IMG/VR virus record: IMGVR_UViG_3300045988_157791
Reading direction: 5' to 3' (one strand)
From: a virus
Taxonomy: Duplodnaviria > Heunggongvirae > Uroviricota > Caudoviricetes
Length of the DNA: 64,000 nucleotides
Shown: in pieces, positions 1-64,000 of the stretch
How positions within the stretch are numbered: position 1 is the stretch's first letter
How the letters are laid out: each line of letters begins with the position of its first letter
The notes under the pieces: generated by a model
What the model was told of the DNA's origin: nothing
What the model saw: only the letters and a program-made list of their open reading frames with translations
Database searches by the model: none
Translations under genes and position numbers: made by a program

Positions 1-54
1 ACCGCTGACATCCTGCTTACAAGGCAGGCGCTCTACCAACTGAGCTAAACCGGC
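1..54 (-). tRNA. tRNA-Thr (anticodon UGU), 3' part cut by window edge
   Basis: Reverse complement reads GCCGGTT-TA-GCTC-AGTTGGTA-GAGC-G-CCTGC-CTTGTAA-GCAGG...; anticodon loop gives UGU. Differs from the host thr tRNA I recall, so probably phage-encoded. Confidence 0.75.
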
Positions 55-58
55 AATT

Positions 59-145
59 TGGTGGGGAGTGATGGAGTCGAACCACCCGAGTCGCAATGAC
101 AGTAGATTTACAGTCTACCCCGCTGCCCCTACGGACTAACTCCCC
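59..145 (-). tRNA. tRNA-Tyr (anticodon GUA), class II with long variable arm
   Basis: Reverse complement GGGGAGT...GTAGA-CTGTAAA-TCTAC...GGTGG-TTCGACT-CCATC-ACTCCCC-A-CCA; anticodon stem-loop, T-arm and acceptor stem pair correctly. Confidence 0.75.
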
Positions 146-150
146 TAAAT

Positions 151-225
151 TGGCGATGGTGGGTGGATTCGAACCACCGACCAGTTGGTTAACAGCCAAC
201 TGCTCTACCGCTGAGCTACACCATC
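151..225 (-). tRNA. tRNA-Asn (anticodon GUU)
   Basis: Reverse complement GATGGTG-TA-GCTC-AGCGGTA-GAGC-A-GTTGG-CTGTTAA-CCAAC-TGGTC-GGTGG-TTCGAAT-CCACC-CACCATC-G-CCA; complete cloverleaf. Confidence 0.85.
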
Positions 226-1003
226 AATTCAGCACTGCCAGTATTTATTACTCAACAGTGCCAATCGCGACGGTTTAGTTTCTGCCAGGAAACGCACCGC
301 TACTTGCACTTTTCGTTAGTGCCAGACGCTTTCGACTTCGCTCAATAGTAGAAGGCAAAATCTTTAAGTAGATGATGTTTCTGAGGACAGCACCTACTTT
401 GTAATTTATACAATGTGATGTATGGAATCATTTGTTGTGAAAACAGGCACCAATGGCAACAGTGGTTAAACCTACACAACAATCCTGTCTTCACAACGTT
501 GAGGCCACTACTCCGATTGAATGTTTGCCCAACATGTTACATATCAACGCTCGCCGGTATCTCTGTGAATAGAACCTTAGAATTGATAAAAATGTAATGG
601 CCTCAACGTTGTGTGCTGGCTAACCATACCAGCCGGGCTACGTCGCCGCCTTTTAACCCAGTATAAACGACATAATTGAACAAAATGACGTAACAGGATG
701 GGCGGTCAGTGGCTAAGAATCCGGGAGTCATATGGAGTTGAAAATATACCAACCGCCCATTCTGTTACTTCATCGGAGGGAACATGAATGTTCCCTCCTG
801 CGTTCTGCAATCACACTCGCTCAGTGTGTCCCATTTCGGTAACGAGGCTGGAAACTGACCTCGCTGGTGTTTGGCTTATTAGGCTACTGCCAGATAGACT
901 TCTTCGTTTGCACTTGTATTTAAGTTCAAACAGTCGCGTCTCAACGAAAACAAAGTCATCTTATACATAAAAGATAAGTAAGTAAATACTTATCATTGTA
1001 TTT

Positions 1004-1294
1004 TTATTCGGTTGTGACTTTTTTGATCAAGGCCACTCTACGACTAGGTGTTCTTGTGATGGTGGCAGTGAATCGTTTCGCTTGGATAGTAATGGTTTCG
1101 TTCTCCTTAAGTTGCCCGTAGCGAGTTTCCACCAGGGTGCCAAGACGCCACAGACCATCATCGATACGTTTATGACTAGCAAATTTAATCAGCAACAGTT
1201 TTACGACTAACTGACCTACGTAAAAGGCGAATGCGACTCCGGCCGCTAAGAAATAGGTGGCCAACCACCATTCCCAAGAAGTTAAATTGCTCAT
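1004..1294 (-). CDS. hypothetical small membrane protein (96 aa)
   Basis: ORF with N-terminal hydrophobic helix (WWLATYFLAAGVAFAFYVGQLVV); AAGGTG ribosome-binding site upstream of ATG. Confidence 0.5.
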   Translation of the reverse strand: MSNLTSWEWWLATYFLAAGVAFAFYVGQLVVKLLLIKFASHKRIDDGLWRLGTLVETRYGQLKENETITIQAKRFTATITRTPSRRVALIKKVTTE

Positions 1295-1439
1295 TTTTTC
1301 ACCTTTGTTTCATGAACTACCCGATACACACGCTTTCCGATGCACAGTGTTTTGGTTTTAAGTTCCTGCTTAATTAAATCACGACAGATGCCGAAGCCGA
1401 TAAGGAAGCCACCCATAAAAGCTAATGAGATGTATGGAA

Positions 1440-1655
1440 TCATTTTAACACTCCTGATTCTACTAATTGCTGTAGCAATACTTTCCCTTTATCAGTTAAC
1501 TGGTAGTTGGCCGAACACCACGTTTCAGAAACGTTTGCAACCAACCCTAAACGCTCTAACTTAGCTCGCGTTTTAGGCTTCCAGTACTCAGGGAACTCCG
1601 GCCACTTACTGATTTCATGAAGCGTTTCCTTCTCCCGTTTACTTAATACGATCAT
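1440..1655 (-). CDS. hypothetical protein (71 aa)
   Basis: AAGGAG ribosome-binding site 5 nt upstream of ATG; start overlaps the stop of an unlisted upstream small ORF. Confidence 0.5.
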   Translation of the reverse strand: MIVLSKREKETLHEISKWPEFPEYWKPKTRAKLERLGLVANVSETWCSANYQLTDKGKVLLQQLVESGVLK

Positions 1656-1818
1656 CCTTAATCTCCTTCAGGGTGTTGGTTATTTCTACAATGCGATAAA
1701 TACGACCGCGTCTTTCTATAACACCGCTTTTAATGTAGTCATTGATGCAACTGGACATCACCACAATACCTATGAAAAAACCAACTGCTAAAAATGCAAT
1801 CATCCAGCCGAGCATCAT
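1639..1818 (-). CDS. unlisted 59-aa membrane protein, translationally coupled to ligase
   Basis: Hand translation gives MMLGWMIAFLAVGFFIGIVVMSSCINDYIKSGVIERRGRIYRIVEITNTLKEIKDDRIK; its ATG overlaps the ligase TGA (ATGA) and its stop overlaps the next start. Below the 60-aa cutoff of the ORF track. Confidence 0.4.
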   Translation of the reverse strand: MMLGWMIAFLAVGFFIGIVVMSSCINDYIKSGVIERRGRIYRIVEITNTLKEIKDDRIK

Positions 1819-3137
1819 TCTTTATCTCCGATTCGATCTTCTGTATCGCGTAAGCAACGCGGCCATTTCAGTCGTGGGTGGCGTAAGCTGCCGTCCGGTG
1901 TTTTCTCGTGACAATGAACCTCGACAATACGACCACGGTACTTCTCTTTGTTGTTCCAGATCTCATCCAGATATTTATGCTTAATGCCGCTCGCACGAAC
2001 GATGACGCCGTTTTCAAGACGAATAACAATTTTTCCAAGTGTGTTGGCAAAACCAGAGTCCGGGTCGCCCGGCTCAAAGTCGATAATTTCACCATCTTCT
2101 GAATCTTCGTCTTTTAACTTCCACCAGCTGCGGGTACGTTTAAACTCGTAAACAGAGTTCGGATCTTTGCCCATCTCCCCTTCTTCGTTATCGTCCAGGC
2201 GTTTCATGAAGCGTTCGATGAAGTCTTCGTGGCTATGGATGATATAGAACGGATGCAGGTGAATGTCTTGTGTGTAGCCTTCACTGCGATCGTTTTTGAA
2301 CAACGCCACGAGAATAGCCAGGCGCTCTTTCAGCTTCATACCTGTCTTTGCATATTCTTTGGATTTAGCCTGTGCCCGCCATTCCGGTAGGAAGAAGTCG
2401 AAAACATGATAAATAGCGCCAATTGCCTGCACGTTCTTTTTGCGCAATGCAGATACGGACTGGTTAAATGAACCGGCTGTTCCTTCACCATCGAAGAAGA
2501 TGTGTTTGTGGCCTGAAAGTTTGCCTAATTCGAGCATGGCTGGCTTTAGGTGATCGAGAGACGTGATTGGATTACCAGTACGAGAAAGGAAGTTCACCTC
2601 TTCCTCGTCAACAATAACCTCACAAATTACTCGCAAACCATCGAGCTTAAGGCTGCCAATCATCGGCCATTTGGCTTTAGGATTTGGCTTGAAGGGGTAT
2701 TTGTCGCCTTTTTCTTTATACGGTGACGCCAGCTGCACCTCAAATTTCGGAATGGGATTTTCAAAAACCTTGTTGCATAGGCTAATCCCAACGCCAGCTT
2801 TCGGATCTTTTAAGAGGAAACGACGGAACACGTCCTGCCCATCGGCGCACATTGACGCCACGATAGACTCAACAGCAGCTATTGCTGCGTTCCCCGTCAG
2901 CTCGCGAGAGGCCAGCTTATTCAGTATATCAATGGCTTTTTCGTCACTTGGGACGGACTCACTAAGCGGCTCTGCCACTTTGTATTTCTTTACCCCAAAA
3001 CGGATGAAAGGGTTGAGCATCAATGAAACCATGCTTTGCTCGAAGTCATCCATGTTGGCCAATGCCTCTTTTTTTGCATTGGTTCCCATAGCTTTCATTT
3101 CGTCCAGCTTATGCTTAAGTGCGATCAACTTTTTCAT
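1815..3137 (-). CDS. ATP-dependent DNA ligase
   Basis: Adenylation motif I KxDGxR present as SLKLDGLRVI; 440 aa, size typical of phage ATP-dependent ligases. Confidence 0.75.
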   Translation of the reverse strand: MKKLIALKHKLDEMKAMGTNAKKEALANMDDFEQSMVSLMLNPFIRFGVKKYKVAEPLSESVPSDEKAIDILNKLASRELTGNAAIAAVESIVASMCADGQDVFRRFLLKDPKAGVGISLCNKVFENPIPKFEVQLASPYKEKGDKYPFKPNPKAKWPMIGSLKLDGLRVICEVIVDEEEVNFLSRTGNPITSLDHLKPAMLELGKLSGHKHIFFDGEGTAGSFNQSVSALRKKNVQAIGAIYHVFDFFLPEWRAQAKSKEYAKTGMKLKERLAILVALFKNDRSEGYTQDIHLHPFYIIHSHEDFIERFMKRLDDNEEGEMGKDPNSVYEFKRTRSWWKLKDEDSEDGEIIDFEPGDPDSGFANTLGKIVIRLENGVIVRASGIKHKYLDEIWNNKEKYRGRIVEVHCHEKTPDGSLRHPRLKWPRCLRDTEDRIGDKE

Positions 3138-3616
3138 TGTTGTTTTGCCTCCATATGTTGATCGATTTGCTCATGTGTTTCTTTTGTTGTTTCTTCAAGC
3201 AACGCCGCATACACGTCAGTGATCGCTGTTTGTGATGTGGTGCTCTTCTTAACCATGCTATTAATCGTTACACTGTCACGTTTTCGTTTTATAGTTCTGG
3301 CTTGTTTATTCCGTTCTTCAACCTCCTTAATGAGCGCGGTCATATCTTCGAAATACAGAGATTCTCCTTTACGAATCTCTTCAACCATCATTTTTAACGC
3401 CTTGCATTTGCCTGCTTTGATAGCGGTTGCGCACGACTGGAATGAAGTTCGAGGAAGACGATTTTCTTTGAAGGCAAGAATGGTGTGCTGGCAAACGGAG
3501 TAGCTGCAATATGCCGACTCACCGTTTATCTTTACTTCCTCACAACGAAGTGAATAACCATTATTTCCTGAAATAGAGGGGATTTTTGACAAATCAGCTT
3601 TCACAACTACCGCCAT
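3134..3616 (-). CDS. hypothetical Cys-rich protein (160 aa)
   Basis: 4-nt overlap with ligase start; several Cys in the N-terminal half suggest a possible metal-binding domain. Confidence 0.5.
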   Translation of the reverse strand: MAVVVKADLSKIPSISGNNGYSLRCEEVKINGESAYCSYSVCQHTILAFKENRLPRTSFQSCATAIKAGKCKALKMMVEEIRKGESLYFEDMTALIKEVEERNKQARTIKRKRDSVTINSMVKKSTTSQTAITDVYAALLEETTKETHEQIDQHMEAKQQ

Positions 3617-3670
3617 AAATAATCTTGTACTTACCTATCGTTATTTGCGTAAAAACGACGCACGGAGAGA

Positions 3671-4453
3671 TTACCAACTTCCCCAGCTAACCATCTTGCG
3701 CTGATTGCTTTCTAAGCGATAGGGGACAAGAAGCTCTGTGACATGATTGGTGGCGTATGATTTAGCCTCTTGCTCTATCATCGGTAATTCGTTAGCAATC
3801 CTGACCATCTTCCCAGCAAATTCCGCCATTACGCCATCACATGCCTTCCCAGCATCAATAACGATATGCACCAGATCCAACTGGCTTTTGCACATGTCGC
3901 AAAGAGACGCATACTCACTCTCTCTGATTACATTTACGGCATCATTAGCCCCTTTATTAAGCAAGACTTCCAACAGGTTTGTCGGGGTAACGAAATCGGC
4001 TTTAAGTGACAATGTTCTCTCACCTTTTATCGACCGTAAGTACTCTTCGTAGTTTTGCTTGTCTTCCAGCAAAACTAAGCTATGCATAGTTAGAAGTGAT
4101 TCCTGAATAGCCTCTTCAATAATACTGTCGTTTGGCGCACAAAAAACGGTATTTGTGTAGATCACTTTGCCATCCATCCATGCACCAACCTGCACTTTAA
4201 GACTGAGCGGGTTTTCTTTGCTAATAAAAACAACTAATGCAGAACGCCGTGCACAAGAAGGTTCACCCCATACGTGTAACTCAACTTTCAGATAAGGTAG
4301 CCCTGGTAGCGGGATCTCAACCAAACGAGTGGCGATATGATCCATTGCTGTTTTTACCGCTTTTTCAATGATGTCTAGTCGATTGCTCTCGCTGATTTCT
4401 AAACCAGTTTTATCAATGATGTCGCAGGCTAATTTCTGAATTTCGTCTTTCAT
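3671..4453 (-). CDS. hypothetical protein (260 aa)
   Basis: Long ORF in the operon frame, preceded by the recurrent TAAGTA/TACTTA intergenic motif. Confidence 0.5.
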   Translation of the reverse strand: MKDEIQKLACDIIDKTGLEISESNRLDIIEKAVKTAMDHIATRLVEIPLPGLPYLKVELHVWGEPSCARRSALVVFISKENPLSLKVQVGAWMDGKVIYTNTVFCAPNDSIIEEAIQESLLTMHSLVLLEDKQNYEEYLRSIKGERTLSLKADFVTPTNLLEVLLNKGANDAVNVIRESEYASLCDMCKSQLDLVHIVIDAGKACDGVMAEFAGKMVRIANELPMIEQEAKSYATNHVTELLVPYRLESNQRKMVSWGSW

Positions 4454-4528
4454 ACCAACTCCTAGCTAACAGATGAAAGTATTCTTACAGAAAGATAAGT
4501 AATCATCTACTTATTTTAGAGGCGCTTG

Positions 4529-5782
4529 TTACGATAGCGCCTTAATGCCCAAAACCTTGCTTTGCAACTCCAACTGTTTGGTATACGGTTTTGCCCGATA
4601 ATAGGCTTTGATAATTTGTTCTGGCGTTGCACCGCCCGGGTCGAGTCCTTCCTCACCCAAACACGCAACTTTGACATTAAGACCGATACTGGTCAGTCGC
4701 CTGGCTGCGGCCATAGTGTTGCGTATAGCTTGCTTTTCACTATCCCACATCATGATCACATTACGTAACCCACGCGCCTTGAGCGTCAGGAACGCGCCCA
4801 ACTGATCTTCTGCATCCTGAGTGGTGTTACCAGATAGATGCATCCCGAACGTTCCTATCGGTTCCACGTAATCACGTAATGTTTCTTCATCAAAAATAGC
4901 TCGTTTAACCCCCATAACATCGAACGCCCCCTCACAGACAACTACAGTCTGTTTGCCGACCGCATTATGGCCGTTGTAGAGAAACTTACCTGAAGCTGGA
5001 AGCTGCATAGGAAAGAGGTAGCGACGTTCAGCTGTACCGGTAATGTCTCGCCCCTGAAATGTCTTCATTACCCCATCCAGATCGTAAACCGGTATCAGTA
5101 TTCGCATATCGAATATCTGTCCTTTAACCTGATCTGTATACGGATCTACATAGGCGTGCTTGCCTTCGACGCAGTATCGTAGGTCAAAATACTTTGCCAT
5201 TTCAGGCGATATGTTTCGTTCAACCAGATAGTCTGGAAGACGGCCATCTATAGGAAGTTCGTAATGACGAGGGAGTGCAAGTGGTCCCTCTAACTCGACT
5301 GTGCTTGCAAGCACTATCTCTTCTTTCTTTGGTGCCCACCCCTGGGAAAGAAGGGCGTTCTGCACATATTCCTCGAACTGTCGTCGTGATTTGCCGCTGT
5401 AGTGCTTGAGGAAGACCAGCTTATTGAACTGAATCTCTTCGGGATGATCACCAGCGAAGCATTTACCGACGCCACTGGTCAGATTGAAATATACCTTCCA
5501 GTTGGAGCTGCCGCATACCGGACACTCCTTGATATTCACTTCACGACCGCGAGCACTCACGCCTCCACGTCGATAAACGATACCTTCAGTGTCCAACCAT
5601 TGTTCAAAATCTAATTCGGTAATTAGCTCTTTCAGCTCGCTCACGATAATTCCACTTTTAATAGGCAATATTGTGACCAACCTAAATGTTGATATAACAT
5701 AAAGGCTCATGTGTTTTTCTTTTGTGGTTTGGCAAAAGAAAAGTTGTTTCACCAATGAATCAAGCGTGGAGGCGTTCTCCAC
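4529..5782 (-). CDS. DNA primase (zinc-binding plus TOPRIM, DnaG/T7-like)
   Basis: CPVCGSS...KCFAGDH zinc-finger-like segment and TOPRIM motif VVVCEGAFDVMG. True start probably the internal ATG near 5710. Confidence 0.65.
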   Translation of the reverse strand: MENASTLDSLVKQLFFCQTTKEKHMSLYVISTFRLVTILPIKSGIIVSELKELITELDFEQWLDTEGIVYRRGGVSARGREVNIKECPVCGSSNWKVYFNLTSGVGKCFAGDHPEEIQFNKLVFLKHYSGKSRRQFEEYVQNALLSQGWAPKKEEIVLASTVELEGPLALPRHYELPIDGRLPDYLVERNISPEMAKYFDLRYCVEGKHAYVDPYTDQVKGQIFDMRILIPVYDLDGVMKTFQGRDITGTAERRYLFPMQLPASGKFLYNGHNAVGKQTVVVCEGAFDVMGVKRAIFDEETLRDYVEPIGTFGMHLSGNTTQDAEDQLGAFLTLKARGLRNVIMMWDSEKQAIRNTMAAARRLTSIGLNVKVACLGEEGLDPGGATPEQIIKAYYRAKPYTKQLELQSKVLGIKALS

Positions 5783-5791
5783 GCTTATTTT

Positions 5792-7132
5792 TTAGGTAAC
5801 GTCTAAGATTCGCTCAATGAAGCGCATTTGTTCGAGGTTTTGTTTAACGCGAATGCTGATCCCTCCCTGCTGGTTACGTGAACCAGCAAAGTAGAGACGA
5901 GCCTCTCCTTTCGCTTCTTCTTCTTCTGTTTTGTTGATCGTTATTACCAGGTCAGCAATACGTACTTTTTCGATGTTGTCGGCAGCGTGCATCATTGTGG
6001 CAACTTCTGACGCGCCACCTTCACGGTTTGTTTGCGATGCTGTGATACCAGCAACGTTGTGTTTGTCATAAAGAGCACGTAAGTCGGTATAGATACTACG
6101 TATGTTGGCGCGATCATCACGAAGGTCATAACTGGCACGCATCAAATCTGCATAGTCGACAACAACCATGTCAGGCACCATGCCATTGGCTTTCATGCTG
6201 TTAAGCATACGATCCAGATCTGCCGGTGACATACTTCCTGACGGACGCTCAACAACCCACAAACTACCAATCCCCTTCGTGGCTCCCAACTCTGCCAACT
6301 TACGATGAACTTCATCGCGCCGTTCCACCAACTTGGACATTTCCGTCTCCGACAATCTTGCATCAAAGCGGTCGGACAAAATGTTGGTGTGAACCTCCAG
6401 CGAGAGATACAGAACATTGTAGCCAGCAAGCGTTGCGTTTATGGAAAACTCACCCATTGCGGTCGATTTACCGGATTTAGCGAACCCCATGAAGAGCACC
6501 ATTTCACGCTTCGCCCAGCCTTTTTGGTACAGCAACCTATCGAGCAGAGGGAGTCCAGTTGTAATGCTGTTTGGCACATACTCCTCTGAAGCCTCATATT
6601 CACGCGCTTTCAATCGCTCACTTGCGGAGGTGTAGTAGTCATAGATTCCGGTCGCTTCGTTCGAGCCTATCTGCTGAACCTTGGCCATGATTGCCATCGC
6701 CCCCTGAAAGTCGCCCTTCTCTTTCAGTTCAGCAGCTTTAATCAGAGCATCATCAAACGCTACACTTTTTGCGAATGTGGATACCTGGTCAACCATGTAC
6801 GAGGTATCAGACAATTTTTCTGCAAGGATGCGCTTAAACGCAGCAACAACATCGGCGAATAGTTCCTCACGGATAGTCTTATCGCGTTTCGCACGCTTAA
6901 GCATATCCAGAATTGCAGATGAAGAGGGCGCGCTCTTGTACATACGGTAATAGCCCGAAACCATATTAACCAATATGGCATTGGCCGCATTGGCAAATTG
7001 GCTAGGCACAACCAGATCTCCCGCACGAGTAAGAAACTCGTGATCACGACAAAAATATGCCGTCAGTCTGTTCTGGAAATCTTCATCAAACTCTTCGGAC
7101 AGCCCGCGTCCTGTATGGCAAAGTTCGGTCAT
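5792..7132 (-). CDS. DnaB-like replicative helicase
   Basis: Walker A GFAKSGKST and DnaB-type Walker B VVVDYADLM. Confidence 0.75.
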   Translation of the reverse strand: MTELCHTGRGLSEEFDEDFQNRLTAYFCRDHEFLTRAGDLVVPSQFANAANAILVNMVSGYYRMYKSAPSSSAILDMLKRAKRDKTIREELFADVVAAFKRILAEKLSDTSYMVDQVSTFAKSVAFDDALIKAAELKEKGDFQGAMAIMAKVQQIGSNEATGIYDYYTSASERLKAREYEASEEYVPNSITTGLPLLDRLLYQKGWAKREMVLFMGFAKSGKSTAMGEFSINATLAGYNVLYLSLEVHTNILSDRFDARLSETEMSKLVERRDEVHRKLAELGATKGIGSLWVVERPSGSMSPADLDRMLNSMKANGMVPDMVVVDYADLMRASYDLRDDRANIRSIYTDLRALYDKHNVAGITASQTNREGGASEVATMMHAADNIEKVRIADLVITINKTEEEEAKGEARLYFAGSRNQQGGISIRVKQNLEQMRFIERILDVT

Positions 7133-7175
7133 GTGCTTTCCTTTGTTTTTTAAACAAATTGTTTTCTAGTATTAG

Positions 7176-7925
7176 TTAATTAGATAGGGGATCAATAAAC
7201 CGCCGTGCTTCTTCCAGTTCTTCTGGAAAGTGGGCGGAAATAAGGCGCTCTGGAACGATTTCCATTAGCCAGATAGCGGAGAAAATTGTGCGTATGCGCT
7301 TGCTGCGAGGGATGGTGCGCAAACGCTCCAGAATCCACTCAAAATAGCTTTCCTGAATCGGGTTGAACTGCATGTCTCCCATATGCTTAAAGCTAACGAG
7401 AGAGTCATCCAGACGGGTTGTTGCGCGTCTGGCTAATTTCTCTTCGAATATCTCAATCAGCTCTGGCTGCCACAAATGCTGTGGGCGCGGCAGCTTGTCC
7501 CACAGCCGTCGTGCAGCTGCGGAAAGAACGGTGGAGATAAAGTAGTCGTATGAGCAGCAATAGCGATCCGCAAACTGGCGTGCTTTCCATAGCGACGTTT
7601 TATTGGCAGTCGACAACTCCTGATAAGGCAGGCGTTTTAACCCGGTGGTGAACGGAGCTGTTTCAAAGTGTTCGCGACCGTGCGTCAGCATGATATTTGA
7701 GTACTGACGTTTGTATGCCTCCGTAAAAAGACAGGTGGCCATGAGAGGATGCATGTCGCGGTAATCAAACCACTTCGTCTCGAAGAGTTCAGCCTCGTCT
7801 TTACAGCGCGACAAACCAATGTTTTCAGCGACCCACTTGTCCATAACAGCGGTATTCCACTCTGTCATGAAGTCGTACTGGTCGTTGTCGATGGTATCGA
7901 AAAAGATTTGGCTCATGTGGCTCAC
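7176..7925 (-). CDS. hypothetical protein (249 aa)
   Basis: ORF at the head of the leftward replication-gene block; no recognisable motif. Confidence 0.5.
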   Translation of the reverse strand: MSHMSQIFFDTIDNDQYDFMTEWNTAVMDKWVAENIGLSRCKDEAELFETKWFDYRDMHPLMATCLFTEAYKRQYSNIMLTHGREHFETAPFTTGLKRLPYQELSTANKTSLWKARQFADRYCCSYDYFISTVLSAAARRLWDKLPRPQHLWQPELIEIFEEKLARRATTRLDDSLVSFKHMGDMQFNPIQESYFEWILERLRTIPRSKRIRTIFSAIWLMEIVPERLISAHFPEELEEARRFIDPLSN

Positions 7926-8032
7926 CTGGTAGGTAGTTACTTACTTATCACGATGAGCGGATGATAGCGACTGGTGGCAGTTTTTGGAAGTGGAAACGGA
8001 AGGGAGTTGTTCTGGTGGTGTCTTTTAAAAGA

Positions 8033-8087
8033 CCTGCTTCCGTATATATTTAATAAGTTACTTATTATTTATATATACAGAAGCAGG
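8033..8087. repeat. 55-bp extended palindrome, copy A
   Basis: CCTGCTTCCGTATATATTTAATAAGTTACTTATTATTTATATATACAGAAGCAGG; outer arms CCTGCTTC/GAAGCAGG around an AATAAGTTACTTATT core. Second copy at 39347-39401. Confidence 0.7.
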
Positions 8088-8198
8088 CATAACTTGTCGT
8101 CTTAGACGCCCAGAAGCTCTACACTTTGAGCCTGTTAAATTGATTAAAAACTTATGTGTAAAATAGAACGCATTAGTCAGTAGCAAAGAGATGCAATA

Positions 8199-8966
8199 AT
8201 GGACGATTTATCGGTATACGCGAGATCATTGGATAAGGCTAAATACTATGTTTACTGTCTCTATGATACAGAAGACAAGATGAAAAGACCGTTTTACATA
8301 GGAAAAGGCAAATCGACTCGTTGTCTCGATCACATCAAGTATCCCGATGACTCTCCCAAATCCATGCGGATCAAAGAACTTTTGGCTAATAAAAAATTAG
8401 GCATAGATATACTTCGTCATGGTATGGATGAAACCACAGCCAAACTTGTTGAGGCGACATGCATCGACCTTATGGGGGTCGGAGAGCTTACGAATAAGGT
8501 ACGAGGAAGTGGTTCCATGATGGGCAGAATATCACTGGACGCCTACCATCACTTAGTGCTGCAAGAGGAAACTGAAATTGCTCCTGAGCACGCCGGTCTT
8601 GCCTTCCTGCTAAACAGCACCTACAAGTCAGGAATGTCCGCTCTGGCATTATATGAAGCTACGCGTGGCGTATGGGCAAAGGTTCCAAGAGACGAGAATC
8701 TCAAATATGCCTACGCTACATATGGTGGGCTGATAATGGAAGTTTATCAGATTGAATGCTGGGTCAAAGCCGGTTCTCAGCAGTACTTTACAAGGGATAT
8801 AGCTCTTGGCCCCGACACAAAACGTTATGAATTTGTTGGCAGAATAGCCGATGAGCATATTAGAAAACTGTATGTAGGCAAATTAATCAAGAAGCCACCA
8901 AGCTACGGTAGCCCTTTTGTGAAGGTTGGGGTGGTTAGGACTGAACATAGTGTTAGCGCGGCATAA
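8199..8966 (+). CDS. GIY-YIG nuclease domain protein, free-standing homing-endonuclease-like
   Basis: N-terminal YYVYCLYD...RPFYIGKGKSTR...H matches the GIY-YIG signature; only plus-strand gene in a minus-strand block. Confidence 0.65.
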   Translation: MDDLSVYARSLDKAKYYVYCLYDTEDKMKRPFYIGKGKSTRCLDHIKYPDDSPKSMRIKELLANKKLGIDILRHGMDETTAKLVEATCIDLMGVGELTNKVRGSGSMMGRISLDAYHHLVLQEETEIAPEHAGLAFLLNSTYKSGMSALALYEATRGVWAKVPRDENLKYAYATYGGLIMEVYQIECWVKAGSQQYFTRDIALGPDTKRYEFVGRIADEHIRKLYVGKLIKKPPSYGSPFVKVGVVRTEHSVSAA

Positions 8967-8983
8967 AGCTGACACTGTAGTTA

Positions 8984-9012
8984 TGCATTGGCGCAATGTA
9001 CGCGCCAATGCA
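8984..9012. terminator. hairpin between convergent genes, likely bidirectional terminator
   Basis: GCATTGGCGC-AATGTA-GCGCCAATGC stem-loop followed by a T-rich tract. Confidence 0.5.
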
Positions 9013-9018
9013 TGATTT

Positions 9019-9378
9019 TTAACCTTTCTTCATCAACTCTCGTTTGATTTCATCGGTACGCATCGTGACATCGGCAGCGGTGATCGCCTCATTCAATTTC
9101 ACGATGTCCTCGATTTCCTGCGGTGACTTCTCTGCCAGATGGAAAATGGCTGCTCGAATCACGTCAGAACGAGTGAACTTCTCGAAGCGAGGGATGAACT
9201 TCATCATCTCCAGCAGTTCGAAGTATTCGTCCTCCAGTGACATTGTGCGGCTTTTAATTTTCTCTTTGCCACGAGTCGGGCGTCCCTGTGGTCTGACTGG
9301 TTGGCGCAAAGGAGTTGTGTTCTTAGCCGGTGCATCAGGCTCTTTGCGCTTTGCTAGGTCACCCATTTTCATGGACAT
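9019..9378 (-). CDS. ParG-like partition/centromere-binding protein (ribbon-helix-helix C-terminus)
   Basis: Directly downstream of the ParA-like gene (start/stop abut at 9378); basic disordered N-terminus plus RHH-like C-terminal segment. Confidence 0.5.
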   Translation of the reverse strand: MSMKMGDLAKRKEPDAPAKNTTPLRQPVRPQGRPTRGKEKIKSRTMSLEDEYFELLEMMKFIPRFEKFTRSDVIRAAIFHLAEKSPQEIEDIVKLNEAITAADVTMRTDEIKRELMKKG

Positions 9379-10046
9379 TATTCTTCTTCCTCCAGACTCA
9401 ACAGATAATCTACAAATTCTTCAAACTCGGCTTCCGCCTTTTTGTCGCGCTCGCTACCGGTCATTTCAAAGATAGAACGACCAGACTCTTCCGCATCATC
9501 ATAGACGTTGCGGTTATATAGATTGACTGGCGCAGACTCGATTCCAAACGTCTCAACAATCTCTTTAGCCGCCAGAATGCGAGACACTTGTGATGGCAAA
9601 GCCGGGCACTGGTTCATGACCGCGCGGACCTTCACTTTATCGTTTACATTGCGAACATTGTCGATAATAGGATCGATGTCACGTAAAGATTTCAAATCAC
9701 GACGCTTAGGACGCAGCGGGATAATGATAACGTCAGCCATCAGCATCGCTTGTCGCTGAATTTCGGAGTCGAAGCCACCAGCATCTACCACTACAAACTC
9801 AGCTCTACCCTGAAGCGATTTTAGGTGCTTAATGATGTCATCCTGAACGTATGCAAAAGGAATCAGCTCAAGGTCTTCGTTCTGTCGACGGTCTTCACAC
9901 CAGCTCGTTGTCGTGCGCTGAATATCTATATCGGTAATATAAACCTTCTTCTTCTTTTTGACTTTCAGGCAAACGGCAATTTGCTGGGCAACGGTGGATT
10001 TGCCAGGCCCGCCCTTTGTGCCGCCAACCACAAAGATCTTGGTCAT
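9378..10046 (-). CDS. ParA-family partition ATPase (small type Ib-like)
   Basis: Deviant Walker A GGTKGGPGKST near the N-terminus and VVVDAGG motif; 222 aa. Confidence 0.7.
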   Translation of the reverse strand: MTKIFVVGGTKGGPGKSTVAQQIAVCLKVKKKKKVYITDIDIQRTTTSWCEDRRQNEDLELIPFAYVQDDIIKHLKSLQGRAEFVVVDAGGFDSEIQRQAMLMADVIIIPLRPKRRDLKSLRDIDPIIDNVRNVNDKVKVRAVMNQCPALPSQVSRILAAKEIVETFGIESAPVNLYNRNVYDDAEESGRSIFEMTGSERDKKAEAEFEEFVDYLLSLEEEE

Positions 10047-10078
10047 TGGAGAGTTCCCTTTGCGTCTATTATTATCGT

Positions 10079-10112
10079 CTGAAACAACTTGTTTTCTTAT
10101 ATGTGATATAGC
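10079..10112. promoter_or_regulatory. palindromic operator GAAACAACTTGTTTTC upstream of the parA-like gene
   Basis: Near-perfect palindrome about 35 bp upstream of the ParA start; same motif recurs upstream of terS and several accessory genes. Confidence 0.5.
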
Positions 10113-10364
10113 CTAAATGCCTACGGCTACGGTGTAAAGGTTAAATGGTAGGTTGTGGTTAACAATTGGCAATCATAGCTTGTATTTGTCTGTTGAAAAA
10201 AGTAACAATGACCTCTATATTACAAGTACGGTGATATGCCGTACACAATTTGATAATGCACACGTAATGGGCTATAGCCTTTTAAAGTAATTTTTGAGTC
10301 GAAAACTCAGTTTGAACAGAGGAGATTGATGGCCTTCCTACATCACGGCCATCAGGAGGAATAC

Positions 10365-10634
10365 ATGTCAGCACTAAAAAAGCAGCGCATCGATTTGAGA
10401 TTAACCGATGACGATAAAAGCATCATCGAGGAAGCTGCCGCAATGTCTAACCAGAGCATTACTCAGTTTATGGTTAGCAGTGCATCTGAACGTGCCGTGA
10501 AAGTTATAGAGCAACACCGTAGACTAGTTCTGAATGAAGAATCCTGGAATCTGGTTATGGACGCTATAAGCAATCCTCCGGCACCGAACGACAAGCTGAA
10601 ACGAGCTGCTGATCGTCTGAAAAGCATGGAGTAG
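10365..10634 (+). CDS. DUF1778-type antitoxin (TacA/AtaR-like)
   Basis: MSALKKQRIDLRLTDDDKSIIEEAA... with AGGAGG ribosome-binding site before the ATG at 10365; 8 bp before the GNAT toxin gene. Confidence 0.75.
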   Translation: MSALKKQRIDLRLTDDDKSIIEEAAAMSNQSITQFMVSSASERAVKVIEQHRRLVLNEESWNLVMDAISNPPAPNDKLKRAADRLKSME

Positions 10635-10641
10635 TTTACTC

Positions 10642-11163
10642 GTGAGCAATACAACGATAGAGATTTTCTCTGGAGAGAAAGATTATGATCTAAACGGTTT
10701 TGATTGCGGCGAAGAGTCACTAAACGCCTTTTTAGCCAACCACTTAAAAAGGCAGCATGAGGGAAAAATTCTTCGTGCTTATGTGCTTTGCACTCAAGAA
10801 GAAAGGCCAAAAGTGTTAGGATATTACACTTTGTCAGGTAGTTGTTTTGAAAAGGAGTCCTTACCTTCAAGAAGCAAACAAAAGAAGGTTCCTTATCGGA
10901 ATGTTCCAAGTGTTACTTTGGGTAGGCTGGCTTTGGACAAGTCCCTTCAAGGTCAAGGATTTGGCTCAATGCTTGTAACACATGCAATGCGCGTTGTGTA
11001 CAATGCATCTCTTGCTGTAGGCATTCATGGACTTTTCGTTGAGGCGTTAAATGACAAAGCCAAGGCGTTTTATAAAAGTTTAGGCTTTATCCAGCTGGTT
11101 GGTAACAACGAGCGTTCTTTGTTCTATCCTACAAAATCTATCGAAAAATTGTTCGAAGAATAA
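10642..11163 (+). CDS. GNAT-family acetyltransferase toxin (TacT/AtaT-like)
   Basis: GNAT motif GQGFGSMLVTHAMR; classical DUF1778 plus GNAT toxin-antitoxin arrangement. Start codon is GTG. Confidence 0.75.
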   Translation: MSNTTIEIFSGEKDYDLNGFDCGEESLNAFLANHLKRQHEGKILRAYVLCTQEERPKVLGYYTLSGSCFEKESLPSRSKQKKVPYRNVPSVTLGRLALDKSLQGQGFGSMLVTHAMRVVYNASLAVGIHGLFVEALNDKAKAFYKSLGFIQLVGNNERSLFYPTKSIEKLFEE

Positions 11164-11331
11164 TGTGTTCCCCTCATTTGAGGGGAACTTCGACATCACC
11201 AACCACAAACCCTCTCTCCCATCGTATTGTGAAAAAGGATTTGGCGTTCGGTTTCTTCAGTCATTACATCATTATTGCTGATATAGATAGGCTCAGCCCC
11301 ATCGCAGAACAACACGCTGGCTGTTTGTGGT

Positions 11332-11583
11332 TTAATGACGCACCCACTTATCATACAACTCACGATGAACGGCAGAAGCATCTTTCTGACGTATTTTACT
11401 GCTCGTCTCATTCACCACTTTCACTGTGTTTTGAAGTCGTTTTCTGTCTTCCTGTTTTGCCTTCTCTTCCATTGCTCGTCGCGCCGCATTCCCGCCCATC
11501 GTGTAAGCGCCGACAAGAACGAAAAGAACGGCAGCCAGCGTAATCAAAGCAACTTTTAGCTTTGTCATCAGGCTGCCTAGCAT
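11332..11583 (-). CDS. small N-terminally anchored protein, possible i-spanin
   Basis: N-terminal helix LKVALITLAAVLFVLVGAY followed by a charged helical region; follows the endolysin candidate. Confidence 0.35.
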   Translation of the reverse strand: MLGSLMTKLKVALITLAAVLFVLVGAYTMGGNAARRAMEEKAKQEDRKRLQNTVKVVNETSSKIRQKDASAVHRELYDKWVRH

Positions 11584-11584
11584 A

Positions 11585-12304
11585 TTAGACCATCCCTTTC
11601 TGGTGTTTTCTTACCTGCGACCAGGCAATGAATCCTGCCACAACAATAGTGGCAATACCGAAGATGATGCGTACTGTATCCCCGCTAGAGATATGACCTT
11701 GTGCTTTATCCATAGCAGCGGAAACCTGCGGCATAACATCGGCCAGCTGCGCCAGACCAATACCTGCTGTAACAGTTGCGCCTGCAGTTTCTTTAGTTAC
11801 AGGAACAGCCTTCACGGTTTTCACCGGCTTAACAACGCCAGCTCGACGCAGACCTTCCTCAATAACTTCTGCCGCATACCAGGTGTTCAGCGTTTTTAGC
11901 GGGCCTCGGCCATTCTCGTGGCGAATGATTGCCTCAACCAAAGGTCGAAGGATGTCGTAATCATGCAGATCGATGATCATGTCTGCGGTTACACCAACGG
12001 CTTTAGACACCTCATTAATGTAGGCGTCAGTATTGTTTTCATTCGGCGGTGCCCAGCGTTCAATAACTTCACGAATGGTATCGATACTTGTGCCGTCTTT
12101 TGCGCGACGTTTATCGTGGTAGGTAATTAGAGTCACCGCCAGCGCACGAATCCCCCAAACAGGGTCTTTAAACGTGCAAAAGCGCGGTTCGTCTGGATTC
12201 GCAACCAGACCTTGCCACGGTGATCCTTTATCAAGATTACCGGGGTTATTATTACGAATGCCTCTCGGAGTCTTCATCCTTGATCTCCTGTTATTGCAGT
12301 CCAC
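11585..12304 (-). CDS. candidate endolysin / cell-wall-active protein with C-terminal membrane anchor
   Basis: RNNNPGNL motif and a C-terminal hydrophobic helix (IIFGIATIVVAGFIAWSQV); placement between two small membrane proteins. Function inferred from context only. Confidence 0.35.
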   Translation of the reverse strand: MDCNNRRSRMKTPRGIRNNNPGNLDKGSPWQGLVANPDEPRFCTFKDPVWGIRALAVTLITYHDKRRAKDGTSIDTIREVIERWAPPNENNTDAYINEVSKAVGVTADMIIDLHDYDILRPLVEAIIRHENGRGPLKTLNTWYAAEVIEEGLRRAGVVKPVKTVKAVPVTKETAGATVTAGIGLAQLADVMPQVSAAMDKAQGHISSGDTVRIIFGIATIVVAGFIAWSQVRKHQKGMV

Positions 12305-12626
12305 TTTTTACGCCATACGCGGCTAACCCCAAAAGCAGTGCGGTAATAATGAACGACGTTATTTTAGAAACAATGCCGCCAAAGAACCCACTTGAGATGG
12401 AATCTAACCGGTTAAGGAGTTTGTCCAGATTGGAGTGTTGAATACTATGTTGCGCCGGGGTCATATCACCAAAGTAGGTTTTCAGCTGATCATTGACCTC
12501 CTGGCCAATTTCTTCACGTAGCTCTTTACCTAATTTGCCAACAACCTCCCGAGCAACGATCGCGGCAATACGCTCAACTTGCTCTGTTGTAACGCCCGCC
12601 ATCTCGTTCGACATGTTTTCCTCCAT
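12291..12626 (-). CDS. small membrane protein, possible holin
   Basis: 111 aa with one C-terminal hydrophobic helix; first gene after the tail fibre; recurrent intergenic motif upstream. Confidence 0.35.
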   Translation of the reverse strand: MEENMSNEMAGVTTEQVERIAAIVAREVVGKLGKELREEIGQEVNDQLKTYFGDMTPAQHSIQHSNLDKLLNRLDSISSGFFGGIVSKITSFIITALLLGLAAYGVKSGLQ

Positions 12627-12816
12627 GAAAAGTCAAATCGGGATGGCGGATTTATATCACACTTCCCCTTTCAATTATAGGTATATACTTACCTATCTAT
12701 GCATATACCGTTTAACGGCTGTTCAAATTCGTATCTAGTAACTCACTAATATATCCCTATGATTGCGGCTGTGAGATCGCATTTTAAACCTCACAGCCAT
12801 ATAAATAATGTCTAAA

Positions 12817-15800
12817 TCAGTTACTTGTTGCCCCAACAGTACCTGCAAATTTCAGCCATTGACCTGACGGACTTCTATTACTACGGTAGTGATAAACGAG
12901 GATTGCGTTTGTAATCCCACCATAGTCAGCTTTGTGTGACGTCGTTAAACGAATTGTATAATCACCGTTAGGTAGATTAAAAACTTCGATTATAGATTCT
13001 GCTAATTCTACAGCACCAAATCCCGTTATATTGTTGATACTGCCAGCATTGAATCCCATAGCATCGCCAAAGCCAATCCAATAACTTTTGCTAAACGCCC
13101 CATTTGATTTTAGGTGGCTAATGAATGCGGACAAGCTCATGCCCATATCCCCACCTGAAACAGAGGAAGTTCGCACAGTCATACTTGGAAGAGCACTGCT
13201 CTTCACATAGGAACTTAGAAGGTTTGTTACCTCTGTTTTCGTGTAAGCATTAAGGTTAGCCGCAGTCAAAGTTATATCGGCAGAGCCATCAAACGCCACA
13301 CCAGCAATTTTCCTTGCTGTCTGCAATTTTGTGGCGGTTGCGGCATTACCAGTAGTGTTCTGATTACCAGTTGTATTCACACCAGGGATTGAATCCTTAG
13401 CGGTATATACCTGCGCCCACGCTGACCATGCCGCATCAGTGGTATCTCTTCGGGAGCGAATGAAAACCGGCGCATGTGCACCGCTCGTACCACTCCAGCC
13501 AATAAGCAACTCGCCCTCACCAGCAGCACTCGCACCTTTCATGTGCAATACGTTGCCATACGTGGTCGGGTAGCTATTGTTGTACGCCTCATACATTTGA
13601 ATGCCAGCAGTGCCTTGAGTAGAGCCGCTTAACGCCGTAACTCGGCCACGAGATACCAATGTATTAATATTGATATCGCCTGAACCATCAAACTTAACAC
13701 CATTGATGTTTCTCGCTGTTTGCAACTTCGTAGCTGTTGAAGCATTACCGTTCAAACTACCATTTACGCCACCAGTCACATTTAGTCCATTACCAATTGA
13801 TACAGCACCGCTGGTATTATTAATTGTAATAGGTCGCAAACCGTTCCATGAACCTAATGTGTCTCCTGATGCTGTTAGCATGAAATATGTGTTCGATCCA
13901 TCATTACGGATAAAGAACCCAAAGCTACCGTAAGCAATGCGGAAACCATTTGCATATTTTGAAATGATCTCGCCAGAAGATGTCAAACCTCCAGATAATG
14001 TACCACCGGTAAGAGGTAATGCACCGACATCAGAGGCTGTTGGTTTGTTTTTCGTGTTATATACTCTTCGCCATCCTGGAGAATAATCTGTGCCATTAAA
14101 TACATAGATAAACTCCGCATTAGTGAGAGCACCGGAAACACTTGTCGTTGTGGCCGTTGTTATGCGGATCGTATAATTATTTGAACTACTACCGTTATTA
14201 AATACTTCTATAACAGCTCCTGCCAATGGAATAACGCCACAACCAGTTTCACTATTTGGTATGGTTGCGCTATTGGCATAGGCCCACGCACATCGAGCAA
14301 TCCATGCCTTTGTGTTAAAGGCTCCATTATTTTGCAATAACGTCACTAACTGGGCTGTTGTTATTGCTCCGCCATTACTTCCTGTAGTTAACCAACCAGT
14401 AGGAGATGCTGGGCAACCTATATTTGCTGGTGACAAGGAAATATTTGCCGAACCGTCAAACGACACCCCATTAATAGTACGCGCAGTCTGCAACTTCGTA
14501 GCAGTAGCCGCATTACCTGTTGTATTCTGATTACCAGTCGTATTAACACCTGGCAAATTAATATTTGCAGTACCATCAAAGCTCACGCCGCCGATAGTTC
14601 TTGCCGTCTGTAGTTTTGTAGCAGTTGCGGCATTACCAGTGGTGTTCTGATTACCCGTAGTGTTTACACCTGGAAGATTAATATTGGCAGAACCGTCGAA
14701 ACCAACTCCACCGATAGTTCTTGCCGTCTGTAATTTCGTTGCTGTAGCAGCATTTCCTGAAAGACTTGAAATAAATGGATGTGAACAGTAATAACCTCGT
14801 CCATTTTTAAAGTCCAAAATTATCTGTGCATTCGTACTTTCTGATAAAGGATCAGTTGCCCCCCACTTATAAGTGGTTTGACCAACTGCATAATCAGCCG
14901 TTGGAACAATCACATTTAATCCTTCCTCAGCAAAAATCTGGATAGGGAATGCTCTTGTCTCAACGTAAAATACACTACACAAATCATCATCTTTTACGCT
15001 TGCGATAATCGAGTGTATAGATCGTTCAACGGTTGAATATATTGAGAAAAAACCAACAGCATATGAACCGCGATCAGACCAACCGCCCGGCATAACAAAA
15101 CCATTAAACTCACAATTATTCATAGCGTATCCGCCAGCTGAGGAATAAGTGGTGATAACCACTCGTGAGGCTAATTCATCTGTGCCACCACCAGTTCGGC
15201 GAAAGACTACAGGATACCACTTACCGCTTACTGCATTTGCAGGAGCAGAGAAAGTGTATTTTCGCATCCCCTTTTTCTTATCCACTTCACCTTTGCTGTA
15301 AACATTAATGTTATTCAGGAAGCGGCCCTTGTCGGGGATATCAGCACCATTCTGATCCTTCTGTAGTCGTTTTTCAGCATTATCATATGCGGTCTTAACT
15401 GCTTTTGGTGTCGCGGCTAAAGATTCACTGGTGCTGTCGACAGCACTGCTAAGTTTCACAACACCTTTGGTGGTAAGGCTTGCGTCTTCCATCGCAACTG
15501 CACCGGCAATCTCTTCAGCACGATCAGCGGCAGCTTCCGCACGGGTCGCAGCGGATTCAGCAGCAGTTTTGCTCTGAGATGCAGCTGTCGCACTGCCTGC
15601 CGCCTCTGTTGCCTTCGTGGATGCCGTTGAAGCACTGCTCTTCGCTGCTGATGCCTGCTTGGTCGCCTCATCTTTTGAAGCGGATGCTGAGGTGGCTGAT
15701 GCAGACGCAGAACTTGCAGATTCAGCAGCTGCCGCCTTAGAGGAAGCAGCATTGTCTTCTGAGGTCTTTGCATTTGTTTCAGAGGTTTTTGCTGCCGATG

Positions 15801-16854
15801 CTGAATTTTTAGCAGCTGTAGCCTGACTCGTCGCCTCTGTCGCTTTTGTGGTAGCTGTTGTCGCGGATGACAATGCGCTATCCGCAGATTTTCCTGCCGC
15901 TGTTGCACTTGATGAAGCACTATCCGCACTTGCTGAGGCTGCACTTGCTGACGCTTCTGCCGCAGATTTCGAACTGTTTGCAGACGATGCACTCTGTTCG
16001 GCTGCCGTTTCAGATGCTTTTGCGTTTGCCTCTGACGTTTTTGCTGCCTTAGAGGAATTTGCAGCTTCTGTTGCCGATGATGCAGCCGCGTTTGCACTCG
16101 ATGAAGCGTTAGTCTCTGATGCTTTGGCTGCATCCTTAGATGCAGAGGCACTGGACGCAGATATTGCAGCCTCCGTTGCTTTGGTCGATGCTACAGACGC
16201 TGATTCTGCTGCCGCTTCTTTGGCGGCCTCTGCGTTCGTTTCAGATCTTTTCGCAGCAGTTGCACTCGCACTTGCAGCACTTTGTGAGGATGCCGCAGCG
16301 GATGCACTTTGAGACGCTTGAGATGCTTTTTCTCCAGCGGTATTGGCGCTTTCTGCCGCTGCGGCAGCACTGGCCGCCGCCTCACGAGCTTTGTCGCCAG
16401 CAGCATCAATCGCGTCAGTGTTATTTTTATACCACTCAACGTTTTCGTTGTGCTCGTTGACGATCTGCATTAGCGGCTTAACGGTCACTTCTGTACCGTC
16501 TTCACGCTCGATTGTCACCTCATCAAGAGCAGTCAACCAACTGCGCATAGACTTGGAATCAGCCGACATACGCGACATTAGTGCAGTAAAGCGCGCGCTA
16601 AACTGCGTTAAGTCACCTTCATAGGTCGTAATGATTCGGCACGGAACTTCAGACTGAGTTTCGCCGGTATAAGGTTCTGAGAGAACAATGTTTGTATCAC
16701 TGGTTACGCGCTTGATCTCATACAGCTTATTGTCGGGGCCAATGACGATCATGCCCGGCAACACACCATTAGCTGTTACGTTCCAGGCTGTTCCAACACC
16801 AACGAGAGTATTGCTACCCTGTGTAAATGTGATAGTACCTTCCCTGTACCACAT
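12817..16854 (-). CDS. tail fibre protein (1345 aa)
   Basis: About 270-aa Ala/Ser/Thr-rich low-complexity segment, then repeated blocks GNQNTTGNAATATKLQTARTIGGVxFDGSANI (at least 5 copies); last gene of the tail operon. Confidence 0.8.
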   Translation of the reverse strand: MWYREGTITFTQGSNTLVGVGTAWNVTANGVLPGMIVIGPDNKLYEIKRVTSDTNIVLSEPYTGETQSEVPCRIITTYEGDLTQFSARFTALMSRMSADSKSMRSWLTALDEVTIEREDGTEVTVKPLMQIVNEHNENVEWYKNNTDAIDAAGDKAREAAASAAAAAESANTAGEKASQASQSASAAASSQSAASASATAAKRSETNAEAAKEAAAESASVASTKATEAAISASSASASKDAAKASETNASSSANAAASSATEAANSSKAAKTSEANAKASETAAEQSASSANSSKSAAEASASAASASADSASSSATAAGKSADSALSSATTATTKATEATSQATAAKNSASAAKTSETNAKTSEDNAASSKAAAAESASSASASATSASASKDEATKQASAAKSSASTASTKATEAAGSATAASQSKTAAESAATRAEAAADRAEEIAGAVAMEDASLTTKGVVKLSSAVDSTSESLAATPKAVKTAYDNAEKRLQKDQNGADIPDKGRFLNNINVYSKGEVDKKKGMRKYTFSAPANAVSGKWYPVVFRRTGGGTDELASRVVITTYSSAGGYAMNNCEFNGFVMPGGWSDRGSYAVGFFSIYSTVERSIHSIIASVKDDDLCSVFYVETRAFPIQIFAEEGLNVIVPTADYAVGQTTYKWGATDPLSESTNAQIILDFKNGRGYYCSHPFISSLSGNAATATKLQTARTIGGVGFDGSANINLPGVNTTGNQNTTGNAATATKLQTARTIGGVSFDGTANINLPGVNTTGNQNTTGNAATATKLQTARTINGVSFDGSANISLSPANIGCPASPTGWLTTGSNGGAITTAQLVTLLQNNGAFNTKAWIARCAWAYANSATIPNSETGCGVIPLAGAVIEVFNNGSSSNNYTIRITTATTTSVSGALTNAEFIYVFNGTDYSPGWRRVYNTKNKPTASDVGALPLTGGTLSGGLTSSGEIISKYANGFRIAYGSFGFFIRNDGSNTYFMLTASGDTLGSWNGLRPITINNTSGAVSIGNGLNVTGGVNGSLNGNASTATKLQTARNINGVKFDGSGDININTLVSRGRVTALSGSTQGTAGIQMYEAYNNSYPTTYGNVLHMKGASAAGEGELLIGWSGTSGAHAPVFIRSRRDTTDAAWSAWAQVYTAKDSIPGVNTTGNQNTTGNAATATKLQTARKIAGVAFDGSADITLTAANLNAYTKTEVTNLLSSYVKSSALPSMTVRTSSVSGGDMGMSLSAFISHLKSNGAFSKSYWIGFGDAMGFNAGSINNITGFGAVELAESIIEVFNLPNGDYTIRLTTSHKADYGGITNAILVYHYRSNRSPSGQWLKFAGTVGATSN
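14440..14790. repeat. about 105-bp tandem DNA repeats inside the tail fibre gene
   Basis: Three near-identical units each encoding TTGNAATATKLQTARTIGGV-FDG-ANINLPGVN. Confidence 0.7.
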
Positions 16855-16947
16855 GTTGAATATGCTCCTTGATTTGGTGGGCTATCCTTGCCCACCATAA
16901 AGTAAGTACCTACTTATTTTTACCGATGTAAATATTTTTTTCTACTA

Positions 16948-19900
16948 TCACAGAAGGCCAATTCTCACTCGGAGGACGTTGTTATCGTCATAAACGTCAA
17001 TCCGCTGACCATTTATGACCAATCGCCCATTGCCGCCGCTATTACCGTTAATCTCAAGCGTTCCATTTTTGCCGAACCGCCATCCAGATCTACCGCTAAC
17101 AAAATTGGTAGATTGCAGATCGCCTACTTTTGCATTGGTGATTGTGCCATCCTTGATATACGCACCATTCATATAGGCGATACTGTTTTCGATAACAAAT
17201 GGCGTGGTGATCTTCCCGTTAACAGAGTTGACCAAACCAAATCTGTCCGCCTGAACCAAAAACTGAGATAGCCCAGTGGTGTCAATACCAAGCGCAATAC
17301 CGGCAACATACTTCTGCCCTCCGCTCGTTGAAGTCTCCATTTTCAACGTCCACGCGGTTGATACTTTTTTGTTGGTATCAGCAATAGCTGTTGCCTGCTG
17401 TTGAATTGTCGCGGTATTTCCATCCACCTCTGCTTTCAGAGTATCGATTCGCCCACTCAGAGCATTATCTGCCTGCGTTCTCGCTGTCGTTTCAGTTGTG
17501 ACCGCCGCAGAAATGTTGGCTGCTGTTTGAGACTCTAAGTTTGTGATTTGAGTCGCCAATGCAGCATCTTGCTCTGTACGCGTTTTCGTTTCGGTTGCTA
17601 CAGCCGCTTTAATATCCTCTTTGTATTGAGAGGTCAGCTTGGTGATCTGAGACGACAACGCCGAGTCAGCATCAGTTCGAGCCTGCGTTTCAACTGCAAC
17701 GGCCGCACTAATATCTTTCGCTGTCTGTGCTTTTAAACTTGAAACCTCTTTTGTTAAAGCGGTATCACCATCTGCACGAGCCGTTGTTTCTCTGGCAAGA
17801 GACGCCTCGAGATCATTAGCTTTTGCTGTAAGAGACGTAATCTGGGTAGACAATGCACTATCGGCATCAGTCCTTGCTTTTGTCTCTACAGCAACCGCTG
17901 CGGCAATATCAGTTCCGGTTTGTGCTCGCAGGCTGTTAATTTCTCGTGAGAGCGCCTGGTCAGCACTTGCTCTGGCCTCCTGCTCCTGAGTGATGGCCGC
18001 GGATATATCACCGTCAACCTTTGACTGAAGCTGGTTTATTTGTTTGGCTAACGCAGAGTCCCCGCTTGCTCGGGCCTCCTGCTCACTACGTATTGCAGCA
18101 GAAATATCATCATCAACCTTTGCCTGAAGTTGGGTGATCTGTCTTGCCAGAGCCGAATCTTCCGTTGCTCGGGCTTCTTGCTCTTCCTTAATAGCTGCGA
18201 CGATATCGTTGCTTACTTTCGACTCAAGCTGAGTGATCTGTGTCGTCAGAGCTTCATCGGCAGATGTACGAGCCTCCTGCTCTGTACTAATCGCCGCGCT
18301 GATATCTCCTTCAAACTTAGATTGCAGCTGAGTGACACGCTTTGCCAACGCTTCATCGCCATCGGCACGAGCGGTGGACTCTTCCAGAATACTGGCCTTA
18401 ATGTCTTCGCCAATTTCTACGCGAATTTCCTCAACCTTCGTGGCCATTGCAGACATATCATCAGCAAAGGTTTTCTGTGTTGTTGCGATCTTCGCGTTAT
18501 TGACCATCTGCTTGTGCTGGTCTTCATCTTGACGAAGAGCCAGGTCAATATTTGTTTTGGCTAACGCCTCAATGTTCGTAGTCAGTTCTGCACTGGCACG
18601 ATCGACCTCTGCAACCGTCTTTTTCATTTCTTCAACGGCAGCGGAGCTTTCCTCTACCGTTGACTGCAACACTTCCAGTTGTTTAGCGTTTGCAGCATCG
18701 CCTTCAACACGAGCCTCGCTTTCCTTAGCAATAAGAGCCGCCGCTTCATCTCTTGCAGCCTTTATTGCCTCGACTGTATTAGCGAGAGCTTTATCGTGTT
18801 CAGATACGGTGTTTTCGATTTCAACAATTGCAGCATCAGTAGCATCAATTTTTTCAAACGCTTCATTGACCTTGTCGATCGTTGCCGAAACCTCACCTTT
18901 AAGCTCGGTTTGTGCGTTCTCCAAAGCATCGCTACGCTCGTTGAATTTTATTTCAAAATCCGCGAGGTTATCGCTGAACTGCTTATCTAATTCAGCTATA
19001 TCTTCCTTAACGTCGTTTACCGCCCCCTCCAAAGATTCGACGCTCTGGTTGATATGCTCATTTAACTCGTCAACTGCTTCTTGAGAGGCTTTGCTGTTGA
19101 TGTCCTCAAGCAGAGCCTGACCAAGCTCGGAAGATGTAATTTTGCCAGTCAGGAACGACAGTACATCGCGAGTTGTCGCCTCTGTACCCAAGTTTGAGTT
19201 CGGAGGACTTAACATACCTCGCTTGTTCGATGCTCGAACCCAGTAATACCACGTTTCGCTATCCCCAAGACCAGCATGTGTAAAGGTGGTGCTTGCAGAC
19301 TCTGCGATCAGTTTCGCCGTATCCAGATTGTTGGTCTGGGATGCGTAAACATTAATGTGATCAAGGTCTACCGAATCTGGATTAACCCAATTCAGTATCA
19401 CATTACGATAGTCTCCAACGGCCGTTAATGACGTTGGGGAATCCGGCGGTGTCATTGTGCCCAACACCTGATAAACGGTACTGATAATCTCTGTTTTTTT
19501 ACCGTTGAATGAAACCGCATACAGCTGGAAGTCGTAGCGTCCATTCTCCGCGACATTAACGATTTCGTATTGCTCTTCGGTTACACGCGCCGATTGCCAG
19601 TTCGATACATTGTTTTCATCAGAACGTCGCCAACTGATCCAATACTCTGGAGATTTCCCTTCCCATGTTGCAGTCAGTTTTACTGACAGGTTGCCCGGGC
19701 TTGAGAGATAAGTCCCTTCAGTGATTTGCAGATTAGATGGCTTGGAGTAAGTCGGGTCCAATACCGTCGTATTTTGCGGGATAAGCGTTGCACCATTGTC
19801 GATCGCCTCATATTTAGACGGATTGTTCTCAACAGCGGTGATGTCAAAGCTACCCGGCGTTTCCCCCTGCGCGATGTTAACGATGCGAACGCGCATAGGT

Positions 19901-21681
19901 TCGAGGTCTGGTTCTGTAATAGTCCAGACGCCGTTCAAAACAGGCGTTTCAGCCGAAGACAGGGCTTTTGAAAACGTAACTTTTGTTATATTTTCGCCAG
20001 TTTCAAGAACATCGCGTTCAACGATTTTGCCTTCCTGATTCAGTATTCGAATAAAGCAGCCGCCTTTGGCTAACGACACAGGCGCATCGAGTGTGACGCT
20101 GTTTTTGGTAAACGCCACAATTCGACCTGAGTTACGTTTGCCTGCGCGATATTTGTTCTGAATCAGAACGGTTTCACCAGGCATCAGAAATGACGCGTCT
20201 AAGCCGGCAGTAAATGTAATTACATCCGACTCCATTCTGGCGGTATATAAAAGCCACAAACCAACTCGGTGAGCCTGCCCTCGGCTTGTACAGCCAAATG
20301 CTACGACTTCTGTCTTACGCTCACCATAACGGCGCATTGCGTCCTGATCTTCAACGTACTCGATGTTTTGCTTATACCCGTCCTCCTTGTTGTTGTAGGT
20401 TACGAGCGCAACGGATGGGCGATCTTTACGCGCAGAACCTTTATAGGTAAACAATCCATCTTTGACGTTAGAGTTGGTAAACATCATTACCGGATCTGAT
20501 GGGCTATCCTGCATGATGTTAACCATCCCACCAGCCCAAAACACCATGCCGCGGAATGCTCCAGCAATATCCTGAATTAGTCGGTATGCGTCCTGTCGAC
20601 TGGTGATCTGCGTATTGATTGCAAAGCGTTTCTCTTTGCCACCAAAGCCATCATCGACCTCTTCGTCACAATATCGACCAATCTGGTACAACTGGCCAAG
20701 GTCAATCATAGATTCCGACACATACTGACCAAGGCCATATCGAGCATTGGTCAGCAAATCAAAGAGAATCCACGCGGGGTTCGAAGAAGACAACAGCTTA
20801 AAAGTGCCATCCCATACCCCAGCGTAAGTGTTACTGGACTCGTTATAGTTTGAAGGTACTCGAATTTTTAGGCCACGCACCAGATAAGAGCGAGATGGCA
20901 TGGTGCTGCCGAATTGCTCAGAGTTTACCTTCAATCCAACTAAAACAGAGTTTGGATAGTTCATCGGTGTATCGACAATTTCCCCGATTGAATCCACCCA
21001 TGTATCGTTATAGAGATACTGGCTACTGTTATCATCGGTAATACGGACCACACGAACCTTGTATGCTCGTCCAGGCTTAGGCAGCTTCAGCTCATAGCTA
21101 CGGTAATAAACGCCGGTCTTCTTTGCTGTTAGCTTAATGCCAACGCTTTTTTCACCTTCAGCGACCACATCTACAAATGTTGAGTCGCCATTTGCTATCT
21201 GGAACTTGTACTCAACAGTCGTACCGTTCGTGTCACCAGTTTTTTTATCTATGCTTCGCAAAGAAGGAAACTTCATGATGACACGAACCCGATCAGCTTC
21301 ATCGTTATCGATTGAAACCGTTACATAATGTGTTTTTTTTAACTGGATATTGACGGATTTAGGCGTTTCAACGAAATCAAAGCCAGACATTGGAGTCTGG
21401 TCTTGTGAACCGTCGCGAAAATCCCATGTGATTCCGCTGAAGTTGGAGGAACCGTCTTCATTTACAATCGGCAGATCGTCGATAAAAATAGATCTTGCGC
21501 CATTTACTAAGCCGCCAATTACCCCTTCCCCAAGAAGATCGAGGATAGCGGCCATTGCACGAGAATTTACGGTATCGTCGGCTTCAACCGGTGTACGGCT
21601 GGAGCTTTTGCTGCTTTTTTTACCCCCCGCACCGGCAATAAACAGCGGTAGCTTTTTCTTCTTGAACTGTTCCATGTTCAA
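16948..21681 (-). CDS. host-specificity / central tail tip protein (lambda J-like, 1577 aa)
   Basis: Position after I/K/L/M-like genes; large internal array of 33-aa repeats DISAAI-EQEAR--AD-AL--QITQL-SKV (about 10 copies). Confidence 0.75.
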   Translation of the reverse strand: MNMEQFKKKKLPLFIAGAGGKKSSKSSSRTPVEADDTVNSRAMAAILDLLGEGVIGGLVNGARSIFIDDLPIVNEDGSSNFSGITWDFRDGSQDQTPMSGFDFVETPKSVNIQLKKTHYVTVSIDNDEADRVRVIMKFPSLRSIDKKTGDTNGTTVEYKFQIANGDSTFVDVVAEGEKSVGIKLTAKKTGVYYRSYELKLPKPGRAYKVRVVRITDDNSSQYLYNDTWVDSIGEIVDTPMNYPNSVLVGLKVNSEQFGSTMPSRSYLVRGLKIRVPSNYNESSNTYAGVWDGTFKLLSSSNPAWILFDLLTNARYGLGQYVSESMIDLGQLYQIGRYCDEEVDDGFGGKEKRFAINTQITSRQDAYRLIQDIAGAFRGMVFWAGGMVNIMQDSPSDPVMMFTNSNVKDGLFTYKGSARKDRPSVALVTYNNKEDGYKQNIEYVEDQDAMRRYGERKTEVVAFGCTSRGQAHRVGLWLLYTARMESDVITFTAGLDASFLMPGETVLIQNKYRAGKRNSGRIVAFTKNSVTLDAPVSLAKGGCFIRILNQEGKIVERDVLETGENITKVTFSKALSSAETPVLNGVWTITEPDLEPMRVRIVNIAQGETPGSFDITAVENNPSKYEAIDNGATLIPQNTTVLDPTYSKPSNLQITEGTYLSSPGNLSVKLTATWEGKSPEYWISWRRSDENNVSNWQSARVTEEQYEIVNVAENGRYDFQLYAVSFNGKKTEIISTVYQVLGTMTPPDSPTSLTAVGDYRNVILNWVNPDSVDLDHINVYASQTNNLDTAKLIAESASTTFTHAGLGDSETWYYWVRASNKRGMLSPPNSNLGTEATTRDVLSFLTGKITSSELGQALLEDINSKASQEAVDELNEHINQSVESLEGAVNDVKEDIAELDKQFSDNLADFEIKFNERSDALENAQTELKGEVSATIDKVNEAFEKIDATDAAIVEIENTVSEHDKALANTVEAIKAARDEAAALIAKESEARVEGDAANAKQLEVLQSTVEESSAAVEEMKKTVAEVDRASAELTTNIEALAKTNIDLALRQDEDQHKQMVNNAKIATTQKTFADDMSAMATKVEEIRVEIGEDIKASILEESTARADGDEALAKRVTQLQSKFEGDISAAISTEQEARTSADEALTTQITQLESKVSNDIVAAIKEEQEARATEDSALARQITQLQAKVDDDISAAIRSEQEARASGDSALAKQINQLQSKVDGDISAAITQEQEARASADQALSREINSLRAQTGTDIAAAVAVETKARTDADSALSTQITSLTAKANDLEASLARETTARADGDTALTKEVSSLKAQTAKDISAAVAVETQARTDADSALSSQITKLTSQYKEDIKAAVATETKTRTEQDAALATQITNLESQTAANISAAVTTETTARTQADNALSGRIDTLKAEVDGNTATIQQQATAIADTNKKVSTAWTLKMETSTSGGQKYVAGIALGIDTTGLSQFLVQADRFGLVNSVNGKITTPFVIENSIAYMNGAYIKDGTITNAKVGDLQSTNFVSGRSGWRFGKNGTLEINGNSGGNGRLVINGQRIDVYDDNNVLRVRIGLL

Positions 21682-21692
21682 AAAATCCTTGT

Positions 21693-22286
21693 TTACATTA
21701 GCTGGTCAATCGTGATTGAAGAACTCACAACCTGTGAGCCAACCAGAATTTCCTCGCCATAGATAAGTTGTACTGGGTTGCCCTGGTTTTCTGTATTTTG
21801 AGGGCCGTCGAAATAATAAGAGTTCGAGTTATCTGCCTGTCTCACACTTTCGTTAGTGGCTTGCGGCGATATGATTTGTGATATGCCGCCCATCATCAGT
21901 GACAAACCGAGAGGTGCTAAAGCAGGCATCACTACCGCCGATACAACCAACAAAGCGGCCCCTACTACCGTCTGAAACCACCCAAAAGCAGATCCACCGC
22001 TTCCTCGCGGAACAGGTGTAATGCGGATTTTGGCAATGTTGTCAGACTGCCCCATCATCTGATATTCACTTTCGTCAACAGACCACTTGTGGCCCTGTTT
22101 ATTGGTGATCTGGATGTGGTAACGGTCATAGGTTTTGATATTGCGCTTCATCCATGCTTTAAACCCAGGCTTGTTGGCCTCAATTAAATCCAGAGCCTGT
22201 TTTGTATTGCGCACCTTTAGATGCCAGTGGCGGCCAAAATGTTTGGCCATAGGGCCGCCAAGCTGCACATGAACTAACTCAGACAC
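21693..22286 (-). CDS. tail assembly protein (lambda I-like)
   Basis: 197 aa, hydrophobic central segment, lies between the K-like and J-like genes. Confidence 0.55.
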   Translation of the reverse strand: MSELVHVQLGGPMAKHFGRHWHLKVRNTKQALDLIEANKPGFKAWMKRNIKTYDRYHIQITNKQGHKWSVDESEYQMMGQSDNIAKIRITPVPRGSGGSAFGWFQTVVGAALLVVSAVVMPALAPLGLSLMMGGISQIISPQATNESVRQADNSNSYYFDGPQNTENQGNPVQLIYGEEILVGSQVVSSSITIDQLM

Positions 22287-23098
22287 GTCTCATCTCCCTT
22301 GAGCAAGTCTCTGTGACGCAAGTGATGCGTCGTATGTTTCTGATACATTCCGCCGTAATAAGCACGACAACTAAGACGGTCGATCTGGTGATGAAGAATC
22401 ATTCCATCGCCGATATAAACCGCGCAGTGATCTGGCATTTTCCCGTATTGAATAAAGAAGACGTCCCCACGTTGAGGCTCTGTTCCAGGCGCAAGCCGTA
22501 CCAATCCCTCGTTTCGGTAGTTCTGGTCGAGAATGTCGTTATCGCCGGTGTACCACGATGGAATATGCAGGTGTGCGTTCGGGTTAAGCTCGACGTTAAA
22601 CTCACGCTTCAAATAGTCCCGACACAACATCCAGCAATCGAATACGCCAAATACATACGGTCTACCCAGGTATGGCATTTCGAAACCATCAGGTGTGATC
22701 ACATTCATCTCGCTAAAATGGAAAGGGGCATCTCCCTCAACATTCTTGCGAATAGCCAGAATCATCCACGGAACTTCCGTCGCTTCACAGCCTGCACGAT
22801 CGGCATCAGATGCTTCTGCTGATTCATCAGTATGTGAATGCCAGATTGCGATTACGTCACCTGCATCCTCTGCCGCCATAATGTCGTCAACGTGCATTAC
22901 AAAAGTGTTCTGCGGGTTCTCCGAAACATTTCGCGCTTCCATAAAGCGATATTTGTCGCCATTAGTTCTCACCAGAAAGCCACACGCTTCATTAGGGTAG
23001 CGATTTATGGCGCAGAGATAGATTTGCTGCATAACATCAGAGCCAAGCTCAGGGATTGCTTTATTACCCATATCGCGTAGCTCCAATAAATCCGCCAA
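22274..23098 (-). CDS. tail tip assembly protein (lambda K-like; JAMM/MPN plus NlpC/P60-like)
   Basis: JAMM motif HSHTDESAEASDAD (HxHx7Sx2D) and a downstream Cys/His pair (DCWMLC ... HCAVYIGDGMILHH). Confidence 0.6.
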   Translation of the reverse strand: MADLLELRDMGNKAIPELGSDVMQQIYLCAINRYPNEACGFLVRTNGDKYRFMEARNVSENPQNTFVMHVDDIMAAEDAGDVIAIWHSHTDESAEASDADRAGCEATEVPWMILAIRKNVEGDAPFHFSEMNVITPDGFEMPYLGRPYVFGVFDCWMLCRDYLKREFNVELNPNAHLHIPSWYTGDNDILDQNYRNEGLVRLAPGTEPQRGDVFFIQYGKMPDHCAVYIGDGMILHHQIDRLSCRAYYGGMYQKHTTHHLRHRDLLKGDETCLS

Positions 23099-23795
23099 AA
23101 TGGATCACACCGTCGGCAAAATAATTCCGACGCGCATTACAGGCGTCATAACGTTTTGTGCAGTAATCCGCACCAGACATAGACGTCTGCTGGTTATTTT
23201 TGTCGAAATATGGACCGGTATAGCCGCATTCTGGCCCTCGGTATTTCCACGGGCAGGTGTTTTTAATGATCTGACGATACGGCAGTTGCACCCCCATCAA
23301 ATCGAACACACTGGACAACTCAAACTCGACAACCTGATGAGTTTCGAGCGTTTTCTGTTCGATAAACCACATTTCATCCGGGAAATGTTGGTTTGGATCT
23401 GCTGTTGGATTACCGTCTTTAAAATTAACGGCATCGAGGAAGCGAGCCAGCGTCATCTTGCGAATAATGCGGCAGCCAACAAGATCGTCGTTTGCCTGAA
23501 CTTCCGCAGAGACGGTTCCGGCAAAGTTCGATACCTGAATTTTTGGACGTGGCAACGTTCCCTGGCCCGTTTTGTCAAAACCTGATGCTTTGATTGGCCA
23601 CGGCTCATATGTCACTCCTTGCCAGACAACCGGTTGCATCAGTTCGTTTGTACCGGCGTGGAAGAATAGCTTTCCCCCTGAAGTTGTATTCGACATATCC
23701 AGTACGAACAACTCAATGAGTGCAGAGGGAGATAAGCTCTGAATATCAGCTTTAATTCCCATTGTTTCATCCTTGAAATAAGTAGGCGCTAACAT
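23064..23795 (-). CDS. minor tail protein (lambda L-like)
   Basis: 243 aa with C-terminal Cys cluster (CPWKYRGPECGYTG...CTKRYDAC), as in Fe-S-containing L proteins. Confidence 0.55.
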   Translation of the reverse strand: MLAPTYFKDETMGIKADIQSLSPSALIELFVLDMSNTTSGGKLFFHAGTNELMQPVVWQGVTYEPWPIKASGFDKTGQGTLPRPKIQVSNFAGTVSAEVQANDDLVGCRIIRKMTLARFLDAVNFKDGNPTADPNQHFPDEMWFIEQKTLETHQVVEFELSSVFDLMGVQLPYRQIIKNTCPWKYRGPECGYTGPYFDKNNQQTSMSGADYCTKRYDACNARRNYFADGVIHFGGFIGATRYG

Positions 23796-23844
23796 CCTGT
23801 TAGCGCCACAATAATAGTAAATTAGTACCTACTTATCCAGATAC

Positions 23845-24180
23845 TTAAGCCTCAAATACTTGTCTGAATGTAGCTGTTAAGACACAGTACCCCTGATATC
23901 GCTTGACCGTATGACTGTCACATACAACTACAATCTGCTTGCCTCTTGGATTAACCCAATAGAACGATTCAACGCCTGATCGCTCAGTCAGGAAGTCATC
24001 GATTGCATTAATTTCGTTGTATGATCTGGTAAAGGTTAACGACCATTCTTCTTTAATACGATTAAGACCTTGAGCCTGTCGCTGTTCGTAGTCATCACCA
24101 AAATTAAGTACAGTTACATTCGGTTTTACGCTTTTTTCAGATTCGTAATCTGGATACCAATTAAACGTTTGTCTTTCCAT
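23845..24180 (-). CDS. minor tail protein (lambda M-like)
   Basis: 111 aa, immediately downstream of the tape measure gene. Confidence 0.5.
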   Translation of the reverse strand: MERQTFNWYPDYESEKSVKPNVTVLNFGDDYEQRQAQGLNRIKEEWSLTFTRSYNEINAIDDFLTERSGVESFYWVNPRGKQIVVVCDSHTVKRYQGYCVLTATFRQVFEA

Positions 24181-24222
24181 CTCACATCCTTGTGAGACTG
24201 CCCCGACCGGGGCAGTCGATAG

Positions 24223-27200
24223 TTAGTTACGTTGAGTGTTTGGGTTGAGTGATCCGCCAGGGCGTTTCTCTTGAGCGATAGTCTCAAGCGCGATTGCTTT
24301 CATCCGTTGAGCGGCATTGTTCCATATGCTTTCTGTATCGCCGGATTCAGTTGTGCTACCGTCACTATGGACGTTGATCTCAATTGATACCGGAGAAAGA
24401 ACATTTCCTCCTCCACTCATACCATCGGTACTGAGCGTTACAGGGATTGTTCGACCATCAGGCAATGGAACATACGCCTCATTCATATCGCCTTCCCCAA
24501 ACAACGCCAATTGAGGTGAGTTGGCGATACCGCCTTTCTGGTATGCCCGGAGCGGGATCACGCCGTCTTTTCCGAATATGCCACCATTTGCAAACTTCGG
24601 AATTGCAGGAATACCATTCGTGCCATCGGCAGCAGAACTGGTCAGATTGTTGAACCCGGAAGTTGAGCCAGAAGAACCGGACATCAATCCATCGAATCCA
24701 CCACCAGCCCATACTGAAACCAAACCAGATGCAACTGTCGCGCCGAAATTCAACCACTTATTACCAGAGCCGGAAGCATTAGCTCCAAGCATTGCAAACG
24801 CGGCAGACAGAGCGCCGGTAACAGAGCTGAGGTTCTGCATCGAGAAGATGGAGTCCTTCACTGCTTTTGTCTCAGCATCTTTGGCTTCGGTGCTATTAAA
24901 TAGCCCTGATACCCAGCTACCAATCGCATTTGTTGCTGTGCCAATTACGCTGGTGGTCTGCTGTGTCGTTTGCCCCAATCCAGTTACCGAACTGGACGTC
25001 TCCTTCGTGGCTTCTCCTACCGACTTGTCGCCATTAACAGTGTTGCTTATGCGCACACCTTGATTGGCAACTGCGGAAGCAACCCCGGTGAGCAAATTAC
25101 CACTCTGTGAACTACCAGCTGCGGTGGTTCCCATCCCCAACATGTTCATTAGAGGCAGCGTGATCTGCGACTTCACGACCATATTGGTGATATCTTTCAA
25201 AATGGACTGAGATAGGCTGGAGAAGCTCATCTTCCCGTTAATAACGAAATCAGTCAGGACATCAGTTAAGCCACTAAACAAATCAGTCCAGGTGCTTTCG
25301 ATCTGCTCTGCCAGATTTTCGTATTCCAGTGCCAACTTCTGCGTCGCAGTCCCCGTCTCTTTAATAAGCGCGGTATTGCCAGCAGCAATCAGTTGATTGA
25401 TTTTCTTTGTATAAAGCGCCACAACTTTAGGATCAGACGCCTTATCACGAAGTTCTATCAACGCTTTGAGATTGCGGTTGTAGGTGTCTTCGAAATCAGC
25501 AACTTTCTCTTCGCGAGACGGCGTATAGCCAGCACTAATAATGGAATCCGCCTCCGGTGCCCAAGTGGAGATCATCTGCTCAACATTGCGGCGATTAAAC
25601 ATCTCGCGATATTCAGGTGTCGCATTTTTGAGGTCTTCAAGACGTTTTTTCGCCTTGTCGATCATCTCTTGAGTGATGAACTCGTTAGGTACCGCATTAG
25701 CCAAATCTGTCAGCGATTTCGTTGTATCGCGAAGAGACTGATCAAACGATACCGTAGCCTTAGAGCTTTCACCCATTTGCCCCATAAGCTGATCAGCTTT
25801 GTCCAGAGCCTTCTGGTATCCGGCTGCCAGTTTCTGTTGCGCTGCCTGTTCCTTCTTGGCAGCACGCTGCGAGGCGTTAGCTGATCGTTGGGCTGCTTTC
25901 TCGGCGGCTGCTGCATCCTGTTCACGTGCTTTAGTCAGTGCGGCAATGGCTGCGGCACGCTCTTCATCGCTCATTTTCTCCAGAGAGCTGGCACTGGATG
26001 CTTTCTGCAAATTAAGCTGCGTCTTGAGTTGTTTAGGCCCAATAATCGGCTTACCTTCGAAGTCCATCATCGGAGTGCCGTCAGGCAAAGTACGCTGATA
26101 AGTCGCAGAATCCATCTGGTTTCGCATATATTGCGCCAACGCCTTCTGAGCAGCTTTATCAGTTGTACCTAACCCCAGAACATCTCCATTGATTGACACT
26201 AAGCCATTACCACTTTTGGCCGCGTTATCCCTCTTAAACTCTGCCTGAGTCAGTTCCTGAGCAACGACTTCCAAATGCTCCTGATAGCCACGAATACTTC
26301 CTTGCAGTTTCTGAATCTGCTCGGTATTTCCTTCCTTTTTCGCTTTTTCAAGCTGATCATTAAGAGTCGCGATTTGCTTCTCGGTCGCATTCTTACGAGA
26401 AGAAAGTGAATCAACCAGTTTTTGCGCAGGCTCCAGATAGCTTTTGTTTACCGTTTCACGTAACGGTGCCAATAGCTTGCTCTTTTCGTCATCCGAAAGT
26501 GAACCGTCATCCTTGATTTTCTGGATTTTCTCCAGAGCCTCCTGACGAGCTTTCACGAACGTTGCCGCAAAGTCTCTATTCTCTTCGAGTATTTTCTCTA
26601 TCTGGGATTCTGCCGTCTCTTTTGCCAGACGTTTGGCTACAGCCAAATCCCCTCTGGCAATAGTTTCATTGGTTTCATCGCGTTTCTTACGAAGTTCATT
26701 TAGCTCATTTTCTATTCGCTTACGTTCATCATGATTAATCTTTACTGTAGTTCCGGCCATACCCGGCCCATAAACCACCTTTTCGCCAGATTTTAACTCT
26801 TGTTCCTTTTGCGTGATTTGTTGCTCAAGACGCGCTTTATACTCGGCCATCTGTGCACGTTTAGCCGCCGTCATCGCTTCTGGTATTTTCCTAATCTCGT
26901 CAACGACCTTTGAAGTTTCGCTACGAAGCATGGTCATATACGTGATTAAGCCAGCAACAGCTACAGTGGCGACTGTAAATGCTGCCCCTATAGGGTTTGC
27001 CGCAATGAACGCCGTTAATCCTGCAAAAGCGCCTTTAAGCCCCGTAATCGCCCCACGGATGGCGAAAATAAGAGAGGGGATCGGAGCCAGCCCCATACGT
27101 GCCGCACGATTGAATCGAGTTACTGCTGTAGCGCCGAGGTTAAATGGAGTCTGTATGGCGGTCGCCATCGTGGCAAAGGTGCTAACCATCTGGCTCCCAG

Positions 27201-28821
27201 CGCCAACTACCCCCATGATCCCTGCTCGCATCAGTTTGAACGCAACCATCGCGGCCACGACCTTACCAAGATTAATTACCAGCTCTTGGTTCTTTGCTAA
27301 CCATTGAGCAAGCTGACGCAACCCATCGATTGCCGTCGTTAACCCCGAACCTAAAGAATTGGCAAACGAAATCCCTTCGGCGCTATTCATGATTGAAGCC
27401 AGTTCTTTCATCCCCTTTGATAGAGAATCCAGATATCCGGTCTGACCAACTCGATCAGCAAATAACGTGAATGACGTCTGAAGTTGCGCCAGCGCACCTG
27501 TGTAGGTTTGCATCATGTCTTTCGCTGCGTTCTCGTTCTCCGCACGCAGACCAACAAACATCAGAGACAACGCCTGCTTTGCCTCAACCGTACCGCTGGC
27601 AACGGCTTTAGTCAGTTCCCCCATAGTGATGCCTGCGGCGTCTGCCATTGCCTGCATCGCGTTAGGAACGGCTTCACCTAATTGCTGACGTAGCTCTTCC
27701 ATTGACACAACGCCCTTACCGGACATCTGCTGAACGGCCACAGCCGCACGTTTCAACAGCTCACTATCACCACCAAAACGAGCAACGGAGTCCACCAGCG
27801 CCTTCAGAGAACCATCGGTTGGATCTAAGCCAGCAGAACGAAACTTCACGAAGGAATCTGTTAACGCCTGCATCGCGAACGGCGCATTTTGCGCCATGTC
27901 TACGATGTACTTCATATCATCAGCGGCAGCCTGGCCCGGGTTGGACTTCTCCTTATTCAACCCTCGAAGCATCACCCGCATACGTTCCATTTCGGCCGCA
28001 GCTTCAACAATAGGCTTCTGCCACCCAAACATGATGTCAGTAACCGTTCTGGCTGCATCTCCGATCTCGCCAAGCAGGAAAATGTTGCCACGAAGGCCAG
28101 AGAACATACCTCCTTCGTTACTTTTACCGCTATGGCCAGAAGCGCCGCTACGCCGCCCGCTACCACCATCGCCACTTCCAGATGTACGAACGCGTACCGG
28201 CTTGCTAATCAGTTGCTGACGTCCGATAACTTCGTCCATCTGCTCACGAACCTTTTTCAGTCCCTCGGCAGCCTGACTCGTTGTGACACCCCAATTACTG
28301 AGTCGCTTCGTCGTGGTATTAAGGCGCGTATTCATGCCACTCACGGACGCAGAGGCTTCTTTGACCTCCGTACCAAAGCGGCTTGCGCTTTTGCTTGCAT
28401 AGGTCGCCCAATCAGAGAAATCATTTAGCTCTGATTGCACTTTACGTAATGACGCGGTGAGTTTATCTACTGAAGAAGTTGTCGTATCGACGCGCTCAAT
28501 CAGGGCTTTAAGACCAGAATTGAGGCTGGTGATGTTGCCACGCATTTTACGCGTAGCATCTGAAGCAAGCTCAAAACCGGCAGCTACATCCTGTAGTTTA
28601 TCTGCCGTAGAATCGAGCTTGCTTTCCAGAACGCCAATGATACGGGCGACCGAACCCAAAGAGCGTTCAAAGGTTTGGATTTTTTGAGCAGGCTTTGTTA
28701 CCTGCTCACCAAATCGAGTAAGCAGTTTCCCCGCACGATCGATTGACGCTGTAAACTGTTTGTCTTCCAGCGACAGGATAAACTCTACGTTTTGTGACAT
28801 TCCCTTGTCATCCTCTGCCAA
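24223..28821 (-). CDS. tail tape measure protein (1532 aa)
   Basis: Very long helical protein with hydrophobic central segments, Gly-rich C-terminal region, downstream of the G/T chaperone pair. Confidence 0.85.
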   Translation of the reverse strand: MAEDDKGMSQNVEFILSLEDKQFTASIDRAGKLLTRFGEQVTKPAQKIQTFERSLGSVARIIGVLESKLDSTADKLQDVAAGFELASDATRKMRGNITSLNSGLKALIERVDTTTSSVDKLTASLRKVQSELNDFSDWATYASKSASRFGTEVKEASASVSGMNTRLNTTTKRLSNWGVTTSQAAEGLKKVREQMDEVIGRQQLISKPVRVRTSGSGDGGSGRRSGASGHSGKSNEGGMFSGLRGNIFLLGEIGDAARTVTDIMFGWQKPIVEAAAEMERMRVMLRGLNKEKSNPGQAAADDMKYIVDMAQNAPFAMQALTDSFVKFRSAGLDPTDGSLKALVDSVARFGGDSELLKRAAVAVQQMSGKGVVSMEELRQQLGEAVPNAMQAMADAAGITMGELTKAVASGTVEAKQALSLMFVGLRAENENAAKDMMQTYTGALAQLQTSFTLFADRVGQTGYLDSLSKGMKELASIMNSAEGISFANSLGSGLTTAIDGLRQLAQWLAKNQELVINLGKVVAAMVAFKLMRAGIMGVVGAGSQMVSTFATMATAIQTPFNLGATAVTRFNRAARMGLAPIPSLIFAIRGAITGLKGAFAGLTAFIAANPIGAAFTVATVAVAGLITYMTMLRSETSKVVDEIRKIPEAMTAAKRAQMAEYKARLEQQITQKEQELKSGEKVVYGPGMAGTTVKINHDERKRIENELNELRKKRDETNETIARGDLAVAKRLAKETAESQIEKILEENRDFAATFVKARQEALEKIQKIKDDGSLSDDEKSKLLAPLRETVNKSYLEPAQKLVDSLSSRKNATEKQIATLNDQLEKAKKEGNTEQIQKLQGSIRGYQEHLEVVAQELTQAEFKRDNAAKSGNGLVSINGDVLGLGTTDKAAQKALAQYMRNQMDSATYQRTLPDGTPMMDFEGKPIIGPKQLKTQLNLQKASSASSLEKMSDEERAAAIAALTKAREQDAAAAEKAAQRSANASQRAAKKEQAAQQKLAAGYQKALDKADQLMGQMGESSKATVSFDQSLRDTTKSLTDLANAVPNEFITQEMIDKAKKRLEDLKNATPEYREMFNRRNVEQMISTWAPEADSIISAGYTPSREEKVADFEDTYNRNLKALIELRDKASDPKVVALYTKKINQLIAAGNTALIKETGTATQKLALEYENLAEQIESTWTDLFSGLTDVLTDFVINGKMSFSSLSQSILKDITNMVVKSQITLPLMNMLGMGTTAAGSSQSGNLLTGVASAVANQGVRISNTVNGDKSVGEATKETSSSVTGLGQTTQQTTSVIGTATNAIGSWVSGLFNSTEAKDAETKAVKDSIFSMQNLSSVTGALSAAFAMLGANASGSGNKWLNFGATVASGLVSVWAGGGFDGLMSGSSGSTSGFNNLTSSAADGTNGIPAIPKFANGGIFGKDGVIPLRAYQKGGIANSPQLALFGEGDMNEAYVPLPDGRTIPVTLSTDGMSGGGNVLSPVSIEINVHSDGSTTESGDTESIWNNAAQRMKAIALETIAQEKRPGGSLNPNTQRN

Positions 28822-29077
28822 ATATTTGCATCAGTTGCTCTTTGGCGTCAGGGTCTGCCTTATCCTGGCTTGGATCGTAGACTTTATCTGTTACGACTGG
28901 TCTTCCAATCCTGAGTTGCAAACCCTCCATGAACGCCTTCACAGCCTCGCCATCCGCCTGGGACGCACGAGCGACTTGTAAGTTGCGGACATCCTCTTCC
29001 GCACGCAGACGGTCTATATTGCGACTGAGCATCCAGAACATCGTGAGAGGAACGTTCAGTAGCTCTAATGGCGACAC
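28808..29077 (-). CDS. tail assembly chaperone T-like frame (probable -1 frameshift extension of the G-like gene)
   Basis: ORF lies in the -1 frame relative to 29158-29475 and overlaps the tape measure start, as in lambda G/GT. Confidence 0.4.
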   Translation of the reverse strand: MSPLELLNVPLTMFWMLSRNIDRLRAEEDVRNLQVARASQADGEAVKAFMEGLQLRIGRPVVTDKVYDPSQDKADPDAKEQLMQIFGRG

Positions 29078-29157
29078 GGCGTAGTGAGCAACTACACGAC
29101 TGAAATAGAATCCGAGATCTATTGAGACGGTCCTTGTCCCGGATTCATCGCGGGAAA

Positions 29158-29475
29158 TTACTTTGCCCCTTCGCCAGCCGCTTTTTCGTTTTCTTCATCA
29201 ATCACTTCCATAGCGAAGGTGAAGATCTGCTGGAGTTGCGGAACAGTCAGTTTTTCAAGAACTTCGTCAGGTACTGAAGGGATAACCTTACGAACCAGAT
29301 CTGCATAAGCTGTCACTTGCTCAACAGGAGACATATTCATGAGATCTTTGCCTTCCATCTGCTTGATGGAAACGAACAGACCTACCGTCATTTCAACGAT
29401 GGGATATTCCTGACCGCCAAATTTGATGCTTTTCTTCGGAGGCAGAATGGAATCTAGATCGAGTAATTTGGTCAT
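29158..29475 (-). CDS. tail assembly chaperone (lambda G-like)
   Basis: 105-aa acidic protein between the major tail and tape measure genes. Confidence 0.55.
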   Translation of the reverse strand: MTKLLDLDSILPPKKSIKFGGQEYPIVEMTVGLFVSIKQMEGKDLMNMSPVEQVTAYADLVRKVIPSVPDEVLEKLTVPQLQQIFTFAMEVIDEENEKAAGEGAK

Positions 29476-29530
29476 TGGTTAAAATCCTTTTAAAAGAGAG
29501 GCCCATCCTGAGCCTCTGCTTAATTACTGA

Positions 29531-30313
29531 TTAATCTGCGGGGTTAATCGTTACTGACTTAGTTGCCTTCTTACCACCGCTATTGCTGGTGAAGGAGATA
29601 TTTGTAGAACCCTGCGCCACACCACGTACCAGACCCGTTTGATCTACCGTGGCCTTTTCCTGGTCTTCGGATTCCCAAACACCGGTTTTGTCTGCGGCAT
29701 CAGCTGGAGTGATTTCGGCTGTCAGTTGCACAGTTTCTCCAGCTTTTACGGTTGGAGATTCCGGTGAGATCGACACAGTTTTTACCGGTTTAGGACCGCT
29801 CATTTTGCCCAGAACGCCTTCATCATCCGGGTATGCGCTGAACTGAACAGAGAACACACGAACATCATCAGACTGGTAGGTCATAGTGAAGTTGCCCGCG
29901 GTTGCCGCTTTCGGGATGGTCAACACATAGTCGGTGGTGTCCTGCGGAGTCAGAACCAGCTCCTTCGCCACATCAATCAGGTTAACGCCCTGTGCAGATG
30001 TGATCGTGACAGAGTTGTCATCTTCGCTCAGAGTAGAGCCAGGCATCAGGTCAACCATGTTTTGGAGTACAGACTCAGCCAGAGGCGCGGTGATGGTAAT
30101 GTTGCGCCCCTGAACTAATTCGGAAATTACGGTCTGCCCCAACTGATCGACGGTGACTTTCAGCGTTTCAGTGGCTACTTCAACCTGAACACCACCTTTG
30201 GTGTAACCCAAATCCACACCACCAAACGACACCTTACAGGCACCAAGTTTGATGTTTTTTACATGGGTATTAGACATTGATGGAAAACTCCTTTTTCCGT
30301 TAATTCTACGCAT
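29531..30313 (-). CDS. major tail tube protein with C-terminal Ig-like (Big_2-type) domain
   Basis: C-terminal VSISPESPTVKAGETVQLTAEITPADAADKTGVWESED...ATVDQTGLV is a typical Big_2 fold signature. Likely true start MSNTHVKN near 30277 with AAAGGAG ribosome-binding site. Confidence 0.65.
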   Translation of the reverse strand: MRRINGKRSFPSMSNTHVKNIKLGACKVSFGGVDLGYTKGGVQVEVATETLKVTVDQLGQTVISELVQGRNITITAPLAESVLQNMVDLMPGSTLSEDDNSVTITSAQGVNLIDVAKELVLTPQDTTDYVLTIPKAATAGNFTMTYQSDDVRVFSVQFSAYPDDEGVLGKMSGPKPVKTVSISPESPTVKAGETVQLTAEITPADAADKTGVWESEDQEKATVDQTGLVRGVAQGSTNISFTSNSGGKKATKSVTINPAD

Positions 30314-30351
30314 TCATTGCGCTAATAGTAAGTATATACTTACCAATTGAG

Positions 30352-30858
30352 TTAATTCAATAAATAGCCAGCAAATTCAACAGGAATGCCTGCTTCTATT
30401 AATGCCCCATCATTTTTGGGATAAATGATTGGCATCGCCATCGGTCGTACAAGTCGAAAATAAACACCACCAGATTCCGTTTCCTCTACTGGAAACATCT
30501 CAATGATTTTATTGGCTTTCTCAACCGTCGTAGTAATTGACGAACCACGCACAATGATTGTGAATGATTCGTGATAAAAGCCCTGTAGCTCATGATCGAT
30601 GCTGATGCCGGTATTTGGGTTAATAAGCAGGACGCCAGATTTCACATTGGCAGGCAAGTAGTGACAGAAAATGTCAGTCCCGACCGTGCCAATCTTTGCC
30701 TTCTGCATCAAACTTGCAAACGCTTCAATAAACACATTAACCTCTCGTAAATCCGGCTTTTCTGGCAGCCTCAAGAATCGCTTCTGAGAACTGCTTCTCG
30801 CTAATTTCCACCGCTCTTTCCAGAAAGTGTGGCCCAACACGGGGTTTAACACCGGCAA
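30352..30858 (-). CDS. tail terminator-like or head-tail joining protein
   Basis: ORF directly upstream of the major tail gene; real start probably internal (near 30708) because the listed start overlaps the preceding gene by 122 nt. Confidence 0.4.
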   Translation of the reverse strand: MPVLNPVLGHTFWKERWKLARSSSQKRFLRLPEKPDLREVNVFIEAFASLMQKAKIGTVGTDIFCHYLPANVKSGVLLINPNTGISIDHELQGFYHESFTIIVRGSSITTTVEKANKIIEMFPVEETESGGVYFRLVRPMAMPIIYPKNDGALIEAGIPVEFAGYLLN

Positions 30859-31210
30859 TTGGTGGGTTTGTCACGTTCTTCATTCGAGAAAGATAACCGA
30901 GTCGGTATTTACCCAGCTCCATGTACTTAGCATAGTCACCTACTTCTACGCCCGGATGCCCCTGACGTGGTTTTGCTCCAGACACAGAAAGCTCAATACG
31001 CAGCCCTGAATAACCTTCTTTAATCACCCTGGCAAAGATGGCTGTCTCCAGAGATCCGGTTTCCAGCGGGGCCATTGCACGGCTGAGACGCTCAACCAAA
31101 CGCGCCAGCTTTTCCATGTCCCGGATAAGATATCGCTTAAATGCTTTCTGGCTGTTGTTGAGTCGATTCCCCGCACGTTTGAACTGATGCGCATCGTATT
31201 TCAGACCCAT
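30737..31210 (-). CDS. head-tail connector / tail completion protein candidate
   Basis: 157-aa ORF in the neck-gene block, overlapping neighbours. Confidence 0.4.
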   Translation of the reverse strand: MGLKYDAHQFKRAGNRLNNSQKAFKRYLIRDMEKLARLVERLSRAMAPLETGSLETAIFARVIKEGYSGLRIELSVSGAKPRQGHPGVEVGDYAKYMELGKYRLGYLSRMKNVTNPPIAGVKPRVGPHFLERAVEISEKQFSEAILEAARKAGFTRG

Positions 31211-31641
31211 ATATTCGCCCCTACTTCAAGATGCCCAGGTCTTCCTCGTAGCCCCCAGCGGCGATGAACACTGGACACCTTTAATTTTTGACCTTCAAGG
31301 ATCAGTACATCATCAAGTTGTACAGCCGCTTCCAAAGGGACAACTAACACAGCATCAAACAGCTCCAGACTCGCCTTACCACGACTACCAGAGCTATCAG
31401 CACGAACTGACGATTTCTCATTACTCTGTTCGAACTTAACCACGCCGACATTCGTCTTCCTGACGAATTGTAATTGCGCCTCGCCGTAAACGTTCTTTGC
31501 GCCAAAGCGGTAGATCGCAATTTCTGTTTGCCACGAAATATTCATGCTCTCTCTCTGTTGTTGTCGGTCGCTCTCATTACTGGCCAAAAACCCTTTCGAC
31601 CAAAAGTAAATAATGCGACTGGCGTTACGCACGGCGAACAA
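31201..31641 (-). CDS. head-tail adaptor candidate
   Basis: 146-aa ORF in the neck-gene block with start/stop overlaps. Confidence 0.4.
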   Translation of the reverse strand: MFAVRNASRIIYFWSKGFLASNESDRQQQRESMNISWQTEIAIYRFGAKNVYGEAQLQFVRKTNVGVVKFEQSNEKSSVRADSSGSRGKASLELFDAVLVVPLEAAVQLDDVLILEGQKLKVSSVHRRWGLRGRPGHLEVGANIWV

Positions 31642-32458
31642 TCATACGGTTGTTGATGTAACTGACCAGCAAGCGCCAGGTACTGCGAGCCACATGCACG
31701 TTTGCAGCTTTACCGGTACGGTACATGTTGGTTGTTTCACCGATTGACTCTGACAAAATGCCATCCTCTCGTGCTGCGGCAACATCATTGCCATTTGCGA
31801 TCTCACACGCTTCGTTGACAACGGCAAGCATCAACGCTTCTTTGAAGTAGTCAGGGAACTCTTCAAACTTCTCCTGCGTCATCTTTTCCCAATCGACTAA
31901 ATCATGCCGGTACGCTCCATCTGCTCCCCACGGAATGTCATACACATTCAGCATATTTTGAGGGCGATCGTATCGGTCAAAGTCGATACGTAGAATTTTG
32001 CGGATTGAGAACGGTAAAGTTTTAATTCGTCTGGTAGCCTCAATGAGACGCTTGCGCATTAAGCCTTCACCATCCGACAGCAAAGTGTCCCCATTCAGCA
32101 TATCGATCGCCTGCATTTGAGCATCAGCGACAGTTGCAAACGACTGTTCTGGTATCGACAGTTCAAAACTATTCAGCAGAACATACATTTGCCGCTCTTC
32201 ATGCGTCAGACCCGATGCAACAGCCTTCACAATGACGTACCGCAGATCGCGTTCTTTCTCAGAGAGCTGGTTATATTCAGCCGACACGACAACCGGAATC
32301 GACATTTGACCGCTGGTAATTTCTAGCGGCTCGCCATCAACGAGAATAGCCCCGGTGCTGTCCTTTACTGTGTAGGTAGCAGATTCGATATCCAGCACGT
32401 TGAAGGCAAATGAAAGGGAAACAGCTTCACCGCTACGATACGAGTCGATCTGCGCCAT
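31625..32458 (-). CDS. hypothetical head/neck morphogenesis protein (277 aa)
   Basis: ORF in the structural block; start overlaps the stop of the upstream gene. Confidence 0.4.
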   Translation of the reverse strand: MAQIDSYRSGEAVSLSFAFNVLDIESATYTVKDSTGAILVDGEPLEITSGQMSIPVVVSAEYNQLSEKERDLRYVIVKAVASGLTHEERQMYVLLNSFELSIPEQSFATVADAQMQAIDMLNGDTLLSDGEGLMRKRLIEATRRIKTLPFSIRKILRIDFDRYDRPQNMLNVYDIPWGADGAYRHDLVDWEKMTQEKFEEFPDYFKEALMLAVVNEACEIANGNDVAAAREDGILSESIGETTNMYRTGKAANVHVARSTWRLLVSYINNRMIVRRA

Positions 32459-32892
32459 TACTCACCGCCTTGTGCTTTCAGGATGCCTTCAATCATCTCG
32501 ACAATTCCTTTCGCTTTGACACCAACCTGATTACCAATCACACGTAGACCGGCAATGCCTTCATTGTCTGCAATTGACTCCAACTCTTCTCGTGTGAAAG
32601 TCTGGATCTGTTTGGCCGGTTCATCTGGTGTCCCACGTTTCATTGGCACAATGTCAGGTGCTGCTGGCTCGGTAATCAGGTCTGCGGTCAACTCGCCACG
32701 ATCACTGTATGCGGCAGACGGAGAAACATTTTTGCCCTCGACTGTTGATGCTCGCATTGAGGCACAAATCCTTTGCTGATCGATAAAAGGCAACTCCGCT
32801 ACGGACACCCCGTTCTCGAACTGAACGCCGCACAACATTCCCGAATAACCGGAAAATTGCGGTTCTAATAAAACAATTTTTGCTGGTTTCAT
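32458..32892 (-). CDS. hypothetical head protein (144 aa)
   Basis: Follows the Ig-like decoration gene in the capsid block. Confidence 0.4.
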   Translation of the reverse strand: MKPAKIVLLEPQFSGYSGMLCGVQFENGVSVAELPFIDQQRICASMRASTVEGKNVSPSAAYSDRGELTADLITEPAAPDIVPMKRGTPDEPAKQIQTFTREELESIADNEGIAGLRVIGNQVGVKAKGIVEMIEGILKAQGGE

Positions 32893-32936
32893 AACGCATT
32901 CTCTCTACATGGGCGGCTTTCGCCGCCCAATATTGA

Positions 32937-33857
32937 TTATTCCTGTGCAGCAGTGACTTCTACGGTCGCTGTCGCTTTGTGGCTACCATCTTGGGTAGTA
33001 ACCTCGATTGTGGCAGTACCAGCCGCAACGCCAGTTACAACACCGGTTTCGCTATCCACCGTTGCAAACTCGGTATTTTTGGATTCCCAAGTAACGGTTT
33101 TATTTGTTGCTCCTGCCGGCTCGACATTTGCGGTCAGCTGAACAGTTTTGTTTGCCTCAACGGTTGTGCTATTTGGGTCGATTTCGACGCCGGTAACAGC
33201 CACAACAGGCGCAGTTACTTCCACCGTTGCAGTTGCCTTTTTGCTGCCATCTTGGGAAACGATCTCAATCGTCGCAGTGCCAACTTCTACACCAGTAACG
33301 TTCCCGCTCTGGTCTACCGTTGCCTTATCTTCATTTTTGGAAGACCAGGTAACAGCCTTATTCGTCGCATTTGACGGCTGAACATTCGCTTTCAGACTGA
33401 CTGATTTCCCTTTCTCAACAGACGTTGATTCTGGCGTTACCGTTACGGATTGAACGGCTACCGGATTTACGGTGACTTCCACTGAAGCGGAAAGCTGGGT
33501 TTCCTGATCAGTTGCAGTAATTTTTACTTTGCCTGATGCTACGCCAGTTACTAATCCAGTGCCGTTAACGGTTGCAATTTGGTCATTGGCTGACTTCCAG
33601 GTGAATGAACTGGCACTCTTACCCATACTAATACCTGCACTAAGTTGAACAGTTTTCCCAACCAAAACTGACGGTGAAGCCGGGGTTATGTTTACGGATT
33701 GGGAGAGGGGAACCGCCTGCAAACAAGCAGATAGCTGACTTTGTTGCCGCTCGGTTAAAGGTTCATCGGAGATAGAATTGGTAAATCCGGCACGGCACAT
33801 ATGCCCCGTAAAATCCGAAAATGCCTCTTCTGTAATCTTCATCTTTTGTTCTGGCAT
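32937..33857 (-). CDS. capsid decoration / Ig-like domain protein (tandem Big_2-like domains)
   Basis: Three repeats of the pattern VTVTPESTSV..GKSVSL.A.V.P..ATNK.VTW.S....ATVD..G.VTGV; directly follows the capsid gene. Confidence 0.6.
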   Translation of the reverse strand: MPEQKMKITEEAFSDFTGHMCRAGFTNSISDEPLTERQQSQLSACLQAVPLSQSVNITPASPSVLVGKTVQLSAGISMGKSASSFTWKSANDQIATVNGTGLVTGVASGKVKITATDQETQLSASVEVTVNPVAVQSVTVTPESTSVEKGKSVSLKANVQPSNATNKAVTWSSKNEDKATVDQSGNVTGVEVGTATIEIVSQDGSKKATATVEVTAPVVAVTGVEIDPNSTTVEANKTVQLTANVEPAGATNKTVTWESKNTEFATVDSETGVVTGVAAGTATIEVTTQDGSHKATATVEVTAAQE

Positions 33858-33930
33858 TTCTCGCTCCTACAAAAAGGGTGGGCGTATAGCCCACCCTTTA
33901 ACATAGATAACTACCTATCTACCACACTGA

Positions 33931-34806
33931 TTAAATTTTTACATTGGTCAGTGCAGCGATAGCCTTATCGTGCTTATTCGCCAGAGAGCAGTACCACTTC
34001 ACACGGGTACGTACTGCGTCTTTGTTCTGTACAGTACCAATGTTTTCAACAACGATACCTGCGTTGTCGCCGCCATACAGACCAGTAACGCCGTTCTCTT
34101 CTGACAGATGCAGGCAGTAGATGCTTGCTTTGCCAGAATCGGTCGGGATGAAGTCGTTGATGATGAACGGAACGCCGTTATGACACAGCATCGGACGACC
34201 GAAGTTCTCCATCATGATTTCAGACGGACCTACGTTTACTGTACGCAGCAGCGCACGGTAAGCACGCAGGTGCTCTGAACGCATCATGATGCAGTCAGCA
34301 CCAAGATCTTTCACCGCATCGACCAGTTCGTCGAACATAGAGAAAGTCATAGATGCACCGGCGATATCGATCTTCTGATCTGCGTGCATCAGGCGTGGAA
34401 TGCCGTCAAACGCCTTGTTGTTGGAGCTGGAGTCACCCAAAATCAGGTTGCGACGGAACGCACGAGCCAGACCTTTAACTTTCTGACGAACCTGAATAGC
34501 CAACTGGTTGTTGGTGTCGGCCATAGTGGTCGCCAGGAATTTATCAACGTCTACGTCACCAGCCAGAATACGCAGTTTCGCAACGCATTCTTCGAAGGTT
34601 GCTGCACCTTCAGGGATGGTGTCGTTAACGTCGATGAAGGTAGCTTCACTCAGCGTTTTTTCACGGTTGTACAGATATGCCTTTGAATTAATTTTCATAA
34701 AAGGCAGGATGGCAAACAGGTCATCGCGATCGATGATAGTTTCGATCACACCCTGTTCAAGTTCGTTGTTAGACAGCTTTTCAGCTTCTTCACGCAGTAA
34801 TGGCAT
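33931..34806 (-). CDS. major capsid protein
   Basis: 291-aa ORF between scaffold and decoration genes, preceded by a strong hairpin and ribosome-binding site. Assigned by synteny. Confidence 0.6.
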   Translation of the reverse strand: MPLLREEAEKLSNNELEQGVIETIIDRDDLFAILPFMKINSKAYLYNREKTLSEATFIDVNDTIPEGAATFEECVAKLRILAGDVDVDKFLATTMADTNNQLAIQVRQKVKGLARAFRRNLILGDSSSNNKAFDGIPRLMHADQKIDIAGASMTFSMFDELVDAVKDLGADCIMMRSEHLRAYRALLRTVNVGPSEIMMENFGRPMLCHNGVPFIINDFIPTDSGKASIYCLHLSEENGVTGLYGGDNAGIVVENIGTVQNKDAVRTRVKWYCSLANKHDKAIAALTNVKI

Positions 34807-34831
34807 CTATCAATTCCCTTTGATTTAGATG

Positions 34832-35719
34832 TTACTTAAGTCCAATTTTCCCCAGACCGGAGGCCAACTTATCCATAGTCGACTTATTCTTCGGTTGGGA
34901 TATTGTGTAGGTCGATTTGGAATGTGAGCCTACACCCTGCTTGGCTTCGCTACGCATCAATGCGTCAGCTTCCGGATCTGCCCGCACAATGCGTTCAATC
35001 GCGGATTCAAACGGCAACGGCTTACCTTCACCGTCAACCAGAACAGCTCGTTCTTTGTGACCTGCCGGTTTGTCATAACCCACTACGCTACCGTCTTCAC
35101 CCACTTCAAAATGAGAACCGTAGATCACGCGGGCTTTTGCCGGGGTCATCAGAACTTTGTCACGTAGGAAGAGAGAGTTACTGAAGGAAGCGCCCACGGT
35201 CATCTCGACTAATTGAGATTTCAGTGATGCGTTTTCACTTTCCAGTGCTGCATAACGTTCGTCACGCTGTGCCAGCTCTGCCTGGTGTGCTTCGATCATC
35301 TGTTTTTTAACAGCATCGAACTCACCACGACGCTCCAGTTCAGCTTGCTCCGCCTCACGACGTGCGTTTTCTGCGGCCTGTTCAGCTTCTAAAAGCTGGC
35401 GAGCACGAGCCGGATCGATATCACCGTACTGAGCAAGCTGATCGGCCAATGTGCGCTCTTTCTCTTTGCGCTTCATGTTCTCCTTCAGCAGTTCAGCACC
35501 AGCTTTCTTGGTTTTACGAAGTTCGGCCAGTAACTCTTCCTGAGTCATGCCAGCGTATTCGTCATCGCCCTTCGGCTGCTCTTTTTGTTCACCCTGTTTG
35601 TCAGGATCTTGTGTACTCTGCTCATTATCAGCAGCTACACCGCCAGCGCCTCCACGCTCATGCGCTTCAGCGACATCCATCAGACCACGACGGGCCAAAA
35701 GCATTTGCCACAGATTCAT
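34832..35719 (-). CDS. scaffolding protein
   Basis: Highly charged Glu/Ala/Arg/Lys-rich helical protein between portal and capsid genes. Confidence 0.55.
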   Translation of the reverse strand: MNLWQMLLARRGLMDVAEAHERGGAGGVAADNEQSTQDPDKQGEQKEQPKGDDEYAGMTQEELLAELRKTKKAGAELLKENMKRKEKERTLADQLAQYGDIDPARARQLLEAEQAAENARREAEQAELERRGEFDAVKKQMIEAHQAELAQRDERYAALESENASLKSQLVEMTVGASFSNSLFLRDKVLMTPAKARVIYGSHFEVGEDGSVVGYDKPAGHKERAVLVDGEGKPLPFESAIERIVRADPEADALMRSEAKQGVGSHSKSTYTISQPKNKSTMDKLASGLGKIGLK

Positions 35720-35740
35720 AAAAATTCCTTTTGTTACTTA

Positions 35741-37315
35741 TCACTCGTTCTCTTGAGTAGATGAGTCCCCATTCCCTCGGGGTTGATCTTGCCCGCTTTC
35801 TTGGGCTGCACCACGATCATAAGTAAGTACTGACTTATTTTCAAGGGTATTTAGATCATTTTTTGGAGGAAAATTCAAGAGATCTTTATCAAATTCCTTT
35901 TTCATCGCCTCAGTAATGTTCGGGAAAATCTTCTCAATAAGCATTTCCATCTGGTGACGACGTACAGAGTCCGGTGCCTGAAGTAATGACAGTTTCTCGG
36001 CAACAGAAAATTCATCAGTAAGGCCACGAATATCGAAACTTTCTGGATATGCAATTAAAGAGTGGTCTTCGTCCAGATCTACCCCCATCCATTTCGCAAC
36101 CAGTAGCATGATTTGGCGTTCAGCCCTTTCCAGACGCTCTGCTTTTGTGACAAGCAAGCTATTTACACGCTGGAAGTCATACATTTTTGCGGCACCAGAT
36201 GAATTATCGATTCCCTGTGCGTTGTCCTGCTTCGTTCGCTCACCAGCTACACCAACTGAATGGTAGATTTCGTTAATCACCGTCTTAATCGTAGTGATGA
36301 TCATCTGAGCTTGTTTCGGGTCTGGTGACAGATAAAACGGCTGGTTTCCACCTTCAGAATCGTAGGTGAAGACTCGCTTTGTGCCCATTTCAAGCACTTT
36401 AGTGTGGTTTTCATCACCAGGTAAAAGCGACTGTACCGGTATAGCCAACTGGCTAAATGTCTGATCCTGAATAATGGCATCAAGGTTTGACAGATAGTTT
36501 GCAACCGCACGATCAAGATAAGCGATATCATCGATCAACGATGGGCTGAAATACGGTGATTCACTTTCTCCAATACAATCAACAGGAAACACAGGAACTA
36601 CGCCGAGATTATGCTCACCGCTATCCTCTAAAATAACTTTTGCCTGACGGCGACCTGCTCCACCAGCGCCCTTCTTCACTTCCTCACGGAACAGATACCA
36701 CTCGTTTTGTGTCCACAGACGATAACGTTGGTATTCCTGACCTGTAGAAGTAAAAGGATCTGCGTCATCACGAGCGACTTCCACAATTAACGCCCACAAC
36801 ATATTCCCGTCGTCGTCCCATGCCACATCCAGCATTTGCTGAGGTGAAATCCAGTAGGCGTAGGCGCGAGCATCTTTCTTTTTCTCGTCAGCTACTGACT
36901 CAACATCACCACTCATCGTGCTATCGACAACAACCCATATGCGACCGTAAATAGACGACTGCAAATCAATAGCGGCCATAAATGAGTCAATAGAGGCATT
37001 CTGGCGAGTCGCACGTTTCCAGAAATTGCGGATCTGCTCTGGTGCCTCTTCGATATTTCTATGAATGTCTTCTTTAAAGAGATATTTGTTGATGAGGTTT
37101 ACCACCTCACGAGTGTGGTTGAAGCGATAAGCACGTTCAACTCGCTCCTTAAACTCCTGATCTCCCTCTTTAAAGTAACGAAAGATATTGTCTGTAAACC
37201 AACCACGCCCGCCAGCGTAAGTGCTGGCGAGGAAGTCCCAATGTTCTTTTTTCTTTTCGTATTCCGGGTGGCGTCGCGCCACCAGATCCTTAATTTGTTT
37301 GTCGTTCAATTCCAT
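35741..37315 (-). CDS. portal protein
   Basis: 524 aa, immediately downstream of TerL; acidic C-terminal tail. Confidence 0.65.
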   Translation of the reverse strand: MELNDKQIKDLVARRHPEYEKKKEHWDFLASTYAGGRGWFTDNIFRYFKEGDQEFKERVERAYRFNHTREVVNLINKYLFKEDIHRNIEEAPEQIRNFWKRATRQNASIDSFMAAIDLQSSIYGRIWVVVDSTMSGDVESVADEKKKDARAYAYWISPQQMLDVAWDDDGNMLWALIVEVARDDADPFTSTGQEYQRYRLWTQNEWYLFREEVKKGAGGAGRRQAKVILEDSGEHNLGVVPVFPVDCIGESESPYFSPSLIDDIAYLDRAVANYLSNLDAIIQDQTFSQLAIPVQSLLPGDENHTKVLEMGTKRVFTYDSEGGNQPFYLSPDPKQAQMIITTIKTVINEIYHSVGVAGERTKQDNAQGIDNSSGAAKMYDFQRVNSLLVTKAERLERAERQIMLLVAKWMGVDLDEDHSLIAYPESFDIRGLTDEFSVAEKLSLLQAPDSVRRHQMEMLIEKIFPNITEAMKKEFDKDLLNFPPKNDLNTLENKSVLTYDRGAAQESGQDQPRGNGDSSTQENE

Positions 37316-37341
37316 TTGAATAACCTTAGATAATTACTTAC

Positions 37342-38598
37342 CTATCGAGAACCACCAAGAATAACACGGTTTTTGACTGGATACCTACGATGTACTGGAT
37401 AGCCCAATGCGTCTGCACTATGCTCAATGCCACCTGTCTTATCCATATCTCGTGTTCCAGGCTTGTAGATGACTTTTTCCAGTGAATCAATCAAATGCTT
37501 GCACTTCGGATCGATATACAGCCGGATATCTCCAGATGCGGACATCAGCATTCGGTTAACAGCATTAACACGATCCGCAATTGGCGGGTGCTTTTTCGAA
37601 TAATCGACACGTAAGAATCCCTTCTCTTTGAATATGTCTACGTCAGACTCCCCACGAGCATGTTGGCGATAAGCACCTGCCGGATCTGGAAATACCGTTA
37701 CCTGTGATTTCCAGCGCCAGAAGCGTCTCTCAAGCTCATCACAAACTTCTGCCGTGTTAGAGGAAAAGAGCACCAATTCATCAATTGCCCATAGCTCACC
37801 ATTTGGCTGAGGTTGCAAAATTACTGAAGACATCGGGTCAATGTTGAAGTCCTGCCCTACCCATATAGGCAACCGAGGGTTGAACTGAAGCGGTTTTACA
37901 TGCACGTTACGATCGAACGGGTAGTAAACGCGCCCGGACATGTTCTCAAAGCTGGCCAGGTACTCCTGAGCGAACGATTTGGGGTCCATATCGTTCTTAG
38001 CAGCTTCAATTTCCGCCGTAGGTACAAACGGAGAATCGGCAGTTACAAACTGCCAGCTCTTCCACTGTCCCTTTCTTTGCAGCTCTACGTTCTGGCCTAT
38101 AGTCCACAGTTTGTGAAATTCCGAGAAGCCTTTTGGCGTACCAATGATCAGTGCACCGCCGCGTGTCGATGAAAGAGTAGGTCGTAACACCTTGTACCAG
38201 GTGTCAGCCTTCATATCCTGAAATTCATCAAGCACTACAAAATGCAACGCTACGCCGCGCAGAGTGTCAGGCTTATCAGCACCTTTGAGGGCGATCTCCG
38301 AACCGTTCTTCAACACGATTGTCATCGTGGTGTCGTTCTTTTTCCTAACCCACTTACGAGGCAGAACTTCCTGTAGATCGTCCCACAAAATCTGGCGAGC
38401 CATCTGGTAAGTAGGAGCGACATACCAGACCCTTTGCTTTTTTTCCTTTGCCGCCGCACGAATAATAGTGGAGATCGACAACCGGGATTTTCCCCAGCGT
38501 CGACCAGCACAAACAACTTTAAATCGATGCGGAGACTGGAAGACTTTCATCTGTCCAGAATGCAGTTGCACAAGACTGAGCGAGGACGGGATTGCCAT
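37342..38598 (-). CDS. terminase large subunit
   Basis: Walker A VVCAGRRWGKS near the N-terminus, size 418 aa, 4-nt overlap with the upstream small subunit gene. Confidence 0.8.
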   Translation of the reverse strand: MAIPSSLSLVQLHSGQMKVFQSPHRFKVVCAGRRWGKSRLSISTIIRAAAKEKKQRVWYVAPTYQMARQILWDDLQEVLPRKWVRKKNDTTMTIVLKNGSEIALKGADKPDTLRGVALHFVVLDEFQDMKADTWYKVLRPTLSSTRGGALIIGTPKGFSEFHKLWTIGQNVELQRKGQWKSWQFVTADSPFVPTAEIEAAKNDMDPKSFAQEYLASFENMSGRVYYPFDRNVHVKPLQFNPRLPIWVGQDFNIDPMSSVILQPQPNGELWAIDELVLFSSNTAEVCDELERRFWRWKSQVTVFPDPAGAYRQHARGESDVDIFKEKGFLRVDYSKKHPPIADRVNAVNRMLMSASGDIRLYIDPKCKHLIDSLEKVIYKPGTRDMDKTGGIEHSADALGYPVHRRYPVKNRVILGGSR

Positions 38599-39230
38599 TA
38601 TTCGTCCTCCCCTTCACTTCCAACATCTGTCGCATCAAATTCGCTTAGAGCTTCTTCTTCCAACGTCTCAAGCAATTCGTCATCGATGATTTCAGGCTCG
38701 TCGTCTTCCTGACGTAATTTCGCCACCTGGGAAGGCGTAAGCTCACCAAATACCAGGTTCGGAATTTCTTCCTCGTCATTTTCCGCATGATCCATGCCCA
38801 ATGCTTTGGACGAAACTTCAAAGCATTTTGCAAGGGTATTACTGGCTCTCTGTAAGCTCTTGAGAGAATCCTCAATCGCCCCTAAAGGCTTACCCTCACG
38901 TTTGGCCGTAGTGACTTCGACCATCACCATCTGCCCCAACGCATACGCCCAGCCGTCATAACGTGTACGACGTTCTTCTATCTTTTCCGCACGGGCTTTA
39001 GCGCGAAGCTCTGCGTCAGATTTAAGAGACTCACGAACCATCTTCCCAACAGAGTCCGCGCCTTTCTCTAATCCTCGCTTTTTGAAATGTCTGGAGAGTG
39101 TTTCACGACGAATGCCGTACTCTTCCTCCAGCTTTGAGAGTGTATATTCGCCTGACGTCCATTTGGCTTCAGCTTCGGCCCACTCCGCTGGTGTCAGGCG
39201 AGTTTTTACCTCGTCTTTTTCGACCGTCAT
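38598..39230 (-). CDS. terminase small subunit (HTH-containing)
   Basis: N-terminal helix-turn-helix-like LSKLEEEYGIRRETLSRHF, very acidic C-terminus, coupled to TerL. Confidence 0.55.
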   Translation of the reverse strand: MTVEKDEVKTRLTPAEWAEAEAKWTSGEYTLSKLEEEYGIRRETLSRHFKKRGLEKGADSVGKMVRESLKSDAELRAKARAEKIEERRTRYDGWAYALGQMVMVEVTTAKREGKPLGAIEDSLKSLQRASNTLAKCFEVSSKALGMDHAENDEEEIPNLVFGELTPSQVAKLRQEDDEPEIIDDELLETLEEEALSEFDATDVGSEGEDE

Positions 39231-39269
39231 AGATCCCTCTAAAACACACAGAGCGCGTCCATGCGCTCT

Positions 39270-39313
39270 AAAACAACTTGTTTACTGCATCTGCTAACCA
39301 ACTTGTTTTCTGG
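39270..39313. promoter_or_regulatory. two AACAACTTGTTT operator-like half-palindromes upstream of terS
   Basis: AAAACAACTTGTTTA and CCAACTTGTTTTCTGG, same family as the parA and accessory-gene operators; adjacent hairpin AGAGCGC-GTCCAT-GCGCTCT at 39251-39271. Confidence 0.45.
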
Positions 39314-39346
39314 GGTGTTTAATTAGGTCTGGCATGTCTTACGAAG

Positions 39347-39401
39347 CCTGCTTCCGTATATATTTAATAAGTTACTTATTATTTATATATACAGATGCAG
39401 G
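39347..39401. repeat. 55-bp extended palindrome, copy B
   Basis: CCTGCTTCCGTATATATTTAATAAGTTACTTATTATTTATATATACAGATGCAGG; one mismatch to copy A. Confidence 0.7.
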
Positions 39402-39425
39402 TCTTTAAATAAGCTCCCAGACCGA

Positions 39426-39692
39426 TTACATCACCAGTAACTTCGCTTTGGCTCGACCTAAAGTGGTTAACCCAAGAGTCCGGCGGTGATAGCGATTGTC
39501 ACTGCGTTGGCGCGTATGCCCTTTCTCCACCAGCCCCTTTTTTATCAGAGCGCGAATTGAGAACTGGATACTTTGCTTGGTTGTCTTGTACGGCAAAACT
39601 TCAAGCAATTCGTCCAGGTCAAGTAGATGACCTCGCTCATAACCGAGATTGAGCGTTTTGATGATGTCCTTTTGTTTATCGGTTAACGTCAT
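39426..39692 (-). CDS. small winged-helix-like DNA-binding protein (88 aa)
   Basis: Last gene of the five-gene operon; basic C-terminus. Fold assignment tentative. Confidence 0.4.
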   Translation of the reverse strand: MTLTDKQKDIIKTLNLGYERGHLLDLDELLEVLPYKTTKQSIQFSIRALIKKGLVEKGHTRQRSDNRYHRRTLGLTTLGRAKAKLLVM

Positions 39693-39701
39693 GGCAAATC
39701 C

Positions 39702-40592
39702 TTATGCCGGTAAAGCAATTTCTAACGGTTTATCCAAAGGTTGTTTGTCGAATGCCAGCAGTGGCAGCGTGTCAGGCAGTCGACGGCCAAAGTCAGGGTT
39801 TCGGTACACACCATACAACGGAGACGTAAAGCTCAGGTTGTGAATGTCCTTGAGCAGCTTCACAATGCTGGCCTCGTCCACCAGACTGTCGGCAATGTCC
39901 TGAATCGTCGTGCCACGATTCCGCCCAGCTTTTGCCAGGGAACTGTTCTTGTGGTAGTCCGCCACCAGATCACGCAGTGCACGGCGACGACGAGACTCGC
40001 TCATAGCGAACAACTCTTTGACGATCGCCTCGTTATCACCCGGGTCGGAGCGGAAATGGCGCTGGAACACACGCAGTGCACTTTCATAGCTCTTCGGTCG
40101 CTCAGGGCGGATGAACTTAAACCCTGCTTTCATGGCGAAGGGATTGTATTTGCTCATCGATGACTGGATCTCAATGATTGGCCGGTCATGCATCCTGCTA
40201 ACCAGGTTAATCATTCGATAAGAGACGCCTACGCCACGATACTGAGTATCCACAACTGAGCGACTGATCACCGCAAAGTTGTTATTCACGTACCGACCCC
40301 AGTACTGGTTAGCCACGGTGGTATTAGTGGTTGGTTTCAACTTAGGAAACATGCGGTGGCGAGGTGCCAGCAGTAGTTTCGGATAAGCCATAACCACGAC
40401 GCCCACCAGACGGTCATCAAGTTCGCAGCGATAGTAAGTTGGCGCGAAAGGTTTGCCGTCTGTTTTGTAGTGAAGCGACTTAAGAGCGTGCCAGTCCTCT
40501 ACAGTTCCCTTTGTGACTGTCATTCGTTCCAGAAAGTCCAGATGACGCGGAAACTCTTCAGGGCGGTAGCGTTTAATGATGATGTCCGTCAT
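39702..40592 (-). CDS. GNAT-like acetyltransferase-fold protein (296 aa)
   Basis: Putative acetyl-CoA binding motif TQYRGVGVSYRMINL; 4-nt overlap with the upstream ATPase gene. Confidence 0.4.
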   Translation of the reverse strand: MTDIIIKRYRPEEFPRHLDFLERMTVTKGTVEDWHALKSLHYKTDGKPFAPTYYRCELDDRLVGVVVMAYPKLLLAPRHRMFPKLKPTTNTTVANQYWGRYVNNNFAVISRSVVDTQYRGVGVSYRMINLVSRMHDRPIIEIQSSMSKYNPFAMKAGFKFIRPERPKSYESALRVFQRHFRSDPGDNEAIVKELFAMSESRRRRALRDLVADYHKNSSLAKAGRNRGTTIQDIADSLVDEASIVKLLKDIHNLSFTSPLYGVYRNPDFGRRLPDTLPLLAFDKQPLDKPLEIALPA

Positions 40593-41254
40593 GAATGGAC
40601 CTCATCATGACTACCATTGTGATATTCCACCTTCACGCGTTCTTTGTAGTGCTTGGTGATCTGCATATCCGGGCGCAGCGCGTTCTTCAGGTCTTCGTGA
40701 GTCGTCGCCACCATTACCGTCGCACCAACCTTTCGAGCGGCACGCTGGAGGTTAGATGCCACAACCTGAGCGGTTACACGGTCTAAAACAGCACCGAACT
40801 CGTCAGCAGCCCACACTTTAGCGCCTGACTCAATCAGTTTGGCAATCTTGAGACGATATTTCTGACCGTCTGACATTTCAGAAGGCTTGCGAACAAACAG
40901 ATATGCATCGTTCAGACCAGCCATAGATAACAATCCAAGCGCATCACTGGTCGTTTTGCCCAACTGATCGATGACGTTAACCTCATTATCGAAGGTAAAA
41001 TCATCGATGGAGGCTACAGACAGCCCTTCATCCTTCATCTGTCGTTGCAACTCGCGCAGCACAACGGATTTGCCGGAACCGGATTGGCCGGTGATGTACA
41101 CCACATCGCCCTGCTTCACTTCCAGCTCCAGATTGTCGTAAAGCGTCCACTCTTTTTCGTCCAGACCAAGCCCGAACGACTCAGCGATTTCCAACGTGCG
41201 CGTGGTTTTATTTACGCGTGTCTGAAACGATACGTTGATGATGTATTTGCTCAT
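40589..41254 (-). CDS. minimal ABC-type ATPase (221 aa)
   Basis: Walker A GQSGSGKS, ABC signature-like SDGQKYR, Walker B WAADEFGAVLD, H-loop TTHEDL. Confidence 0.65.
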   Translation of the reverse strand: MSKYIINVSFQTRVNKTTRTLEIAESFGLGLDEKEWTLYDNLELEVKQGDVVYITGQSGSGKSVVLRELQRQMKDEGLSVASIDDFTFDNEVNVIDQLGKTTSDALGLLSMAGLNDAYLFVRKPSEMSDGQKYRLKIAKLIESGAKVWAADEFGAVLDRVTAQVVASNLQRAARKVGATVMVATTHEDLKNALRPDMQITKHYKERVKVEYHNGSHDEVHS

Positions 41255-41952
41255 GCAGCCATCTCCCCGGAAGAGATCTTCTCCGCATATGCCACAAATG
41301 CGTCTACCCCGCTTTCTCCCGTCATTTCTTCCATGTGGGCAAGCAAATCACCAACAACAATGGCAGAGCCAGCAGGAAGCGTTTTAAAGCCCAATACGTC
41401 GACAACACGTACTTCTTCCGCTGCAACTTCACGACTGATCTCGGTGTGTTCATCCTTCTGTCGTTTAGTTTCTTCGCCAAGATCGATAACTAGCGAGTCG
41501 GTGTCCATTTCTTCTGTCATACTGCCAACGAGAACATTCAACTCACGCTCTTCAAAGCCGAAAACCTCGATATCGTCCAGAACAAGCGACTCAAGCTCTT
41601 TCTGTAGCTTAATTGCATCGTAATCAATGCTGGCAAGTCGGTTATCTTCAAGGCGCTTCGCACGAACCTCGTCATCACTGAGATCATCGCGAACAATAAC
41701 CGGTACGCGCTCAAGTCCAGCAAAAATTGCAGCCTCACGGCGGCCATGACCAGTAATAATTACGTCGTTCTTATCGACCGTAATTGGCTGGTCAAATCCG
41801 CGCTTTTTAATGGCTGCGGCCAGATCTCTGATCTGCTGTTCATCATGCTTTTTGGCATTCATCTCATAGGGAATAAGATCTGCCGGGTCGCGATATACGA
41901 TTTCAAACTTTTTGGTCATTACATACGCTCCTTGTAGTAGTCGACCAGCCAC
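41251..41952 (-). CDS. ParB/Srx-like N-terminal domain protein (233 aa)
   Basis: ParB-box-like ITGHGRREAA; acidic C-terminal half. Confidence 0.6.
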   Translation of the reverse strand: MAGRLLQGAYVMTKKFEIVYRDPADLIPYEMNAKKHDEQQIRDLAAAIKKRGFDQPITVDKNDVIITGHGRREAAIFAGLERVPVIVRDDLSDDEVRAKRLEDNRLASIDYDAIKLQKELESLVLDDIEVFGFEERELNVLVGSMTEEMDTDSLVIDLGEETKRQKDEHTEISREVAAEEVRVVDVLGFKTLPAGSAIVVGDLLAHMEEMTGESGVDAFVAYAEKISSGEMAA

Positions 41953-42617
41953 ACCAGAGCCTCACCAGCGTTCTCCATTTCATTACCGGTGTTAATAGCC
42001 TGCTCTTTGATGATGTTTTTTATGGTTTCTGCAACACGATCTGACGCATCGAAAGTTACTTTGAAGCGCATGGTCTGATGTTCCGCACCCACACGTTCGG
42101 TTTTCTCTCGTTTGTCGGTATCGACAGGCTCATCACTACCACGAGACAACGCCTCCAGTGCTTCAAGGTCGATTGCCGCCTCTTTTGCTAAAACCATCGA
42201 GATTTCGTCGTCATACGGGGCGATTTCAGACAGTTGATAGTCAAGTTCTGACTGAATTTCTTCAATGAAGCGTTGCAATGCGATTTGGTCGTCTTCACCG
42301 TATCGCTCGTTGTCCACCAGTGACATCTGTTTAGCTACGACATCGCTAATTTTGCCCACAGAAAGCACCGGAACCGTTGAAATTCCTTGCTCAATAGCGG
42401 CACGCCAGCGATGTTCGCCGCCGAGGATTTCAAAAAATCCATCTTCAAGTTCACGAGCCAAAATTGGCTTAAAAAAGCCCAATTTTTCGATAGAACCTTT
42501 CAGTTTTTCAAAATTCTGCGCACCAACCGAATTGGTGTTCCAGGTATTCGGGCGAAGGTTGGCAACATCAACCTGCAAAATCGTGATTTTTACATCCATT
42601 TTATTGCTACAATCCAC
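41919..42617 (-). CDS. ParB/Srx-like N-terminal domain protein (232 aa), paralogue of the downstream gene
   Basis: ParB-box-like LGGEHRWRAA; first gene of the operon, divergent from the SF2 helicase. Confidence 0.6.
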   Translation of the reverse strand: MDCSNKMDVKITILQVDVANLRPNTWNTNSVGAQNFEKLKGSIEKLGFFKPILARELEDGFFEILGGEHRWRAAIEQGISTVPVLSVGKISDVVAKQMSLVDNERYGEDDQIALQRFIEEIQSELDYQLSEIAPYDDEISMVLAKEAAIDLEALEALSRGSDEPVDTDKREKTERVGAEHQTMRFKVTFDASDRVAETIKNIIKEQAINTGNEMENAGEALVWLVDYYKERM

Positions 42618-42681
42618 TAAGTAATCACTTACTTATTATAATAGCCAAATAACATACAAAAGGCACTAAGGAAAGAGGTTT

Positions 42682-44241
42682 ATGACTGTTCGGATTGTAT
42701 CTAACGCAGTAAATGCGCTTATTTCTGGCGCAGATGACAAGGTAAAGCAACTGGTGCAGCAAATGTTGAGCTACGAAGTCGAGACTGGCGACTGGAAGGG
42801 CACAAGCACGATGTTCAACTGGAGTAAAAACTCGTTCCCTGCTGGCTTTGCCAAGCCTGTAGCGGCGAACTTGAACAAGGCGGGCATCAAATGTGTTCAT
42901 ATCCGCAAAGACAAAGCCCCGGCGCTTGGAAAGCCAAATCCGGCGGTTAACCCATTCCCATACAATCCTGATTATGCGTATCAGGATCAGACTGTGGAAA
43001 CACTAGTTCGCGAGGGAATGATGATTGCGCAGATCGCTACTGGTGGCGGGAAATCTAATGTTGCCTGCAAAGCAGCTGCACGTATCGGTCGAATGACATT
43101 ATTTTTAACAACCCGCTCTGTTCTGATGTTTCAAATGGCCGAAAACTTCCAGAGATCCATCGACTACCGCGCCAAAAATGGCGAACCGTGGTTAAAAGAC
43201 CAAAAGGTTGGAGTCATTGGCTCGGGTGAGTTCCAGGTATCACGACATATCAACGTCGCTACAGTTCAAACTCTGGCAAGTTTCCTTGAAGAACCACCAC
43301 GCGATGCAACACCAGATAAGAAGAGCTACCACCTCAAACGTCGGGACTTGGTGAAACGCTTCCTTTCAAGTGTGTCTCTGCTTATTCTGGAAGAGGCGCA
43401 TGAGTCTTCAGGCTCTAATTTCTATGACATCGCCAGATTATGTGTGAACGCAGACTATCGTCTGGCGCTTACAGCCACGCCGTTCATGAAGGATTCTACA
43501 GAAGCCAACATGCGTCTGATGGCTGTGGCCGGGCGAATTGAAATTAAAGTCACAGAAAAGTACCTGATTGATCGAGGCATTCTGGCAAAACCGTACTTCC
43601 TTTATCATAAAGTTGCTTACAAGCCAGACGAGGTCAGAATCAAGGCGGAACTTGCCAACAAACACCTTAATTTTAGAGTAGGTATGAGCACTGCCTACCA
43701 AAAGGCTTATCAGTTGGGGATCGTGTATAATTTGGGACGTAACGAGGCCATTGTGCGCGAAGCATTGCTCTATAAGCAACATTCTCTCAATTGTATGACT
43801 CTGGTTCGTCTTAAACGCCACGGGCAAATCCTGATGGAGATGATGAAGGAGTCCGGCCTTAGAGTTGACTTCATTTATGGGGAATCGAACCAGGCGACAA
43901 GGCAAGCAAAGCTGAACAGTTTAGCGTCTGGCGAAATAGATGTTTTAATAGGCTCGACTATTCTGGATGTCGGTGTTGATGTGCCAAGCGTGGGCGCGGT
44001 CATTCTTGCTGGTGGTGGGAAAGCAGAAGTTGAAATGAGACAGCGTGTCGGTCGTGGCTTACGAGCAAAAAAAAATCAGGCAAACGTGTGTTTTATCACT
44101 GATTTCATTGACATTAGCAACAAATACCTGTTGTCTCACTCTTATGAGCGAAAACACATCATCGACACCACACCTGGCTTTGCAGAAGGTGTATTGCCTA
44201 TTGATGGCGCATTCGATTTTGGAGTTCTGAAACGAGATTAG
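42682..44241 (+). CDS. superfamily 2 DEAD/DEAH-box-type helicase
   Basis: Motif I ATGGGKS, motif II LEEAHE, motif III TATP, motif VI QRVGRGLR. Confidence 0.75.
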   Translation: MTVRIVSNAVNALISGADDKVKQLVQQMLSYEVETGDWKGTSTMFNWSKNSFPAGFAKPVAANLNKAGIKCVHIRKDKAPALGKPNPAVNPFPYNPDYAYQDQTVETLVREGMMIAQIATGGGKSNVACKAAARIGRMTLFLTTRSVLMFQMAENFQRSIDYRAKNGEPWLKDQKVGVIGSGEFQVSRHINVATVQTLASFLEEPPRDATPDKKSYHLKRRDLVKRFLSSVSLLILEEAHESSGSNFYDIARLCVNADYRLALTATPFMKDSTEANMRLMAVAGRIEIKVTEKYLIDRGILAKPYFLYHKVAYKPDEVRIKAELANKHLNFRVGMSTAYQKAYQLGIVYNLGRNEAIVREALLYKQHSLNCMTLVRLKRHGQILMEMMKESGLRVDFIYGESNQATRQAKLNSLASGEIDVLIGSTILDVGVDVPSVGAVILAGGGKAEVEMRQRVGRGLRAKKNQANVCFITDFIDISNKYLLSHSYERKHIIDTTPGFAEGVLPIDGAFDFGVLKRD

Positions 44242-44243
44242 TT

Positions 44244-44522
44244 ATGAGCGAAAAGAAAACAACTTATTGCCAAGTGGCATTGTCTGATAAGGCCAATGAA
44301 AAACTTGGAAAATTTCAAATAAAACTCAAAGAGAAAAAAATCAAGATGTCTAAGGCTGAAGTTATCAATGCCATTCTGGAGACGATGACTATGGCTGAAT
44401 TTGACAAAGTCACATCTGCCGTTGGGGTTTCCGCTAAGACGCGTGAGAAAATCATGCGCATCTATGAGAACTCCAATATGACAAAAAAAGATCTAGAGGA
44501 AATACTGAGCAGGTTGCCGTAA
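44244..44522 (+). CDS. small ribbon-helix-helix-like protein (92 aa)
   Basis: Starts 2 nt after the helicase stop; KMSKAEVINAILE resembles an RHH strand-helix. Confidence 0.4.
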   Translation: MSEKKTTYCQVALSDKANEKLGKFQIKLKEKKIKMSKAEVINAILETMTMAEFDKVTSAVGVSAKTREKIMRIYENSNMTKKDLEEILSRLP

Positions 44523-44554
44523 CATTTCATATTTACCCCCTATCTACTAATTCT

Positions 44555-45154
44555 ATGATGTGCTCACTTGTTAGAAAGGAGCACATCATGAGTTGGTTAA
44601 AAGAATTATCATTTGTTGACACCACTGGCGCTAAGAAAAATCATTCTTTCTGGAAAGTCAGCGATCCTTCCGATTTTCTTGTTGGTGCTAATGCTGCTTT
44701 TGAATTGCTTAACTTTTATCAACGTTATCCTGAAATGAAACACAGTCCACTCCTGTACAGAATAACAAACGATATGAATAGGTCTGGTTTATTATCAAGT
44801 GAGTCAGCGAAAGGCTTTTTTAGCAAAATTACGCCACACATATCATTCGATTCAGCAAACGAAATTGATTATCTACCCACGAAACCTCAAGAACAATTAT
44901 CTGTACCACCTGAGAAAAAAGAAAGACGAATTGCCAGCATTGAAAATATATCGAAAGAGCTTCGCACAACAACGTTGAGGCTGCTGAACTTTCTTACGCT
45001 ACTTAATTGGATAGATGATCAAACATTGATTCCATCAACCGATGCGTTGGATAACAGAGTCCTTAGGCTGAACAAAAAATCGCAATTTGGTTTTGTGTTC
45101 ACCAAAAAAGGTGAAGATTTAATCAAAAGAAAATATAGATTATTGAATGATTAA
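44555..45154 (+). CDS. hypothetical protein (likely 188 aa from ATG at 44588)
   Basis: AAAGGAG ribosome-binding site and ATG at 44588 lie inside an 11-bp inverted repeat (ATGATGTGCTC ... GAGCACATCAT) that could sequester the site. Confidence 0.5.
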   Translation: MMCSLVRKEHIMSWLKELSFVDTTGAKKNHSFWKVSDPSDFLVGANAAFELLNFYQRYPEMKHSPLLYRITNDMNRSGLLSSESAKGFFSKITPHISFDSANEIDYLPTKPQEQLSVPPEKKERRIASIENISKELRTTTLRLLNFLTLLNWIDDQTLIPSTDALDNRVLRLNKKSQFGFVFTKKGEDLIKRKYRLLND

Positions 45155-45539
45155 TAGTCTACATGCAGGTGTATGAGAGCACCTGCATGTGACACTCATC
45201 ACATTTTTGAATGTATATACCTTCGGCTGAAAAAAGATCTTGATAGGCTGAATGATATTTGTAGGCTTCGCCTCCGAAGAAATTCGGAGGATATATGCGA
45301 CAATTTATAAAAACGTGTGACCTAAGAAATATAGTAGATGATATTGCATGTGATGAAATTAGCAAAAAAGAGAAGAACAAAAACGCCAATTAACGCTATC
45401 TACCTATAAATCTGAAGAGTTCAATAGGATGCATATCTGAAACACGCCCTCGACGATACCAAAAAGATTTGTCGAGGGCGTCGGGCTTTCCCTATGTCTG
45501 AACGATTAAATTTTACAGCAATTAAATATTTTGTATATG

Positions 45540-46340
45540 TTATTCTTCTGGTGGTACGACAAAATCGTCGAGTTTATTCTTTTCGTCTCGAAGCAACCTG
45601 ATTTCTTCTTCTGTTATGCATTTGTCATAATCTGTTTGTTCAGAATGGCACAGCGCAACTGCGAATGGATAGCCGGTGTAAGACAGCCCTCTAACAGGTT
45701 CTAATTCACCGTTGTCTTTTTTCCTAAATTTGTAAAAGTCAGGAGTGTCATAATTGGTGACGCTAACAAGAGCATATTTATCATTTTCTCTTGCATACAC
45801 TTCACTAACACCTCTCGATTCGCCCAACTCTCTACTCACATATGTCGAATCACTTGCAGCATCAAACACAGCCTGACCTAATGGAGTTTTTTTTAAATCA
45901 TCTATTTTCTCTTTTTCCTTCCTGATTTTAGATTCGTTTTCCAGATAAAGTTTCACACCATTTTCTTTACATGCTAGATTTTGGCGTTCAAAACGTAATC
46001 GTTCTCTTGCCGAGTTGGTACTTTTATCCATTGTAACGAATACAATCGGGTTACGTTCACGAACATCAAAGATGTGTGCATTGAATGCGGTCGCACCTGT
46101 ATAGGCGTTCAAGACGTTTTTGCCATTCACCTCTCCACATACCATATATGAATAGCTATTTTCACCTAACTGAATAGCTCGCATATTCGTGAACCGACCA
46201 GCATCAGGATCTAGCAGTGTAGAGCGAATATCCTTTTCAACTAGATTTATGGCTCGCTCTTCATCAGAATCACAACCTGTTAATAGTAAAGCCGCTATTA
46301 ACAATGCTAATGAGTATTTTTTATTCACCCCATTCTTCAT
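45540..46340 (-). CDS. lipoprotein (266 aa)
   Basis: Signal peptide with lipobox LLTGC; hairpin terminator CGCCCTCGAC...GTCGAGGGCG downstream. Confidence 0.55.
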   Translation of the reverse strand: MKNGVNKKYSLALLIAALLLTGCDSDEERAINLVEKDIRSTLLDPDAGRFTNMRAIQLGENSYSYMVCGEVNGKNVLNAYTGATAFNAHIFDVRERNPIVFVTMDKSTNSARERLRFERQNLACKENGVKLYLENESKIRKEKEKIDDLKKTPLGQAVFDAASDSTYVSRELGESRGVSEVYARENDKYALVSVTNYDTPDFYKFRKKDNGELEPVRGLSYTGYPFAVALCHSEQTDYDKCITEEEIRLLRDEKNKLDDFVVPPEE

Positions 46341-46442
46341 GAAACTTATTCCATAATCAATTTTTGGTGGAATGTACGGTTAGTCTGTCTACGCATCATA
46401 GAGATGTATATAATGACCAAAAAAGACTTAAAAAGGTAGACT

Positions 46443-46964
46443 ATGGTTAAAGACATCACCTACGGCATACCGGCTGAAGTCTGGCCGCGAGACTACGAAC
46501 ATGCTGAAAACATACTTATGTTCTGGCGGAAGAACAACATTCCTGTAAGAGTCACGCTTGAAGACGGTCAGGTGTTTTGCATGTACGTTCAGGGGACAAT
46601 GCCTTCCCGCAATAAGCTAGATTTATGCCCGCTTCCATATGATAAAGAAAATCGTATAAGACTCCCACTTGAGCGCATTAGCACAATTGAATCAGGTGTA
46701 ATCGATGGCATTGCTCGCGAGTTCAAAGGTAGGCTAACAATACATCCAGACTATGTTGACAATCAGCCATCACGCCGTGACTTTTTTGCGATATGTCGCA
46801 AGGCTTATCAAAACGACCAATCTATAAGGGTCTACATGGCAGACGGTCGTGAAATAGAAGGGGTGTCAAGAGGCGTTGATGCTTGTCAGGTCACTCTTAA
46901 GTTAGAAGACGGCAGAAAAATACTTGTTTTCTTCGATTGGGTTGAACGAATCCTTCCATTTTAA
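46443..46964 (+). CDS. hypothetical protein (173 aa)
   Basis: ORF followed by a clear intrinsic terminator. Confidence 0.5.
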   Translation: MVKDITYGIPAEVWPRDYEHAENILMFWRKNNIPVRVTLEDGQVFCMYVQGTMPSRNKLDLCPLPYDKENRIRLPLERISTIESGVIDGIAREFKGRLTIHPDYVDNQPSRRDFFAICRKAYQNDQSIRVYMADGREIEGVSRGVDACQVTLKLEDGRKILVFFDWVERILPF

Positions 46965-46976
46965 ATCTATAAGGGT

Positions 46977-47006
46977 AATAACCGGCTAAGTCCGGTTATT
47001 ATTTTA
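46977..47006 (+). terminator. intrinsic terminator
   Basis: AATAACCGG-CTAAGT-CCGGTTATT hairpin followed by ATTTTA. Confidence 0.65.
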
Positions 47007-47155
47007 CATGCCATTCATTTAAAACTCTTTCAATGCCACTCTGTATAAATATATAAGGTTAAAAGCCTGAATTGATTATTTATTTAGGGAACACCTTCGA
47101 CGATCTTGCTTTTATTTCTAGGACTTTCATCCCTGCAAAAATTTAAAAAAAACAC

Positions 47156-47183
47156 TTGCAATCTTTTTTCACGTATCGATAAT
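47156..47183 (+). promoter_or_regulatory. sigma70-like promoter
   Basis: TTGCAA, 16-nt spacer, GATAAT, about 70 bp upstream of the 47250 ORF. Confidence 0.45.
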
Positions 47184-47249
47184 TGAACTCGTCGAAAGCG
47201 AGCTGGCTAACGACAGCAAAAAATAAATTCATTTTAATTTTTCGTAAGG

Positions 47250-47909
47250 ATGTCCATCATGGCTAACATTATCATTTCTAAAAAATCCATCGTTGAAGCT
47301 GCTTCCATTGTATCCGATGAACTGCGCGAAAAAGCAGATCTGGCAACTCAAACATATAACGAACATTATAAAAATGGTACGCACACTAAAGCAGACAAAG
47401 CAAATATGCAAGCTGCGACCACTAAACTTGCTTACTTCATCAACAACGTTGTAAACGCTGTAGAAGAAGAAAAATTATGCTCTGTTTTCTACTATGCGAT
47501 CAAAGCAAGTAAACAAGCGCCAGAAGCATTTTTCCGTGATGCAATGGCTAACAGTTATTCTCTGGAAAAACTGGTTTATCTGGTCAAATCAATTAAATCT
47601 GGTAAATGCGTTTATTCCGTCGCTGATATGTCAGGATCTCGTGTATTCGCTTTAATCGATATGATTAACGACGAGATCGACACGTTCACCAATGGCGCTG
47701 TTTTCGATTTAATGAATGAAGCAAAAAAAGCGTGCGAAATTAAATTGGACGCTGGCTATACTCAAGCCAACCAGTTGATCAATCTTTGCGAACGTCTCGG
47801 ACTTGTTGAAAAAGTCAAAGGAGCTGGGAGCGCGAAAGCTGGTACTCAGCAATATCGCTTCATTAAAAATGATTTCTATAACTATCTGGCTGATGCTTTT
47901 AAAGCGTAA
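47250..47909 (+). CDS. hypothetical protein (219 aa)
   Basis: ORF with upstream promoter-like elements and downstream terminator. Confidence 0.5.
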   Translation: MSIMANIIISKKSIVEAASIVSDELREKADLATQTYNEHYKNGTHTKADKANMQAATTKLAYFINNVVNAVEEEKLCSVFYYAIKASKQAPEAFFRDAMANSYSLEKLVYLVKSIKSGKCVYSVADMSGSRVFALIDMINDEIDTFTNGAVFDLMNEAKKACEIKLDAGYTQANQLINLCERLGLVEKVKGAGSAKAGTQQYRFIKNDFYNYLADAFKA

Positions 47910-47918
47910 TTAATGGAA

Positions 47919-47945
47919 TCTGGCGCCCACTATGGGCGCTTTTAA
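47919..47945 (+). terminator. intrinsic terminator (GCGCCCACTATGGGCGC hairpin plus T-run)
   Basis: Perfect stem-loop followed by TTTT; identical hairpin repeated at 48194-48220. Confidence 0.7.
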
Positions 47946-47957
47946 GGAGTTTTAATC

Positions 47958-48188
47958 ATGTATGTTCTTATCGCTGGCGTTAACGTGCGCAATGAATATT
48001 TTGTTAATCGCATCGCTGGGATCGCTGGCTACGCTGGGCGCTCAGTCGAGTTTATCGATGAAACAACGCGTAAAATTGACTTATTGAACGACCAGGAGCG
48101 AAAAAAAGCTGAGGTGAACGACGCTGATATATTTTTAATGTTAAAAGCGTTTGTAGAAATGGGATTTGAAATCAGTTTACATAAATAA
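47958..48188 (+). CDS. hypothetical small protein (76 aa)
   Basis: AAGGAG ribosome-binding site upstream; flanked by two identical terminator hairpins. Confidence 0.5.
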   Translation: MYVLIAGVNVRNEYFVNRIAGIAGYAGRSVEFIDETTRKIDLLNDQERKKAEVNDADIFLMLKAFVEMGFEISLHK

Positions 48189-48193
48189 AATCG

Positions 48194-48220
48194 AGCGCCC
48201 ACTATGGGCGCTTTTTTCGT
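48194..48220 (+). terminator. intrinsic terminator, second copy of the same hairpin
   Basis: GAGCGCCCACTATGGGCGCT followed by TTTTTT. Confidence 0.7.
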
Positions 48221-48240
48221 TTCCAATACTTCCACAATAA

Positions 48241-48266
48241 CGCGCCATTGATGGCGCGTTTTTTAT
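48241..48266 (+). terminator. intrinsic terminator
   Basis: CGCGCCATTGATGGCGCG hairpin followed by TTTTTTATT. Confidence 0.65.
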
Positions 48267-48683
48267 TGTCTTTGACTCACTCCAACAACATAAAAATAAG
48301 CGCCAAAATAACGCCATAAACGCGCTTTTATATCCTTGCCAGTACATACCCATTACTTAACACATTAACGCGCTTAAAATGCGTTATATTGCGCTATAAC
48401 GTATGGCTAATCATTGGCTTTTAGTCTTGCTATGTGATCCGCGTTTATTTGTCGGCGCGGATCGGCATTTTGTGTTGTTTTGTATCCGCTCGCATATGAT
48501 TGCCACGTTGGGCAACGTGTACGCGCTTACAGTGATTTACCCACGGATTCACATAATCACATAGCGAAAGCTATCTGGATGGCCCAGGGGCTGAAACCCC
48601 CACCAGCGATACCCCAGCGCCGCTACGCAATTTCTGGCGCGATTCCGGGTTTCTCCCGCTCAGTTTTCTACATAAAGGCGAAT

Positions 48684-48803
48684 GCAGCCGTTTCCCGAAA
48701 AAATCCTGGCCGTTTCCCGTCGGCTCATGAATGCGTTCCTCGCCGTTTCTGAAAATTTCCCTGCGGCAGCTGGTGGCTATAGAGAAAGGGCCGTTTCTGG
48801 CCC
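48684..48803. repeat. iteron-like direct repeat array 1 (four units of GCCGTTTCCCG-AAAA type)
   Basis: GCAGCCGTTTCCCGAAAA, CTGGCCGTTTCCCGTCGG, CTCGCCGTTTCTGAAAA, GGGCCGTTTCTGGCCC at roughly 22-30 bp spacing. Confidence 0.6.
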
Positions 48804-48812
48804 TCTTCTCAG

Positions 48813-49295
48813 TTACACGCCATCAAGGATGTGGATGCGGTTGCTTGCGTATACATTCAGCATAAAGTTAGCGCAAAACAGTTTCCATGTGTCAACGCCA
48901 GCGGTATACGTAATGTTTTTGCATTTAATTGCATTGTTGGCGATCCGCATCCCCTGCGATACTGCTTCATCGTCGGAAAATTTGAACGACGATTGAGTTT
49001 TAATCCAGACAGAAATCTGCGTAGCGAACTCAATCAGCTTGGACTGGCAGAATCGCCCGGAGCGCACCGGAAAGACGAACGTTCCGAATCCAGAATTTAC
49101 CACATATGCTTTCTCAAATACCCGCGAGTAACGACGATTGCCAATGATGTTGCGTACAATAATGCATTTTTCTTGTTCTGACAGTTCTACCGTCTCATTG
49201 TGACGCCAGGCACCAAGTACTCGTTTTTCAATGTCAGAGAACGTTACAGCGATATTGCCATGTGCGGGTGCGTTTACAGTAGCGATAAAATTCAT
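48813..49295 (-). CDS. hypothetical protein (160 aa) with own operator cassette
   Basis: ATG at 49295 preceded by a conserved cassette (GATAAT-like box then AGAAAACAATTTGTT palindrome). Confidence 0.5.
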   Translation of the reverse strand: MNFIATVNAPAHGNIAVTFSDIEKRVLGAWRHNETVELSEQEKCIIVRNIIGNRRYSRVFEKAYVVNSGFGTFVFPVRSGRFCQSKLIEFATQISVWIKTQSSFKFSDDEAVSQGMRIANNAIKCKNITYTAGVDTWKLFCANFMLNVYASNRIHILDGV

Positions 49296-49335
49296 GATTA
49301 ATTCCTTATCGTAAATAACAAATTGTTTTCTTGTT

Positions 49336-49385
49336 GGCGTTAATTATCGTTGTACGAATAAGGCGTCAAAGTGGAAAGTTGCGGT
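49336..49385 (-). promoter_or_regulatory. conserved promoter/operator cassette
   Basis: AACAAATTGTTTTCTTGTTGGCGTTAATTATCG...GAATAAGGCG; near-identical cassettes at 49798-49853, 51451-51502, 51934-51988 and 54735-54810. Confidence 0.5.
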
Positions 49386-49499
49386 AGCCGGACGGGAACA
49401 GGTGGGTTTGTCGGTTGCCTGGAGGTAAGAGGTTGGTGTTTTTAGCCTGAGGGAAACAGGATGGTCATTTAAGGCCACCAGCATTGGTGGCCTTAGTCT

Positions 49500-49781
49500 T
49501 TAGTGGAGCAGACCGATGTCGATGGTATCCCCTGAATCACCCACACGGATCATCAGCATGGCGAAGGCGTTTAGTGGATAACTGGCGTGCCATTCAGGGA
49601 AGCGGTCATCTCGCATGAAGTCGGCAATGTCGTAAACGCAGCCCTCAAAGTGGAAGAATCGCGTGCTTACCTGCTCGTCATATTCCACATGATCCATTTC
49701 TTGCTGTTCTGTTTCCGGCAAGTCCAGCCATGATTCAAGGAATACATTTTGTGCTTTAGGGGTAATGGTGAAATCAGTCAT
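49500..49781 (-). CDS. small acidic protein (about 93 aa)
   Basis: Likely start MTDF at 49781 immediately downstream of a conserved cassette; Asp/Glu-rich. Confidence 0.5.
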   Translation of the reverse strand: MTDFTITPKAQNVFLESWLDLPETEQQEMDHVEYDEQVSTRFFHFEGCVYDIADFMRDDRFPEWHASYPLNAFAMLMIRVGDSGDTIDIGLLH

Positions 49782-50116
49782 GAGCATATCCTCACTGCGT
49801 AAACATGTTGTTTTCTTGTTGGTGTAATTATCGCAGTGTAGATAAGGCATAAAAGAAGTTAATACAGGCTGAATACACAAGAAAGGTTCTGGAAGTTGAT
49901 AACCAGGTTTCAAACTAACCTTCGGTTATTAAAAGTCATTTAAGGCCACCAATGCTGGTGGCCTTAATAATTATCGCCCGATTACGCTAAGGATCTTTTC
50001 CTCAACTGATTTGTTGTTGCGACTAAACTGCCTTGCGTATCTGATGACAGAAGAGGCGTTTTGCTTTCTGACCATCTCGGCTCTTTCCTTCAGGCGTTTC
50101 TTGAAATCGCCCATAT

Positions 50117-50533
50117 TTACCACCAGGCACGGAACGTCAGTCTATTATTGTGAAAGTCGTGGTTCTTAATCAGATCTTCCACAAGCTCTTTCAACTCCCC
50201 CACATCATGCCAGTAACCTTCATCGTACTCCTGACTGCCGAAGAAAAAACCTTCCCGGGTAGGCAAGTACTCTTCGCAATTACTTTCGTTTATGTGCATC
50301 AAATGAGCCTTCAGAAAACAAATGTCATTCATCGTTAATTCTAAAAGCTCACAATTTTCGACTTCACCTACGTTGCGCTCCATCCACCCAACGAGCGCAT
50401 TGAACTTACGGAAGTAAGCAACCTGCTTTCTGGATGCCTCGTTATTCAGATCGTTTTTAGGCTGCGTCTCGATATAGATATCAAGTCCCATGATGGTTTC
50501 CTTATTAAGTTGCTTCAGTGAAATCATTTTCAC
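50117..50533 (-). CDS. hypothetical acidic protein (start probably MGLDIYIE near 50491)
   Basis: ORF with AGAAAACAGATTGTT palindrome at 50549-50563 upstream. Confidence 0.45.
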   Translation of the reverse strand: MKMISLKQLNKETIMGLDIYIETQPKNDLNNEASRKQVAYFRKFNALVGWMERNVGEVENCELLELTMNDICFLKAHLMHINESNCEEYLPTREGFFFGSQEYDEGYWHDVGELKELVEDLIKNHDFHNNRLTFRAWW

Positions 50534-50608
50534 AAATCAGATAAGGCAGAAAACAGATTGTTATCGGGCATAAGAAAATGGCGCGGTTTACGCGCCATTC
50601 AAAGAGGA

Positions 50609-51070
50609 TTAAGCGAATACGCTTTCAGGGATTAAGGTGTCAGCAGGAATGCCGGAGGTAATGCGCAGGCCGTACTGACCAATCCAGGTAGTGTTGGTAT
50701 TCAGGCTGGAGGCGAATACGGTGTTAACCATATTCATCATGGTTTCAAACACCTCTTCATCAACCTGGCGGAAGTAGTTCTCGATTTTCAGCAGCAGCGG
50801 GTCAGTTGCATCGAAAATAGACTGGTATTGAGTCGCGTACTCGCCGCCGGAGGCATCACCTTTACGCACGATCGTACTGGCCTGGACTTCGGCACCAGTT
50901 TCGGTGTTGTACGTAACAACGGTGATTTTTGCCACATTCTTACCTTCGGCGGTTTCAGAGGCATAGTAAACATCAACTGTCAGTTTTTCGCGTTTAACGG
51001 TCATTTCACTCTCCGTAGTGTATTGGTTATTTTTATATTCTATGATCGTAAGTATGTACTTACAATACAA
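50609..51070 (-). CDS. hypothetical protein (start probably MTVKREK near 51004)
   Basis: TAAGTATGTACTTAC motif and a hairpin immediately upstream. Confidence 0.45.
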   Translation of the reverse strand: MYCKYILTIIEYKNNQYTTESEMTVKREKLTVDVYYASETAEGKNVAKITVVTYNTETGAEVQASTIVRKGDASGGEYATQYQSIFDATDPLLLKIENYFRQVDEEVFETMMNMVNTVFASSLNTNTTWIGQYGLRITSGIPADTLIPESVFA

Positions 51071-51130
51071 AAAAGCCCCGTAAGGATGGCGGGGCTGTCG
51101 TACGGTCGACTAATTACCACTTGCACATTA

Positions 51131-51472
51131 TCAGGCTATTGCCATCACTGATGCTCTCTGAATCTCTTGCTGGGCCACGCGGTTAACTTCCATCAAAGCC
51201 AGTTCGAGCTGATGTTCCGGCCACATTCTTTGAAATGCCACCCAGCCTTTTCCACGCTGGCGACGAACATTCATTACATAACGAGTAAAGGTGTTTTTAT
51301 CGAAAGACACCGCTGTTTCACGGAATAGACGAATAGAGGTTCCATTGGCAACGATATCCAGCAAAGTTAATTGAGCAACCAGTGCAGGCTTCTCTTTTCT
51401 CTTCTGGTCTTTGTCCAGACCAAGAACCAATGATTTTTTCATCACAACTCCGTAAACAACTTGTTTTCTCAA
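51131..51472 (-). CDS. hypothetical small basic protein (start probably MKKSLVLG at 51442)
   Basis: Conserved cassette AACAACTTGTTTTCTCAATGGCGTAAATAATACC directly upstream. Confidence 0.45.
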   Translation of the reverse strand: MRKQVVYGVVMKKSLVLGLDKDQKRKEKPALVAQLTLLDIVANGTSIRLFRETAVSFDKNTFTRYVMNVRRQRGKGWVAFQRMWPEHQLELALMEVNRVAQQEIQRASVMAIA

Positions 51473-51595
51473 TGGCGTAAATAATACCAGTAAGAAAACG
51501 GCTACAAAGCATATTGATCAGGTGCATGAGCGATATGCAGGTTCTTCCCTGCGGCTATAGAGAAATTAAGCCAGCAAAGCTGGCTTTGGTTGGGG

Positions 51596-51946
51596 TTACT
51601 CGAATACTTCAAGAAACTCCTGAACGTCCCAATGCTGGACGAGGTGAAGATAGACCTTAGAAATCACGTCATTTTCGCTATCGCATGTGAAGTAGTACTT
51701 CTGGCTGCGGTTGTATGTGTCCACACAAAATTCGCTCATATCCATAAAGTCAGCATCTTCACCCATGTCGCAAATCATCAAAGCAGGTGCGTCATCACGA
51801 GTCATCAGCTCAAGCACCCACCGCGAATTGATCAGAGTGGAAGACCAACCTTCTAACTCATAAAACTGATCAAACTCTTTTTGAGTTAATTTCTTGATTT
51901 GGTTGATGTCGATATTTGCAAACATAAAGCAACCCTTAAACAACAT
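51596..51946 (-). CDS. small acidic protein (start probably MFANIDIN near 51925)
   Basis: Conserved cassette AACAACATGTTTTCTTATTGGTGTTATTATCGC directly upstream; Asp/Glu-rich. Confidence 0.45.
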   Translation of the reverse strand: MLFKGCFMFANIDINQIKKLTQKEFDQFYELEGWSSTLINSRWVLELMTRDDAPALMICDMGEDADFMDMSEFCVDTYNRSQKYYFTCDSENDVISKVYLHLVQHWDVQEFLEVFE

Positions 51947-52283
51947 GTTTTCTTATTGGTGTTATTATCGCAATAACGCATAGGCGAAAAAGGATTTTAT
52001 TCCGGTGAATGTGGTTTTGGCAGTGAGTTTTCAGGTTCAGTACCGAGTACACTTTTTACATTATTCTGATTTAGTAGCCGAAGGTGGCTGGTGGGCAGAA
52101 TAATCATCTCCCCGAAAACCTACTGAAATCGATTGTGACCCGTTGGCTGTCTGGCACAATTACGCTGTAGCTGGGCATTCAGAGGGAATCCAGCGGTAAG
52201 TAAGTTCGCCTGCACGTGAGCGCCTCTCTTCTTCCCGCACATTACAGGTGGGTAGCCGCAACTCTCCCTCTCGCTATACCGGT

Positions 52284-52420
52284 ACGCCGCCGTTCCTGAA
52301 CCGGCATCGAGCCTTTTCCCGAAATCCACACAGGCAACTCGACCGTTTCCCTGAAAACCTCCAGCCGTTCCCCGAAGGCAACCCAGCCGTTTCTGTAGCG
52401 GGATGCAGCCTTTTCCCTGT
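52284..52420. repeat. iteron-like direct repeat array 2 (about six units)
   Basis: CGCCGTTCCTGAA, GAGCCTTTTCCCGAAA, CGACCGTTTCCCTGAAAA, CAGCCGTTCCCCGAAGG, CAGCCGTTTCTGTAGC, GCAGCCTTTTCCCTG; same orientation as array 1. The overlapping track ORF 52120-52578 is probably not a gene. Confidence 0.6.
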
Positions 52421-52579
52421 ATGGACCGAAGGCTGACCGTAGGGGTGTTACGGGGGATAAAATCAGGAGTTGAATAAATACGAAAAAGGAGGCGACACCC
52501 CTCCTTCCCTCCCAACTTATACATACCTGTCTTGTTCGCTATACATGTTGTGTTTTCTTCGTGTTTTATCTGTTTCAAC

Positions 52580-53400
52580 CTCTCTATAGGCGTTAATGCT
52601 CACTCCTTCCAGAACGTTCTATACGGCGACTATTTCTGTTGGTGAATTGGGTGTGTTGTTTTCCCTGTCGGTGTATGTGGTTTCGTTCGTTTTGCGATGG
52701 TTCTTCTATGGGGTGTTCTCGTCGTTTTGGTGATTGTTCTTCTCCGTGTATGGAGTAATGGCAGGTGGGCGATTCCTTTCGTTATTGTGTTTGAGTTGTT
52801 TGTCTGGAGTGCGTGAAGGGCTTTTGTAGTTATTCGTGTATTGGGTAATGGCGTTTCCCGTGATTGTTATGTTTCGTGTCTTTTGGGATTGAGAGAAACC
52901 TTGCGGTTACAGGCTTCGTTGGGGTTTCAGTGATTCTGATGTTTCTTCGCTGTTTGGGTAATGGCGTGTCGTGGGTATCGCGCGTATGAATGTTTTCGGA
53001 TTGCCTGTGAAAGTTAGGTTGGTTGTCCGGTAGCCTGGGAAGAAGAGGTGGGTCTTTTCGGTAGCCTGCCATAAAGAGGTTGGTTGTTTTTGGTAATGGC
53101 ATATGTGTTATTTAGTTGTTTTGTTATACCTGAAAATAAGTTGTTTATATGGTTATGTAACGCAACGGGAGCGATTTTGAGCGTGTGTTTTTGTTGGTAG
53201 TGTGTTGGGTCGTCTGTGGTGAAAATTGGACGCTGTGGCGCTGTCTGCTGCGTAGAGTTACGGGTATAAGAAGTGATGTGTGAAAACGTCAATTTTTTAG
53301 ACCAAATCGGGTGAAAGCGTTGACGTTTCGTTGATCTGTTATTTAGTTGTTTTCTTATTTGTATAAACAACCATAACCTATTGATATTTAATGATGTGAT
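52580..53400. repeat. about 800-bp strongly GT-skewed non-coding region with dispersed GGTAATGGC repeats
   Basis: Plus strand is G+T-rich throughout; GGAGTAATGGCAGG, TGGGTAATGGCGTT, TGGGTAATGGCGTG, TGGTAATGGCATAT at about 100-bp intervals; minus-strand ORFs are low-complexity. Confidence 0.55.
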
Positions 53401-53489
53401 TGCTGGTATGGGAGGGGAGTAGTGGCGATCAACGGATTCTTATAGAAAAGAATCAAATTGTGACCGCCATTATCAATGAGTTGCAACCG

Positions 53490-54059
53490 TTAGTTGTTCA
53501 GATAAACATTTGGAACACGGACGTAGAAGTTCCTGTCGCCGGTAAGTTCCAGAGTAATGTTAATGTCATTACCATTGTCTAGTGTAGCCGTTGCTCTATA
53601 GAACTTATCCGTCACCTTGTCCTCTATTGTCACCTTCATACATTTTGGTGCAGTCGAACCGTTATTCTCTTTCAGAATAGTTGTCACGAGAGGGCAGGCT
53701 GCTTCTTCAAGAGCAACCTCGTCCTTGTGTGGGATGCCGATGAAGATAACCCAAGCCAGCGACGCAACGATTATGATAAATGGCACTCTGCTGCCTTTTG
53801 TAATAGTCGCGCGCTTCCAGAGATAGACAGGCAGGAGGAATACCCCCCATAGAATTGAAGGTGGTTCACAGCCAGACTCCGATAGAGCCATTCTGTCAGC
53901 TACTAACAAACCGATGGTAGTTACACCCCCAATTATAATAGCGTAATTGGTATACTCTTCCGGCGATACTCCAAAGAAGAAAGGCATGAACGCTAGAATC
54001 CACGCATAAATGTTATTCAGAGGTTTTGTTTGTTGGTTCTGGGTTTCCATCACATCCAT
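53490..54059 (-). CDS. integral membrane protein (189 aa)
   Basis: Several hydrophobic helices (IYAWILAFMPFFFG, IIIGGVTTIGLLV, LWGVFLLPVYLW, FIIIVASLAWVIFIGI) and a hydrophilic C-terminal domain. Confidence 0.5.
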   Translation of the reverse strand: MDVMETQNQQTKPLNNIYAWILAFMPFFFGVSPEEYTNYAIIIGGVTTIGLLVADRMALSESGCEPPSILWGVFLLPVYLWKRATITKGSRVPFIIIVASLAWVIFIGIPHKDEVALEEAACPLVTTILKENNGSTAPKCMKVTIEDKVTDKFYRATATLDNGNDINITLELTGDRNFYVRVPNVYLNN

Positions 54060-54211
54060 TCCATCACATAAAAATCGCGTTTATATATTATCAATTTTCT
54101 CACTTGTATAACCTAAATACGCATCCGTTTATCAATCCACCTTCCACAAACATCAGCTTTAGCTATGAAAAATAACAATCTCAAAGTGAAAACCATTATC
54201 ATAGGAAACGA

Positions 54212-54397
54212 TTAGATGAGATGGTCTAATTCATCATCTATCATTGCTTTAACACTTGAGTCATTAACCCCGTATTGATTTATGAACCGTTTCAGCTCCG
54301 GTGAAAACTGAAGGTAGATATCGTGAGCGTTTTTCACTGTAGGTTCAACGCCACGCATTTCAAGCGCCTTTAGTAGATATGAGTCTTCTTTAAGCAT
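54212..54397 (-). CDS. hypothetical small protein (61 aa)
   Basis: Short ORF downstream of 54434-54742; weak evidence. Confidence 0.3.
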   Translation of the reverse strand: MLKEDSYLLKALEMRGVEPTVKNAHDIYLQFSPELKRFINQYGVNDSSVKAMIDDELDHLI

Positions 54398-54433
54398 AAA
54401 TTCTCCGTTGTCTAGTATGAAGCGATTGCCGGA

Positions 54434-54742
54434 TTACCATTGCCAGCACTCTAGCCCTTCAACGACCGGTGCACCACAATCAAAATGTACAGAGTCAAAG
54501 CCTACATCAAGTACTTTCTGAATGTTCGCAATCGCGCCCTCGGATATACCATATCGACGCAACTCATCTTTCCAGTCATCGTCCTGTAACCCGGCGTGGA
54601 CAATGCAACCGTACTCAATTTGTGAAACCCAATCCAGCTCATTGCTTGCGATCATGAATCGGCGAGCATCTTCCTCTGATGTATGAGATGAGCTGATCAA
54701 TGCCACCTGGTAGGCTTGGGTAATGTTCAACATTTCAACCAC
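54434..54742 (-). CDS. small acidic protein (start probably MLNITQAY near 54730)
   Basis: Two operator palindromes (AAAACAAGTTGTTTT and AGAAAACAAATTGTTTT) at 54737-54802 upstream. Confidence 0.45.
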   Translation of the reverse strand: MVEMLNITQAYQVALISSSHTSEEDARRFMIASNELDWVSQIEYGCIVHAGLQDDDWKDELRRYGISEGAIANIQKVLDVGFDSVHFDCGAPVVEGLECWQW

Positions 54743-54844
54743 TCCAAAACAAGTTGTTTTCTTATGTGGTTTATTATCTCCATCAACAAAAGGCAGAAAA
54801 CAAATTGTTTTAGGTACTGTGTAAATCAGAAGGGATTGTGTCTA

Positions 54845-54875
54845 TATGAAAATGCCCGGCGTGTTGCCGGGCATT
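54845..54875 (-). terminator. metG intrinsic terminator
   Basis: GCCCGGCGTGTTGCCGGGC hairpin just after the metG stop, followed by a T-rich tract on the minus strand. Confidence 0.65.
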
Positions 54876-54894
54876 GCGAAGAGAGGTTGTTTAA

Positions 54895-56928
54895 TTACTT
54901 AACCTGGTGGCCAGGTTTAGCACCAGCATCCGGGCTTAACAGGAAGATATCTTTCCCGCCGGGGCCAGCAGCCATCACCATGCCTTCAGAGATACCGAAG
55001 CGCATTTTACGTGGTGCCAGGTTAGCCACCATAATGGTGTGACGACCAATCAGTGCCTGCGGATCCGGGTAGGCAGAACGAATACCGGAGAAGACATTGC
55101 GTTTTTCACCGCCGAGATCCAGTGTCAGGCGCAGCAGTTTGTCAGAACCTTCAACAAACTCTGCGTTTTCGATCAGCGCTACGCGCAGGTCAACTTTGGC
55201 GAAGTCGTCAAAGGTGATGGTTTCCTGAATCGGATCATCTGCCAGTGGGCCAGTAACTGGCGCGGCAGCTGCTTTCACTTCTTCTTTAGACGCTTCCACC
55301 AGTGCTTCAACCTGCTTCATATCGATGCGGTTATACAGTGCCTTGAACGGATTTACTTTATGGCCCAGCAGCGGTTGCTGGATACCATCCCAGGTCAGTT
55401 CTGTATTCAGGAATGCTTCTGCACGTTCAGTCAGTTTCGGCAGTACCGGCTTCAGGTACGTCATCAGCACGCGGAACAGGTTAATGCCCATAGAGCAAAT
55501 CGCCTGCAGATCGGCATCGCGTCCTTCCTGCTTCGCCACCACCCACGGAGCCTGTTCATCGACATAGCGGTTAGCCAGGTCAGCCAGTGCCATGATTTCA
55601 CGGATAGCTTTACCAAATTCGCGGCTTTCCCACGCTTCACCAATCACTTCAGCGGCATCAGTGAAGGTTTTGTACAACTGCGGGTCAGCCAGCTCGCTTG
55701 CCAGCACACCGTCAAAACGCTTATTGATAAAGCCAGCGTTACGGGACGCCAGGTTAACCACTTTGTTCACGATATCGGCATTCACACGCTGAACGAAATC
55801 CTCCAGGTTGAGATCGATATCATCAATGCGCGAAGAGAGTTTCGCAGTGTAGTAGTAACGCAGGCTGTCAGCGTCAAAATGATTCAGCCAGGTGCTGGCT
55901 TTAATAAAGGTGCCGCGAGACTTGGACATCTTCGCGCCGTTCACCGTCACATAGCCATGAACAAACAGGTTGGTCGGCTTGCGGAAGTTGCTGCCTTCCA
56001 GCATGGCAGGCCAGAACAGGCTGTGGAAGTAAACGATATCTTTACCGATGAAGTGGTACAGCTCGGCGGTGGAGTCTTTCTTCCAGTATTCATCGAAGCT
56101 TACGCTGTCGCCGCGCTTGTCGCACAGATTCTTGAAAGAACCCATGTAGCCAATCGGTGCGTCCAGCCAGACGTAGAAATATTTGCCCGGCGCGTTCGGA
56201 ATTTCAAAACCGAAGTAAGGGGCGTCGCGGGAGATATCCCACTGTTGCAGGCCAGATTCAAACCACTCCTGCATTTTATTTGCCACCTGCTCCTGCAACG
56301 CACCGCTGCGGGTCCATGCCTGCAACATTTCGCTGAAAGAGGGCAGATCAAAGAAGAAGTGTTCAGAATCACGCATTACCGGCGTAGCACCAGAAACCAC
56401 CGATTTCGGTTCAATCAGTTCAGTCGGGCTGTAGGTCGCGCCGCAGACTTCACAGTTATCGCCGTATTGATCTGGCGCTTTACATTTCGGGCAGGTGCCT
56501 TTCACAAAACGGTCCGGCAGGAACATGCCTTTTTCCGGATCGTACAGCTGAGAGATGGTGCGGTTTTTAATAAAACCGTTTTCTTTCAGGCGAGAGTAGA
56601 TAAGTTCTGACAACTGGCGGTTCTCTTCGCTGTGCGTCGAGTGATAGTTGTCATAGCTGATGTTAAAGCCTGCGAAATCAGTCTGATGTTCCTGACTCAT
56701 TTCGCCAATCATCTGCTCCGGTGTGATACCAAGCTGCTGAGCTTTAAGCATGATCGGCGTGCCGTGGGCATCGTCGGCGCAGATGAAGTTGACCTCGTGG
56801 CCGCGCATTCGCTGGTAACGGACCCAGACATCAGCCTGGATGTGCTCCAGCATATGGCCGAGGTGGATTGAGCCGTTAGCGTACGGCAGCGCGCACGTCA
56901 CCAGAATTTTCTTCGCGACTTGGGTCAT
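54895..56928 (-). CDS. metG: methionyl-tRNA synthetase
   Basis: 677-aa protein from [31 protein letters not shown] with class I HIGH-type (HLGH) and KMSKS motifs and C-terminal tRNA-binding domain. The track ORF extends upstream to a non-ATG start. Confidence 0.95.
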
Positions 56929-57085
56929 AGTAGGCATTACTTCTTTGTAGTGAAAAGGGGCTTGATAGTAACAAAATGGCCTTATGTCTGCCATGTGATA
57001 ACAGCATTTCTCATAAATGATTAAATGTCGTAGCTGGAGTACACTACAAGGCGACAATTGCGCAAATTAAAATAAAGGAGACGGG

Positions 57086-58186
57086 ATGAGCGAGTCCAAA
57101 TCGCCGGATGCCCTGAGAGCAATGGTAGCCGGTACGCTGGCTAATTTTCAGCACCCAACCCTGAAACACAACCTGACTACGCTTAAAGCGTTACACCATG
57201 TTGCGTTGATGGATGACACACTGCATGTCGAACTAATCATGCCTTTCGTGTGGAATAAGCCTTTTGAAGACCTGAAAGAGCAATGTAGTGGTGATCTGCT
57301 CCGTATCACTGGCGCAAAGGCTATTGACTGGAAGCTGTCGTACAACATTGCCACGCTTAAGCGCGTCAAAAACCAACCAGGCATTAATGGCGTTAAGAAC
57401 ATTATCGCCGTCAGCTCAGGCAAGGGCGGCGTAGGTAAATCCTCCACGGCGGTAAATCTGGCACTGGCGTTGGCTGCTGAAGGTGCGAAAGTTGGTATTT
57501 TGGATGCCGATATCTATGGTCCATCAATTCCAACCATGCTGGGCGCGGAAAACCAACGTCCAACCTCACCGGACGGTACTCACATGGCACCTATCATGTC
57601 TCATGGCCTGGCAACCAACTCTATTGGTTATCTGGTCACCGACGACAATGCAATGGTGTGGCGTGGACCGATGGCCAGCAAGGCGCTGATGCAGATGTTG
57701 CAGGAAACTCTATGGCCTGATCTGGACTATCTCGTTCTCGATATGCCGCCGGGCACTGGTGATATTCAGTTGACGCTGGCGCAGAACATTCCTGTAACTG
57801 GTGCGGTTGTGGTAACTACGCCGCAAGACATCGCGCTGATCGATGCGAAGAAAGGCATTGTGATGTTCGAAAAAGTCGAAGTGCCGGTACTGGGTATCGT
57901 CGAAAACATGAGTGTGCATATTTGCAGTAACTGCGGTCATCACGAGCCAATTTTTGGCACCGGTGGCGCACAGAAACTGGCCGAGAAATACAACACGCAG
58001 TTGTTAGGCCAAATGCCACTTCATATCTCTCTTCGTGAAGATCTGGATAACGGAACACCAACCGTTATTAGTCGTCCAGATAGCGAATTTACGGCTATTT
58101 ATCGTGACCTCGCAGATCGCGTTGCTGCCCAAATGTATTGGCAAGGTGAAGTAATACCTGGCGAAATCGCATTCCGCGCAGTGTGA
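57086..58186 (+). CDS. apbC: Mrp/ApbC Fe-S cluster carrier ATPase
   Basis: Deviant Walker A SSGKGGVGKSST, CSNCGHH Cys motif, divergent from metG with about 157-bp spacer, the usual enterobacterial arrangement. Confidence 0.9.
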   Translation: MSESKSPDALRAMVAGTLANFQHPTLKHNLTTLKALHHVALMDDTLHVELIMPFVWNKPFEDLKEQCSGDLLRITGAKAIDWKLSYNIATLKRVKNQPGINGVKNIIAVSSGKGGVGKSSTAVNLALALAAEGAKVGILDADIYGPSIPTMLGAENQRPTSPDGTHMAPIMSHGLATNSIGYLVTDDNAMVWRGPMASKALMQMLQETLWPDLDYLVLDMPPGTGDIQLTLAQNIPVTGAVVVTTPQDIALIDAKKGIVMFEKVEVPVLGIVENMSVHICSNCGHHEPIFGTGGAQKLAEKYNTQLLGQMPLHISLREDLDNGTPTVISRPDSEFTAIYRDLADRVAAQMYWQGEVIPGEIAFRAV

Positions 58187-58212
58187 TAAAAAGGCGGTGC
58201 AATGCACCGCCT
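58187..58212. terminator. hairpin terminator between convergent apbC and the UmuD-like gene
   Basis: GGCGGTGCAATGCACCGCC stem-loop flanked by A-run on one side, so a T-run for the minus strand. Confidence 0.55.
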
Positions 58213-58223
58213 AATCAGTTCTC

Positions 58224-58613
58224 CTACATCACGGGACAATCATCAAACTCGCCACTTCTTGCGTCGTTGATAATGTGAGTGATCACACCAAACACGGCAT
58301 TGCTGCCCGTGCATCCATCGTCATCCTTTGGCAATGCTTCCTTCTTACCGGTTCTTAAATCCTCCAGATGCTGACGTGGGTACTTCCGGTATCTTTTTAC
58401 GCGATATTCCCCATCCAGAGCGCATACAAGCAGAGAACCATCAACTGGGGTAAGTGAGGAATCAACCACCAGCAATGCACCCTGTAATATTCCCTCACGA
58501 TGATGACTATCAGCTGCCCGCATGAAGTAGGTCGCTGAAGGATGTCTGATTAGTTGCTGATCAAGAGAAATACGGCTCTCTGCATAATCCGCCGCAGGAG
58601 AAGGGAAGCCCAT
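58224..58613 (-). CDS. UmuD'-like S24 peptidase-fold protein (129 aa), lacks the N-terminal cleavage region
   Basis: MGFPSPAADYAESRISLDQQLIRHPSATYF... parallels UmuD from the post-cleavage Gly onward; Ser (ADSH) and Lys (RVKR) positions retained. No umuC-like gene adjacent. Confidence 0.6.
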   Translation of the reverse strand: MGFPSPAADYAESRISLDQQLIRHPSATYFMRAADSHHREGILQGALLVVDSSLTPVDGSLLVCALDGEYRVKRYRKYPRQHLEDLRTGKKEALPKDDDGCTGSNAVFGVITHIINDARSGEFDDCPVM

Positions 58614-58712
58614 AGCGTTTTACCTCAATGATACTGTTTATTCATACAGTATACATTGAAAAGGCATAGTTTGTGAAAGCGGGGTTTGCAGGCGCGCCAC
58701 GCTGGGGGCTAA

Positions 58713-59105
58713 TCACATTGGTGGCGTGAACTTGCCATTCATATATTGCAAAATGCTTGACTCAATTTTTTCATTAAAATCAGAATGATGCTCCTCAAGG
58801 ACAAAGCGCGCCTTATTGTTGCGCACAATAACCTCCGCCAACGGACTAACCAGAGATGTGGAGTTAGAGATTTTCTCGGCGCGCTCTACATCGCTTTTAA
58901 ACGTTACGATGAAGTGCTGGTGGCCTGGTGACCGGCGACACAACATGCGTCGCACTTCCACGGTATCTTCACGGCCTTGAGTATGTACAGGAAAGCTATC
59001 GACCACCGCTGTATTGGTGCGGATTGTCTGCATAGAACGCGTGTTGTCGTGATAGTTAAGCATGTTTAATGTCTTCCCCATCTTGCCGTTATTTTCTTGG
59101 TGCAT
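58713..59105 (-). CDS. hypothetical protein (130 aa)
   Basis: ORF in leftward operon; no recognisable motif. Confidence 0.4.
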
Positions 59106-59340
59106 CCTCGTTCTGATACACCGGATGGCTTCCTTTTGGCAACTGGAGGCTTAACTGCCGGTAGTGCCGTAACCGTTCCATGAAATAGGTGCGCAGGTTC
59201 TCTGGTTGCTCGCGGGCTACCTGTTCAGCTATGACAGGTATGTTCAATCGCTCTTTGTACGCCACACCGCTGGCAGCCAGATCAACGTTAACCTTATCCC
59301 GTTCTTCCTGACTTTTAGCTGCAATATTCCAGTCGCTCAT
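59089..59340 (-). CDS. hypothetical small protein (83 aa)
   Basis: Charged small ORF, overlaps downstream start. Confidence 0.4.
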
Positions 59341-59342
59341 AT

Positions 59343-59615
59343 TTAAGGCTCACATTTCCAGATGGTATTCTGAACACCCGAACCGGGCGCAAGATTAGGG
59401 TTAGCGTTCGCGCTATGCTGATATACTGCTTTAGACTTCCCATATTGCTGACAGGCTTTATCTGCGGTTTTTTGCAGGCTATCCAGGCCATACCAACCAT
59501 CTGACTGTATGCTTACCTTTTCACCGTCGTTGTATTGCACCATTGCACACCCAGATATAGCCAGTATCGCGCCGACAATAACGCTTTTCCATAAAACTCT
59601 ATGCAACATATACAA
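59343..59615 (-). CDS. small lipoprotein (90 aa)
   Basis: Signal peptide with lipobox AISGC. Confidence 0.5.
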
Positions 59616-59654
59616 AAATCCCCTCTGTGAATTGAGGGGATTTTAGCATGGTGA

Positions 59655-60413
59655 TCAGATATCGGCCTTATTCGGAATTTTATCAGCCACCAGCGGCAAT
59701 AAAGCCTTCGCCATTTCATGAACCAACATGGCATCAATGACGCCTAGCGTATGGACCGGCTTAATCTTTAATGCGGCCTCAAGATAGCCTCTTTCCAGAG
59801 TGGTTTTTACGCTTTTCTTGGGCGATTGTTGGGAACTATCCGGAAAATCCGGATGGTTGCCAGCCAGTCTACGCAAAACGGCCTTAACAGCCTCAATACG
59901 GTCATCATCAACTTTTTCTACAATATTGGAATTTAAATACTTCGAAGCCTTGCTATGCCAATCGCTGGTTTTAGGGTCTTGTCCATCCATCAAACGCCAA
60001 GCTTCAGCGATTAACTCATAGCCAGTAACAGTGGCTTCCTGCGCATCACCAATCAGTTGTGTGATCTCTCTTTCAAGCATGCTTAGAGCGTTAGGCATTG
60101 GTTTTTCTTCCGGTACTACTGGCACTGGAGGGGCGGCGTATACTTCAATTGTCCCATTATCAATAGGCCATTCTCCATCCTTGAGGTAGTCACTTGTGCC
60201 GTCAACTTGCTGTTCTGCAATGTGGAATGCACCTATTGGTTTTGCCTCAAGCGAGGCCAGTGCAATTCGTGCCAGTTTTAGATCTCGTGCAACCATCTCA
60301 ATAACAACTTTGCAGTCCGCACCTTCTTTACTAACACGTCCTTTCAAGTCTTCCAGATAACTAACGCTTTCGCGTGCATGGGAGATTAACTGTTCTTTGG
60401 TTAAGGTGGTCAT
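59655..60413 (-). CDS. hypothetical protein (252 aa)
   Basis: ORF in leftward early-type operon. Confidence 0.45.
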   Translation of the reverse strand: MTTLTKEQLISHARESVSYLEDLKGRVSKEGADCKVVIEMVARDLKLARIALASLEAKPIGAFHIAEQQVDGTSDYLKDGEWPIDNGTIEVYAAPPVPVVPEEKPMPNALSMLEREITQLIGDAQEATVTGYELIAEAWRLMDGQDPKTSDWHSKASKYLNSNIVEKVDDDRIEAVKAVLRRLAGNHPDFPDSSQQSPKKSVKTTLERGYLEAALKIKPVHTLGVIDAMLVHEMAKALLPLVADKIPNKADI

Positions 60414-60634
60414 TAGGCAGCTCTCTCAACAACAAGCAATTCGTCGTAGTCATAATCCGTTTCGGAACCATCCGTACCGAACAGAGTCACTTTGTCACCT
60501 TCCATCCAGAAAGATTTAACCGCACATCGTTTGCCTTTAGATGTTATGACCACATCACCTTGGGTTACATCTTCAGCGCGAACTTCTACTGTTCTCATAA
60601 TGCTGACCCTCTTTGGTGAAAACGCCTGATGCAA
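60413..60634 (-). CDS. hypothetical small protein (73 aa)
   Basis: Start/stop abuts the downstream gene. Confidence 0.35.
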   Translation of the reverse strand: MHQAFSPKRVSIMRTVEVRAEDVTQGDVVITSKGKRCAVKSFWMEGDKVTLFGTDGSETDYDYDELLVVERAA

Positions 60635-61139
60635 TACTGTTTATGATGCTGTCAGTACAGGGAGTAGAAAGCTGGGCATCTCCAGCTATTTTCATGACTT
60701 CGACATTCGCATATCGAATACCGAGGTGTATCAGACCTGCTATACCTGACTTAAGTCGAACATTTTCCATAAACAGATCCTTTTCCCGCTGTTTAACGGT
60801 CTCCAGCTCAACACGCAGTTTCTCAAGCGTTAGGGCCATCTCTACGTTCTCCTGCTCAAGACGTCGGATGTGTTGCTGTCTTTTATCCAGTTCGTCCAGC
60901 AGTGCAATCACATCGGGATCACTATCATCAACTACTGTTACGCGTGATTTTTCATAATGTTCATCTGCAAAAGTACGCCCTATCTTAAAATATCCGTCAT
61001 CACTCTCACCGGAACAGGCATAAACAACATGTGCTCCAGATATGCGCTGTATTGACATTTCCTCGCCACAAACAGAGCATTTAGGCGCTGGTTTTGGTGA
61101 ATAACGTTCACGTAACGTCAGGTAGTAAATCTCATTCAC
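60573..61139 (-). CDS. zinc-ribbon plus coiled-coil protein (188 aa)
   Basis: CSVCGEE...YACSG zinc-ribbon-like N-terminus followed by a coiled-coil segment (RRLEQENVEMALTLEKLRVELETVKQREKDL). Confidence 0.45.
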   Translation of the reverse strand: MNEIYYLTLRERYSPKPAPKCSVCGEEMSIQRISGAHVVYACSGESDDGYFKIGRTFADEHYEKSRVTVVDDSDPDVIALLDELDKRQQHIRRLEQENVEMALTLEKLRVELETVKQREKDLFMENVRLKSGIAGLIHLGIRYANVEVMKIAGDAQLSTPCTDSIINSIASGVFTKEGQHYENSRSSR

Positions 61140-61591
61140 TGTTTATTTCCTGTACGAAGCTCAGCGGCAAAAGCTACTGCGTGATCATGATGTTCAAGTG
61201 TGTATGCGCACTCAGCAAACATCTCCACGCCCTGCGCACGTACTTCAGCCAGAAAAGCATCGGTGGCTGGAGTCTCCGTTAATTCGCTAACCCAATTATC
61301 TCCGTGTTCCTCGGCACACATCGCATCGAATGCTCGCTCAGATTCTTTCAGGGCTGCATTCTCCGCCGCTAATGCGTCTCTCTGCGCCCGCAACTTCTCA
61401 ATTTCAGCAGCCATGTAGTAACCAACCATAGCGAAGACGGCAAAAGAGTTGTCTGCCTCATCAGGCGACACTGAGGCCATTAGCAGGCCATCGTAAAAAT
61501 CGTGACTCCCATTGGTGATCGCCACCGCATAGGAGTCGTGGTTCTCGCGCTTGTGAATGAGAACTACGGGATTTTCGATTTTGTTACTCAT
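61136..61591 (-). CDS. hypothetical protein (151 aa) with coiled-coil segment
   Basis: 4-nt overlap with the downstream gene; AGAAAACAATTT operator-like motif upstream near 61650. Confidence 0.45.
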   Translation of the reverse strand: MSNKIENPVVLIHKRENHDSYAVAITNGSHDFYDGLLMASVSPDEADNSFAVFAMVGYYMAAEIEKLRAQRDALAAENAALKESERAFDAMCAEEHGDNWVSELTETPATDAFLAEVRAQGVEMFAECAYTLEHHDHAVAFAAELRTGNKQ

Positions 61592-61729
61592 GTGTTTTTC
61601 TCTTCTTTGCTGTTACATAAGCACTACCAAGTGCTGGTTTATTTTCACAAATAAGAAAATGTAGAAAACAATTTATTTAAGGCCATAAGTCATGGCCTTT
61701 ATTTATTCATGCAGAAGGATTTGTAGCGC

Positions 61730-62110
61730 CTAATTGCCGTATAAAATGGGTTGAGGCGCTTGCCAGTAAGCTCCACCGTCCCATGTGAACCCCATGCGAA
61801 TAAGAGTGTTTATTGCGGCTTTGGTAGACTCTGATTCGACGCTGACTTTTCGAAACTCTTGAACCTCTTTCGCCAACTTGTATGTAATTGTGCAGGGGAC
61901 GATTGCAGCCCAGCCTTTCTCATGACTGTTAATGACCATCTGGATGTGACCATCCAGAATAGGTTGATCAGGCATGTTATTGAAAACGTCTGCCTGTTTT
62001 TGAATGTGAAGAAAAAGCCTTGCCAGCTCCATTTGCTCACTACGAGACAAGGGATTATCAAGAGGGCTTTTTGCAAAAGCGGCTATACGCTGTGCGTCAA
62101 TGCCAAACAT
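61730..62110 (-). CDS. hypothetical protein (126 aa)
   Basis: Start abuts the stop of 62110-62814. Confidence 0.45.
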   Translation of the reverse strand: MFGIDAQRIAAFAKSPLDNPLSRSEQMELARLFLHIQKQADVFNNMPDQPILDGHIQMVINSHEKGWAAIVPCTITYKLAKEVQEFRKVSVESESTKAAINTLIRMGFTWDGGAYWQAPQPILYGN

Positions 62111-62814
62111 CAGCGCACCTCACCATCTTTATGGCTGGAGTTAACTTCCGTCATTAAATGTCTGACGTAATCGACAAGAGAGCCGCCTGGTGGAATCTGG
62201 CATTCCTCAACTAACTGGAAGTAGATATCCGCTGCATTACGTGTATTGCTACCCGCGCATATTCTTTCTTCCCGAAGTGCATGAAGCTCGTTGATCAAAC
62301 GGTCACACTCTCCGTTACGCTGATCCACAACAGCCTCAAGTTCTGCGACGCGTTCACCTGGCGTCTTACCTTCTTTGCGTTGGATGGTAACGACGAAATC
62401 GCCAATTGCAGGGACGTTGTAATCCAGCTCAAGGTAGTTTTTGGCACCGCTGCGGACGAACTCACCCGCGAACATGGTGGCGAACATCGCAGAGGCCACT
62501 TCGCCGTTGAAAAGTGACTCCAGATCTAACGGAGTCCCGGCATCAAGAGCCTCTTTTGCTGTATCCATTGCATCCATGAACCGATCAAACTCATTGGCGC
62601 GCTTTTCCAAGTTTTTCCATTGCTCGCTCCAACGTTTGGCAACGAAGTCTATGAATGTTTTCGCGGATTCATCAAAATCCCCCTCAAACTTAACGATGCC
62701 TTTATCAATAATGATCTGGCCTACCGCATCCTCTGCATAACCTTTCAATGTAAACTTGAAAGGAAAATCAGAATGGCCTGTGACGTTAAAATGCTCTAAC
62801 TGGAGGTTGTTCAT
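62110..62814 (-). CDS. hypothetical protein (234 aa)
   Basis: Preceded by TAGGTAAGTATTTACCTATC motif at 62855-62880. Confidence 0.45.
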   Translation of the reverse strand: MNNLQLEHFNVTGHSDFPFKFTLKGYAEDAVGQIIIDKGIVKFEGDFDESAKTFIDFVAKRWSEQWKNLEKRANEFDRFMDAMDTAKEALDAGTPLDLESLFNGEVASAMFATMFAGEFVRSGAKNYLELDYNVPAIGDFVVTIQRKEGKTPGERVAELEAVVDQRNGECDRLINELHALREERICAGSNTRNAADIYFQLVEECQIPPGGSLVDYVRHLMTEVNSSHKDGEVR

Positions 62815-62875
62815 GTGTTTTTCTCTTATCGTTTAGTAACTACATTCTTACACAAATTAGGTAAGTATTTACCTA

Positions 62876-63931
62876 TCATTTAACGCGTTTGAAAACGTAT
62901 ACGCTGACTGTGATCCCTGTGTCTTCAAACTCGTTGGTAAACGACTTCCCTCTGGCATAAACGTAATTATCCATCGTCATCCAGTCCAGTATTGGCGCAG
63001 TGCCCGGCAATACTGCTACAAGACGCCCGCCGACTTTCAGATGCCCCAGCGCAGCCAGCGTGTGCTCTCTATGACGACCAAGCGAGTACGGCGGGTTCAT
63101 AACGATTTTGTCGAACTGATAACCTACGTTGTCCTCAGACCACTTTATGAAGTCGCAGCAAATCGTGTTCGTATACCCTTTTCCGCGCAGGATATCAGCG
63201 AAGAGAGGTGCGATTTCTATGCAGGTAACATCTTCCAGATCGGCGTTGATATAGGCCAGAAGATCCCCACGTCCGGCTTGAGGCTCCAGCAGCTTCTCAC
63301 CAGACTTCAATTCAGTGGCTCTGGCAACGTACTCAGCAATCAAGCGTGGGGTAGGGTAGAACTGGTGTGATTTTGTATCCGGTATTAATCCGGTAGCCAC
63401 AATCGTATTTAGCGTATGGCCGATCTCATACGGGAACTGCCAGTGCTTTTTCTCCTGCACGCCGCCAATGAAGCTCAGTGTGCGCTCAAGCTCTTCCACC
63501 TGCGACTTCTGGAGAGCTGAATCAGAGAAGTACCATACGCCTTTGTCTTTGCTTAATCGCCCGTCACGAAGCGCAGTGCGAACCGGCACGGAGATCGTCT
63601 TCTGGATTAACCCGAACTGCTTTGGTGCCCGTGTTTTTGGCGCGGTGCGACATGGCGCGGGGATTGCAGCAGGCATACTGTAAGCCAGCACCTCATTCAA
63701 CTTCCAGGCCACGTCAGGATGTATTTCAAAGTGAACGTTGCCGTTCTTGAACATCTTCACGCGCATTAGATTTCCATCGACGTTCATCCAGTCACCGGTC
63801 TGGCAGTCGTTTGCCCGATACGCAGCTGATAGCACCTCAGCAGTGCGGTTGATGGTAATAAATTCTTTGTGCGCGAAGAAATGAAGCAAGACACGCAGAT
63901 CGTCGATATAGTCCTCTTTGCGATAGTTCAC
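62876..63931 (-). CDS. N6-adenine DNA methyltransferase
   Basis: Motif I LEPQAGRGDL (S-adenosylmethionine binding) and motif IV NPPY; no restriction endonuclease gene adjacent in window. Confidence 0.75.
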   Translation of the reverse strand: MNYRKEDYIDDLRVLLHFFAHKEFITINRTAEVLSAAYRANDCQTGDWMNVDGNLMRVKMFKNGNVHFEIHPDVAWKLNEVLAYSMPAAIPAPCRTAPKTRAPKQFGLIQKTISVPVRTALRDGRLSKDKGVWYFSDSALQKSQVEELERTLSFIGGVQEKKHWQFPYEIGHTLNTIVATGLIPDTKSHQFYPTPRLIAEYVARATELKSGEKLLEPQAGRGDLLAYINADLEDVTCIEIAPLFADILRGKGYTNTICCDFIKWSEDNVGYQFDKIVMNPPYSLGRHREHTLAALGHLKVGGRLVAVLPGTAPILDWMTMDNYVYARGKSFTNEFEDTGITVSVYVFKRVK

Positions 63932-64000
63932 ACTAACGCTGTCCCGCCAGAAATCAGAAATGCAGTCAGCGATTATCAGACGTTCGCTGAAACCGTTTGT

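Follow-up and report, generated by a model that had tools for sequence, protein, structure and literature searches.

PD-T4-3/CMoRE and related modification-dependent nucleases

The PD-T4-3 system, originally identified in ECOR68, came out of a functional selection in E. coli (Vassallo et al., 2022, PMC9519451), and Tevenvirinae are restricted by a copy native to E. coli (10.1101/2024.12.20.629700). Under the new name CMoRE, the protein was described from E. coli O157:H7 and APEC O1, with the structures PDB 9U75 and 9U7U (Liu et al., 2026, PMC12923530). CMoRE is a modification-dependent restriction enzyme of type IV that consists of one protein. It binds and degrades DNA containing 5hmC or glucosyl-5hmC, not C or 5mC, cuts at the position CN11/N9G, leaving 2-nt 3' overhangs, and protects against T2, T4, and T6 about 10^5-fold without abortive infection (PMC12923530). 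A tetramer, arranged as a dimer of dimers, is needed for activity, and the linker that connects both domains is disordered in the crystals (PMC12923530). Two signatures were proposed for the family, namely a third tyrosine, giving the motif GIYxY-YIG, and an acidic loop placed over the active site; removal of the four acidic residues from CMoRE results in cleavage of ordinary DNA and in toxicity (PMC12923530). A more distant member from Capnocytophaga, PD-T4-3Capno, 48% identical to the E. coli prototype, is modification-dependent and also cuts Mu DNA, which contains carbamoylmethyl-adenine, and metagenomic selections yielded PD-T4-3 homologues that “almost always” depended on modification (PMC12366544). 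PD-T4-3 was also called by DefenseFinder in E. coli and Shigella phage-plasmids that belong to SSU5 clade J (2025 preprint, 10.1101/2025.09.12.675607).

The presence of PD-T4-3 in this phage-plasmid clade (the 2025 preprint) and the mechanism of the family (solved in 2026) are, therefore, already known. New in the analysis presented here are the exact borders of the cassette in which the gene is carried, the hotspot character of the slot that it occupies, with an empty site and unmatched occupants, a difference in the lid over the active site, and the separation of a neighboring palindrome from the gene.

The locus within the SSU5-like backbone

The window analyzed here, a stretch of 64,000 nucleotides from the IMG/VR record IMGVR_UViG_3300045988_157791, is part of an SSU5-like phage-plasmid, because its positions 7000..10100 are 100% identical to the E. 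coli plasmid NZ_MT773672, 99.5% identical to “Escherichia phage CMS-2020a” and, with a gap, 84% identical to Salmonella phage SSU5. The minus strand encodes, in order, tRNAs, DNA ligase, primase, a DnaB-like helicase, a 249-aa protein, a 119-aa protein, and a ParA-type ATPase, and the slot with the nuclease gene lies between the 249-aa and the 119-aa proteins. The features of the locus, and of one related site elsewhere in the window, are the following.

59..225, minus strand: tRNAs
7176..7925, minus strand: 249-aa protein, phrog_2500, function not assigned; conserved left flank of the slot
8033..8087, no strand: imperfect 55-bp palindrome at the left edge of the slot, a backbone element outside the cassette (inverted repeat and comparison)
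8088..9020, no strand: exchangeable accessory cassette of 933 bp, consisting of an upstream region of about 110 bp, the gene, and the terminator hairpin (missing or replaced in relatives)
8159..8164, plus strand: putative -10 element with the sequence TAAAAT after TGTG, 35 nt upstream of the start codon (read from the sequence)
8199..8966, plus strand: PD-T4-3/CMoRE-family gene, by homology, of 255 aa with an ATG start (open reading frame and homology)
8983..9013, plus strand: terminator-like hairpin with a stem of 12-16 bp and a 7-nt loop, followed by GAUUUUU (folding energy)
9019..9378, minus strand: 119-aa protein, phrog_5111, downstream partner of the ParA-type ATPase; conserved right flank
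9378..10046, minus strand: ParA-type ATPase; conserved right flank of the slot
39347..39401, no strand: second copy of the palindrome, 54/55 identical, lying upstream of the minus-strand open reading frame 38598..39230 at a distance of about 117 bp

The first-pass annotation of this DNA described the only plus-strand gene of the first 10 kb, encoding a 255-aa protein with an N-terminal GIY-YIG module and inserted between replication and partition genes. All of this is confirmed. Between the tRNAs and parA every other credible gene lies on the minus strand, and the RefSeq annotation of a plasmid with a 100% identical cassette has the same layout. The quoted motifs YVYCLYD and FYIGKGKSTR are found in the protein, and relatives without the gene exist, one with an empty site among them. 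The gene of the 249-aa protein is the first of the block that runs into the DnaB-like helicase and primase, and the stop codon of the 119-aa gene forms the right edge of the slot. A search of both flanking proteins against PADLOC, Pfam, and PHROGs returned only PHROGs of unknown function. In RefSeq, the gene within the slot is named “LEM-3-like GIY-YIG domain-containing protein”.

Assignment to the PD-T4-3/CMoRE family

Sequence and predicted fold together indicate that the lone forward-strand gene very probably encodes a divergent PD-T4-3/CMoRE defence nuclease; the gene occupies a variable slot of the SSU5-like phage-plasmid, where it forms a self-contained accessory cassette. It is these two lines of evidence on which the family membership rests. 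The PADLOC model of PD-T4-3 (PDLC04031) matches the protein with an E-value of 1.3e-23 and 81.9 bits, and the alignment covers residues 11-231 of 255 and profile positions 11-238 of 256. The sole sequence matches in the PDB are 9U7U and 9U75, both over the full length and including both halves (E 2e-15 with a single sequence), and a profile of 38 sequences matches 9U7U with an E-value of 4.8e-23 over positions 10-232. The AF2 model of the 255-aa protein reaches a pLDDT of 81.8 and contains a linker, residues 96-108, that is disordered; in a Foldseek search with this model four PD-T4-3 chains rank first (E 4.7e-12 to 6.7e-11, 257-261 aligned columns). The global TM-score of the model against 9U75 is low, 0.37, which probably results from a domain orientation that differs across the flexible, low-confidence linker.

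By contrast, domain databases recognize little of the protein. A search against NCBIfam gave zero matches, and Pfam returned LEM-3_GIY-YIG at 30.1 bits against a cut-off of 27, a marginal match restricted to the nuclease domain. The LEM-3-like name used in RefSeq would suggest a repair or structure-specific nuclease of the LEM-3/UvrC/Slx1 type serving the replication of the phage-plasmid. That proposal is barely credible, given that the Pfam score is only just above the cut-off and covers one domain, whereas the full-length match is PD-T4-3. Moreover, replication does not require the gene, which is missing from SSU5 and from about 60% of the backbones.

The proposed tyrosine signature of the family is present in the window protein. 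In the alignment, Y17-V-Y19 and F-Y33-I-G of the window protein correspond to Y17, Y19, and Y31 of CMoRE, in agreement with the GIYxY-YIG motif. An alignment of 55 diverse family members, both CMoRE sequences included, shows no variation at Y17, Y19, Y33, G35, R41, E85, and N99, and H45 is kept in 54 of them; Y17, Y19, Y33, R41, E85, and N99 are likewise invariant across the 38 close members. The invariance of these tyrosine, arginine, glutamate, and asparagine residues indicates that the active site is intact. The C-terminal half, which the first-pass annotation had left uncharacterized, aligns with the modification-sensing domain of CMoRE and can be aligned to its end. The single-component character also agrees with the described system, with one gene in the 933-bp cassette and with chromosomal homologues that are lone genes. 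The likeness to CMoRE thus concerns the size of about 250 aa, the N-terminal GIY-YIG domain with its tyrosines, arginine, and glutamate, the C-terminal sensor, and the best matches in both sequence and fold. The differences are an identity of about 32% over about 236 residues, the location on a phage-plasmid, a shorter lid and, in our own reading of the pairwise alignment of the dimer-interface residues, a cysteine (C88) in place of CMoRE L96, whereas V84 corresponds to CMoRE V92. Other type IV enzymes with PUA-like readers, such as the EVE-HNH protein VcaM4I, McrB with its N-domain, and PvuRts1I/SRA, use an HNH or PD-(D/E)xK nuclease instead of GIY-YIG, and their fold similarity to the window protein, taken from the predicted model, is marginal.

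The debatable feature is the acidic loop. The loop between alpha2 and alpha3 of CMoRE, which contains DDDE or DDDD, has no full counterpart in the window protein, where it is 5 residues shorter and reads YPDDSPKS in place of ...VDDDELL..., with two acidic residues. Most of the 55 diverse representatives also have a short, partly acidic loop, and therefore the long DDDE loop looks like a trait of the CMoRE clade of E. coli and not of the whole family. The reduction of the acidic loop lowers the likeness to CMoRE but does not bar membership, because the authors ascribe the signature to “most” members and not to all (PMC12923530). The family is large, with 1,330 clusters at 50% identity and E<=1e-10, and its top-ranked matches are mostly two-domain proteins of about 250 aa that cover nearly the whole profile. 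The subfamily to which the window protein belongs (50-79% identity, about 246 aa) is spread across Gammaproteobacteria. Two of its chromosomal homologues (P0004 and P0031) are isolated genes amid housekeeping genes, with no recognizable defence island around them, so the genomic context gives this subfamily no independent support. Neither the NILS69 paper nor the text of Vassallo et al. provides a sequence or a location by which an assayed PD-T4-3 could be placed in the subfamily.

The most serious alternative accepts the family and questions the function. It assumes that the protein has a different job, in that it recognizes another DNA modification, cleaves unmodified DNA under some other control, or acts mainly in competition between mobile elements. 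This is consistent with the identity of only about 32% to the assayed enzymes, which means that the substrate could differ, and with the known substrate plasticity of the family, which covers 5hmC, 5ghmC, and the carbamoylmethyl-adenine of Mu (PMC12366544). It is also consistent with the reduction of the autoinhibitory loop to two acidic residues, since CMoRE deprived of its four acidic residues is toxic (PMC12923530); with a shortened loop, the control of self and non-self may work differently. However, a short and partly acidic loop is typical of the 55 diverse representatives, and the gene is stable at >=95% identity in 107 E. coli genomes, which speaks against strong self-toxicity. The homologues from metagenomic selections also show modification dependence in almost all cases (PMC12366544), and PD-T4-3Capno, itself a divergent family member with modification-dependent nuclease activity, supports carrying the function over across the family. 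On balance, a different job is unlikely, and the role in defence, which the first-pass annotation had offered as its second choice, is favored by the match to the PD-T4-3/CMoRE family at the level of sequence and predicted structure.

The cassette and the variable slot

Pairwise comparison with eight relatives, which include Cyrano, SSU5, CMS-2020a, and four E. coli plasmids, defines the borders of the cassette. Homology breaks at 8087/8088 (at 8097 in Cyrano), just past the palindrome, and resumes at 9015-9021. In relatives lacking the gene the cassette is replaced by unrelated genes or by an empty site of only 32 bp, the latter in at least two plasmids, including pZ1323HEC0016-2 (L005 1535-1625). 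The slot of Escherichia phage Cyrano contains a minus-strand gene for a DUF2971 protein (PADLOC candidate PDC-S31), and that of SSU5 a DUF2971 protein (PDC-S31) with two further genes. Another occupant encodes a 567-aa KAP-type P-loop NTPase (PADLOC candidate PDC-S49), and further cassette types encode either a protein of 352 aa, one of 225 aa, or two proteins of 140 and 250 aa. For the four proteins of these last three cassette types, searches against PADLOC, Pfam, and PHROGs gave no informative match. In total, at least six unrelated alternative cassettes, on either strand, are found in the slot. Among 5,426 complete E. coli genomes the backbone is present in 264, and the cassette, at >=95% identity, in 107 (about 2%), plasmid-borne without exception; about 107 of the 264 backbones thus contain it. 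PLSDB lists some 700 SSU5-like plasmids.

The cassette has also moved between diverged backbones. In pB379_2 it is 98.3% identical to the window, whereas the flanks are only 84% and 87% identical. The tract of high identity extends from about 7986 to about 9058 and fades by about 9308, so it reaches into both flanks, which fits homologous recombination within conserved borders and not a precise site-specific insertion. Such a mosaic, read from aligned sequences, shows transfer of the cassette between backbones that have otherwise diverged.

The downstream hairpin moves with the cassette into pB379_2, where the stem is kept and the loop is swapped for its reverse complement. The hairpin has a perfect 12-bp stem, which can be extended to 16 bp, and folds at -25.1 kcal/mol (z -5.0). 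The first-pass annotation had described it as bidirectional; the hairpin is real, but a U-tract follows it on the plus strand alone and none is present on the minus strand. A simple consensus terminator scan of 7850..9100 made no call, the hairpin included. Likewise, a consensus promoter scan of the same interval returned no site, so the -10 element listed above is a weak candidate; expression may start from the cassette's own promoter.

These data bear directly on the main claim of the first-pass annotation, that the gene is a free-standing GIY-YIG homing endonuclease. Such an enzyme would cleave related phage-plasmids at the unoccupied site, which lies between palindrome and partition operon, and the gene would spread when the break is repaired from an occupied allele. 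This proposal builds on the GIY-YIG fold of the protein, the gene's lone orientation, and its presence in some relatives but not in others. The GIY-YIG domain is indeed found by profile search, but searches of the protein with Pfam, NCBIfam, and PHROG revealed none of the homing-type DNA-binding modules (NUMOD, IENR1, HTH, or zinc-finger), and the C-terminal half matches the CMoRE sensor instead. In contrast to I-TevI and the T4 Seg proteins, the free-standing homing endonucleases of this fold, the window protein lacks the linker-plus-DNA-binding modules; by sequence, its C-terminal domain is a putative reader of base modification, and it shares its slot with unrelated cassettes. The polymorphism of occupied and empty sites is not specific to this gene, and with at least six unrelated cassettes on either strand the variability is a property of the slot, which is not expected from homing into one target. 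Homologues with 50-79% identity are single chromosomal genes in various Gammaproteobacteria, recombination ended within both flanks, at a different distance in each, which resembles ordinary homologous exchange, and the palindrome is outside the inserted unit. Taken together with the full-length match to PD-T4-3/CMoRE, this makes homing very unlikely.

In the slot, conserved flanks, mutually exclusive unrelated inserts, and exchange between lineages are all seen, and by analogy it appears to be built like the accessory or defence hotspots of temperate phages and satellites of the P2/P4 type (PMC13586616). The shared features are the conserved flanks, the mutually exclusive unrelated cassettes, the presence of known or candidate defence genes, and the exchange between diverged backbones. 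The differences are that the slot belongs to an SSU5-like phage-plasmid, where it is located between the partition operon and the block of replication genes, and that only some of its occupants match known or candidate defence models. Of these, PD-T4-3 is a known system, the DUF2971 protein (PDC-S31) and the KAP NTPase (PDC-S49) are PADLOC candidates only, and four other proteins are unmatched. No published description of this SSU5-like slot was found in the literature that was searched. A tentative extension of these observations can be proposed. The SSU5-type subfamily, about 32% identical to CMoRE and with a truncated acidic lid, may sense other DNA modifications or control its nuclease differently, and the slot, at whose border lies the conserved 55-bp palindrome with its two copies per genome, may be an undescribed defence hotspot of SSU5-like elements, with the 352-aa, the 225-aa, and the 140- plus 250-aa occupants as new anti-phage genes. 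We consider this combined proposal possible, though doubtful.

Proposed mechanism and its consequences

By homology to CMoRE, the C-terminal domain would bind hypermodified bases of incoming phage DNA, most likely the 5-hydroxymethyl- or glucosyl-hydroxymethyl-cytosine of T-even phages, as in the characterized enzymes. Binding of the base would position the N-terminal GIY-YIG domain, whose residues Tyr17, Tyr19, Tyr33, Arg41, and Glu85 align with the published catalytic residues, leading to cleavage of both strands. The modified phage DNA would be destroyed directly. The phage-plasmid itself and the unmodified host chromosome would be spared, and in this way the resident phage-plasmid might shield both its host and itself from phages with modified DNA. 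The cassette is proposed to pass among diverged SSU5-like backbones via homologous recombination in the conserved flanks. Both the substrate specificity and the defence phenotype are carried over here from the characterized relatives, and they should be read as presumed.

If the presumed function is right, then the hosts of a common class of phage-plasmids in E. coli and Shigella have a barrier against phages with modified DNA, e.g., T-even phages. Such a barrier would bear on host range in phage therapy and on the question of how phage-plasmids pay their way, although its importance is modest. A slot with defined borders, an empty-site reference, and unmatched occupants is also a cheap place to seek new defence genes, and the divergent lid offers a natural variant for studying how enzymes of the CMoRE type spare self DNA.

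The 55-bp palindrome

In the first-pass annotation, the 55-bp palindrome was treated as a companion of the nuclease gene. Positions 8033..8087 do form an inverted repeat, albeit an imperfect one; it belongs to the backbone and is only a positional neighbor of the gene. Its outer 17-nt arms are 94% complementary and its inner 16-nt arms 88%, and the ungapped symmetry holds at 18 of 27 positions. The predicted RNA fold has an energy of -23.3 kcal/mol (z -7.4) on the plus strand and of -30.2 kcal/mol (z -9.2) on the minus strand, and 0 of 200 shuffles were as good. The window contains 4 occurrences of the half-site, compared with an expectation of 0.04; the repeat far exceeds what chance would give. 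The second copy of the palindrome lies between an 88-aa open reading frame and the 210-aa frame 38598..39230 (phrog_867, described as “DNA binding domain”), and the latter is directly upstream of a 418-aa frame, taken to be the putative large terminase. Each copy is found next to a minus-strand block, about 110 bp upstream of the block's first gene.

The palindrome is present in every backbone examined regardless of the content of the slot, the empty-site plasmid included. Its conservation is 91-100% in SSU5-like phages of Escherichia, Salmonella (SSU5 itself), and Klebsiella, and 84.5% in Escherichia phage Cyrano. In the Klebsiella phages it is still conserved, although their partition region is only about 79% identical. 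Its role as an insertion signal for the cassette or as a target of the nuclease was considered and rejected because of its presence whatever the slot contains, the second copy 31 kb away, and the conservation in Klebsiella. Being conserved, independent of the slot, and present in two copies, the palindrome is therefore regarded as a selected DNA element of the backbone and not as a companion of the nuclease gene. It is perhaps an operator, an origin-associated site, or a terminator. As to the idea of an intrinsic terminator of the partition operon, the second copy has no U-tract on the minus strand, whereas the first copy is followed there by UCUUUU.

Alternative cassettes in the slot

In related E. 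coli plasmids, the slot that separates the 55-bp palindrome from the partition operon is filled by cassettes that exclude one another, and in two plasmids a 32-bp empty site stands in place of a cassette. The slot regions of four such plasmids (L005-L008) contain the following:

L006, 1707-2765, plus strand: cassette coding for a 352-aa protein
L007, 1790-2467, plus strand: cassette coding for a 225-aa protein
L008, 1598-2765, minus strand: cassette coding for a 140+250-aa pair
L005 (pZ1323HEC0016-2), 1589-1622: empty slot

No informative match for any of these slot proteins was found in Pfam or PADLOC, where the 250-aa protein gave two matches close to the E 0.01 cut-off, and their PHROGs matches were solely to families of unknown function. 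The genes in these three cassettes are candidates for new accessory or defence functions. In some plasmids, IS elements are inserted within or adjoining the slot (NZ_CP017847.1 and NZ_JBQRBK010000004.1; H116, H152), with IS100 adjoining the GIY-YIG gene and IS1 adjoining DUF2971.

The terminator hairpin of the GIY-YIG cassette was compared with that of pB379_2 (L009), which carries the same cassette. The stem is identical, whereas the 7-nt loop (8995-9001) is swapped for its reverse complement; window 8981-9013 gives a 100% BLAST alignment with L009 on the opposite strand.

The 55-bp palindrome

The palindrome occurs twice in the window, the copies being identical at 54 of 55 positions and spaced 31.3 kb apart:

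8033-8087: copy 1
39347-39401: copy 2

Each copy is located about 110 bp upstream of a minus-strand gene block, whose first gene starts at 7925 for copy 1 and at 39230 for copy 2. The palindrome is 91-100% conserved in Salmonella SSU5 and in Klebsiella SSU5-like phages; in the Klebsiella phages the genes adjoining it are only ~79% identical. It is a conserved element of the backbone, and may serve as an operator, an origin, a terminator or a packaging-related site. A perfect 14-bp palindrome, GTCTTTTAAAAGAC (8020-8033), touches the left arm of copy 1, and the related TCTTTAAAT (39402-39410) flanks copy 2 on the opposite side.

Genes beyond parA

Two further features lie past the partition operon:

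10326-11163, plus strand: TacA-like antitoxin, then GNAT acetyltransferase toxin-like gene, directly past parA
12817-16854, minus strand: tail-fibre-like ORF, 1,345 aa

The antitoxin matches Pfam TacA1 (E 8.6e-26), and the annotation of phage Cyrano lists the pair as a toxin-antitoxin module of the KacT type. Because other genes occupy this position in some relatives (PhiR41_1, SSU5), it may represent a second variable slot. In the tail-fibre-like ORF, a motif beginning GVNTTGNQNTTGNAATATKLQTAR recurs several times in near-identical form, and there is also a long low-complexity Ala/Ser-rich tract.

What the first reader, a model, noticed from the sequence alone, without database searches (positions are those of the whole stretch)
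8033..39401. Two copies of a 55-bp extended palindrome 31 kb apart
Near-identical elements at 8033-8087 and 39347-39401 (one mismatch) form a long perfect-arm hairpin around an AATAAGTTACTTATT core. One lies in the divergent region before the GIY-YIG gene, the other just upstream of the terminase small subunit where a cos or pac site would be expected. Candidates: packaging or recombination site, operator for a dimeric regulator, or a miniature mobile palindrome.
Basis: seen in the sequence. Interest (0 to 1): 0.45.

Follow-up and report, generated by a model that had tools for sequence, protein, structure and literature searches.

The report
Repeated palindromic terminator-like hairpin, phage-plasmid
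The two near-identical 55-bp palindromes are real and belong to a three-copy, family-specific intergenic element of SSU5-like phage-plasmids that most likely acts as a hairpin transcription terminator/insulator at the borders of the big gene modules (and as a recombination hot spot), rather than as a DNA-packaging site.

Summary
In detail: 8033-8087 and 39347-39401 differ at one base, with none expected by chance. The arms are not perfect: one mismatch plus a 2-nt length asymmetry. The window is an E. coli SSU5/pHCM2-type phage-plasmid. The 55-mer is the core of a ~105-bp element with invariant outer TCTGG/CCAGA boxes. It occurs three times per genome at syntenic intergenic sites: before terS, before the helicase/primase operon, and after a Dam-like methylase (outside the window). 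All copies have the same orientation relative to the genes. It is found in about 800 enterobacterial plasmids and essentially never on E. coli chromosomes.

Evidence favours a sense-strand terminator/insulator hairpin. Each copy starts ~25 nt after a co-directional stop codon and ends ~110 nt before the next gene. A T-run follows the stem at sites 1 and 3 in every genus. Distant relatives that lack the palindrome carry ordinary hairpin+T-run terminators at the same positions. Copy 2 itself lacks a T-run; a second hairpin with one sits just before terS.

Homology breaks at the palindrome edge, arms are shuffled between sites, and E. coli copy 1 carries a site-2-type core, so the copies recombine. 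A pac role for copy 2 is not excluded, because the SSU5 record ends inside it, but three copies and assembly breaks at the same palindrome weaken that. No experiment exists.

The parts
8033..8087 (-). Palindrome copy 1 (site 1), 55-nt core. Sense strand = minus strand: CCTGCTTCTGTATATATAAATAATAAGTAACTTATTAAATATATACGGAAGCAGG
   Evidence: folds
8004..8117 (-). Extended element 1 (~105-114 bp), including the outer inverted boxes TTCTGG (8010-8015) and CCAGAA (8110-8115)
   Evidence: nhmmer profile hit E 1.6e-24; 131-nt fold pairs the outer boxes; alignment
8027..8032 (-). T-run (UCUUUU on the sense strand) directly 3' of hairpin 1
   Evidence: sequence; T-run conserved at site 1 in all genera
39347..39401 (-). 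Palindrome copy 2 (site 2), 55-nt core, with one extra A.A mismatch in the GC clamp
   Evidence: folds
39321..39428 (-). Extended element 2, with outer boxes GGTCTGG (39326-39332) and CCCAGACC (39416-39423). No T-run follows the stem (sense CUUCGU).
   Evidence: nhmmer E 9.1e-30; fold; flank statistics
39249..39270 (-). Second, ordinary terminator-like hairpin (TAGAGCGCATGGACGCGCTCTG + TGTGTTTT) between palindrome 2 and the terS ribosome-binding site
39271..39308 (.). Two copies of the 13-bp palindrome AAACAAnTTGTTT (39271-39283 and 39296-39308), a probable operator, between palindrome 2 and terS
   Evidence: 12 copies in the window versus 0.53 expected; families D4/D5
39426..39692 (-). 88-aa MarR-like winged-helix gene. 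Its stop codon lies 25 nt upstream (sense) of palindrome 2.
   Evidence: (phrog_900)
38598..39230 (-). terS-like DNA-binding gene, first gene of the ~28-kb late operon. Its start lies 117 nt downstream (sense) of palindrome 2.
   Evidence: phrog_867
7176..7925 (-). 249-aa gene (annotated ATG at 7916), first gene of the helicase/primase/ligase/DnaE replication operon. Its start lies 108-117 nt downstream (sense) of palindrome 1.
   Evidence: phrog_2500
7961..7989 (-). Candidate sigma70-like promoter TTCCAA-17-TATCAT downstream of palindrome 1. Seen by eye only; it fails the scan tool's 4/6 rule. The -10 block is conserved in SSU5 and Morganella-type relatives.
   Evidence: sequences; no tool support
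8199..8966 (+). LEM-3-like GIY-YIG gene in the variable segment that abuts the palindrome edge. It is absent from SSU5.

Best explanation
The 55-bp palindromes are the cores of a repeated, lineage-specific module-boundary element of SSU5/pHCM2-type phage-plasmids. When transcribed on the gene (minus) strand, each forms a long hairpin with a GC clamp and an AT-rich top. The hairpin would stop or punctuate transcription coming from the upstream unit (the par/accessory genes, or the ParB-like/ABC/winged-helix operon). This would insulate the promoter-proximal region of the next large lytic operon: the replication operon at site 1 and the terS late operon at site 2.

At sites 1 and 3 the hairpin is followed by a U-run and should terminate on its own. 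At site 2 in this lineage the U-run is missing, and a second, ordinary terminator hairpin sits 77 nt further on. Copy 2 is therefore at most a pause, processing or leaky signal.

Because the copies are near-identical repeats, they also act as sites of homologous exchange and gene conversion. This explains the mosaic junction at copy 1 and the near-identity of copies 1 and 2 in E. coli.

Shown: anatomy, copy number, synteny, orientation, T-run pattern, positional analogues, and recombination signatures. Inferred: that the element is transcribed and that it terminates.
For: 1. Three syntenic intergenic copies, all in the same orientation relative to the genes, occur in E. coli, Salmonella SSU5 and Klebsiella pJN2-26. 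Y. pestis pMT, which has lost the helicase region, keeps only site 2 (maps).
2. The geometry is constant. The core starts 23-27 nt after the stop of a co-directional gene (site 2 here; sites 1-3 in SSU5/pJN2-26) and ends ~110-120 nt before the next start.
3. A sense-strand T-run follows the stem at sites 1 and 3 in every lineage, even though the flank sequences differ (TCTTTT, TTTTTTT, TCATTTT, CTTTTT, CTGTTTT). The mean is 5.4-5.5 T in 9 nt with a run of ~4.2, against 3.0-4.0 T and a run of ~2 on the antisense side and at site 2.
4. Distant relatives lack the palindrome but have ordinary terminators at the same places. In Morganella-type loci, GGGAGCA..TGCTCCC+UUUCUUU (dG -17.1) and GGAGCA..UGCUCC+UUUCUUUUU (dG -12.7) lie ~110 nt upstream of the 249-aa homologue. 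In K. michiganensis-type loci a remnant left arm (CCTGATTCTGTATGT) is followed by AGAGCACGGCTCT+T8, which the scan tool flags.
5. T-runs are distributed in a complementary way. In the E. coli/SSU5 lineage palindrome 2 lacks the T-run and the downstream hairpin has it. In the L240/L241 lineage it is the reverse.
6. Compensatory changes keep pairing while the sequence differs between sites of one genome: pJN2-26 s1 T5-A51, s3 T8-A48; L168 G6-C50 + T9-A47.
7. There are recombination signatures. Homology to SSU5 and CP054387 stops at 8087-8090. Two unrelated left flanks abut the core. The arm alleles CCTGCTTCCG and CCTGCGTCTG occur in hybrid combinations. E. coli s1 is 1 edit from E. coli s2 but 5 and 12 edits from its orthologues.
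Against: Copy 2, one of the two copies in the finding, has no U-run, so by itself it fails the definition of an intrinsic terminator.

The stem (17+7 bp, 55-57 nt) is far longer than usual terminators, and this replicon uses short GC hairpins elsewhere (D16/D18).

Clamp positions 1-4, 7 and 10 and the outer TCTGG/CCAGA boxes are invariant in 40 unique cores. That looks like sequence-specific protein recognition, not mere pairing.

Mismatches are common and stable; for example T9.G47 occurs in 19 of 40 cores.

There is no consistent sense-strand folding advantage: 19 cores fold better in sense and 19 in antisense, and site-3 variants fold better antisense.

In this window the gene immediately upstream of copy 1 is on the other strand.

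No transcript data were available, and the promoter scans found no promoters near either copy.
Confidence: 0.45

Rival explanations
1. DNA-level nucleoprotein site. The invariant CCTGC/GCAGG clamps and outer TCTGG/CCAGA boxes would be bound by a phage-plasmid protein. Candidates encoded next to copy 2 are the MarR-like 88-aa protein, the two ParB-N-domain proteins and TerS. The AT-rich centre would be bent, melted or extruded as a cruciform. The three sites would then serve as regulatory or silencing loading sites at the heads of lytic modules (in the manner of KorB-OB or ParB-parS) or as lytic replication origins.
For: Four box positions are invariant across 10 sites in 4 genomes and 40 unique cores, while neighbouring bases vary. 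There is no strand bias in folding energy. DNA-binding genes lie adjacent: a winged-helix protein, ParB_N x2 and the terS-like 'DNA binding' PHROG. Copy 1 sits next to the helicase/primase operon. The centre shares TAAGT/ACTTA half-sites with a 7-copy motif family.
Against: The spacing between outer boxes and core varies (20 vs 27 nt on the left, 21 vs 24 on the right). That is awkward for a fixed protein assembly. CCAGA/TCTGG is a common 5-mer with no special clustering. Clamp positions 5, 6, 8 and 9 differ between sites of one genome. Distant relatives replace the element with plain terminators rather than with another symmetric box array. The plasmid replicon (RepB) is far from all three sites.
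Confidence: 0.2
2. Copy 2 is the packaging initiation site (pac, or the boundary of terminal repeats). Terminase would bind the flanking boxes and cut in or near the palindrome. The other copies would be inactive relatives.
For: Copy 2 lies 117 nt upstream of terS. The SSU5 virion-derived record ends ...ACTTATTA | AATATATACGG inside the palindrome. The layout of a central site flanked by repeated boxes resembles P1 and SPP1 pac sites (established knowledge).
Against: All three copies keep the full architecture, including the outer boxes. The Cyrano record ends are not independent: it is plasmid pLF82 re-annotated, and I infer it was oriented like SSU5. Loci stop inside the same palindrome at site 1 in draft assemblies (L026, L094), so an assembly break explains the SSU5 ends equally well. 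Other phage records are linearised elsewhere. The nearest characterised TerL relatives are headful/DTR types, so a lambda-like cos site is unlikely.
Confidence: 0.12
3. RNase III-type processing or mRNA-stabilising hairpin. The ~24-bp (up to ~40-bp imperfect) double-stranded RNA stem in read-through transcripts would be cleaved. This would separate module mRNAs and leave protective 3' hairpins, as at phage T7 R-sites.
For: The predicted stem exceeds two helical turns, with internal loops. The lower stem is formed by the outer boxes. The location is intergenic in co-directional gene arrays, in one orientation. This would explain copy 2, which has no U-run.
Against: There is no sense-strand folding bias overall. 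The U-runs at sites 1 and 3 are not needed for processing. Nothing can be tested in silico.
Confidence: 0.13
4. Selfish or neutral repeat: a miniature mobile palindrome, or the footprint of homing-endonuclease activity, without function for the phage-plasmid.
For: It is palindromic and repeated, lies next to a GIY-YIG gene, and sits at a mosaic junction.
Against: There are only three copies, at fixed syntenic positions across genera. It is absent from host chromosomes. It is conserved more strongly than the flanking intergenic DNA. The GIY-YIG gene is missing in most relatives that still have the element.
Confidence: 0.04

Closest known systems
Intrinsic (Rho-independent) terminators at phage operon boundaries
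   Same: GC-clamped stem-loop on the sense strand just after a stop codon. A U-run follows at sites 1 and 3. Ordinary terminators occupy the same positions in distant relatives.
   Different: The stem is about three times the usual length, with an AT-rich upper part. The sequence is near-identical between three sites and across genera. Outer boxes are invariant. Copy 2 lacks the U-run.
PeSL cassettes (promoter-early stem-loops) of T4-type phages, which are repeated intergenic regulatory cassettes that mediate modular shuffling (recalled from Arbiol, Comeau & Krisch 2010; not re-read here)
   Same: A repeated intergenic stem-loop next to promoter-proximal regions. The copies sit at the borders of variable gene blocks and appear to act as homologous-recombination sites.
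   Different: There are only three copies, at major module borders. The palindrome is much longer. No promoter inside the element was shown here. The phage family is unrelated.
Phage T7 RNase III R-sites
   Same: A set of similar long imperfect hairpins in one orientation between genes of polycistronic units.
   Different: Cleavage is untested. U-runs are present at two sites. There are far fewer copies.
pac sites of P1 and SPP1
   Same: Copy 2 lies just upstream of terS. A central region is flanked by symmetric repeated boxes.
   Different: There are three copies with the same architecture. No end-mapping data exist. There are no Dam (GATC) clusters as in P1.
KorB-OB operators of RK2 and the dispersed centromere sites of phage-plasmid N15
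   Same: Palindromic sites dispersed over a plasmid near operon heads, in a replicon that encodes ParB-family proteins.
   Different: Those sites are 13-16 bp and sequence-invariant. Here the element is 55-105 bp with compensatory variation, and no binding is known.

Membership tests
Intrinsic terminator | Stable GC-rich-based RNA stem-loop on the transcribed strand | tested here: met
   Sense RNA dG is -30.2 (site 1) and -29.4 (site 2), z -8.7 and -9.0. The clamp is CCUGCUUC/GAAGCAGG.
Intrinsic terminator | U-run (about 4-8 U) immediately 3' of the stem | tested here: inconclusive
   Copy 1: UCUUUUAA (5 U in 8), met. Copy 2: CUUCGUAA, not met. Across lineages, sites 1 and 3 average 5.4-5.5 T in 9 nt and site 2 averages 3.1.
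Intrinsic terminator | Lies at the 3' end of a co-directional transcription unit | tested here: met
   Copy 2 starts 25 nt after the stop of the 88-aa gene. Site 1 in SSU5/pJN2-26 lies right after the stop of the preceding co-directional gene (23 nt in SSU5), and site 3 lies ~27 nt after the methylase stop. In this window, copy 1 has the co-directional parAB operon further upstream, with an antisense GIY-YIG gene in between.
Intrinsic terminator | Causes transcript 3' ends or reduced read-through | not testable with these tools
   No transcriptome data were accessible.
cos/pac packaging site | Adjacent to the terminase genes | tested here: inconclusive
   Copy 2 yes (117 nt from terS). Copy 1 and site 3 no.
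cos/pac packaging site | Unique recognition site per genome | tested here: not met
   There are three copies with the same architecture per genome.
cos/pac packaging site | Virion DNA ends or read starts map to the site | not testable with these tools
   The only hint is that the SSU5 record ends inside copy 2. Cyrano is not independent. Loci from draft assemblies also break inside the palindrome.
Operator of a dimeric regulator | Short two-fold symmetric sequence kept identical at all sites and overlapping a promoter | tested here: not met
   The element is 55-105 bp. Clamp positions differ between sites of one genome through compensatory pairs. No promoter-like site overlaps it.
MITE/REP/ERIC-type mobile palindrome | Many dispersed copies, including in host chromosomes, with presence/absence polymorphism | tested here: not met
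   There are 1012 places on plasmids versus 2 on chromosomes, in 260 of 5426 E. coli genomes. Positions are fixed and syntenic.
Protelomerase target (telRL of N15-type phage-plasmids) | Perfect even-centred palindrome, a protelomerase gene and a linear replicon | tested here: not met
   The palindrome is imperfect with an odd centre. No gene is annotated as a protelomerase in the 110-kb relative. The records are circular.
Known RNA family (Rfam 15) | Match at or above a family's gathering score | tested here: not met
   Only chance miRNA-hairpin matches of 16-21 bits against gathering scores of 70-211.

The most novel reading that the evidence does not exclude
The element would be not merely a terminator but a dedicated cis-acting DNA site of SSU5-type phage-plasmids. 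It would be a cruciform-prone AT-rich palindrome framed by four invariant CTG boxes and recognised by one of the adjacent DNA-binding proteins (the ParB-N-domain pair, the MarR-like protein or TerS). It would mark the heads of the three lytic modules for co-ordinated silencing in the plasmid state, or for packaging or replication initiation. It would also drive module exchange between phage-plasmids by recombination within the palindrome.
Probability: 0.22. Interest if true: 0.6.

Novelty: new variant of a known kind. Interest (0 to 1): 0.35.

Why it matters
SSU5/pHCM2/pMT1-type phage-plasmids are common in clinical Enterobacteriaceae and carry resistance genes. Their transcription programme, packaging site and lytic origin are uncharacterised. 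A conserved three-copy element that marks the borders of the replication, late and early/metabolic modules gives concrete handles for mapping that programme and for engineering these replicons. It may also explain where modules are swapped between lineages. If it is only a terminator, the finding is useful annotation but not surprising.

Tried and rejected
- Strand bias as evidence for RNA function. The two copies in the window fold better on the minus strand. Over 40 unique cores the split is 19 sense versus 19 antisense, so I dropped this argument.
- Iteron idea for the CCAGA repeats. The 5-mer is too common and shows no special clustering at the sites.
- Literature. Searches for SSU5/pHCM2 with palindrome, cohesive ends, termini, packaging or inverted repeat found nothing relevant. 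The SSU5 genome announcement is not held.
- Record ends as physical ends. The Cyrano record comes from plasmid pLF82. The PhiR41_1 and vB_KpnS_p4727 records are linearised arbitrarily.
- The genome-contig scan with an AT-rich central anchor returned mostly chance hits in AT-rich genomes. Only Kluyvera and Y. pestis, and perhaps Arsenophonus, looked genuine.
- Sigma70 promoter scans around both copies found nothing.
- A weak fourth profile hit lies inside the CobT-like gene of SSU5 (E 0.47) and pMT (E 0.006). I did not follow it up; it is probably AT-rich noise.


Full report
**Observation.** The 55-mer CCTGCTTCCGTATATATTTAATAAGTTACTTATTATTTATATATACAGAAGCAGG occurs at 8033-8087. It occurs again, with one substitution, at 39347-39401 on the same strand. 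No match was seen in 100 dinucleotide shuffles (repeat family D8). It is a strong but imperfect hairpin. On the + strand there is a C.A mismatch and a 3-nt/1-nt bulge, and copy 2 has one more mismatch. With up to 3 mismatches the reverse strand does not match the pattern. RNA folds of 81 nt give -23.4 to -30.2 kcal/mol (z -4.8 to -9.0). DNA folds of the 55-mer give -10 to -15.2 kcal/mol.

**What the window is.** Both regions are 98-99.7% identical to E. coli plasmids and phages of the SSU5/pHCM2 phage-plasmid group (CMS-2020a, PhiR41_1, Cyrano, p4_0.2). They are ~80-87% identical to Salmonella phage SSU5 and Klebsiella relatives. Almost all genes run on the window's minus strand.
- Copy 2 lies between an 88-aa gene (stop 25 nt upstream in the sense direction) and the terS-like first gene of the ~28-kb late operon (start 117 nt downstream).
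- Copy 1 lies 108-117 nt upstream of a 249-aa gene that heads the helicase/primase/ligase/DnaE operon. On its other side is a GIY-YIG gene on the opposite strand, followed by the co-directional parA/small-partner operon.

**Distribution.** A 101-nt query around copy 1 hits 800 PLSDB plasmids: Klebsiella 313, Escherichia 237, Enterobacter 92, Yersinia 62, Salmonella 49, Citrobacter 25 and others. It also hits 12 phage records. In 5426 complete E. coli genomes the element is found in 260. There are 1012 places on plasmids and 2 on a chromosome. It is therefore specific to this phage-plasmid group and is not a host repeat. Rfam has no family for it. The paper library holds nothing about it.

**Anatomy.** Alignment of IMG/VR loci and complete relatives shows that the 55-mer is the core of a ~105-bp element. 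An outer inverted pair (G)TCTGG(G) ... (C)CCAGA(C) lies 20-27 nt outside each end of the core, and it pairs in 131-nt folds. A profile search of four complete replicons finds three copies per genome at syntenic intergenic positions:
- site 2, before terS;
- site 1, before the 249-aa/helicase operon;
- site 3, just after a Dam-like methyltransferase gene (p4_0.2 94295-94401, outside this window).

For all three sites the best-scoring orientation is the same relative to gene direction. Y. pestis pMT, which lacks the helicase region, keeps only site 2. The geometry is constant: the core starts ~23-27 nt after a co-directional stop codon and ends ~110-120 nt before the next start.

**Variation.** I compared 40 unique cores.
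- Clamp positions 1-4, 7 and 10 never vary.
- Positions 5, 6, 8 and 9 vary. They show fully compensated pairs (T5-A51, G6-C50, T8-A48, T9-A47). They also show frequent, apparently stable mismatches; T9.G47 occurs in 19 cores.
- Compensated states differ between sites of a single genome. In pJN2-26, s1 has T5-A51, s3 has T8-A48, and s2 has neither. This argues for pairing rather than a fixed operator sequence.
- The better minus-strand fold of the two window copies is not general: 19 cores fold better in sense and 19 in antisense. I therefore do not use strand bias as evidence.

**Recombination.** Several observations point to exchange at the palindromes.
- Homology of SSU5 and of CP054387 to the window stops at 8087-8090, the palindrome edge.
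- Two unrelated left flanks abut the same core in E. coli relatives.
- The two arm alleles CCTGCTTCCG and CCTGCGTCTG occur in pure and in hybrid combinations at different sites.
- The E. coli site-1 core is 1 edit from E. coli site 2 and 3 edits from other site-2 cores. It is 5 and 12 edits from its orthologues in SSU5 and pJN2-26.

In other lineages the within-genome copies differ by 5-14 edits.

**Function: why I favour a terminator/insulator hairpin.**
- First, the position and single orientation fit the 3' ends of transcription units inside long co-directional arrays.
- Second, sites 1 and 3 are followed on the sense strand by a T-run in every lineage, although the flank sequences themselves differ. 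The mean is 5.4-5.5 T in 9 nt with a longest run of ~4.2. The antisense sides and site 2 have 3.0-4.0 T and a run of ~2.
- Third, more distant relatives that lack the palindrome have ordinary intrinsic terminators in the same places. In Morganella-type loci (249-aa homologue 47-49% identical), hairpins of -17.1 and -12.7 kcal/mol followed by UUUCUUU(UU) lie ~110 nt upstream of the gene. In K. michiganensis-type loci (TerS 59-61% identical), a remnant of the left arm is followed by AGAGCACGGCTCT+T8 or by a clamp hairpin+T6. Xenorhabdus and Moellerella loci have ~100-nt AT-rich hairpins with GC clamps.
- Fourth, the T-runs are distributed in a complementary way in the 88-aa/terS spacer. In the E. 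coli/SSU5 lineage the palindrome has none, but a second hairpin (39270->39249, + UGUGUUUU) does. In the L240/L241 lineage it is the reverse.
- Downstream of copy 1 there is a conserved -10-like block (TTCCAA-17-TATCAT, 7989-7961, seen by eye only). It is followed by a TAAGTAAGTAAC palindrome. The layout thus looks like terminator, then promoter/operator, then operon, so the element would act as an insulator in front of a lytic operon.
- The constitutively needed par operon lies upstream of site 1 on the same strand. That gives a biological reason for a strong stop there.

**What this does not explain.** Copy 2 fails the U-run criterion. The stem is unusually long. The invariance of the CCTGC/GCAGG and TCTGG/CCAGA boxes looks like protein recognition. 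Adjacent genes encode plausible binders: the 88-aa protein is a MarR-like winged helix (AF2 pLDDT 82; Foldseek hits to MepR, MarR and ZitR), there are two ParB_N proteins, and there is a terS-like DNA-binding protein. I therefore keep a DNA-level nucleoprotein site (0.20) and an RNase III/processing hairpin (0.13) as live rivals.

**Packaging.** The SSU5 GenBank record ends ...ACTTATTA and begins AATATATACGG..., that is, inside copy 2. This is the only direct hint for a pac or end site. Several points weigh against it.
- Cyrano's equivalent ends are not independent, because that record is plasmid pLF82 re-annotated.
- Loci from draft assemblies also stop inside the palindrome at site 1 (L026, L094). 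This suggests that assemblers break there.
- Other phage records are cut elsewhere.
- All three copies share the architecture.
- TerL is of the Terminase_6N/6C type. Its nearest characterised relatives, at ~24-27% identity, are Jersey-, Kaguna- and T5-like phages and cluster-B mycobacteriophages. From my own knowledge these are headful or terminal-repeat packagers, which argues against a lambda-like cos site.

I give packaging 0.12.

**Other rejected readings.**
- A mobile palindrome is rejected on copy number, synteny and absence from chromosomes.
- A protelomerase target is rejected because the palindrome is imperfect and odd-centred, the replicons are circular, and no gene is annotated as a protelomerase.

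**Novelty and score.** I found no description of this element. The most likely function is ordinary, a terminator/insulator. The form is unusual: long, strongly conserved, three copies, boxed, and recombinogenic. I rate it a new variant of a known kind, with interest 0.35. All functional statements are inferences from sequence and comparison. The decisive data would be virion read-end mapping, 3'-end transcript mapping and reporter assays.

Noticed in passing
window 7152, 10082, 39271, 39296, 49316, 49801, 51454, 51938, 53134, 54747, 54798, 61666: The 13-bp palindrome AAACAAnTTGTTT (extended consensus ...TTTTCT) occurs 12 times against 0.53 expected. Copies include one directly upstream of parA, one between the 249-aa gene and the helicase gene, and two between palindrome 2 and terS. 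It is probably the operator of a global dimeric regulator: a repressor, or the small ParA partner as with the dispersed centromeres of N15.
   Followed up: partly
window 975-992, 4496-4513, 16903-16916, 30329-30342, 42618-42635, 51049-51062; imperfect copies at 7927-7949, 12673-12696, 35815-35838, 37322-37345: A second palindrome family, TAAGTA-N0-6-TACTTA, occurs 7 times against 0.04 expected. Where checked, copies lie 10-35 nt upstream of start codons of operon-first genes or in gene junctions. The centre of the 55-bp palindrome has the same half-sites (TAAGT-T-ACTTA).
   Followed up: partly
window 39249-39270 (-): An ordinary terminator-like hairpin plus T-run lies directly in front of the terS ribosome-binding site, downstream of the operator-like motifs. 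The late operon may need read-through or antitermination.
   Followed up: partly
outside the window: p4_0.2 NZ_CP023851.1 94295-94401; SSU5 78279-78397; pJN2-26 15249-15350: A third, more diverged copy of the element lies just after the Dam-like N6-adenine methyltransferase gene. It is followed by a T-run and several CCAGA(C/A) repeats.
   Followed up: yes
SSU5 43633-43729 and Y. pestis pMT (L118) 3397-3494: Weak profile hits (E 0.47 and 0.006) to the element lie inside the CobT-like 'porphyrin biosynthesis' gene in two genomes. They could be a decayed fourth copy or AT-rich noise.
   Followed up: no
window 8199-8966 (+): A LEM-3-like GIY-YIG nuclease gene sits in the variable segment that begins exactly at the palindrome edge. 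It is absent from SSU5 and from many E. coli relatives, which have an unrelated flank there.
   Followed up: partly
[not shown]
   Followed up: partly
window 13274-14757 and 17935-18330: Coding tandem or dispersed repeats occur in the tail-fibre region: 5 x 77 nt and 4 x 99 nt.
   Followed up: no
window 47909-47943/48181-48215 and 49464-49502/49935-49973: There are two pairs of duplicated short GC-rich terminator-like hairpins, 272 and 471 nt apart, in the accessory region.
   Followed up: no
window 10326-11163 (+); relative p4_0.2 77922-81213: A DUF1778 + GNAT toxin-antitoxin pair lies next to parA. The closely related plasmid is annotated with host-like metG and apbC, plus dfrA51, nrdAB, thyA, dnaE and recA.
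   Followed up: no

Follow-up and report, generated by a model that had tools for sequence, protein, structure and literature searches.

We describe a toxin-antitoxin gene pair carried by a 64,000-nucleotide stretch of DNA from a Caudoviricetes virus (IMG/VR record IMGVR_UViG_3300045988_157791); this whole stretch is referred to as the window. Comparison of the encoded proteins with known systems places the pair among the GNAT/DUF1778 type II toxin-antitoxins, in the AtaRT/KacAT branch (clade A). The pair probably constitutes a functional operon of this type, forming a self-contained 1-kb cassette in a slot of a phage-plasmid, with addiction of the plasmid prophage as its likely role. It is a common and already annotated member of a well-studied toxin-antitoxin family in a location of an expected kind, and it represents a distinct sub-branch of that family. 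The features discussed are collected in Table 1.

Table 1. Coordinates of the cassette, its elements, its neighbours and the tRNA and metG genes, as positions in the window.
Feature	Position	Strand	Remarks
Whole cargo cassette, 1,045 bp	10154-11198	+	promoter, operator, leader, antitoxin, toxin and 3' hairpin; delimited by homology breakpoints
Sigma-70-like promoter	10193-10221	+	TTGAAA, 17-nt spacer, TATATT; 10/12 consensus matches, best in the region
Candidate operator palindrome	10226-10244		GTACGG-N7-CCGTAC, perfect 6-nt arms; 5 nt past the -10 box
5' leader, ~120 nt	10245-10364	+	two small hairpins (10295-10309; 10327-10354), conserved among E. coli alleles only
Antitoxin, 89 aa, DUF1778/TacA family	10365-10634	+	ATG start; N-terminal ribbon-helix-helix and C-terminal toxin-binding region
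GNAT toxin, 173 aa	10642-11163	+	GTG start; predicted aminoacyl-tRNA N-acetyltransferase
GC-rich terminator-like hairpin	11167-11188		9-bp stem; between the convergent 3' ends of toxin and Rz1, inside the cassette borders
119-aa parA partner	9019-9378	-	presumed centromere-binding protein; PHROG 5111, function unknown
parA partition ATPase	9378-10046	-	divergent neighbour; NCBIfam ParA_partition 1.9e-33, PHROG 164 ParA-like
Lysis cassette (Rz1, Rz, endolysin, holin)	11196-12626	-	convergent neighbour; PHROG Rz-like spanin and endolysin matches, Cyrano annotation agrees
tRNA array	1-225	-	Tyr(GTA) 59-145, Asn(GTT) 151-225, and a further tRNA cut by the window edge
metG, full-length	54895-56928	-	within the element beside apbC, 43.7 kb away from the toxin
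apbC	57086-58186	+	inside the element, beside metG

The gene pair and its place among the GNAT toxins

An earlier note on this DNA had read the plus-strand interval 10365-11163 as a DUF1778 antitoxin followed by a GNAT toxin, and the two open reading frames are indeed found there. The antitoxin matches Pfam TacA1/DUF1778 (PF08681) at 5.7e-26 and, among solved structures, KacA at 6.6e-42 and AtaR at 1.3e-40. The toxin matches Pfam Acetyltransf_1 and Acetyltransf_7 at ~1e-7 and, among solved structures, AtaT (1.4e-79) and KacT (3.9e-75); other GNAT toxins come next, at 1e-21 to 5e-4. These domain and structure matches are far beyond chance resemblance. The NCBIfam search of the toxin returned no specific AtaT or TacT model and only weak generic GNAT and RimI matches below the cut-off. 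The antitoxin gene comes first on the same strand, and each gene is preceded by a Shine-Dalgarno sequence (AGGAGG at 10354-10359 for the antitoxin, GGAG at 10628-10631 for the toxin). The genes had been described as 8 bp apart; the close spacing stands, the actual gap from the antitoxin stop to the toxin start being 7 nt and 8 being the difference between the coordinates.

Among the TacT, AtaT and ItaT families, against which the note had proposed to place the toxin, the matches to solved structures point to the AtaT/KacT branch, the toxin being closer to these two proteins than to TacT, ItaT or other GNAT toxin branches. In Bikmetov et al. 2022 (PMC9177977) this branch is clade A, to which the toxin belongs. 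At 69.4% identity to AtaT and 69.8% to KacT, it stands about as far from either protein as the two stand from each other (69.8%); since all three are mutually ~70% identical, the present toxin represents a third, equidistant branch of the same clade.

The alignment of the toxin with AtaT contains no indels, and the residues can consequently be compared position by position with those whose roles in tRNA contact and catalysis are described from the AtaT-tRNA structure and from mutants, including G108D and Y144F (PMC7595197). Catalytic residues of the GNAT type, on which the note had made its reading depend, are not lost: the catalytic Y144 is present, as is the acetyl-CoA residue G108. The acetyl-CoA loop Q-x-x-G-x-G is kept as LQGQGFG at toxin residues 102-108, including Q105, G106 and G108, and so are, in AtaT numbering, F30, H34, R37, S76, S78, K79, K81, K82, P84, Y85, R95 and K165. 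Over 21 key positions, 17 are identical to AtaT, two differ conservatively (R71K, K77R) and two are KacT-like. The latter, R40E and N41G, are the sole non-conservative changes; KacT has D/G at these positions and the same target range as AtaT. In the antitoxin, R8, D10 and R12 are conserved in the alignment, and the corresponding residues of KacA read the operator (PMC6698736).

The closest named systems are AtaR-AtaT of E. coli O157:H7, located chromosomally between livJ and panM (PDB 6GTS, 6AJM), and KacA-KacT of Klebsiella pneumoniae (PDB 5ZGN, 5XUN). The present pair and AtaRT are both antitoxin-first with a gap of 6-7 nt, and they align over their full length without indels at 69% identity for the toxin and 76% for the antitoxin; they share Y144, G108 and most tRNA-contact residues, and the operator half-sites and antitoxin residues R8/D10/R12 are identical. 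They differ in that the present pair lies on a phage-plasmid cassette whereas ataRT is chromosomal, in the GTG start of the present toxin, in E40/G41 as opposed to R40/N41 of AtaT, and in the length of the leader, which is ~120 nt here and ~25 nt in ataRT. The NCBI pipeline likewise separates them, naming the chromosomal genes AtaT and AtaR and the present ones 'GNAT family' (in RefSeq, 'GNAT family N-acetyltransferase') and 'DUF1778/TacA family'. The pair was also considered as the orthologue of the O157 chromosomal AtaT/AtaR, a possibility rejected on 66% DNA identity, 69% protein identity and the plasmid context.

The comparison with KacAT gives 70% identity for the toxin (residues 15-173) and ~80% for the antitoxin. 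An acidic residue followed by Gly at positions 40/41 and a palindromic operator at the transcription start are common to both, and, by analogy, conditional cooperativity as in KacAT can be expected; the two nevertheless lie on separate branches, AtaT, KacT and the present toxin each standing at ~70% identity to the others. The pair in pLF82/phage Cyrano is 100% identical to ours and is annotated there as 'KacT acetyltransferase-type toxin' and 'putative antitoxin'; in this record 'KacT' is a family-level label and not an orthology call. The Cyrano record also gives the antitoxin 101 aa by starting at an in-frame ATG at 10329. This longer form was rejected: the ATG at 10329 is out of frame in a 91% allele as a result of a 1-nt insertion, and the alignments with both AtaR and KacA begin at residue 1 of the 89-aa product, so that 10365 is the real antitoxin start. 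An effect of a GUG start codon has been described for KacT4 (PMC9431474), and by analogy the present toxin may be held at a low level by its native GTG start.

Neither gene is disrupted, and both are under purifying selection. Internal stops are absent from 8/8 alleles, and comparison of E. coli phage-plasmid alleles gives a dN/dS of 0.05 in the antitoxin gene and of 0.06-0.15 in the toxin gene. When 10365-11163 is compared with a 96% allele (L010:1266-2064), the antitoxin shows 0/270 differences and the toxin 26/522, which indicates recombination with a breakpoint at the junction of the two genes or close to it. The Cyrano/pLF82 pair has been reported as a moron, transcribed in the lysogen at 35x (toxin) and 60x (antitoxin) the local background, on a plasmid present at ~5.5 copies per cell (PMC9928086).

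Regulatory elements, cassette borders and the phage-plasmid slot

The putative promoter varies little among five phage-plasmid alleles, where the first five bases of the first hexamer (TTGAA) never change and the second hexamer differs at a single position; the -10 region is largely kept also in ataRT of the O157 chromosome, on a K. variicola virulence plasmid and on E. coli p98201. The palindrome downstream of it is unchanged in 8/8 diverged loci, namely O157 ataRT, K. variicola pVir, E. coli p98201 and the phage-plasmid alleles of E. coli, Citrobacter and Cronobacter. The KacA4KacT2 and AtaR4AtaT2 heterohexamers are reported to bind a palindrome that spans the transcription start (PMC6698736), and the placement of the candidate operator fits this published mode of binding. 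A structured leader RNA was considered as well and rejected: the fold of a 152-nt leader is no more stable than that of shuffled sequence (z = -0.25), and the hairpins are kept only among E. coli alleles. An Rfam search of 9900-11500 gave sub-threshold chance matches only.

The borders of the cassette are defined by homology to relatives that lack the pair. Against PhiR41_1 and SSU5, homology breaks off at 10153 and is found again from 11199-11204, so that promoter, operator and 3' hairpin all arrive with the cassette. The left breakpoint is the same (10152/10153) in Citrobacter and Cronobacter phage-plasmids, where homology on the right resumes at 11205-11214. The place between the partition genes and the lysis cassette is a variable cargo slot. 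In SSU5 and PhiR41_1 (L007:2714-3889, L008:2678-3834) it holds two unrelated minus-strand genes of 233-258 aa and 132-140 aa, which have no Pfam or PADLOC match and correspond to PHROGs 3307 and 2594, both of unknown function; possibly the two genes form a further module for maintenance or defence. A related toxin-antitoxin pair occupies the same slot in the Citrobacter and Cronobacter phage-plasmids, with an antitoxin 83-88% identical and a toxin only ~62% identical to the present ones. A related pair also occurs on E. coli p98201, where it adjoins the RepB replication gene and vapBC.

The pair is very common. Among complete E. coli genomes, 264 have this par locus on a plasmid, ~152 have the pair at >=90% identity (~58%) and 41 plasmids carry the alternative cargo of the SSU5/PhiR41_1 type, the three counts being results of separate searches that are not joined genome by genome. 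The par locus serves as the denominator here in place of a 5.5-kb metG-region query, which also matched unrelated plasmids and had given an early carriage figure of ~23%, now discarded. Within the collection, 8,192 indexed blocks contain the exact toxin, each exact protein occurs on at least 1,000 contigs, and among the matches listed the exact toxin was found in phage-plasmid context only, in 8/8 distinct places. The exact toxin with the usual phage-plasmid neighbours is also present on contigs far longer than ~110 kb, namely L019 (CASDMQ010000024.1, 2.72 Mb) and L014, L016-L018 and L020 (228-374 kb), which suggests cointegrates, chromosomal integration or assembly joins.

The source element is an SSU5-like E. 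coli phage-plasmid of the IncFIB type, non-mobilizable and ~110 kb in size, as follows from sequence identity and gene order. The ~5 kb around the pair match E. coli plasmid pM-64-197 (NZ_MT773672.1) at 100% identity, the phage records CMS-2020a and Cyrano at 98-99% and Salmonella phage SSU5 at ~84%, and the genes follow the order DnaB-like helicase, variable gene, small protein, parA, the pair, Rz1/Rz, endolysin, holin and tail fibres. Identity to pM-64-197 is 100% in the region of the pair (8000-13000) but only 98.3% in the metG region (53500-59000), which makes the source element a mosaic relative of pM-64-197 and not pM-64-197 itself.

The earlier note had described the pair as oriented opposite to all its neighbours and adjacent to a ParA gene. 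The first statement is accurate for the immediate neighbours, both sides being on the minus strand, and fails further to the left, where an open reading frame at 8199-8966 is on the plus strand; the second is borne out by the PHROG match and by the ParA_partition match, which at 115.7 bits stays under the model's curated cut-off of 180 bits. The 119-aa partner of parA is translationally coupled to it, its start overlapping the parA stop. This protein has no Pfam match and no sequence match in the PDB, and its single-sequence AlphaFold model (mean pLDDT 67), in which helices at 48-59, 70-82 and 86-118 are predicted behind a disordered basic tail, gave no Foldseek match at E <1. The 'ParG-like' label that the note had given it found no support in these searches. 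The Cyrano record calls the same protein a 'RelE/ParE putative toxin', a label that finds no support here, given the coupling to the parA stop and the lack of a Pfam hit.

On the other side of the par genes, the plus-strand open reading frame at 8199-8966 occupies a second variable slot and encodes a 255-aa GIY-YIG protein that matches the anti-phage defence gene PD-T4-3 (PADLOC 1.3e-23; Pfam LEM-3_GIY-YIG). Other copies of the element have a 352/357-aa protein or a DUF2971 protein in this second slot. PD-T4-3 is already among the defence systems listed for SSU5-group phage-plasmids in a 2025 preprint.

The proposed addiction role and its alternatives

The mechanism we propose is modelled on homologues that have been solved or tested. 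The antitoxin would dimerise through its ribbon-helix-helix domain, the A4T2 complex would bind the palindromic operator and repress the operon, and the C-terminal part of the antitoxin would cover the active site of the toxin. [quoted passage not shown] The outcome for the element would be post-segregational stabilisation, that is, addiction of the plasmid prophage. That toxins of this family acetylate aminoacyl-tRNAs, as the earlier note had stated, is established for the homologues AtaT and KacT: AtaT acetylates Met-tRNAfMet in vitro as well as Gly-, Trp-, Tyr- and Phe-tRNAs (PMC7595197), and in vivo both AtaT and KacT lead to acetylation of Gly and hydrophobic aminoacyl-tRNAs (PMC9177977). 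Levels of fMet-tRNA are unchanged and overexpression of Pth rescues growth, which places the block at elongation; the target-range data for clade A cover AtaT, KacT and AcaT (PMC9177977). For the present pair, we infer toxicity, neutralisation, targets and stabilising effect alike.

Plasmid stabilisation is the likeliest role because the pair lies beside parA on a low-copy plasmid prophage, because its relative on p98201 is next to a replication gene and because GmvAT offers a precedent. The pair is divergent from parA, near maintenance genes of a low-copy, non-mobilizable IncFIB phage-plasmid. Two other toxin-antitoxin modules likewise reside on a low-copy plasmid or plasmid prophage, phd-doc of the phage-plasmid P1 and GmvAT of Shigella pINV, and the stabilisation that we would expect here is proven there. 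The phd-doc module, whose toxin is of an unrelated family, stabilises P1. GmvAT is a GNAT/DUF1778 pair that promotes plasmid inheritance (PMC6519299); GmvT is thus a GNAT toxin with a DUF1778 antitoxin like the present one, but it belongs to the Gly-specific clade D (PMC9177977). Some considerations speak against this reading. With ~5.5 copies and a par system of its own, the plasmid may gain little from addiction, and a substantial share of related phage-plasmids do without the pair, SSU5 and PhiR41_1 carrying other genes in its place. The departure from AtaT at positions 40/41 and the GTG start of the toxin also count on this side, the former being offset by the similar residues of KacT.

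Alternatively, the pair could act mainly as a moron in anti-phage defence (abortive infection) or in competition between elements, such that infection by another phage frees the toxin, translation stops and the lysogen population is protected. The slot and the adjacent slot are both cargo hot spots, the latter with varying occupants and in this element with the PD-T4-3-like gene, lysogens express the pair as they do other morons, and some translation-targeting toxin-antitoxin pairs are known defence systems. We nevertheless consider this role unlikely: neither protein matches a PADLOC model (PADLOC-DB 2.0, E up to 0.01), a defence role was not found reported in the GNAT/DUF1778 literature examined, and the siting beside par, or beside rep on other plasmids, better fits maintenance. 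Less probable still is that the pair is a selfish or neutral passenger of no measurable benefit, which persists through its own addictive property or through recombination. The sharp cassette borders, the replacement of the cassette by other cargo in relatives and the mosaic relationship with the L010 allele (0/270 as opposed to 26/522 differences), which indicates recombination, agree with such a passenger, but both genes are under strong purifying selection, phage-plasmids of E. coli, Citrobacter and Cronobacter all have a pair of this family in the slot, and in E. coli the pair sits in the slot of ~58% of the elements. Addiction of the plasmid prophage remains our preferred reading.

The earlier note had also speculated that the toxin is linked to Met-tRNA and to the metG and tRNA genes of the element, for instance in that metG or a phage tRNA buffers the toxin. 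The element does carry tRNAs (Tyr, Asn and one cut by the edge), but no Met tRNA was found within the window; and metG, which the element was said to abut, lies inside it. What can be said for the link is that Met-tRNAfMet in vitro and Tyr-tRNA in vivo are substrates of AtaT (PMC7595197) and that the element has both metG and tRNA-Tyr, the acceptor stem of the phage tRNA-Tyr (G1G2G3G4A5G6U7) interrupting the G4-G6 run of G-C pairs preferred by AtaT. However, metG is 43.7 kb away, and metG-apbC is present in PhiR41_1, where the pair is absent; Cyrano, in turn, has the identical pair and a Ser/Thr/Asn set of tRNAs without tRNA-Tyr. Taken together, PhiR41_1 and Cyrano show no genomic coupling of the pair to metG or the tRNAs, and in view of the Cyrano result the interruption of the acceptor stem is best treated as coincidence. 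In addition, clade A toxicity in vivo is exerted at elongation, mainly through Gly and hydrophobic aminoacyl-tRNAs, and Pth relieves it (PMC9177977). A functional tie between the toxin and these genes is consequently the least credible of the readings considered, with hardly any probability left to it, and the suggested connection with Met-tRNA, metG and the tRNAs of the phage can be dropped.

Several observations concern these genes in their own right. The tRNA array differs between near-identical elements, as in the case of Cyrano without tRNA-Tyr, and similar Tyr/Asn/Thr arrays are found in unrelated virulent coliphages. The metG gene is on 220 E. coli plasmid records, and the copy in the element is 96-97% identical to chromosomal metG; metG-apbC represents ~3.3 kb of homology to the host chromosome, through which gene conversion or cointegration could take place.

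A further question is raised by chromosomal ataRT, which is carried by ~30% of E. coli. Both systems have identical operator half-sites and identical antitoxin residues for DNA contact, and their antitoxins share 76% identity; AtaR could for this reason repress or neutralise the plasmid module. We rate actual cross-talk between the two systems as improbable. If it did occur, chromosomal AtaR would act as an anti-addiction factor and the element would be lost more easily from ataRT hosts; the reverse is also possible. In the fixed slot, the toxin has diverged more than the antitoxin between E. coli and Citrobacter/Cronobacter (62% as opposed to 83-88% identity), which could represent diversification to escape cross-neutralisation.

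The significance of the pair beyond its annotation is small. The analysis places a very common pair of a clinically widespread E. coli phage-plasmid family in the AtaT/KacT clade, defines the borders and regulatory elements of its cassette and corrects two public annotations, namely the start of the antitoxin, given as a 101-aa protein, and the label 'KacT', which applies at family level. Should addiction be confirmed as its role, this would account in part for how stably SSU5-like phage-plasmids, pLF82/Cyrano among them, are carried.

Follow-up and report, generated by a model that had tools for sequence, protein, structure and literature searches.

A predicted host-lysis cassette with a membrane-anchored Enc34/M4Lys-type endolysin and a phrog_5093 small membrane protein in an SSU5-like phage-plasmid

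Introduction

The endolysin architecture in which a catalytic domain is followed by a C-terminal transmembrane domain (TMD) has been published since 2019-2022. M4Lys from Salmonella phage BSPM4 is an N-acetylglucosaminidase that lyses E. coli alone, in a holin-independent manner upon over-expression, provided that its TMD is present, with the last 13 or more TMD residues being needed (PMC7143992). For the endolysin of Hafnia phage Enc34, the catalytic domain was found to be muralytic and the full-length protein toxic (PMC8943055). In LysAP from Acidovorax phage AP1, described together with HolAP as a ‘C-terminal SAR endolysin’ system, the C-terminal TM helix was needed for both localisation and lysis (PMC8879335). 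Export of LysAP was reported to be Sec-dependent, whereas azide did not prevent lysis by M4Lys (PMC7143992). The topologies predicted for the relatives also disagree, being N-out/C-in for M4Lys and N-in/C-in with two helices for the endolysin of phage Siskin (PMC6498227).

Phage-plasmids are common in Enterobacteriaceae, clinical isolates included. The DNA analysed here is a 64,000-nt stretch of viral DNA (IMG/VR record IMGVR_UViG_3300045988_157791), referred to as the window, which shares 98.9% identity with Escherichia phage Cyrano, itself an SSU5-like phage-plasmid, and 82% with Salmonella phage SSU5. A first-pass annotation had proposed that three consecutive genes located after the tail fibre gene formed an atypical lysis cassette with membrane-anchored components. 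We report here how these genes compare with the described systems.

Results and discussion

Organisation of the cassette

The three genes were indeed found on the minus strand immediately after the gene for a 1345-aa tail fibre, where the ORF list gives 12291..12626 (111 aa), 11585..12304 (239 aa, the longest ORF, starting with GTG at 12304) and 11332..11583 (83 aa). The first two lengths had to be revised. Strong Shine-Dalgarno sequences, GGAGGA and AGGAG, precede the internal ATG codons at 12614 and 12277 respectively, and the true products are therefore taken to be 107 aa and 230 aa long, in agreement with the annotations of Cyrano and SSU5 and with the 107-aa and 230-aa homologues. In the first gene, the GGAGGA sequence lies 7 nt upstream of the ATG. 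A dual-start holin/antiholin motif involving the in-frame upstream ATG at 12626 was considered and rejected, since no ribosome-binding site precedes this codon and homologues do not conserve the second Met (M5). The count of three genes also proved incomplete: a fourth gene, coding for a 71-aa lipoprotein, overlaps the third and had been overlooked. The coordinates of all features are collected in Table 1.

The first three genes are spaced by gaps of 13 nt and 1 nt, and the third and fourth overlap. Searches of Pfam and NCBIfam with the four proteins gave no match above threshold, and weak Pfam matches (DUF6187, TraQ and others) were disregarded as they fell far under the gathering scores. Based on the PHROG E-values (Table 1) and on the endolysin homologues, which number in the thousands, the four predicted ORFs are regarded as genuine genes and not as chance ORFs.

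Table 1 Features of the predicted lysis cassette and its surroundings (window coordinates)
Feature	Coordinates	Strand	Basis
1345-aa tail fibre gene	12817..16854		
Weak sigma-70-like promoter match	12748..12775	-	9/12 positions, not above chance
107-aa small membrane protein, annotated ‘holin’ in Cyrano and SSU5	12291..12614	-	phrog_5093 (1.9e-68); hydropathy
230-aa predicted Enc34/M4Lys-type endolysin	11585..12277	-	7q47 match; phrog_873 endolysin (6.5e-89); TM helix; catalytic residues
Endolysin, codon of catalytic Glu121	11915..11917	-	
Endolysin, amphipathic helix	11702..11755	-	
Endolysin, TM helix	11600..11683	-	
83-aa predicted Rz-like i-spanin	11332..11583	-	phrog_1026 Rz-like spanin (7e-25); hydropathy
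71-aa predicted Rz1-like o-spanin lipoprotein	11196..11411	-	phrog_1275 Rz-like spanin (1.3e-24); lipobox
Terminator-like GC-rich hairpin	11167..11188	-	Consensus scan; 8 nt past the Rz1 stop codon

Transcription signals were sought with a consensus scan, in which the count of promoter and terminator sites in the region was no higher than in shuffled sequence. The only site with a plausible position was the hairpin past the Rz1 gene, which separates the cassette from a convergent KacT-like toxin gene; it is probably the 3' end of the lysis transcript, although the evidence for this is weak. The promoter match falls inside the 202-nt gap between the stop codon of the tail fibre gene and the first lysis gene.

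The same four genes are present in the same order and position in SSU5 (SSU5_026-030) and in Cyrano (CYRAN_22-25), where they are annotated as holin, endolysin, Rz and Rz1, and the cassettes of these phages show essentially no difference from that of the window. The endolysin is 100% identical to that of Cyrano and the 107-aa protein is 99.1% identical to its Cyrano counterpart. The label ‘atypical’ therefore holds only against the lambda paradigm: the cassette is an already known SSU5-type system, ordinary but for its 107-aa small protein. The first-pass annotation had recognised no canonical lysozyme or holin elsewhere, which is consistent with the annotation of Cyrano, where no second cassette and no other lysis genes are annotated in positions 1-100,000 of 108,379. 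Overall, we consider it very likely that these four tightly packed minus-strand genes are the sole host-lysis cassette of an SSU5-like phage-plasmid.

Many elements of the SSU5 type have been seen only as plasmids in genome assemblies, and conceivably the cassette has lost its lytic function and is decaying in a plasmid-like element. This is very improbable, as the four ORFs are all intact, the catalytic residues of the endolysin are in place, and the near-identical Cyrano proteins belong to an element deposited as a phage genome.

The 230-aa endolysin

The first-pass annotation had suggested a domain search and a structure prediction for the second protein, and both identify it as an Enc34-type endolysin. 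A phmmer search matched the 230-aa protein to the crystal structure of Enc34 ORF39 (PDB 7q47; PHA02564) with an E-value of 3.9e-54 and 59% identity over the catalytic domain, and Foldseek matched its AF2 model to the same entry (E=3.6e-15, target TM-score 0.79, 59% identity). Residues W75, Y86 and E121 (230-aa numbering) align to Trp79, Tyr95 and Glu131 of Enc34, so that the Trp/Tyr/Glu signature is common to both proteins, and none of the three varies in 36 homologues sharing 56-89% identity with the window protein. Homologues from Chi-like phages share about 55% identity over 99% of the length.

At its N-terminus the protein has the PHA02564 catalytic domain, which spans about residues 1-150. 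A linker connects this to two helices, an amphipathic one at 175-192 and a hydrophobic TM helix at 199-226, the latter being followed by a basic tail, RKHQK. Both the RNNNPGNL motif and the C-terminal anchor reported by the first-pass annotation were thus borne out, its length of 239 aa being the part that did not stand. Hydropathy analysis places the hydrophobic helix at about 205-232 in 239-aa numbering, or 196-223 in 230-aa numbering, with a maximal 19-residue Kyte-Doolittle (KD) mean of 2.07. The weaker amphipathic helix that precedes it coincides with the maximum of the hydrophobic moment at about 175-195. Both helices, 175-192 and 199-226, appear in the AF2 model, where the confidence for the linker and the amphipathic helix is low (pLDDT 36-57). 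Several positions in the linker and in the TMD are invariant among homologues.

Based on these matches, the 230-aa protein is predicted to be an Enc34/M4Lys-type peptidoglycan glycosidase, with a PHA02564 domain of GH73/GH23-like alpha-lobe type. Muralytic activity and TMD-dependent lysis would be expected by extension from its tested relatives. PHA02564 carries the name ‘virion protein’, and the domain is also found within tape-measure/internal virion and tail proteins, but these exceed 600 aa. A role as a virion-associated hydrolase was rejected because the protein is small, has a TMD, is encoded within the cassette and is homologous over its full length to endolysins that have been tested.

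The spanin pair

The i-spanin gene starts 1 nt past the endolysin stop codon. Hydropathy analysis confirmed the N-terminal anchor that had been noted for the 83-aa protein, giving a TM helix at about residues 1-34 (KD up to 2.38), followed by a charged helical periplasmic part, short for an i-spanin at about 55 aa, that ends in WVRH; its PHROG assignment is that of an Rz-like i-spanin. Homologues adjoin an endolysin gene in Pasteurella and Providencia elements.

The o-spanin gene begins at 11411 inside Rz, in the +1 frame, and extends beyond the Rz stop (11332), which is the overlapped architecture. Its product has a signal peptide and a lipobox, MISG-C24, with a mature part of 48 aa. The signal sequence, MRRAVKYVRKMLLPFIVSCMISG-C24-V, has Val and no Asp at +2. 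An overlapping ORF with a lipobox and the motif FCD..EPI.IS...T.ET.R.IL.HN is kept in SSU5 and in loci L005 and L007 (four lineages). In the Cyrano record the start of Rz1 is placed after the lipobox, giving a 39-aa product, which looks like an annotation error. The spanins of SSU5 are included in the spanin database, where its o-spanin is placed in the ‘Chi’ family (PMC6139136). Taken as a whole, the 83-aa and 71-aa proteins are a predicted overlapped two-component i-spanin/o-spanin pair.

The first-pass annotation had also envisaged that the genes might serve superinfection exclusion or be associated with the tail fibre, that is, be membrane-protein morons with no part in lysis. The setting lends itself to such a reading, as SSU5 encodes Cor and further membrane or outer-membrane proteins between the tail fibre and the lysis cassette, and the virion connection of the PHA02564 domain points in the same direction. 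We nevertheless found no support for it and judge its probability to be minimal. The homology to endolysins with demonstrated lytic function extends over the full length, TMD included (PMC7143992; PMC8943055), the product is a TM-anchored protein much smaller than the virion proteins with the same domain, and the spanins are recognised by their PHROG matches and by a conserved lipobox. Furthermore, a viable phage needs lysis genes, and none are annotated elsewhere in the portion of Cyrano considered above. The proposal of a lysis cassette with membrane-anchored components was thus upheld, with the first gene alone being no more than a candidate ‘holin’.

The 107-aa phrog_5093 protein

The single C-terminal TM helix described for the first protein was recovered by hydropathy analysis, at about residues 80-103 of the 107-aa product (about residues 80-107 in the 111-aa ORF; KD up to 2.0), whereas the length of 111 aa was not retained. 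Only 4-7 residues lie beyond this helix (GVKSGLQ, with one Lys), and the highly charged hydrophilic C-terminal tail expected of a holin was not found, the charged domain being N-terminal instead. The soluble part contains the conserved motif YFGDMTPxQHxxQH, in which G49, H56 and H60 are invariant (HxxxH motif). The AF2 model consists of two long helices, 10-48 and 53-103, with a pTM of 0.29 and without fold information, and a search of BFVD with this model returned no match. No described holin family in Pfam or NCBIfam was matched, and in PHROGs all 33 family members match only phrog_5093, which is listed as of ‘unknown function’.

A profile search assembled 54 cluster representatives of the phrog_5093 family. 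Among 50,697 phage records the family was found in only 12, all of them SSU5-like, and a tblastn search of deposited phages with distant members recovered no records beyond these 12 and no characterised homologue from a cultured phage. A search for related loci with a narrow phrog_5093 alignment gave 2 loci only.

The gene neighbourhood was surveyed at 14 loci, using crude ORF calling and Kyte-Doolittle thresholds on a small set of loci that are not fully independent; in 12 of them the phrog_5093 gene is directly upstream of, or overlaps, either an endolysin gene or a small multi-TM holin-like gene. Three unrelated kinds of endolysin are found beside it (Enc34-type, Peptidase_M15_3 and transglycosylase). 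All eight sufficiently complete loci with a non-Enc34 endolysin have a separate holin-like gene with 2-3 TM helices in the cassette, one of which matches the PHROG holin family phrog_8226 at 4e-10. At the 3 loci whose endolysin is Enc34-type, the 107-aa-type protein is the sole hole-forming candidate, which does not hold for the 8 others; where the endolysin is without its own TMD, a cassette with phrog_5093 also has a classical multi-TM holin candidate. At loci L043 and L049, the C-terminally anchored proteins encoded upstream of TMD-endolysins were examined as remote members of the family, but with a best E-value of 0.15 against the profile they are treated as analogous and not homologous to phrog_5093.

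Role of the 107-aa protein and proposed lysis mechanism

A single TM helix suffices for a holin, as in T4 holin T. The 107-aa protein could thus be a true holin, as annotated, of a pinholin-like or class-III-like single-TM kind, which would depolarise the membrane and in this way release or activate the tethered endolysin, as proposed for ‘C-terminal SAR’ endolysins. Its gene opens the cassette directly upstream of the endolysin, as is canonical for a holin, in 12 of the 14 loci surveyed, and SSU5-like cassettes offer no second small membrane protein. In the AP1 system, lysis was accelerated when a single-TM holin was paired with a GH24 endolysin that has a C-terminal TMD (PMC8879335). These arguments are countered by the multi-TM holin-like genes of the eight non-Enc34 loci, by a pattern of conservation that is strongest in the soluble domain and is unusual among holins, and by the near absence of charge past the TM helix. 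M4Lys, moreover, lyses cells without its upstream partner, and co-expression of the two slightly delays lysis (PMC7143992). We regard a holin proper as a real but minority possibility.

The separate multi-TM holin-like gene in the non-Enc34 loci and the invariant HxxxH motif suggest that the 107-aa protein could be a timing regulator and not a hole-former. We slightly favour a regulator of a hole-forming TM element over a single-TM holin, and put the chance that the protein is a regulator or co-factor at a little below even; that it is something else is unlikely.

The following sequence of events can be envisaged. Upon late expression, the C-terminal helix would keep the endolysin at the inner membrane, with its basic tail on the cytoplasmic side. 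The tail-anchored 107-aa protein would time permeabilisation or depolarisation of the membrane. It could do so as a single-TM holin itself, or by regulating the TM element that forms the hole, which would then be the endolysin's own TMD. The catalytic domain would then gain access to the murein and cleave its glycan strands, and a complex of Rz in the inner membrane and the lipoprotein Rz1 in the outer membrane would fuse or disrupt the outer membrane, leading to virion release.

A broader proposal, which we put forward tentatively and with some doubt, is that phrog_5093 may represent an undescribed, widespread family of tail-anchored lysis-timing regulators, with a cytoplasmic coiled coil and the HxxxH motif, that partner whatever hole-former is present, this being the endolysin TMD in SSU5-type cassettes. 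If true, the SSU5-type endolysin would be a natural holin-endolysin fusion and these phages would be without a separate holin. The co-occurrence of phrog_5093 with three unrelated endolysin types is a modest new lead and could clarify lysis timing in phage-plasmids.

Comparison with known systems

The cassette is what would be expected as the lysis module of an SSU5-like phage-plasmid, and both a crystal structure and demonstrated activity are available for the family of its endolysin. The Enc34 system shares with it the EAD-linker-TMD layout of the endolysin and a cassette order with overlapped spanins (PMC8943055). The host phage of the Enc34 system is, however, a Chi-like siphovirus, whereas the window is part of an SSU5-like phage-plasmid. 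The upstream partner differs as well: in Enc34 and Chi-like phages this protein is small and has its TM helix at the N-terminus, and the term ‘class IV holin’ was proposed for it in Siskin (PMC6498227), whereas the window has the C-terminally anchored phrog_5093 protein. M4Lys of BSPM4 likewise has the same family and architecture as the window endolysin but a different upstream gene.

The AP1 system resembles the cassette in pairing a TM-tailed endolysin with a single-TM protein of about 111 aa (PMC8879335). The catalytic domain of LysAP, a GH24 lysozyme, is nevertheless unrelated to that of the window endolysin, and HolAP is a member of a named holin family with its TM helix near the N-terminus, unlike the 107-aa protein.

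As for the spanins, an N-terminally anchored protein of the inner membrane and a lipoprotein of the outer membrane, encoded out of frame and overlapping, are likewise found in LysB/LysC of P2 and in the ‘Chi’ o-spanin family (PMC6139136). Cysteines are absent from the i-spanin of the window, which at 83 aa is much shorter than lambda Rz (153 aa); the mature o-spanin contains three of them and is not rich in proline.

Organisation of the lysis cassette

The ORF listing placed three minus-strand ORFs of 111, 239 and 83 aa after the tail fibre gene, as described in the first-pass annotation that had proposed an atypical lysis cassette here, and hydropathy analysis bore out its C-terminal TM helix in the first two and N-terminal helix in the third. 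Its length was right for the 83-aa protein, but the other two had been over-extended. Strong Shine-Dalgarno sequences precede internal start codons (GGAGGA before ATG 12614, AGGAG before ATG 12277) and are absent at the upstream starts, so the real products are of 107 and 230 aa, which are also the annotated lengths in related phages and those of nearly all homologues. An overlapping fourth gene, for a 71-aa lipoprotein, had been overlooked. Intergenic gaps in the cassette measure 13 nt and 1 nt, and one pair of genes overlaps.

Coordinates and gene contexts of the features discussed
Feature	Locus	Position	Strand	Remarks
ParA and 119-aa protein genes	window	9019..10046	-	
Toxin-antitoxin pair	window	10326..11163	+	converges on lysis cassette
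GC-rich hairpin	window	11167..11188	-	3' of last stop codon of cassette; weak evidence
71-aa lipoprotein (Rz1-like) gene	window	11196..11411	-	starts within 83-aa gene, different frame
Region of Cyrano CYRAN_25	window	11196..11315		
83-aa i-spanin gene	window	11332..11583	-	
239-aa ORF of endolysin gene (230 aa from ATG 12277)	window	11585..12304	-	longest ORF has GTG start
111-aa ORF of first gene (107 aa from ATG 12614)	window	12291..12626	-	
Tail fibre gene, 1345 aa	window	12817..16854	-	lysis ORFs directly after
Low-GC region	window	44000..48000		
phrog_5093, then Enc34-type TMD-endolysin	window, L007, L013			
phrog_5093, then soluble Peptidase_M15_3 endolysin	L009/L010, L012, L016/L017, L019, L022			
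phrog_5093, 3-TM protein, transglycosylase endolysin	L014, L021			
phrog_5093, then small 2-3-TM protein	L015, L018			
phrog_5093, uninformative context	L011, L020			
Trio with 2-TM protein	L009	4001-5375		
Trio with 2-TM protein	L016	3001-4685		
Trio with 2-TM protein	L019	3851-4973		
Trio with 2-TM protein	L022	571-2351		
103-aa and 227-aa genes	L007	3731-4725		Providencia phage-plasmid
85-aa phrog_3342 gene	L005	2731-2988		Pasteurella prophage

Nucleotide identity over the region is 98.9% with Escherichia phage Cyrano and 82% with Salmonella phage SSU5, both of the SSU5 group of phage-plasmids, with the endolysin 100% and the 107-aa protein 99.1% identical between window and Cyrano. In both records the genes already carry the labels holin, endolysin, Rz and Rz1; the cassette is hence the already known SSU5/Cyrano lysis module. 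Across positions 1-100,000 of the 108,379 of Cyrano, the annotation has no further lysozyme, amidase, holin or spanin, in agreement with the earlier remark that canonical lysis genes were not recognised elsewhere, and this appears to be the sole lysis cassette of the phage. The proposal of a lysis system was thus supported, by these annotations and by an Enc34/M4Lys-type endolysin (PHA02564 catalytic domain and C-terminal TMD) with overlapped spanins; the alternatives offered, superinfection exclusion or fibre-associated proteins, found no support.

The hairpin separates the lysis transcription unit from the convergent toxin-antitoxin unit, which encodes a 102-aa antitoxin and a 173-aa GNAT acetyltransferase toxin (KacT-type in the Cyrano annotation). 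Next to the gene for the 222-aa partition ATPase ParA comes that for a 119-aa protein, labelled 'RelE/ParE putative toxin' in Cyrano; since it directly follows parA and has a basic N-terminus, this protein may instead be a partition adaptor or bind the centromere. The tail fibre protein, homologous to the phage P1 S fibre according to the Cyrano record, is Ala/Ser-rich and of low complexity over a long stretch (about residues 150-480) and has some five copies of the repeat NTTGNQNTTGNAATATKLQTAR..GV.FDG. Elsewhere in the window, the low-GC region (0.38-0.40 versus about 0.47) looks like a variable accessory region: 96.9% is shared with Cyrano and just 19-76% is covered in other SSU5-like phages, and its annotations are hypothetical proteins, a lipoprotein and a regulator.

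The endolysin

The 230-aa endolysin had looked like an orphan because Pfam and NCBIfam hold no model for it. It matched a PHROGs endolysin family (6.5e-89) and the catalytic-domain structure from the endolysin of Hafnia phage Enc34 (PDB 7q47, E=3.9e-54), and its AlphaFold model, made with 36 homologues (pLDDT ~90 across the catalytic domain), superposed on 7q47 (E=3.6e-15, TM 0.79); domain search and structure prediction both point to the Enc34 endolysin. The PHA02564 domain of the latter is muralytic on permeabilised Gram-negative cells, is all-helical with a fold like the alpha-lobe of lysozyme-fold GH73/GH23 enzymes, and uses Glu131 with Trp79 and Tyr95 (PMC8943055). The equivalent E121, W75 and Y86 are invariant across the 36-sequence alignment. 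The related M4Lys of phage BSPM4 has N-acetylglucosaminidase activity and, expressed alone, lysed E. coli; its C-terminal TMD was required and azide did not block lysis (PMC7143992). Chi-like phage homologues are ~55% identical to the window endolysin across 99% of its length. In all testable features it belongs with the Enc34/M4Lys family, and homology to tested proteins marks it as a putative glycosidase whose C-terminal TMD would be needed for lysis.

The PHA02564 domain is very common: 793 of 50,697 phage records contain it (182 full-length), as do at least 560 stretches in IMG/VR. It also occurs TMD-free, as a 136-170-aa soluble protein, and within internal virion and tail proteins.

The spanins

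Both proteins matched Rz-like PHROG families, the 83-aa protein the i-spanin phrog_1026 (7e-25) and the 71-aa lipoprotein phrog_1275 (1.3e-24). The n-region of the lipoprotein is basic, its core is hydrophobic, and its lipobox is MISG-C24, with Val at +2. An overlapping lipobox ORF with a common mature-region motif is kept in SSU5, a Providencia phage-plasmid and a Pasteurella prophage, each of which has an Enc34-type endolysin. In their census of spanins, Kongari et al. class those of SSU5 as overlapped and two-component, and assign the o-spanin, along with that of Enc34, to the 'Chi' family (PMC6139136); the window spanins agree with this class in its testable features. In Cyrano, Rz1 (CYRAN_25) is given as 39 aa, starting 3' of the signal peptide and lipobox Cys24, which looks like an annotation slip since the 71-aa ORF is conserved in the SSU5, Providencia and Pasteurella elements.

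The 107-aa protein: holin or regulator

The 107-aa 'holin' is the one part of the cassette whose annotated role is supported solely by position. It had no Pfam or NCBIfam match and belongs to phrog_5093, of 'unknown function', which among deposited phages occurs in only 12 records, all SSU5-like. Searching 1.8 billion representatives with a profile recovered 54 relatives of 94-143 aa. Common to these are an N-terminal part that is helical and charged, the motif YFGDMTPxQHxxQHxRxD and a C-terminal TM helix followed by almost nothing. G49, H56 and H60 (nt about 12435..12470) are invariant in the 33 sequences of the broad family alignment A3, which are 20-90% identical to the window protein. These residues lie in the soluble domain ~20-25 residues ahead of the TM helix and could form a metal-binding or sensing site; the AF2 model consists merely of two long helices.

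We surveyed the gene context at 14 loci. The family adjoins three unrelated endolysin types, which is good evidence that it has a part in lysis. In L014 the 3-TM protein matched holin phrog_8226 (4e-10) and the transglycosylase endolysin phrog_669; the L021 endolysin is a sequence homologue of the L014 endolysin. In this small sample of phylogenetically non-independent loci, a separate multi-TM holin-like gene was present in 8/8 loci that lack an Enc34-type endolysin and are reasonably complete, and in 0/3 loci that have one. Crude ORF/TM calling in IMG/VR showed that the gene ahead of a TMD-bearing PHA02564 endolysin generally encodes a single-TM coiled-coil protein, from one or another of several unrelated families, and that soluble forms of the endolysin often adjoin 2-TM proteins.

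Other arrangements were also observed. Uncultivated phage contigs repeatedly carry a trio of phrog_5093 protein, soluble Peptidase_M15_3 endolysin and 72-96-aa 2-TM protein, followed by an i-spanin-like protein where the contig continues (L009, L016, L022); this cassette type is absent among deposited cultured phages. In the Providencia phage-plasmid, 103-aa and 227-aa genes, with no TM helix and no Pfam match recorded, split the Enc34-type endolysin from the spanin genes. In the Pasteurella prophage, an 85-aa phrog_3342 protein of unknown function and with no clear TM helix precedes the Enc34-type endolysin, a third kind of upstream partner.

The 107-aa protein sits where a holin would be expected and is the only hole-forming candidate in the three Enc34-type loci, but not in the eight others. 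It has no homology to a described holin family and no charged C-terminal tail beyond the TM helix, and the upstream partner of M4Lys was dispensable and slightly delayed lysis (PMC7143992). Given the soluble His motif, the tail-less C-terminus and this partner behaviour, a regulator, acting as antiholin or as co-factor on a hole-forming TM element, is no less likely than a holin. The regulator role is a lead so far because of the size and non-independence of the sample, and it is where the remaining value of the cassette lies.

Proposed mechanism and comparison with known systems

Late expression would put the endolysin at the inner membrane, and the 107-aa protein would then time membrane permeabilisation or depolarisation. 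The catalytic domain would next degrade the murein, and Rz-Rz1 would finally disrupt the outer membrane. Published accounts of this endolysin type do not agree on its topology before triggering (PMC8943055, PMC6498227, PMC7143992). The endolysin shares the M4Lys-type C-terminal module of conserved linker, amphipathic helix (175-192) and strongly hydrophobic helix (199-226, then RKHQK). LysAP of phage AP1 has been read as a pinholin-released 'C-terminal SAR' endolysin (PMC8879335); its domain is GH24, unlike the PHA02564 domain of the window endolysin, and it represents a convergent case.
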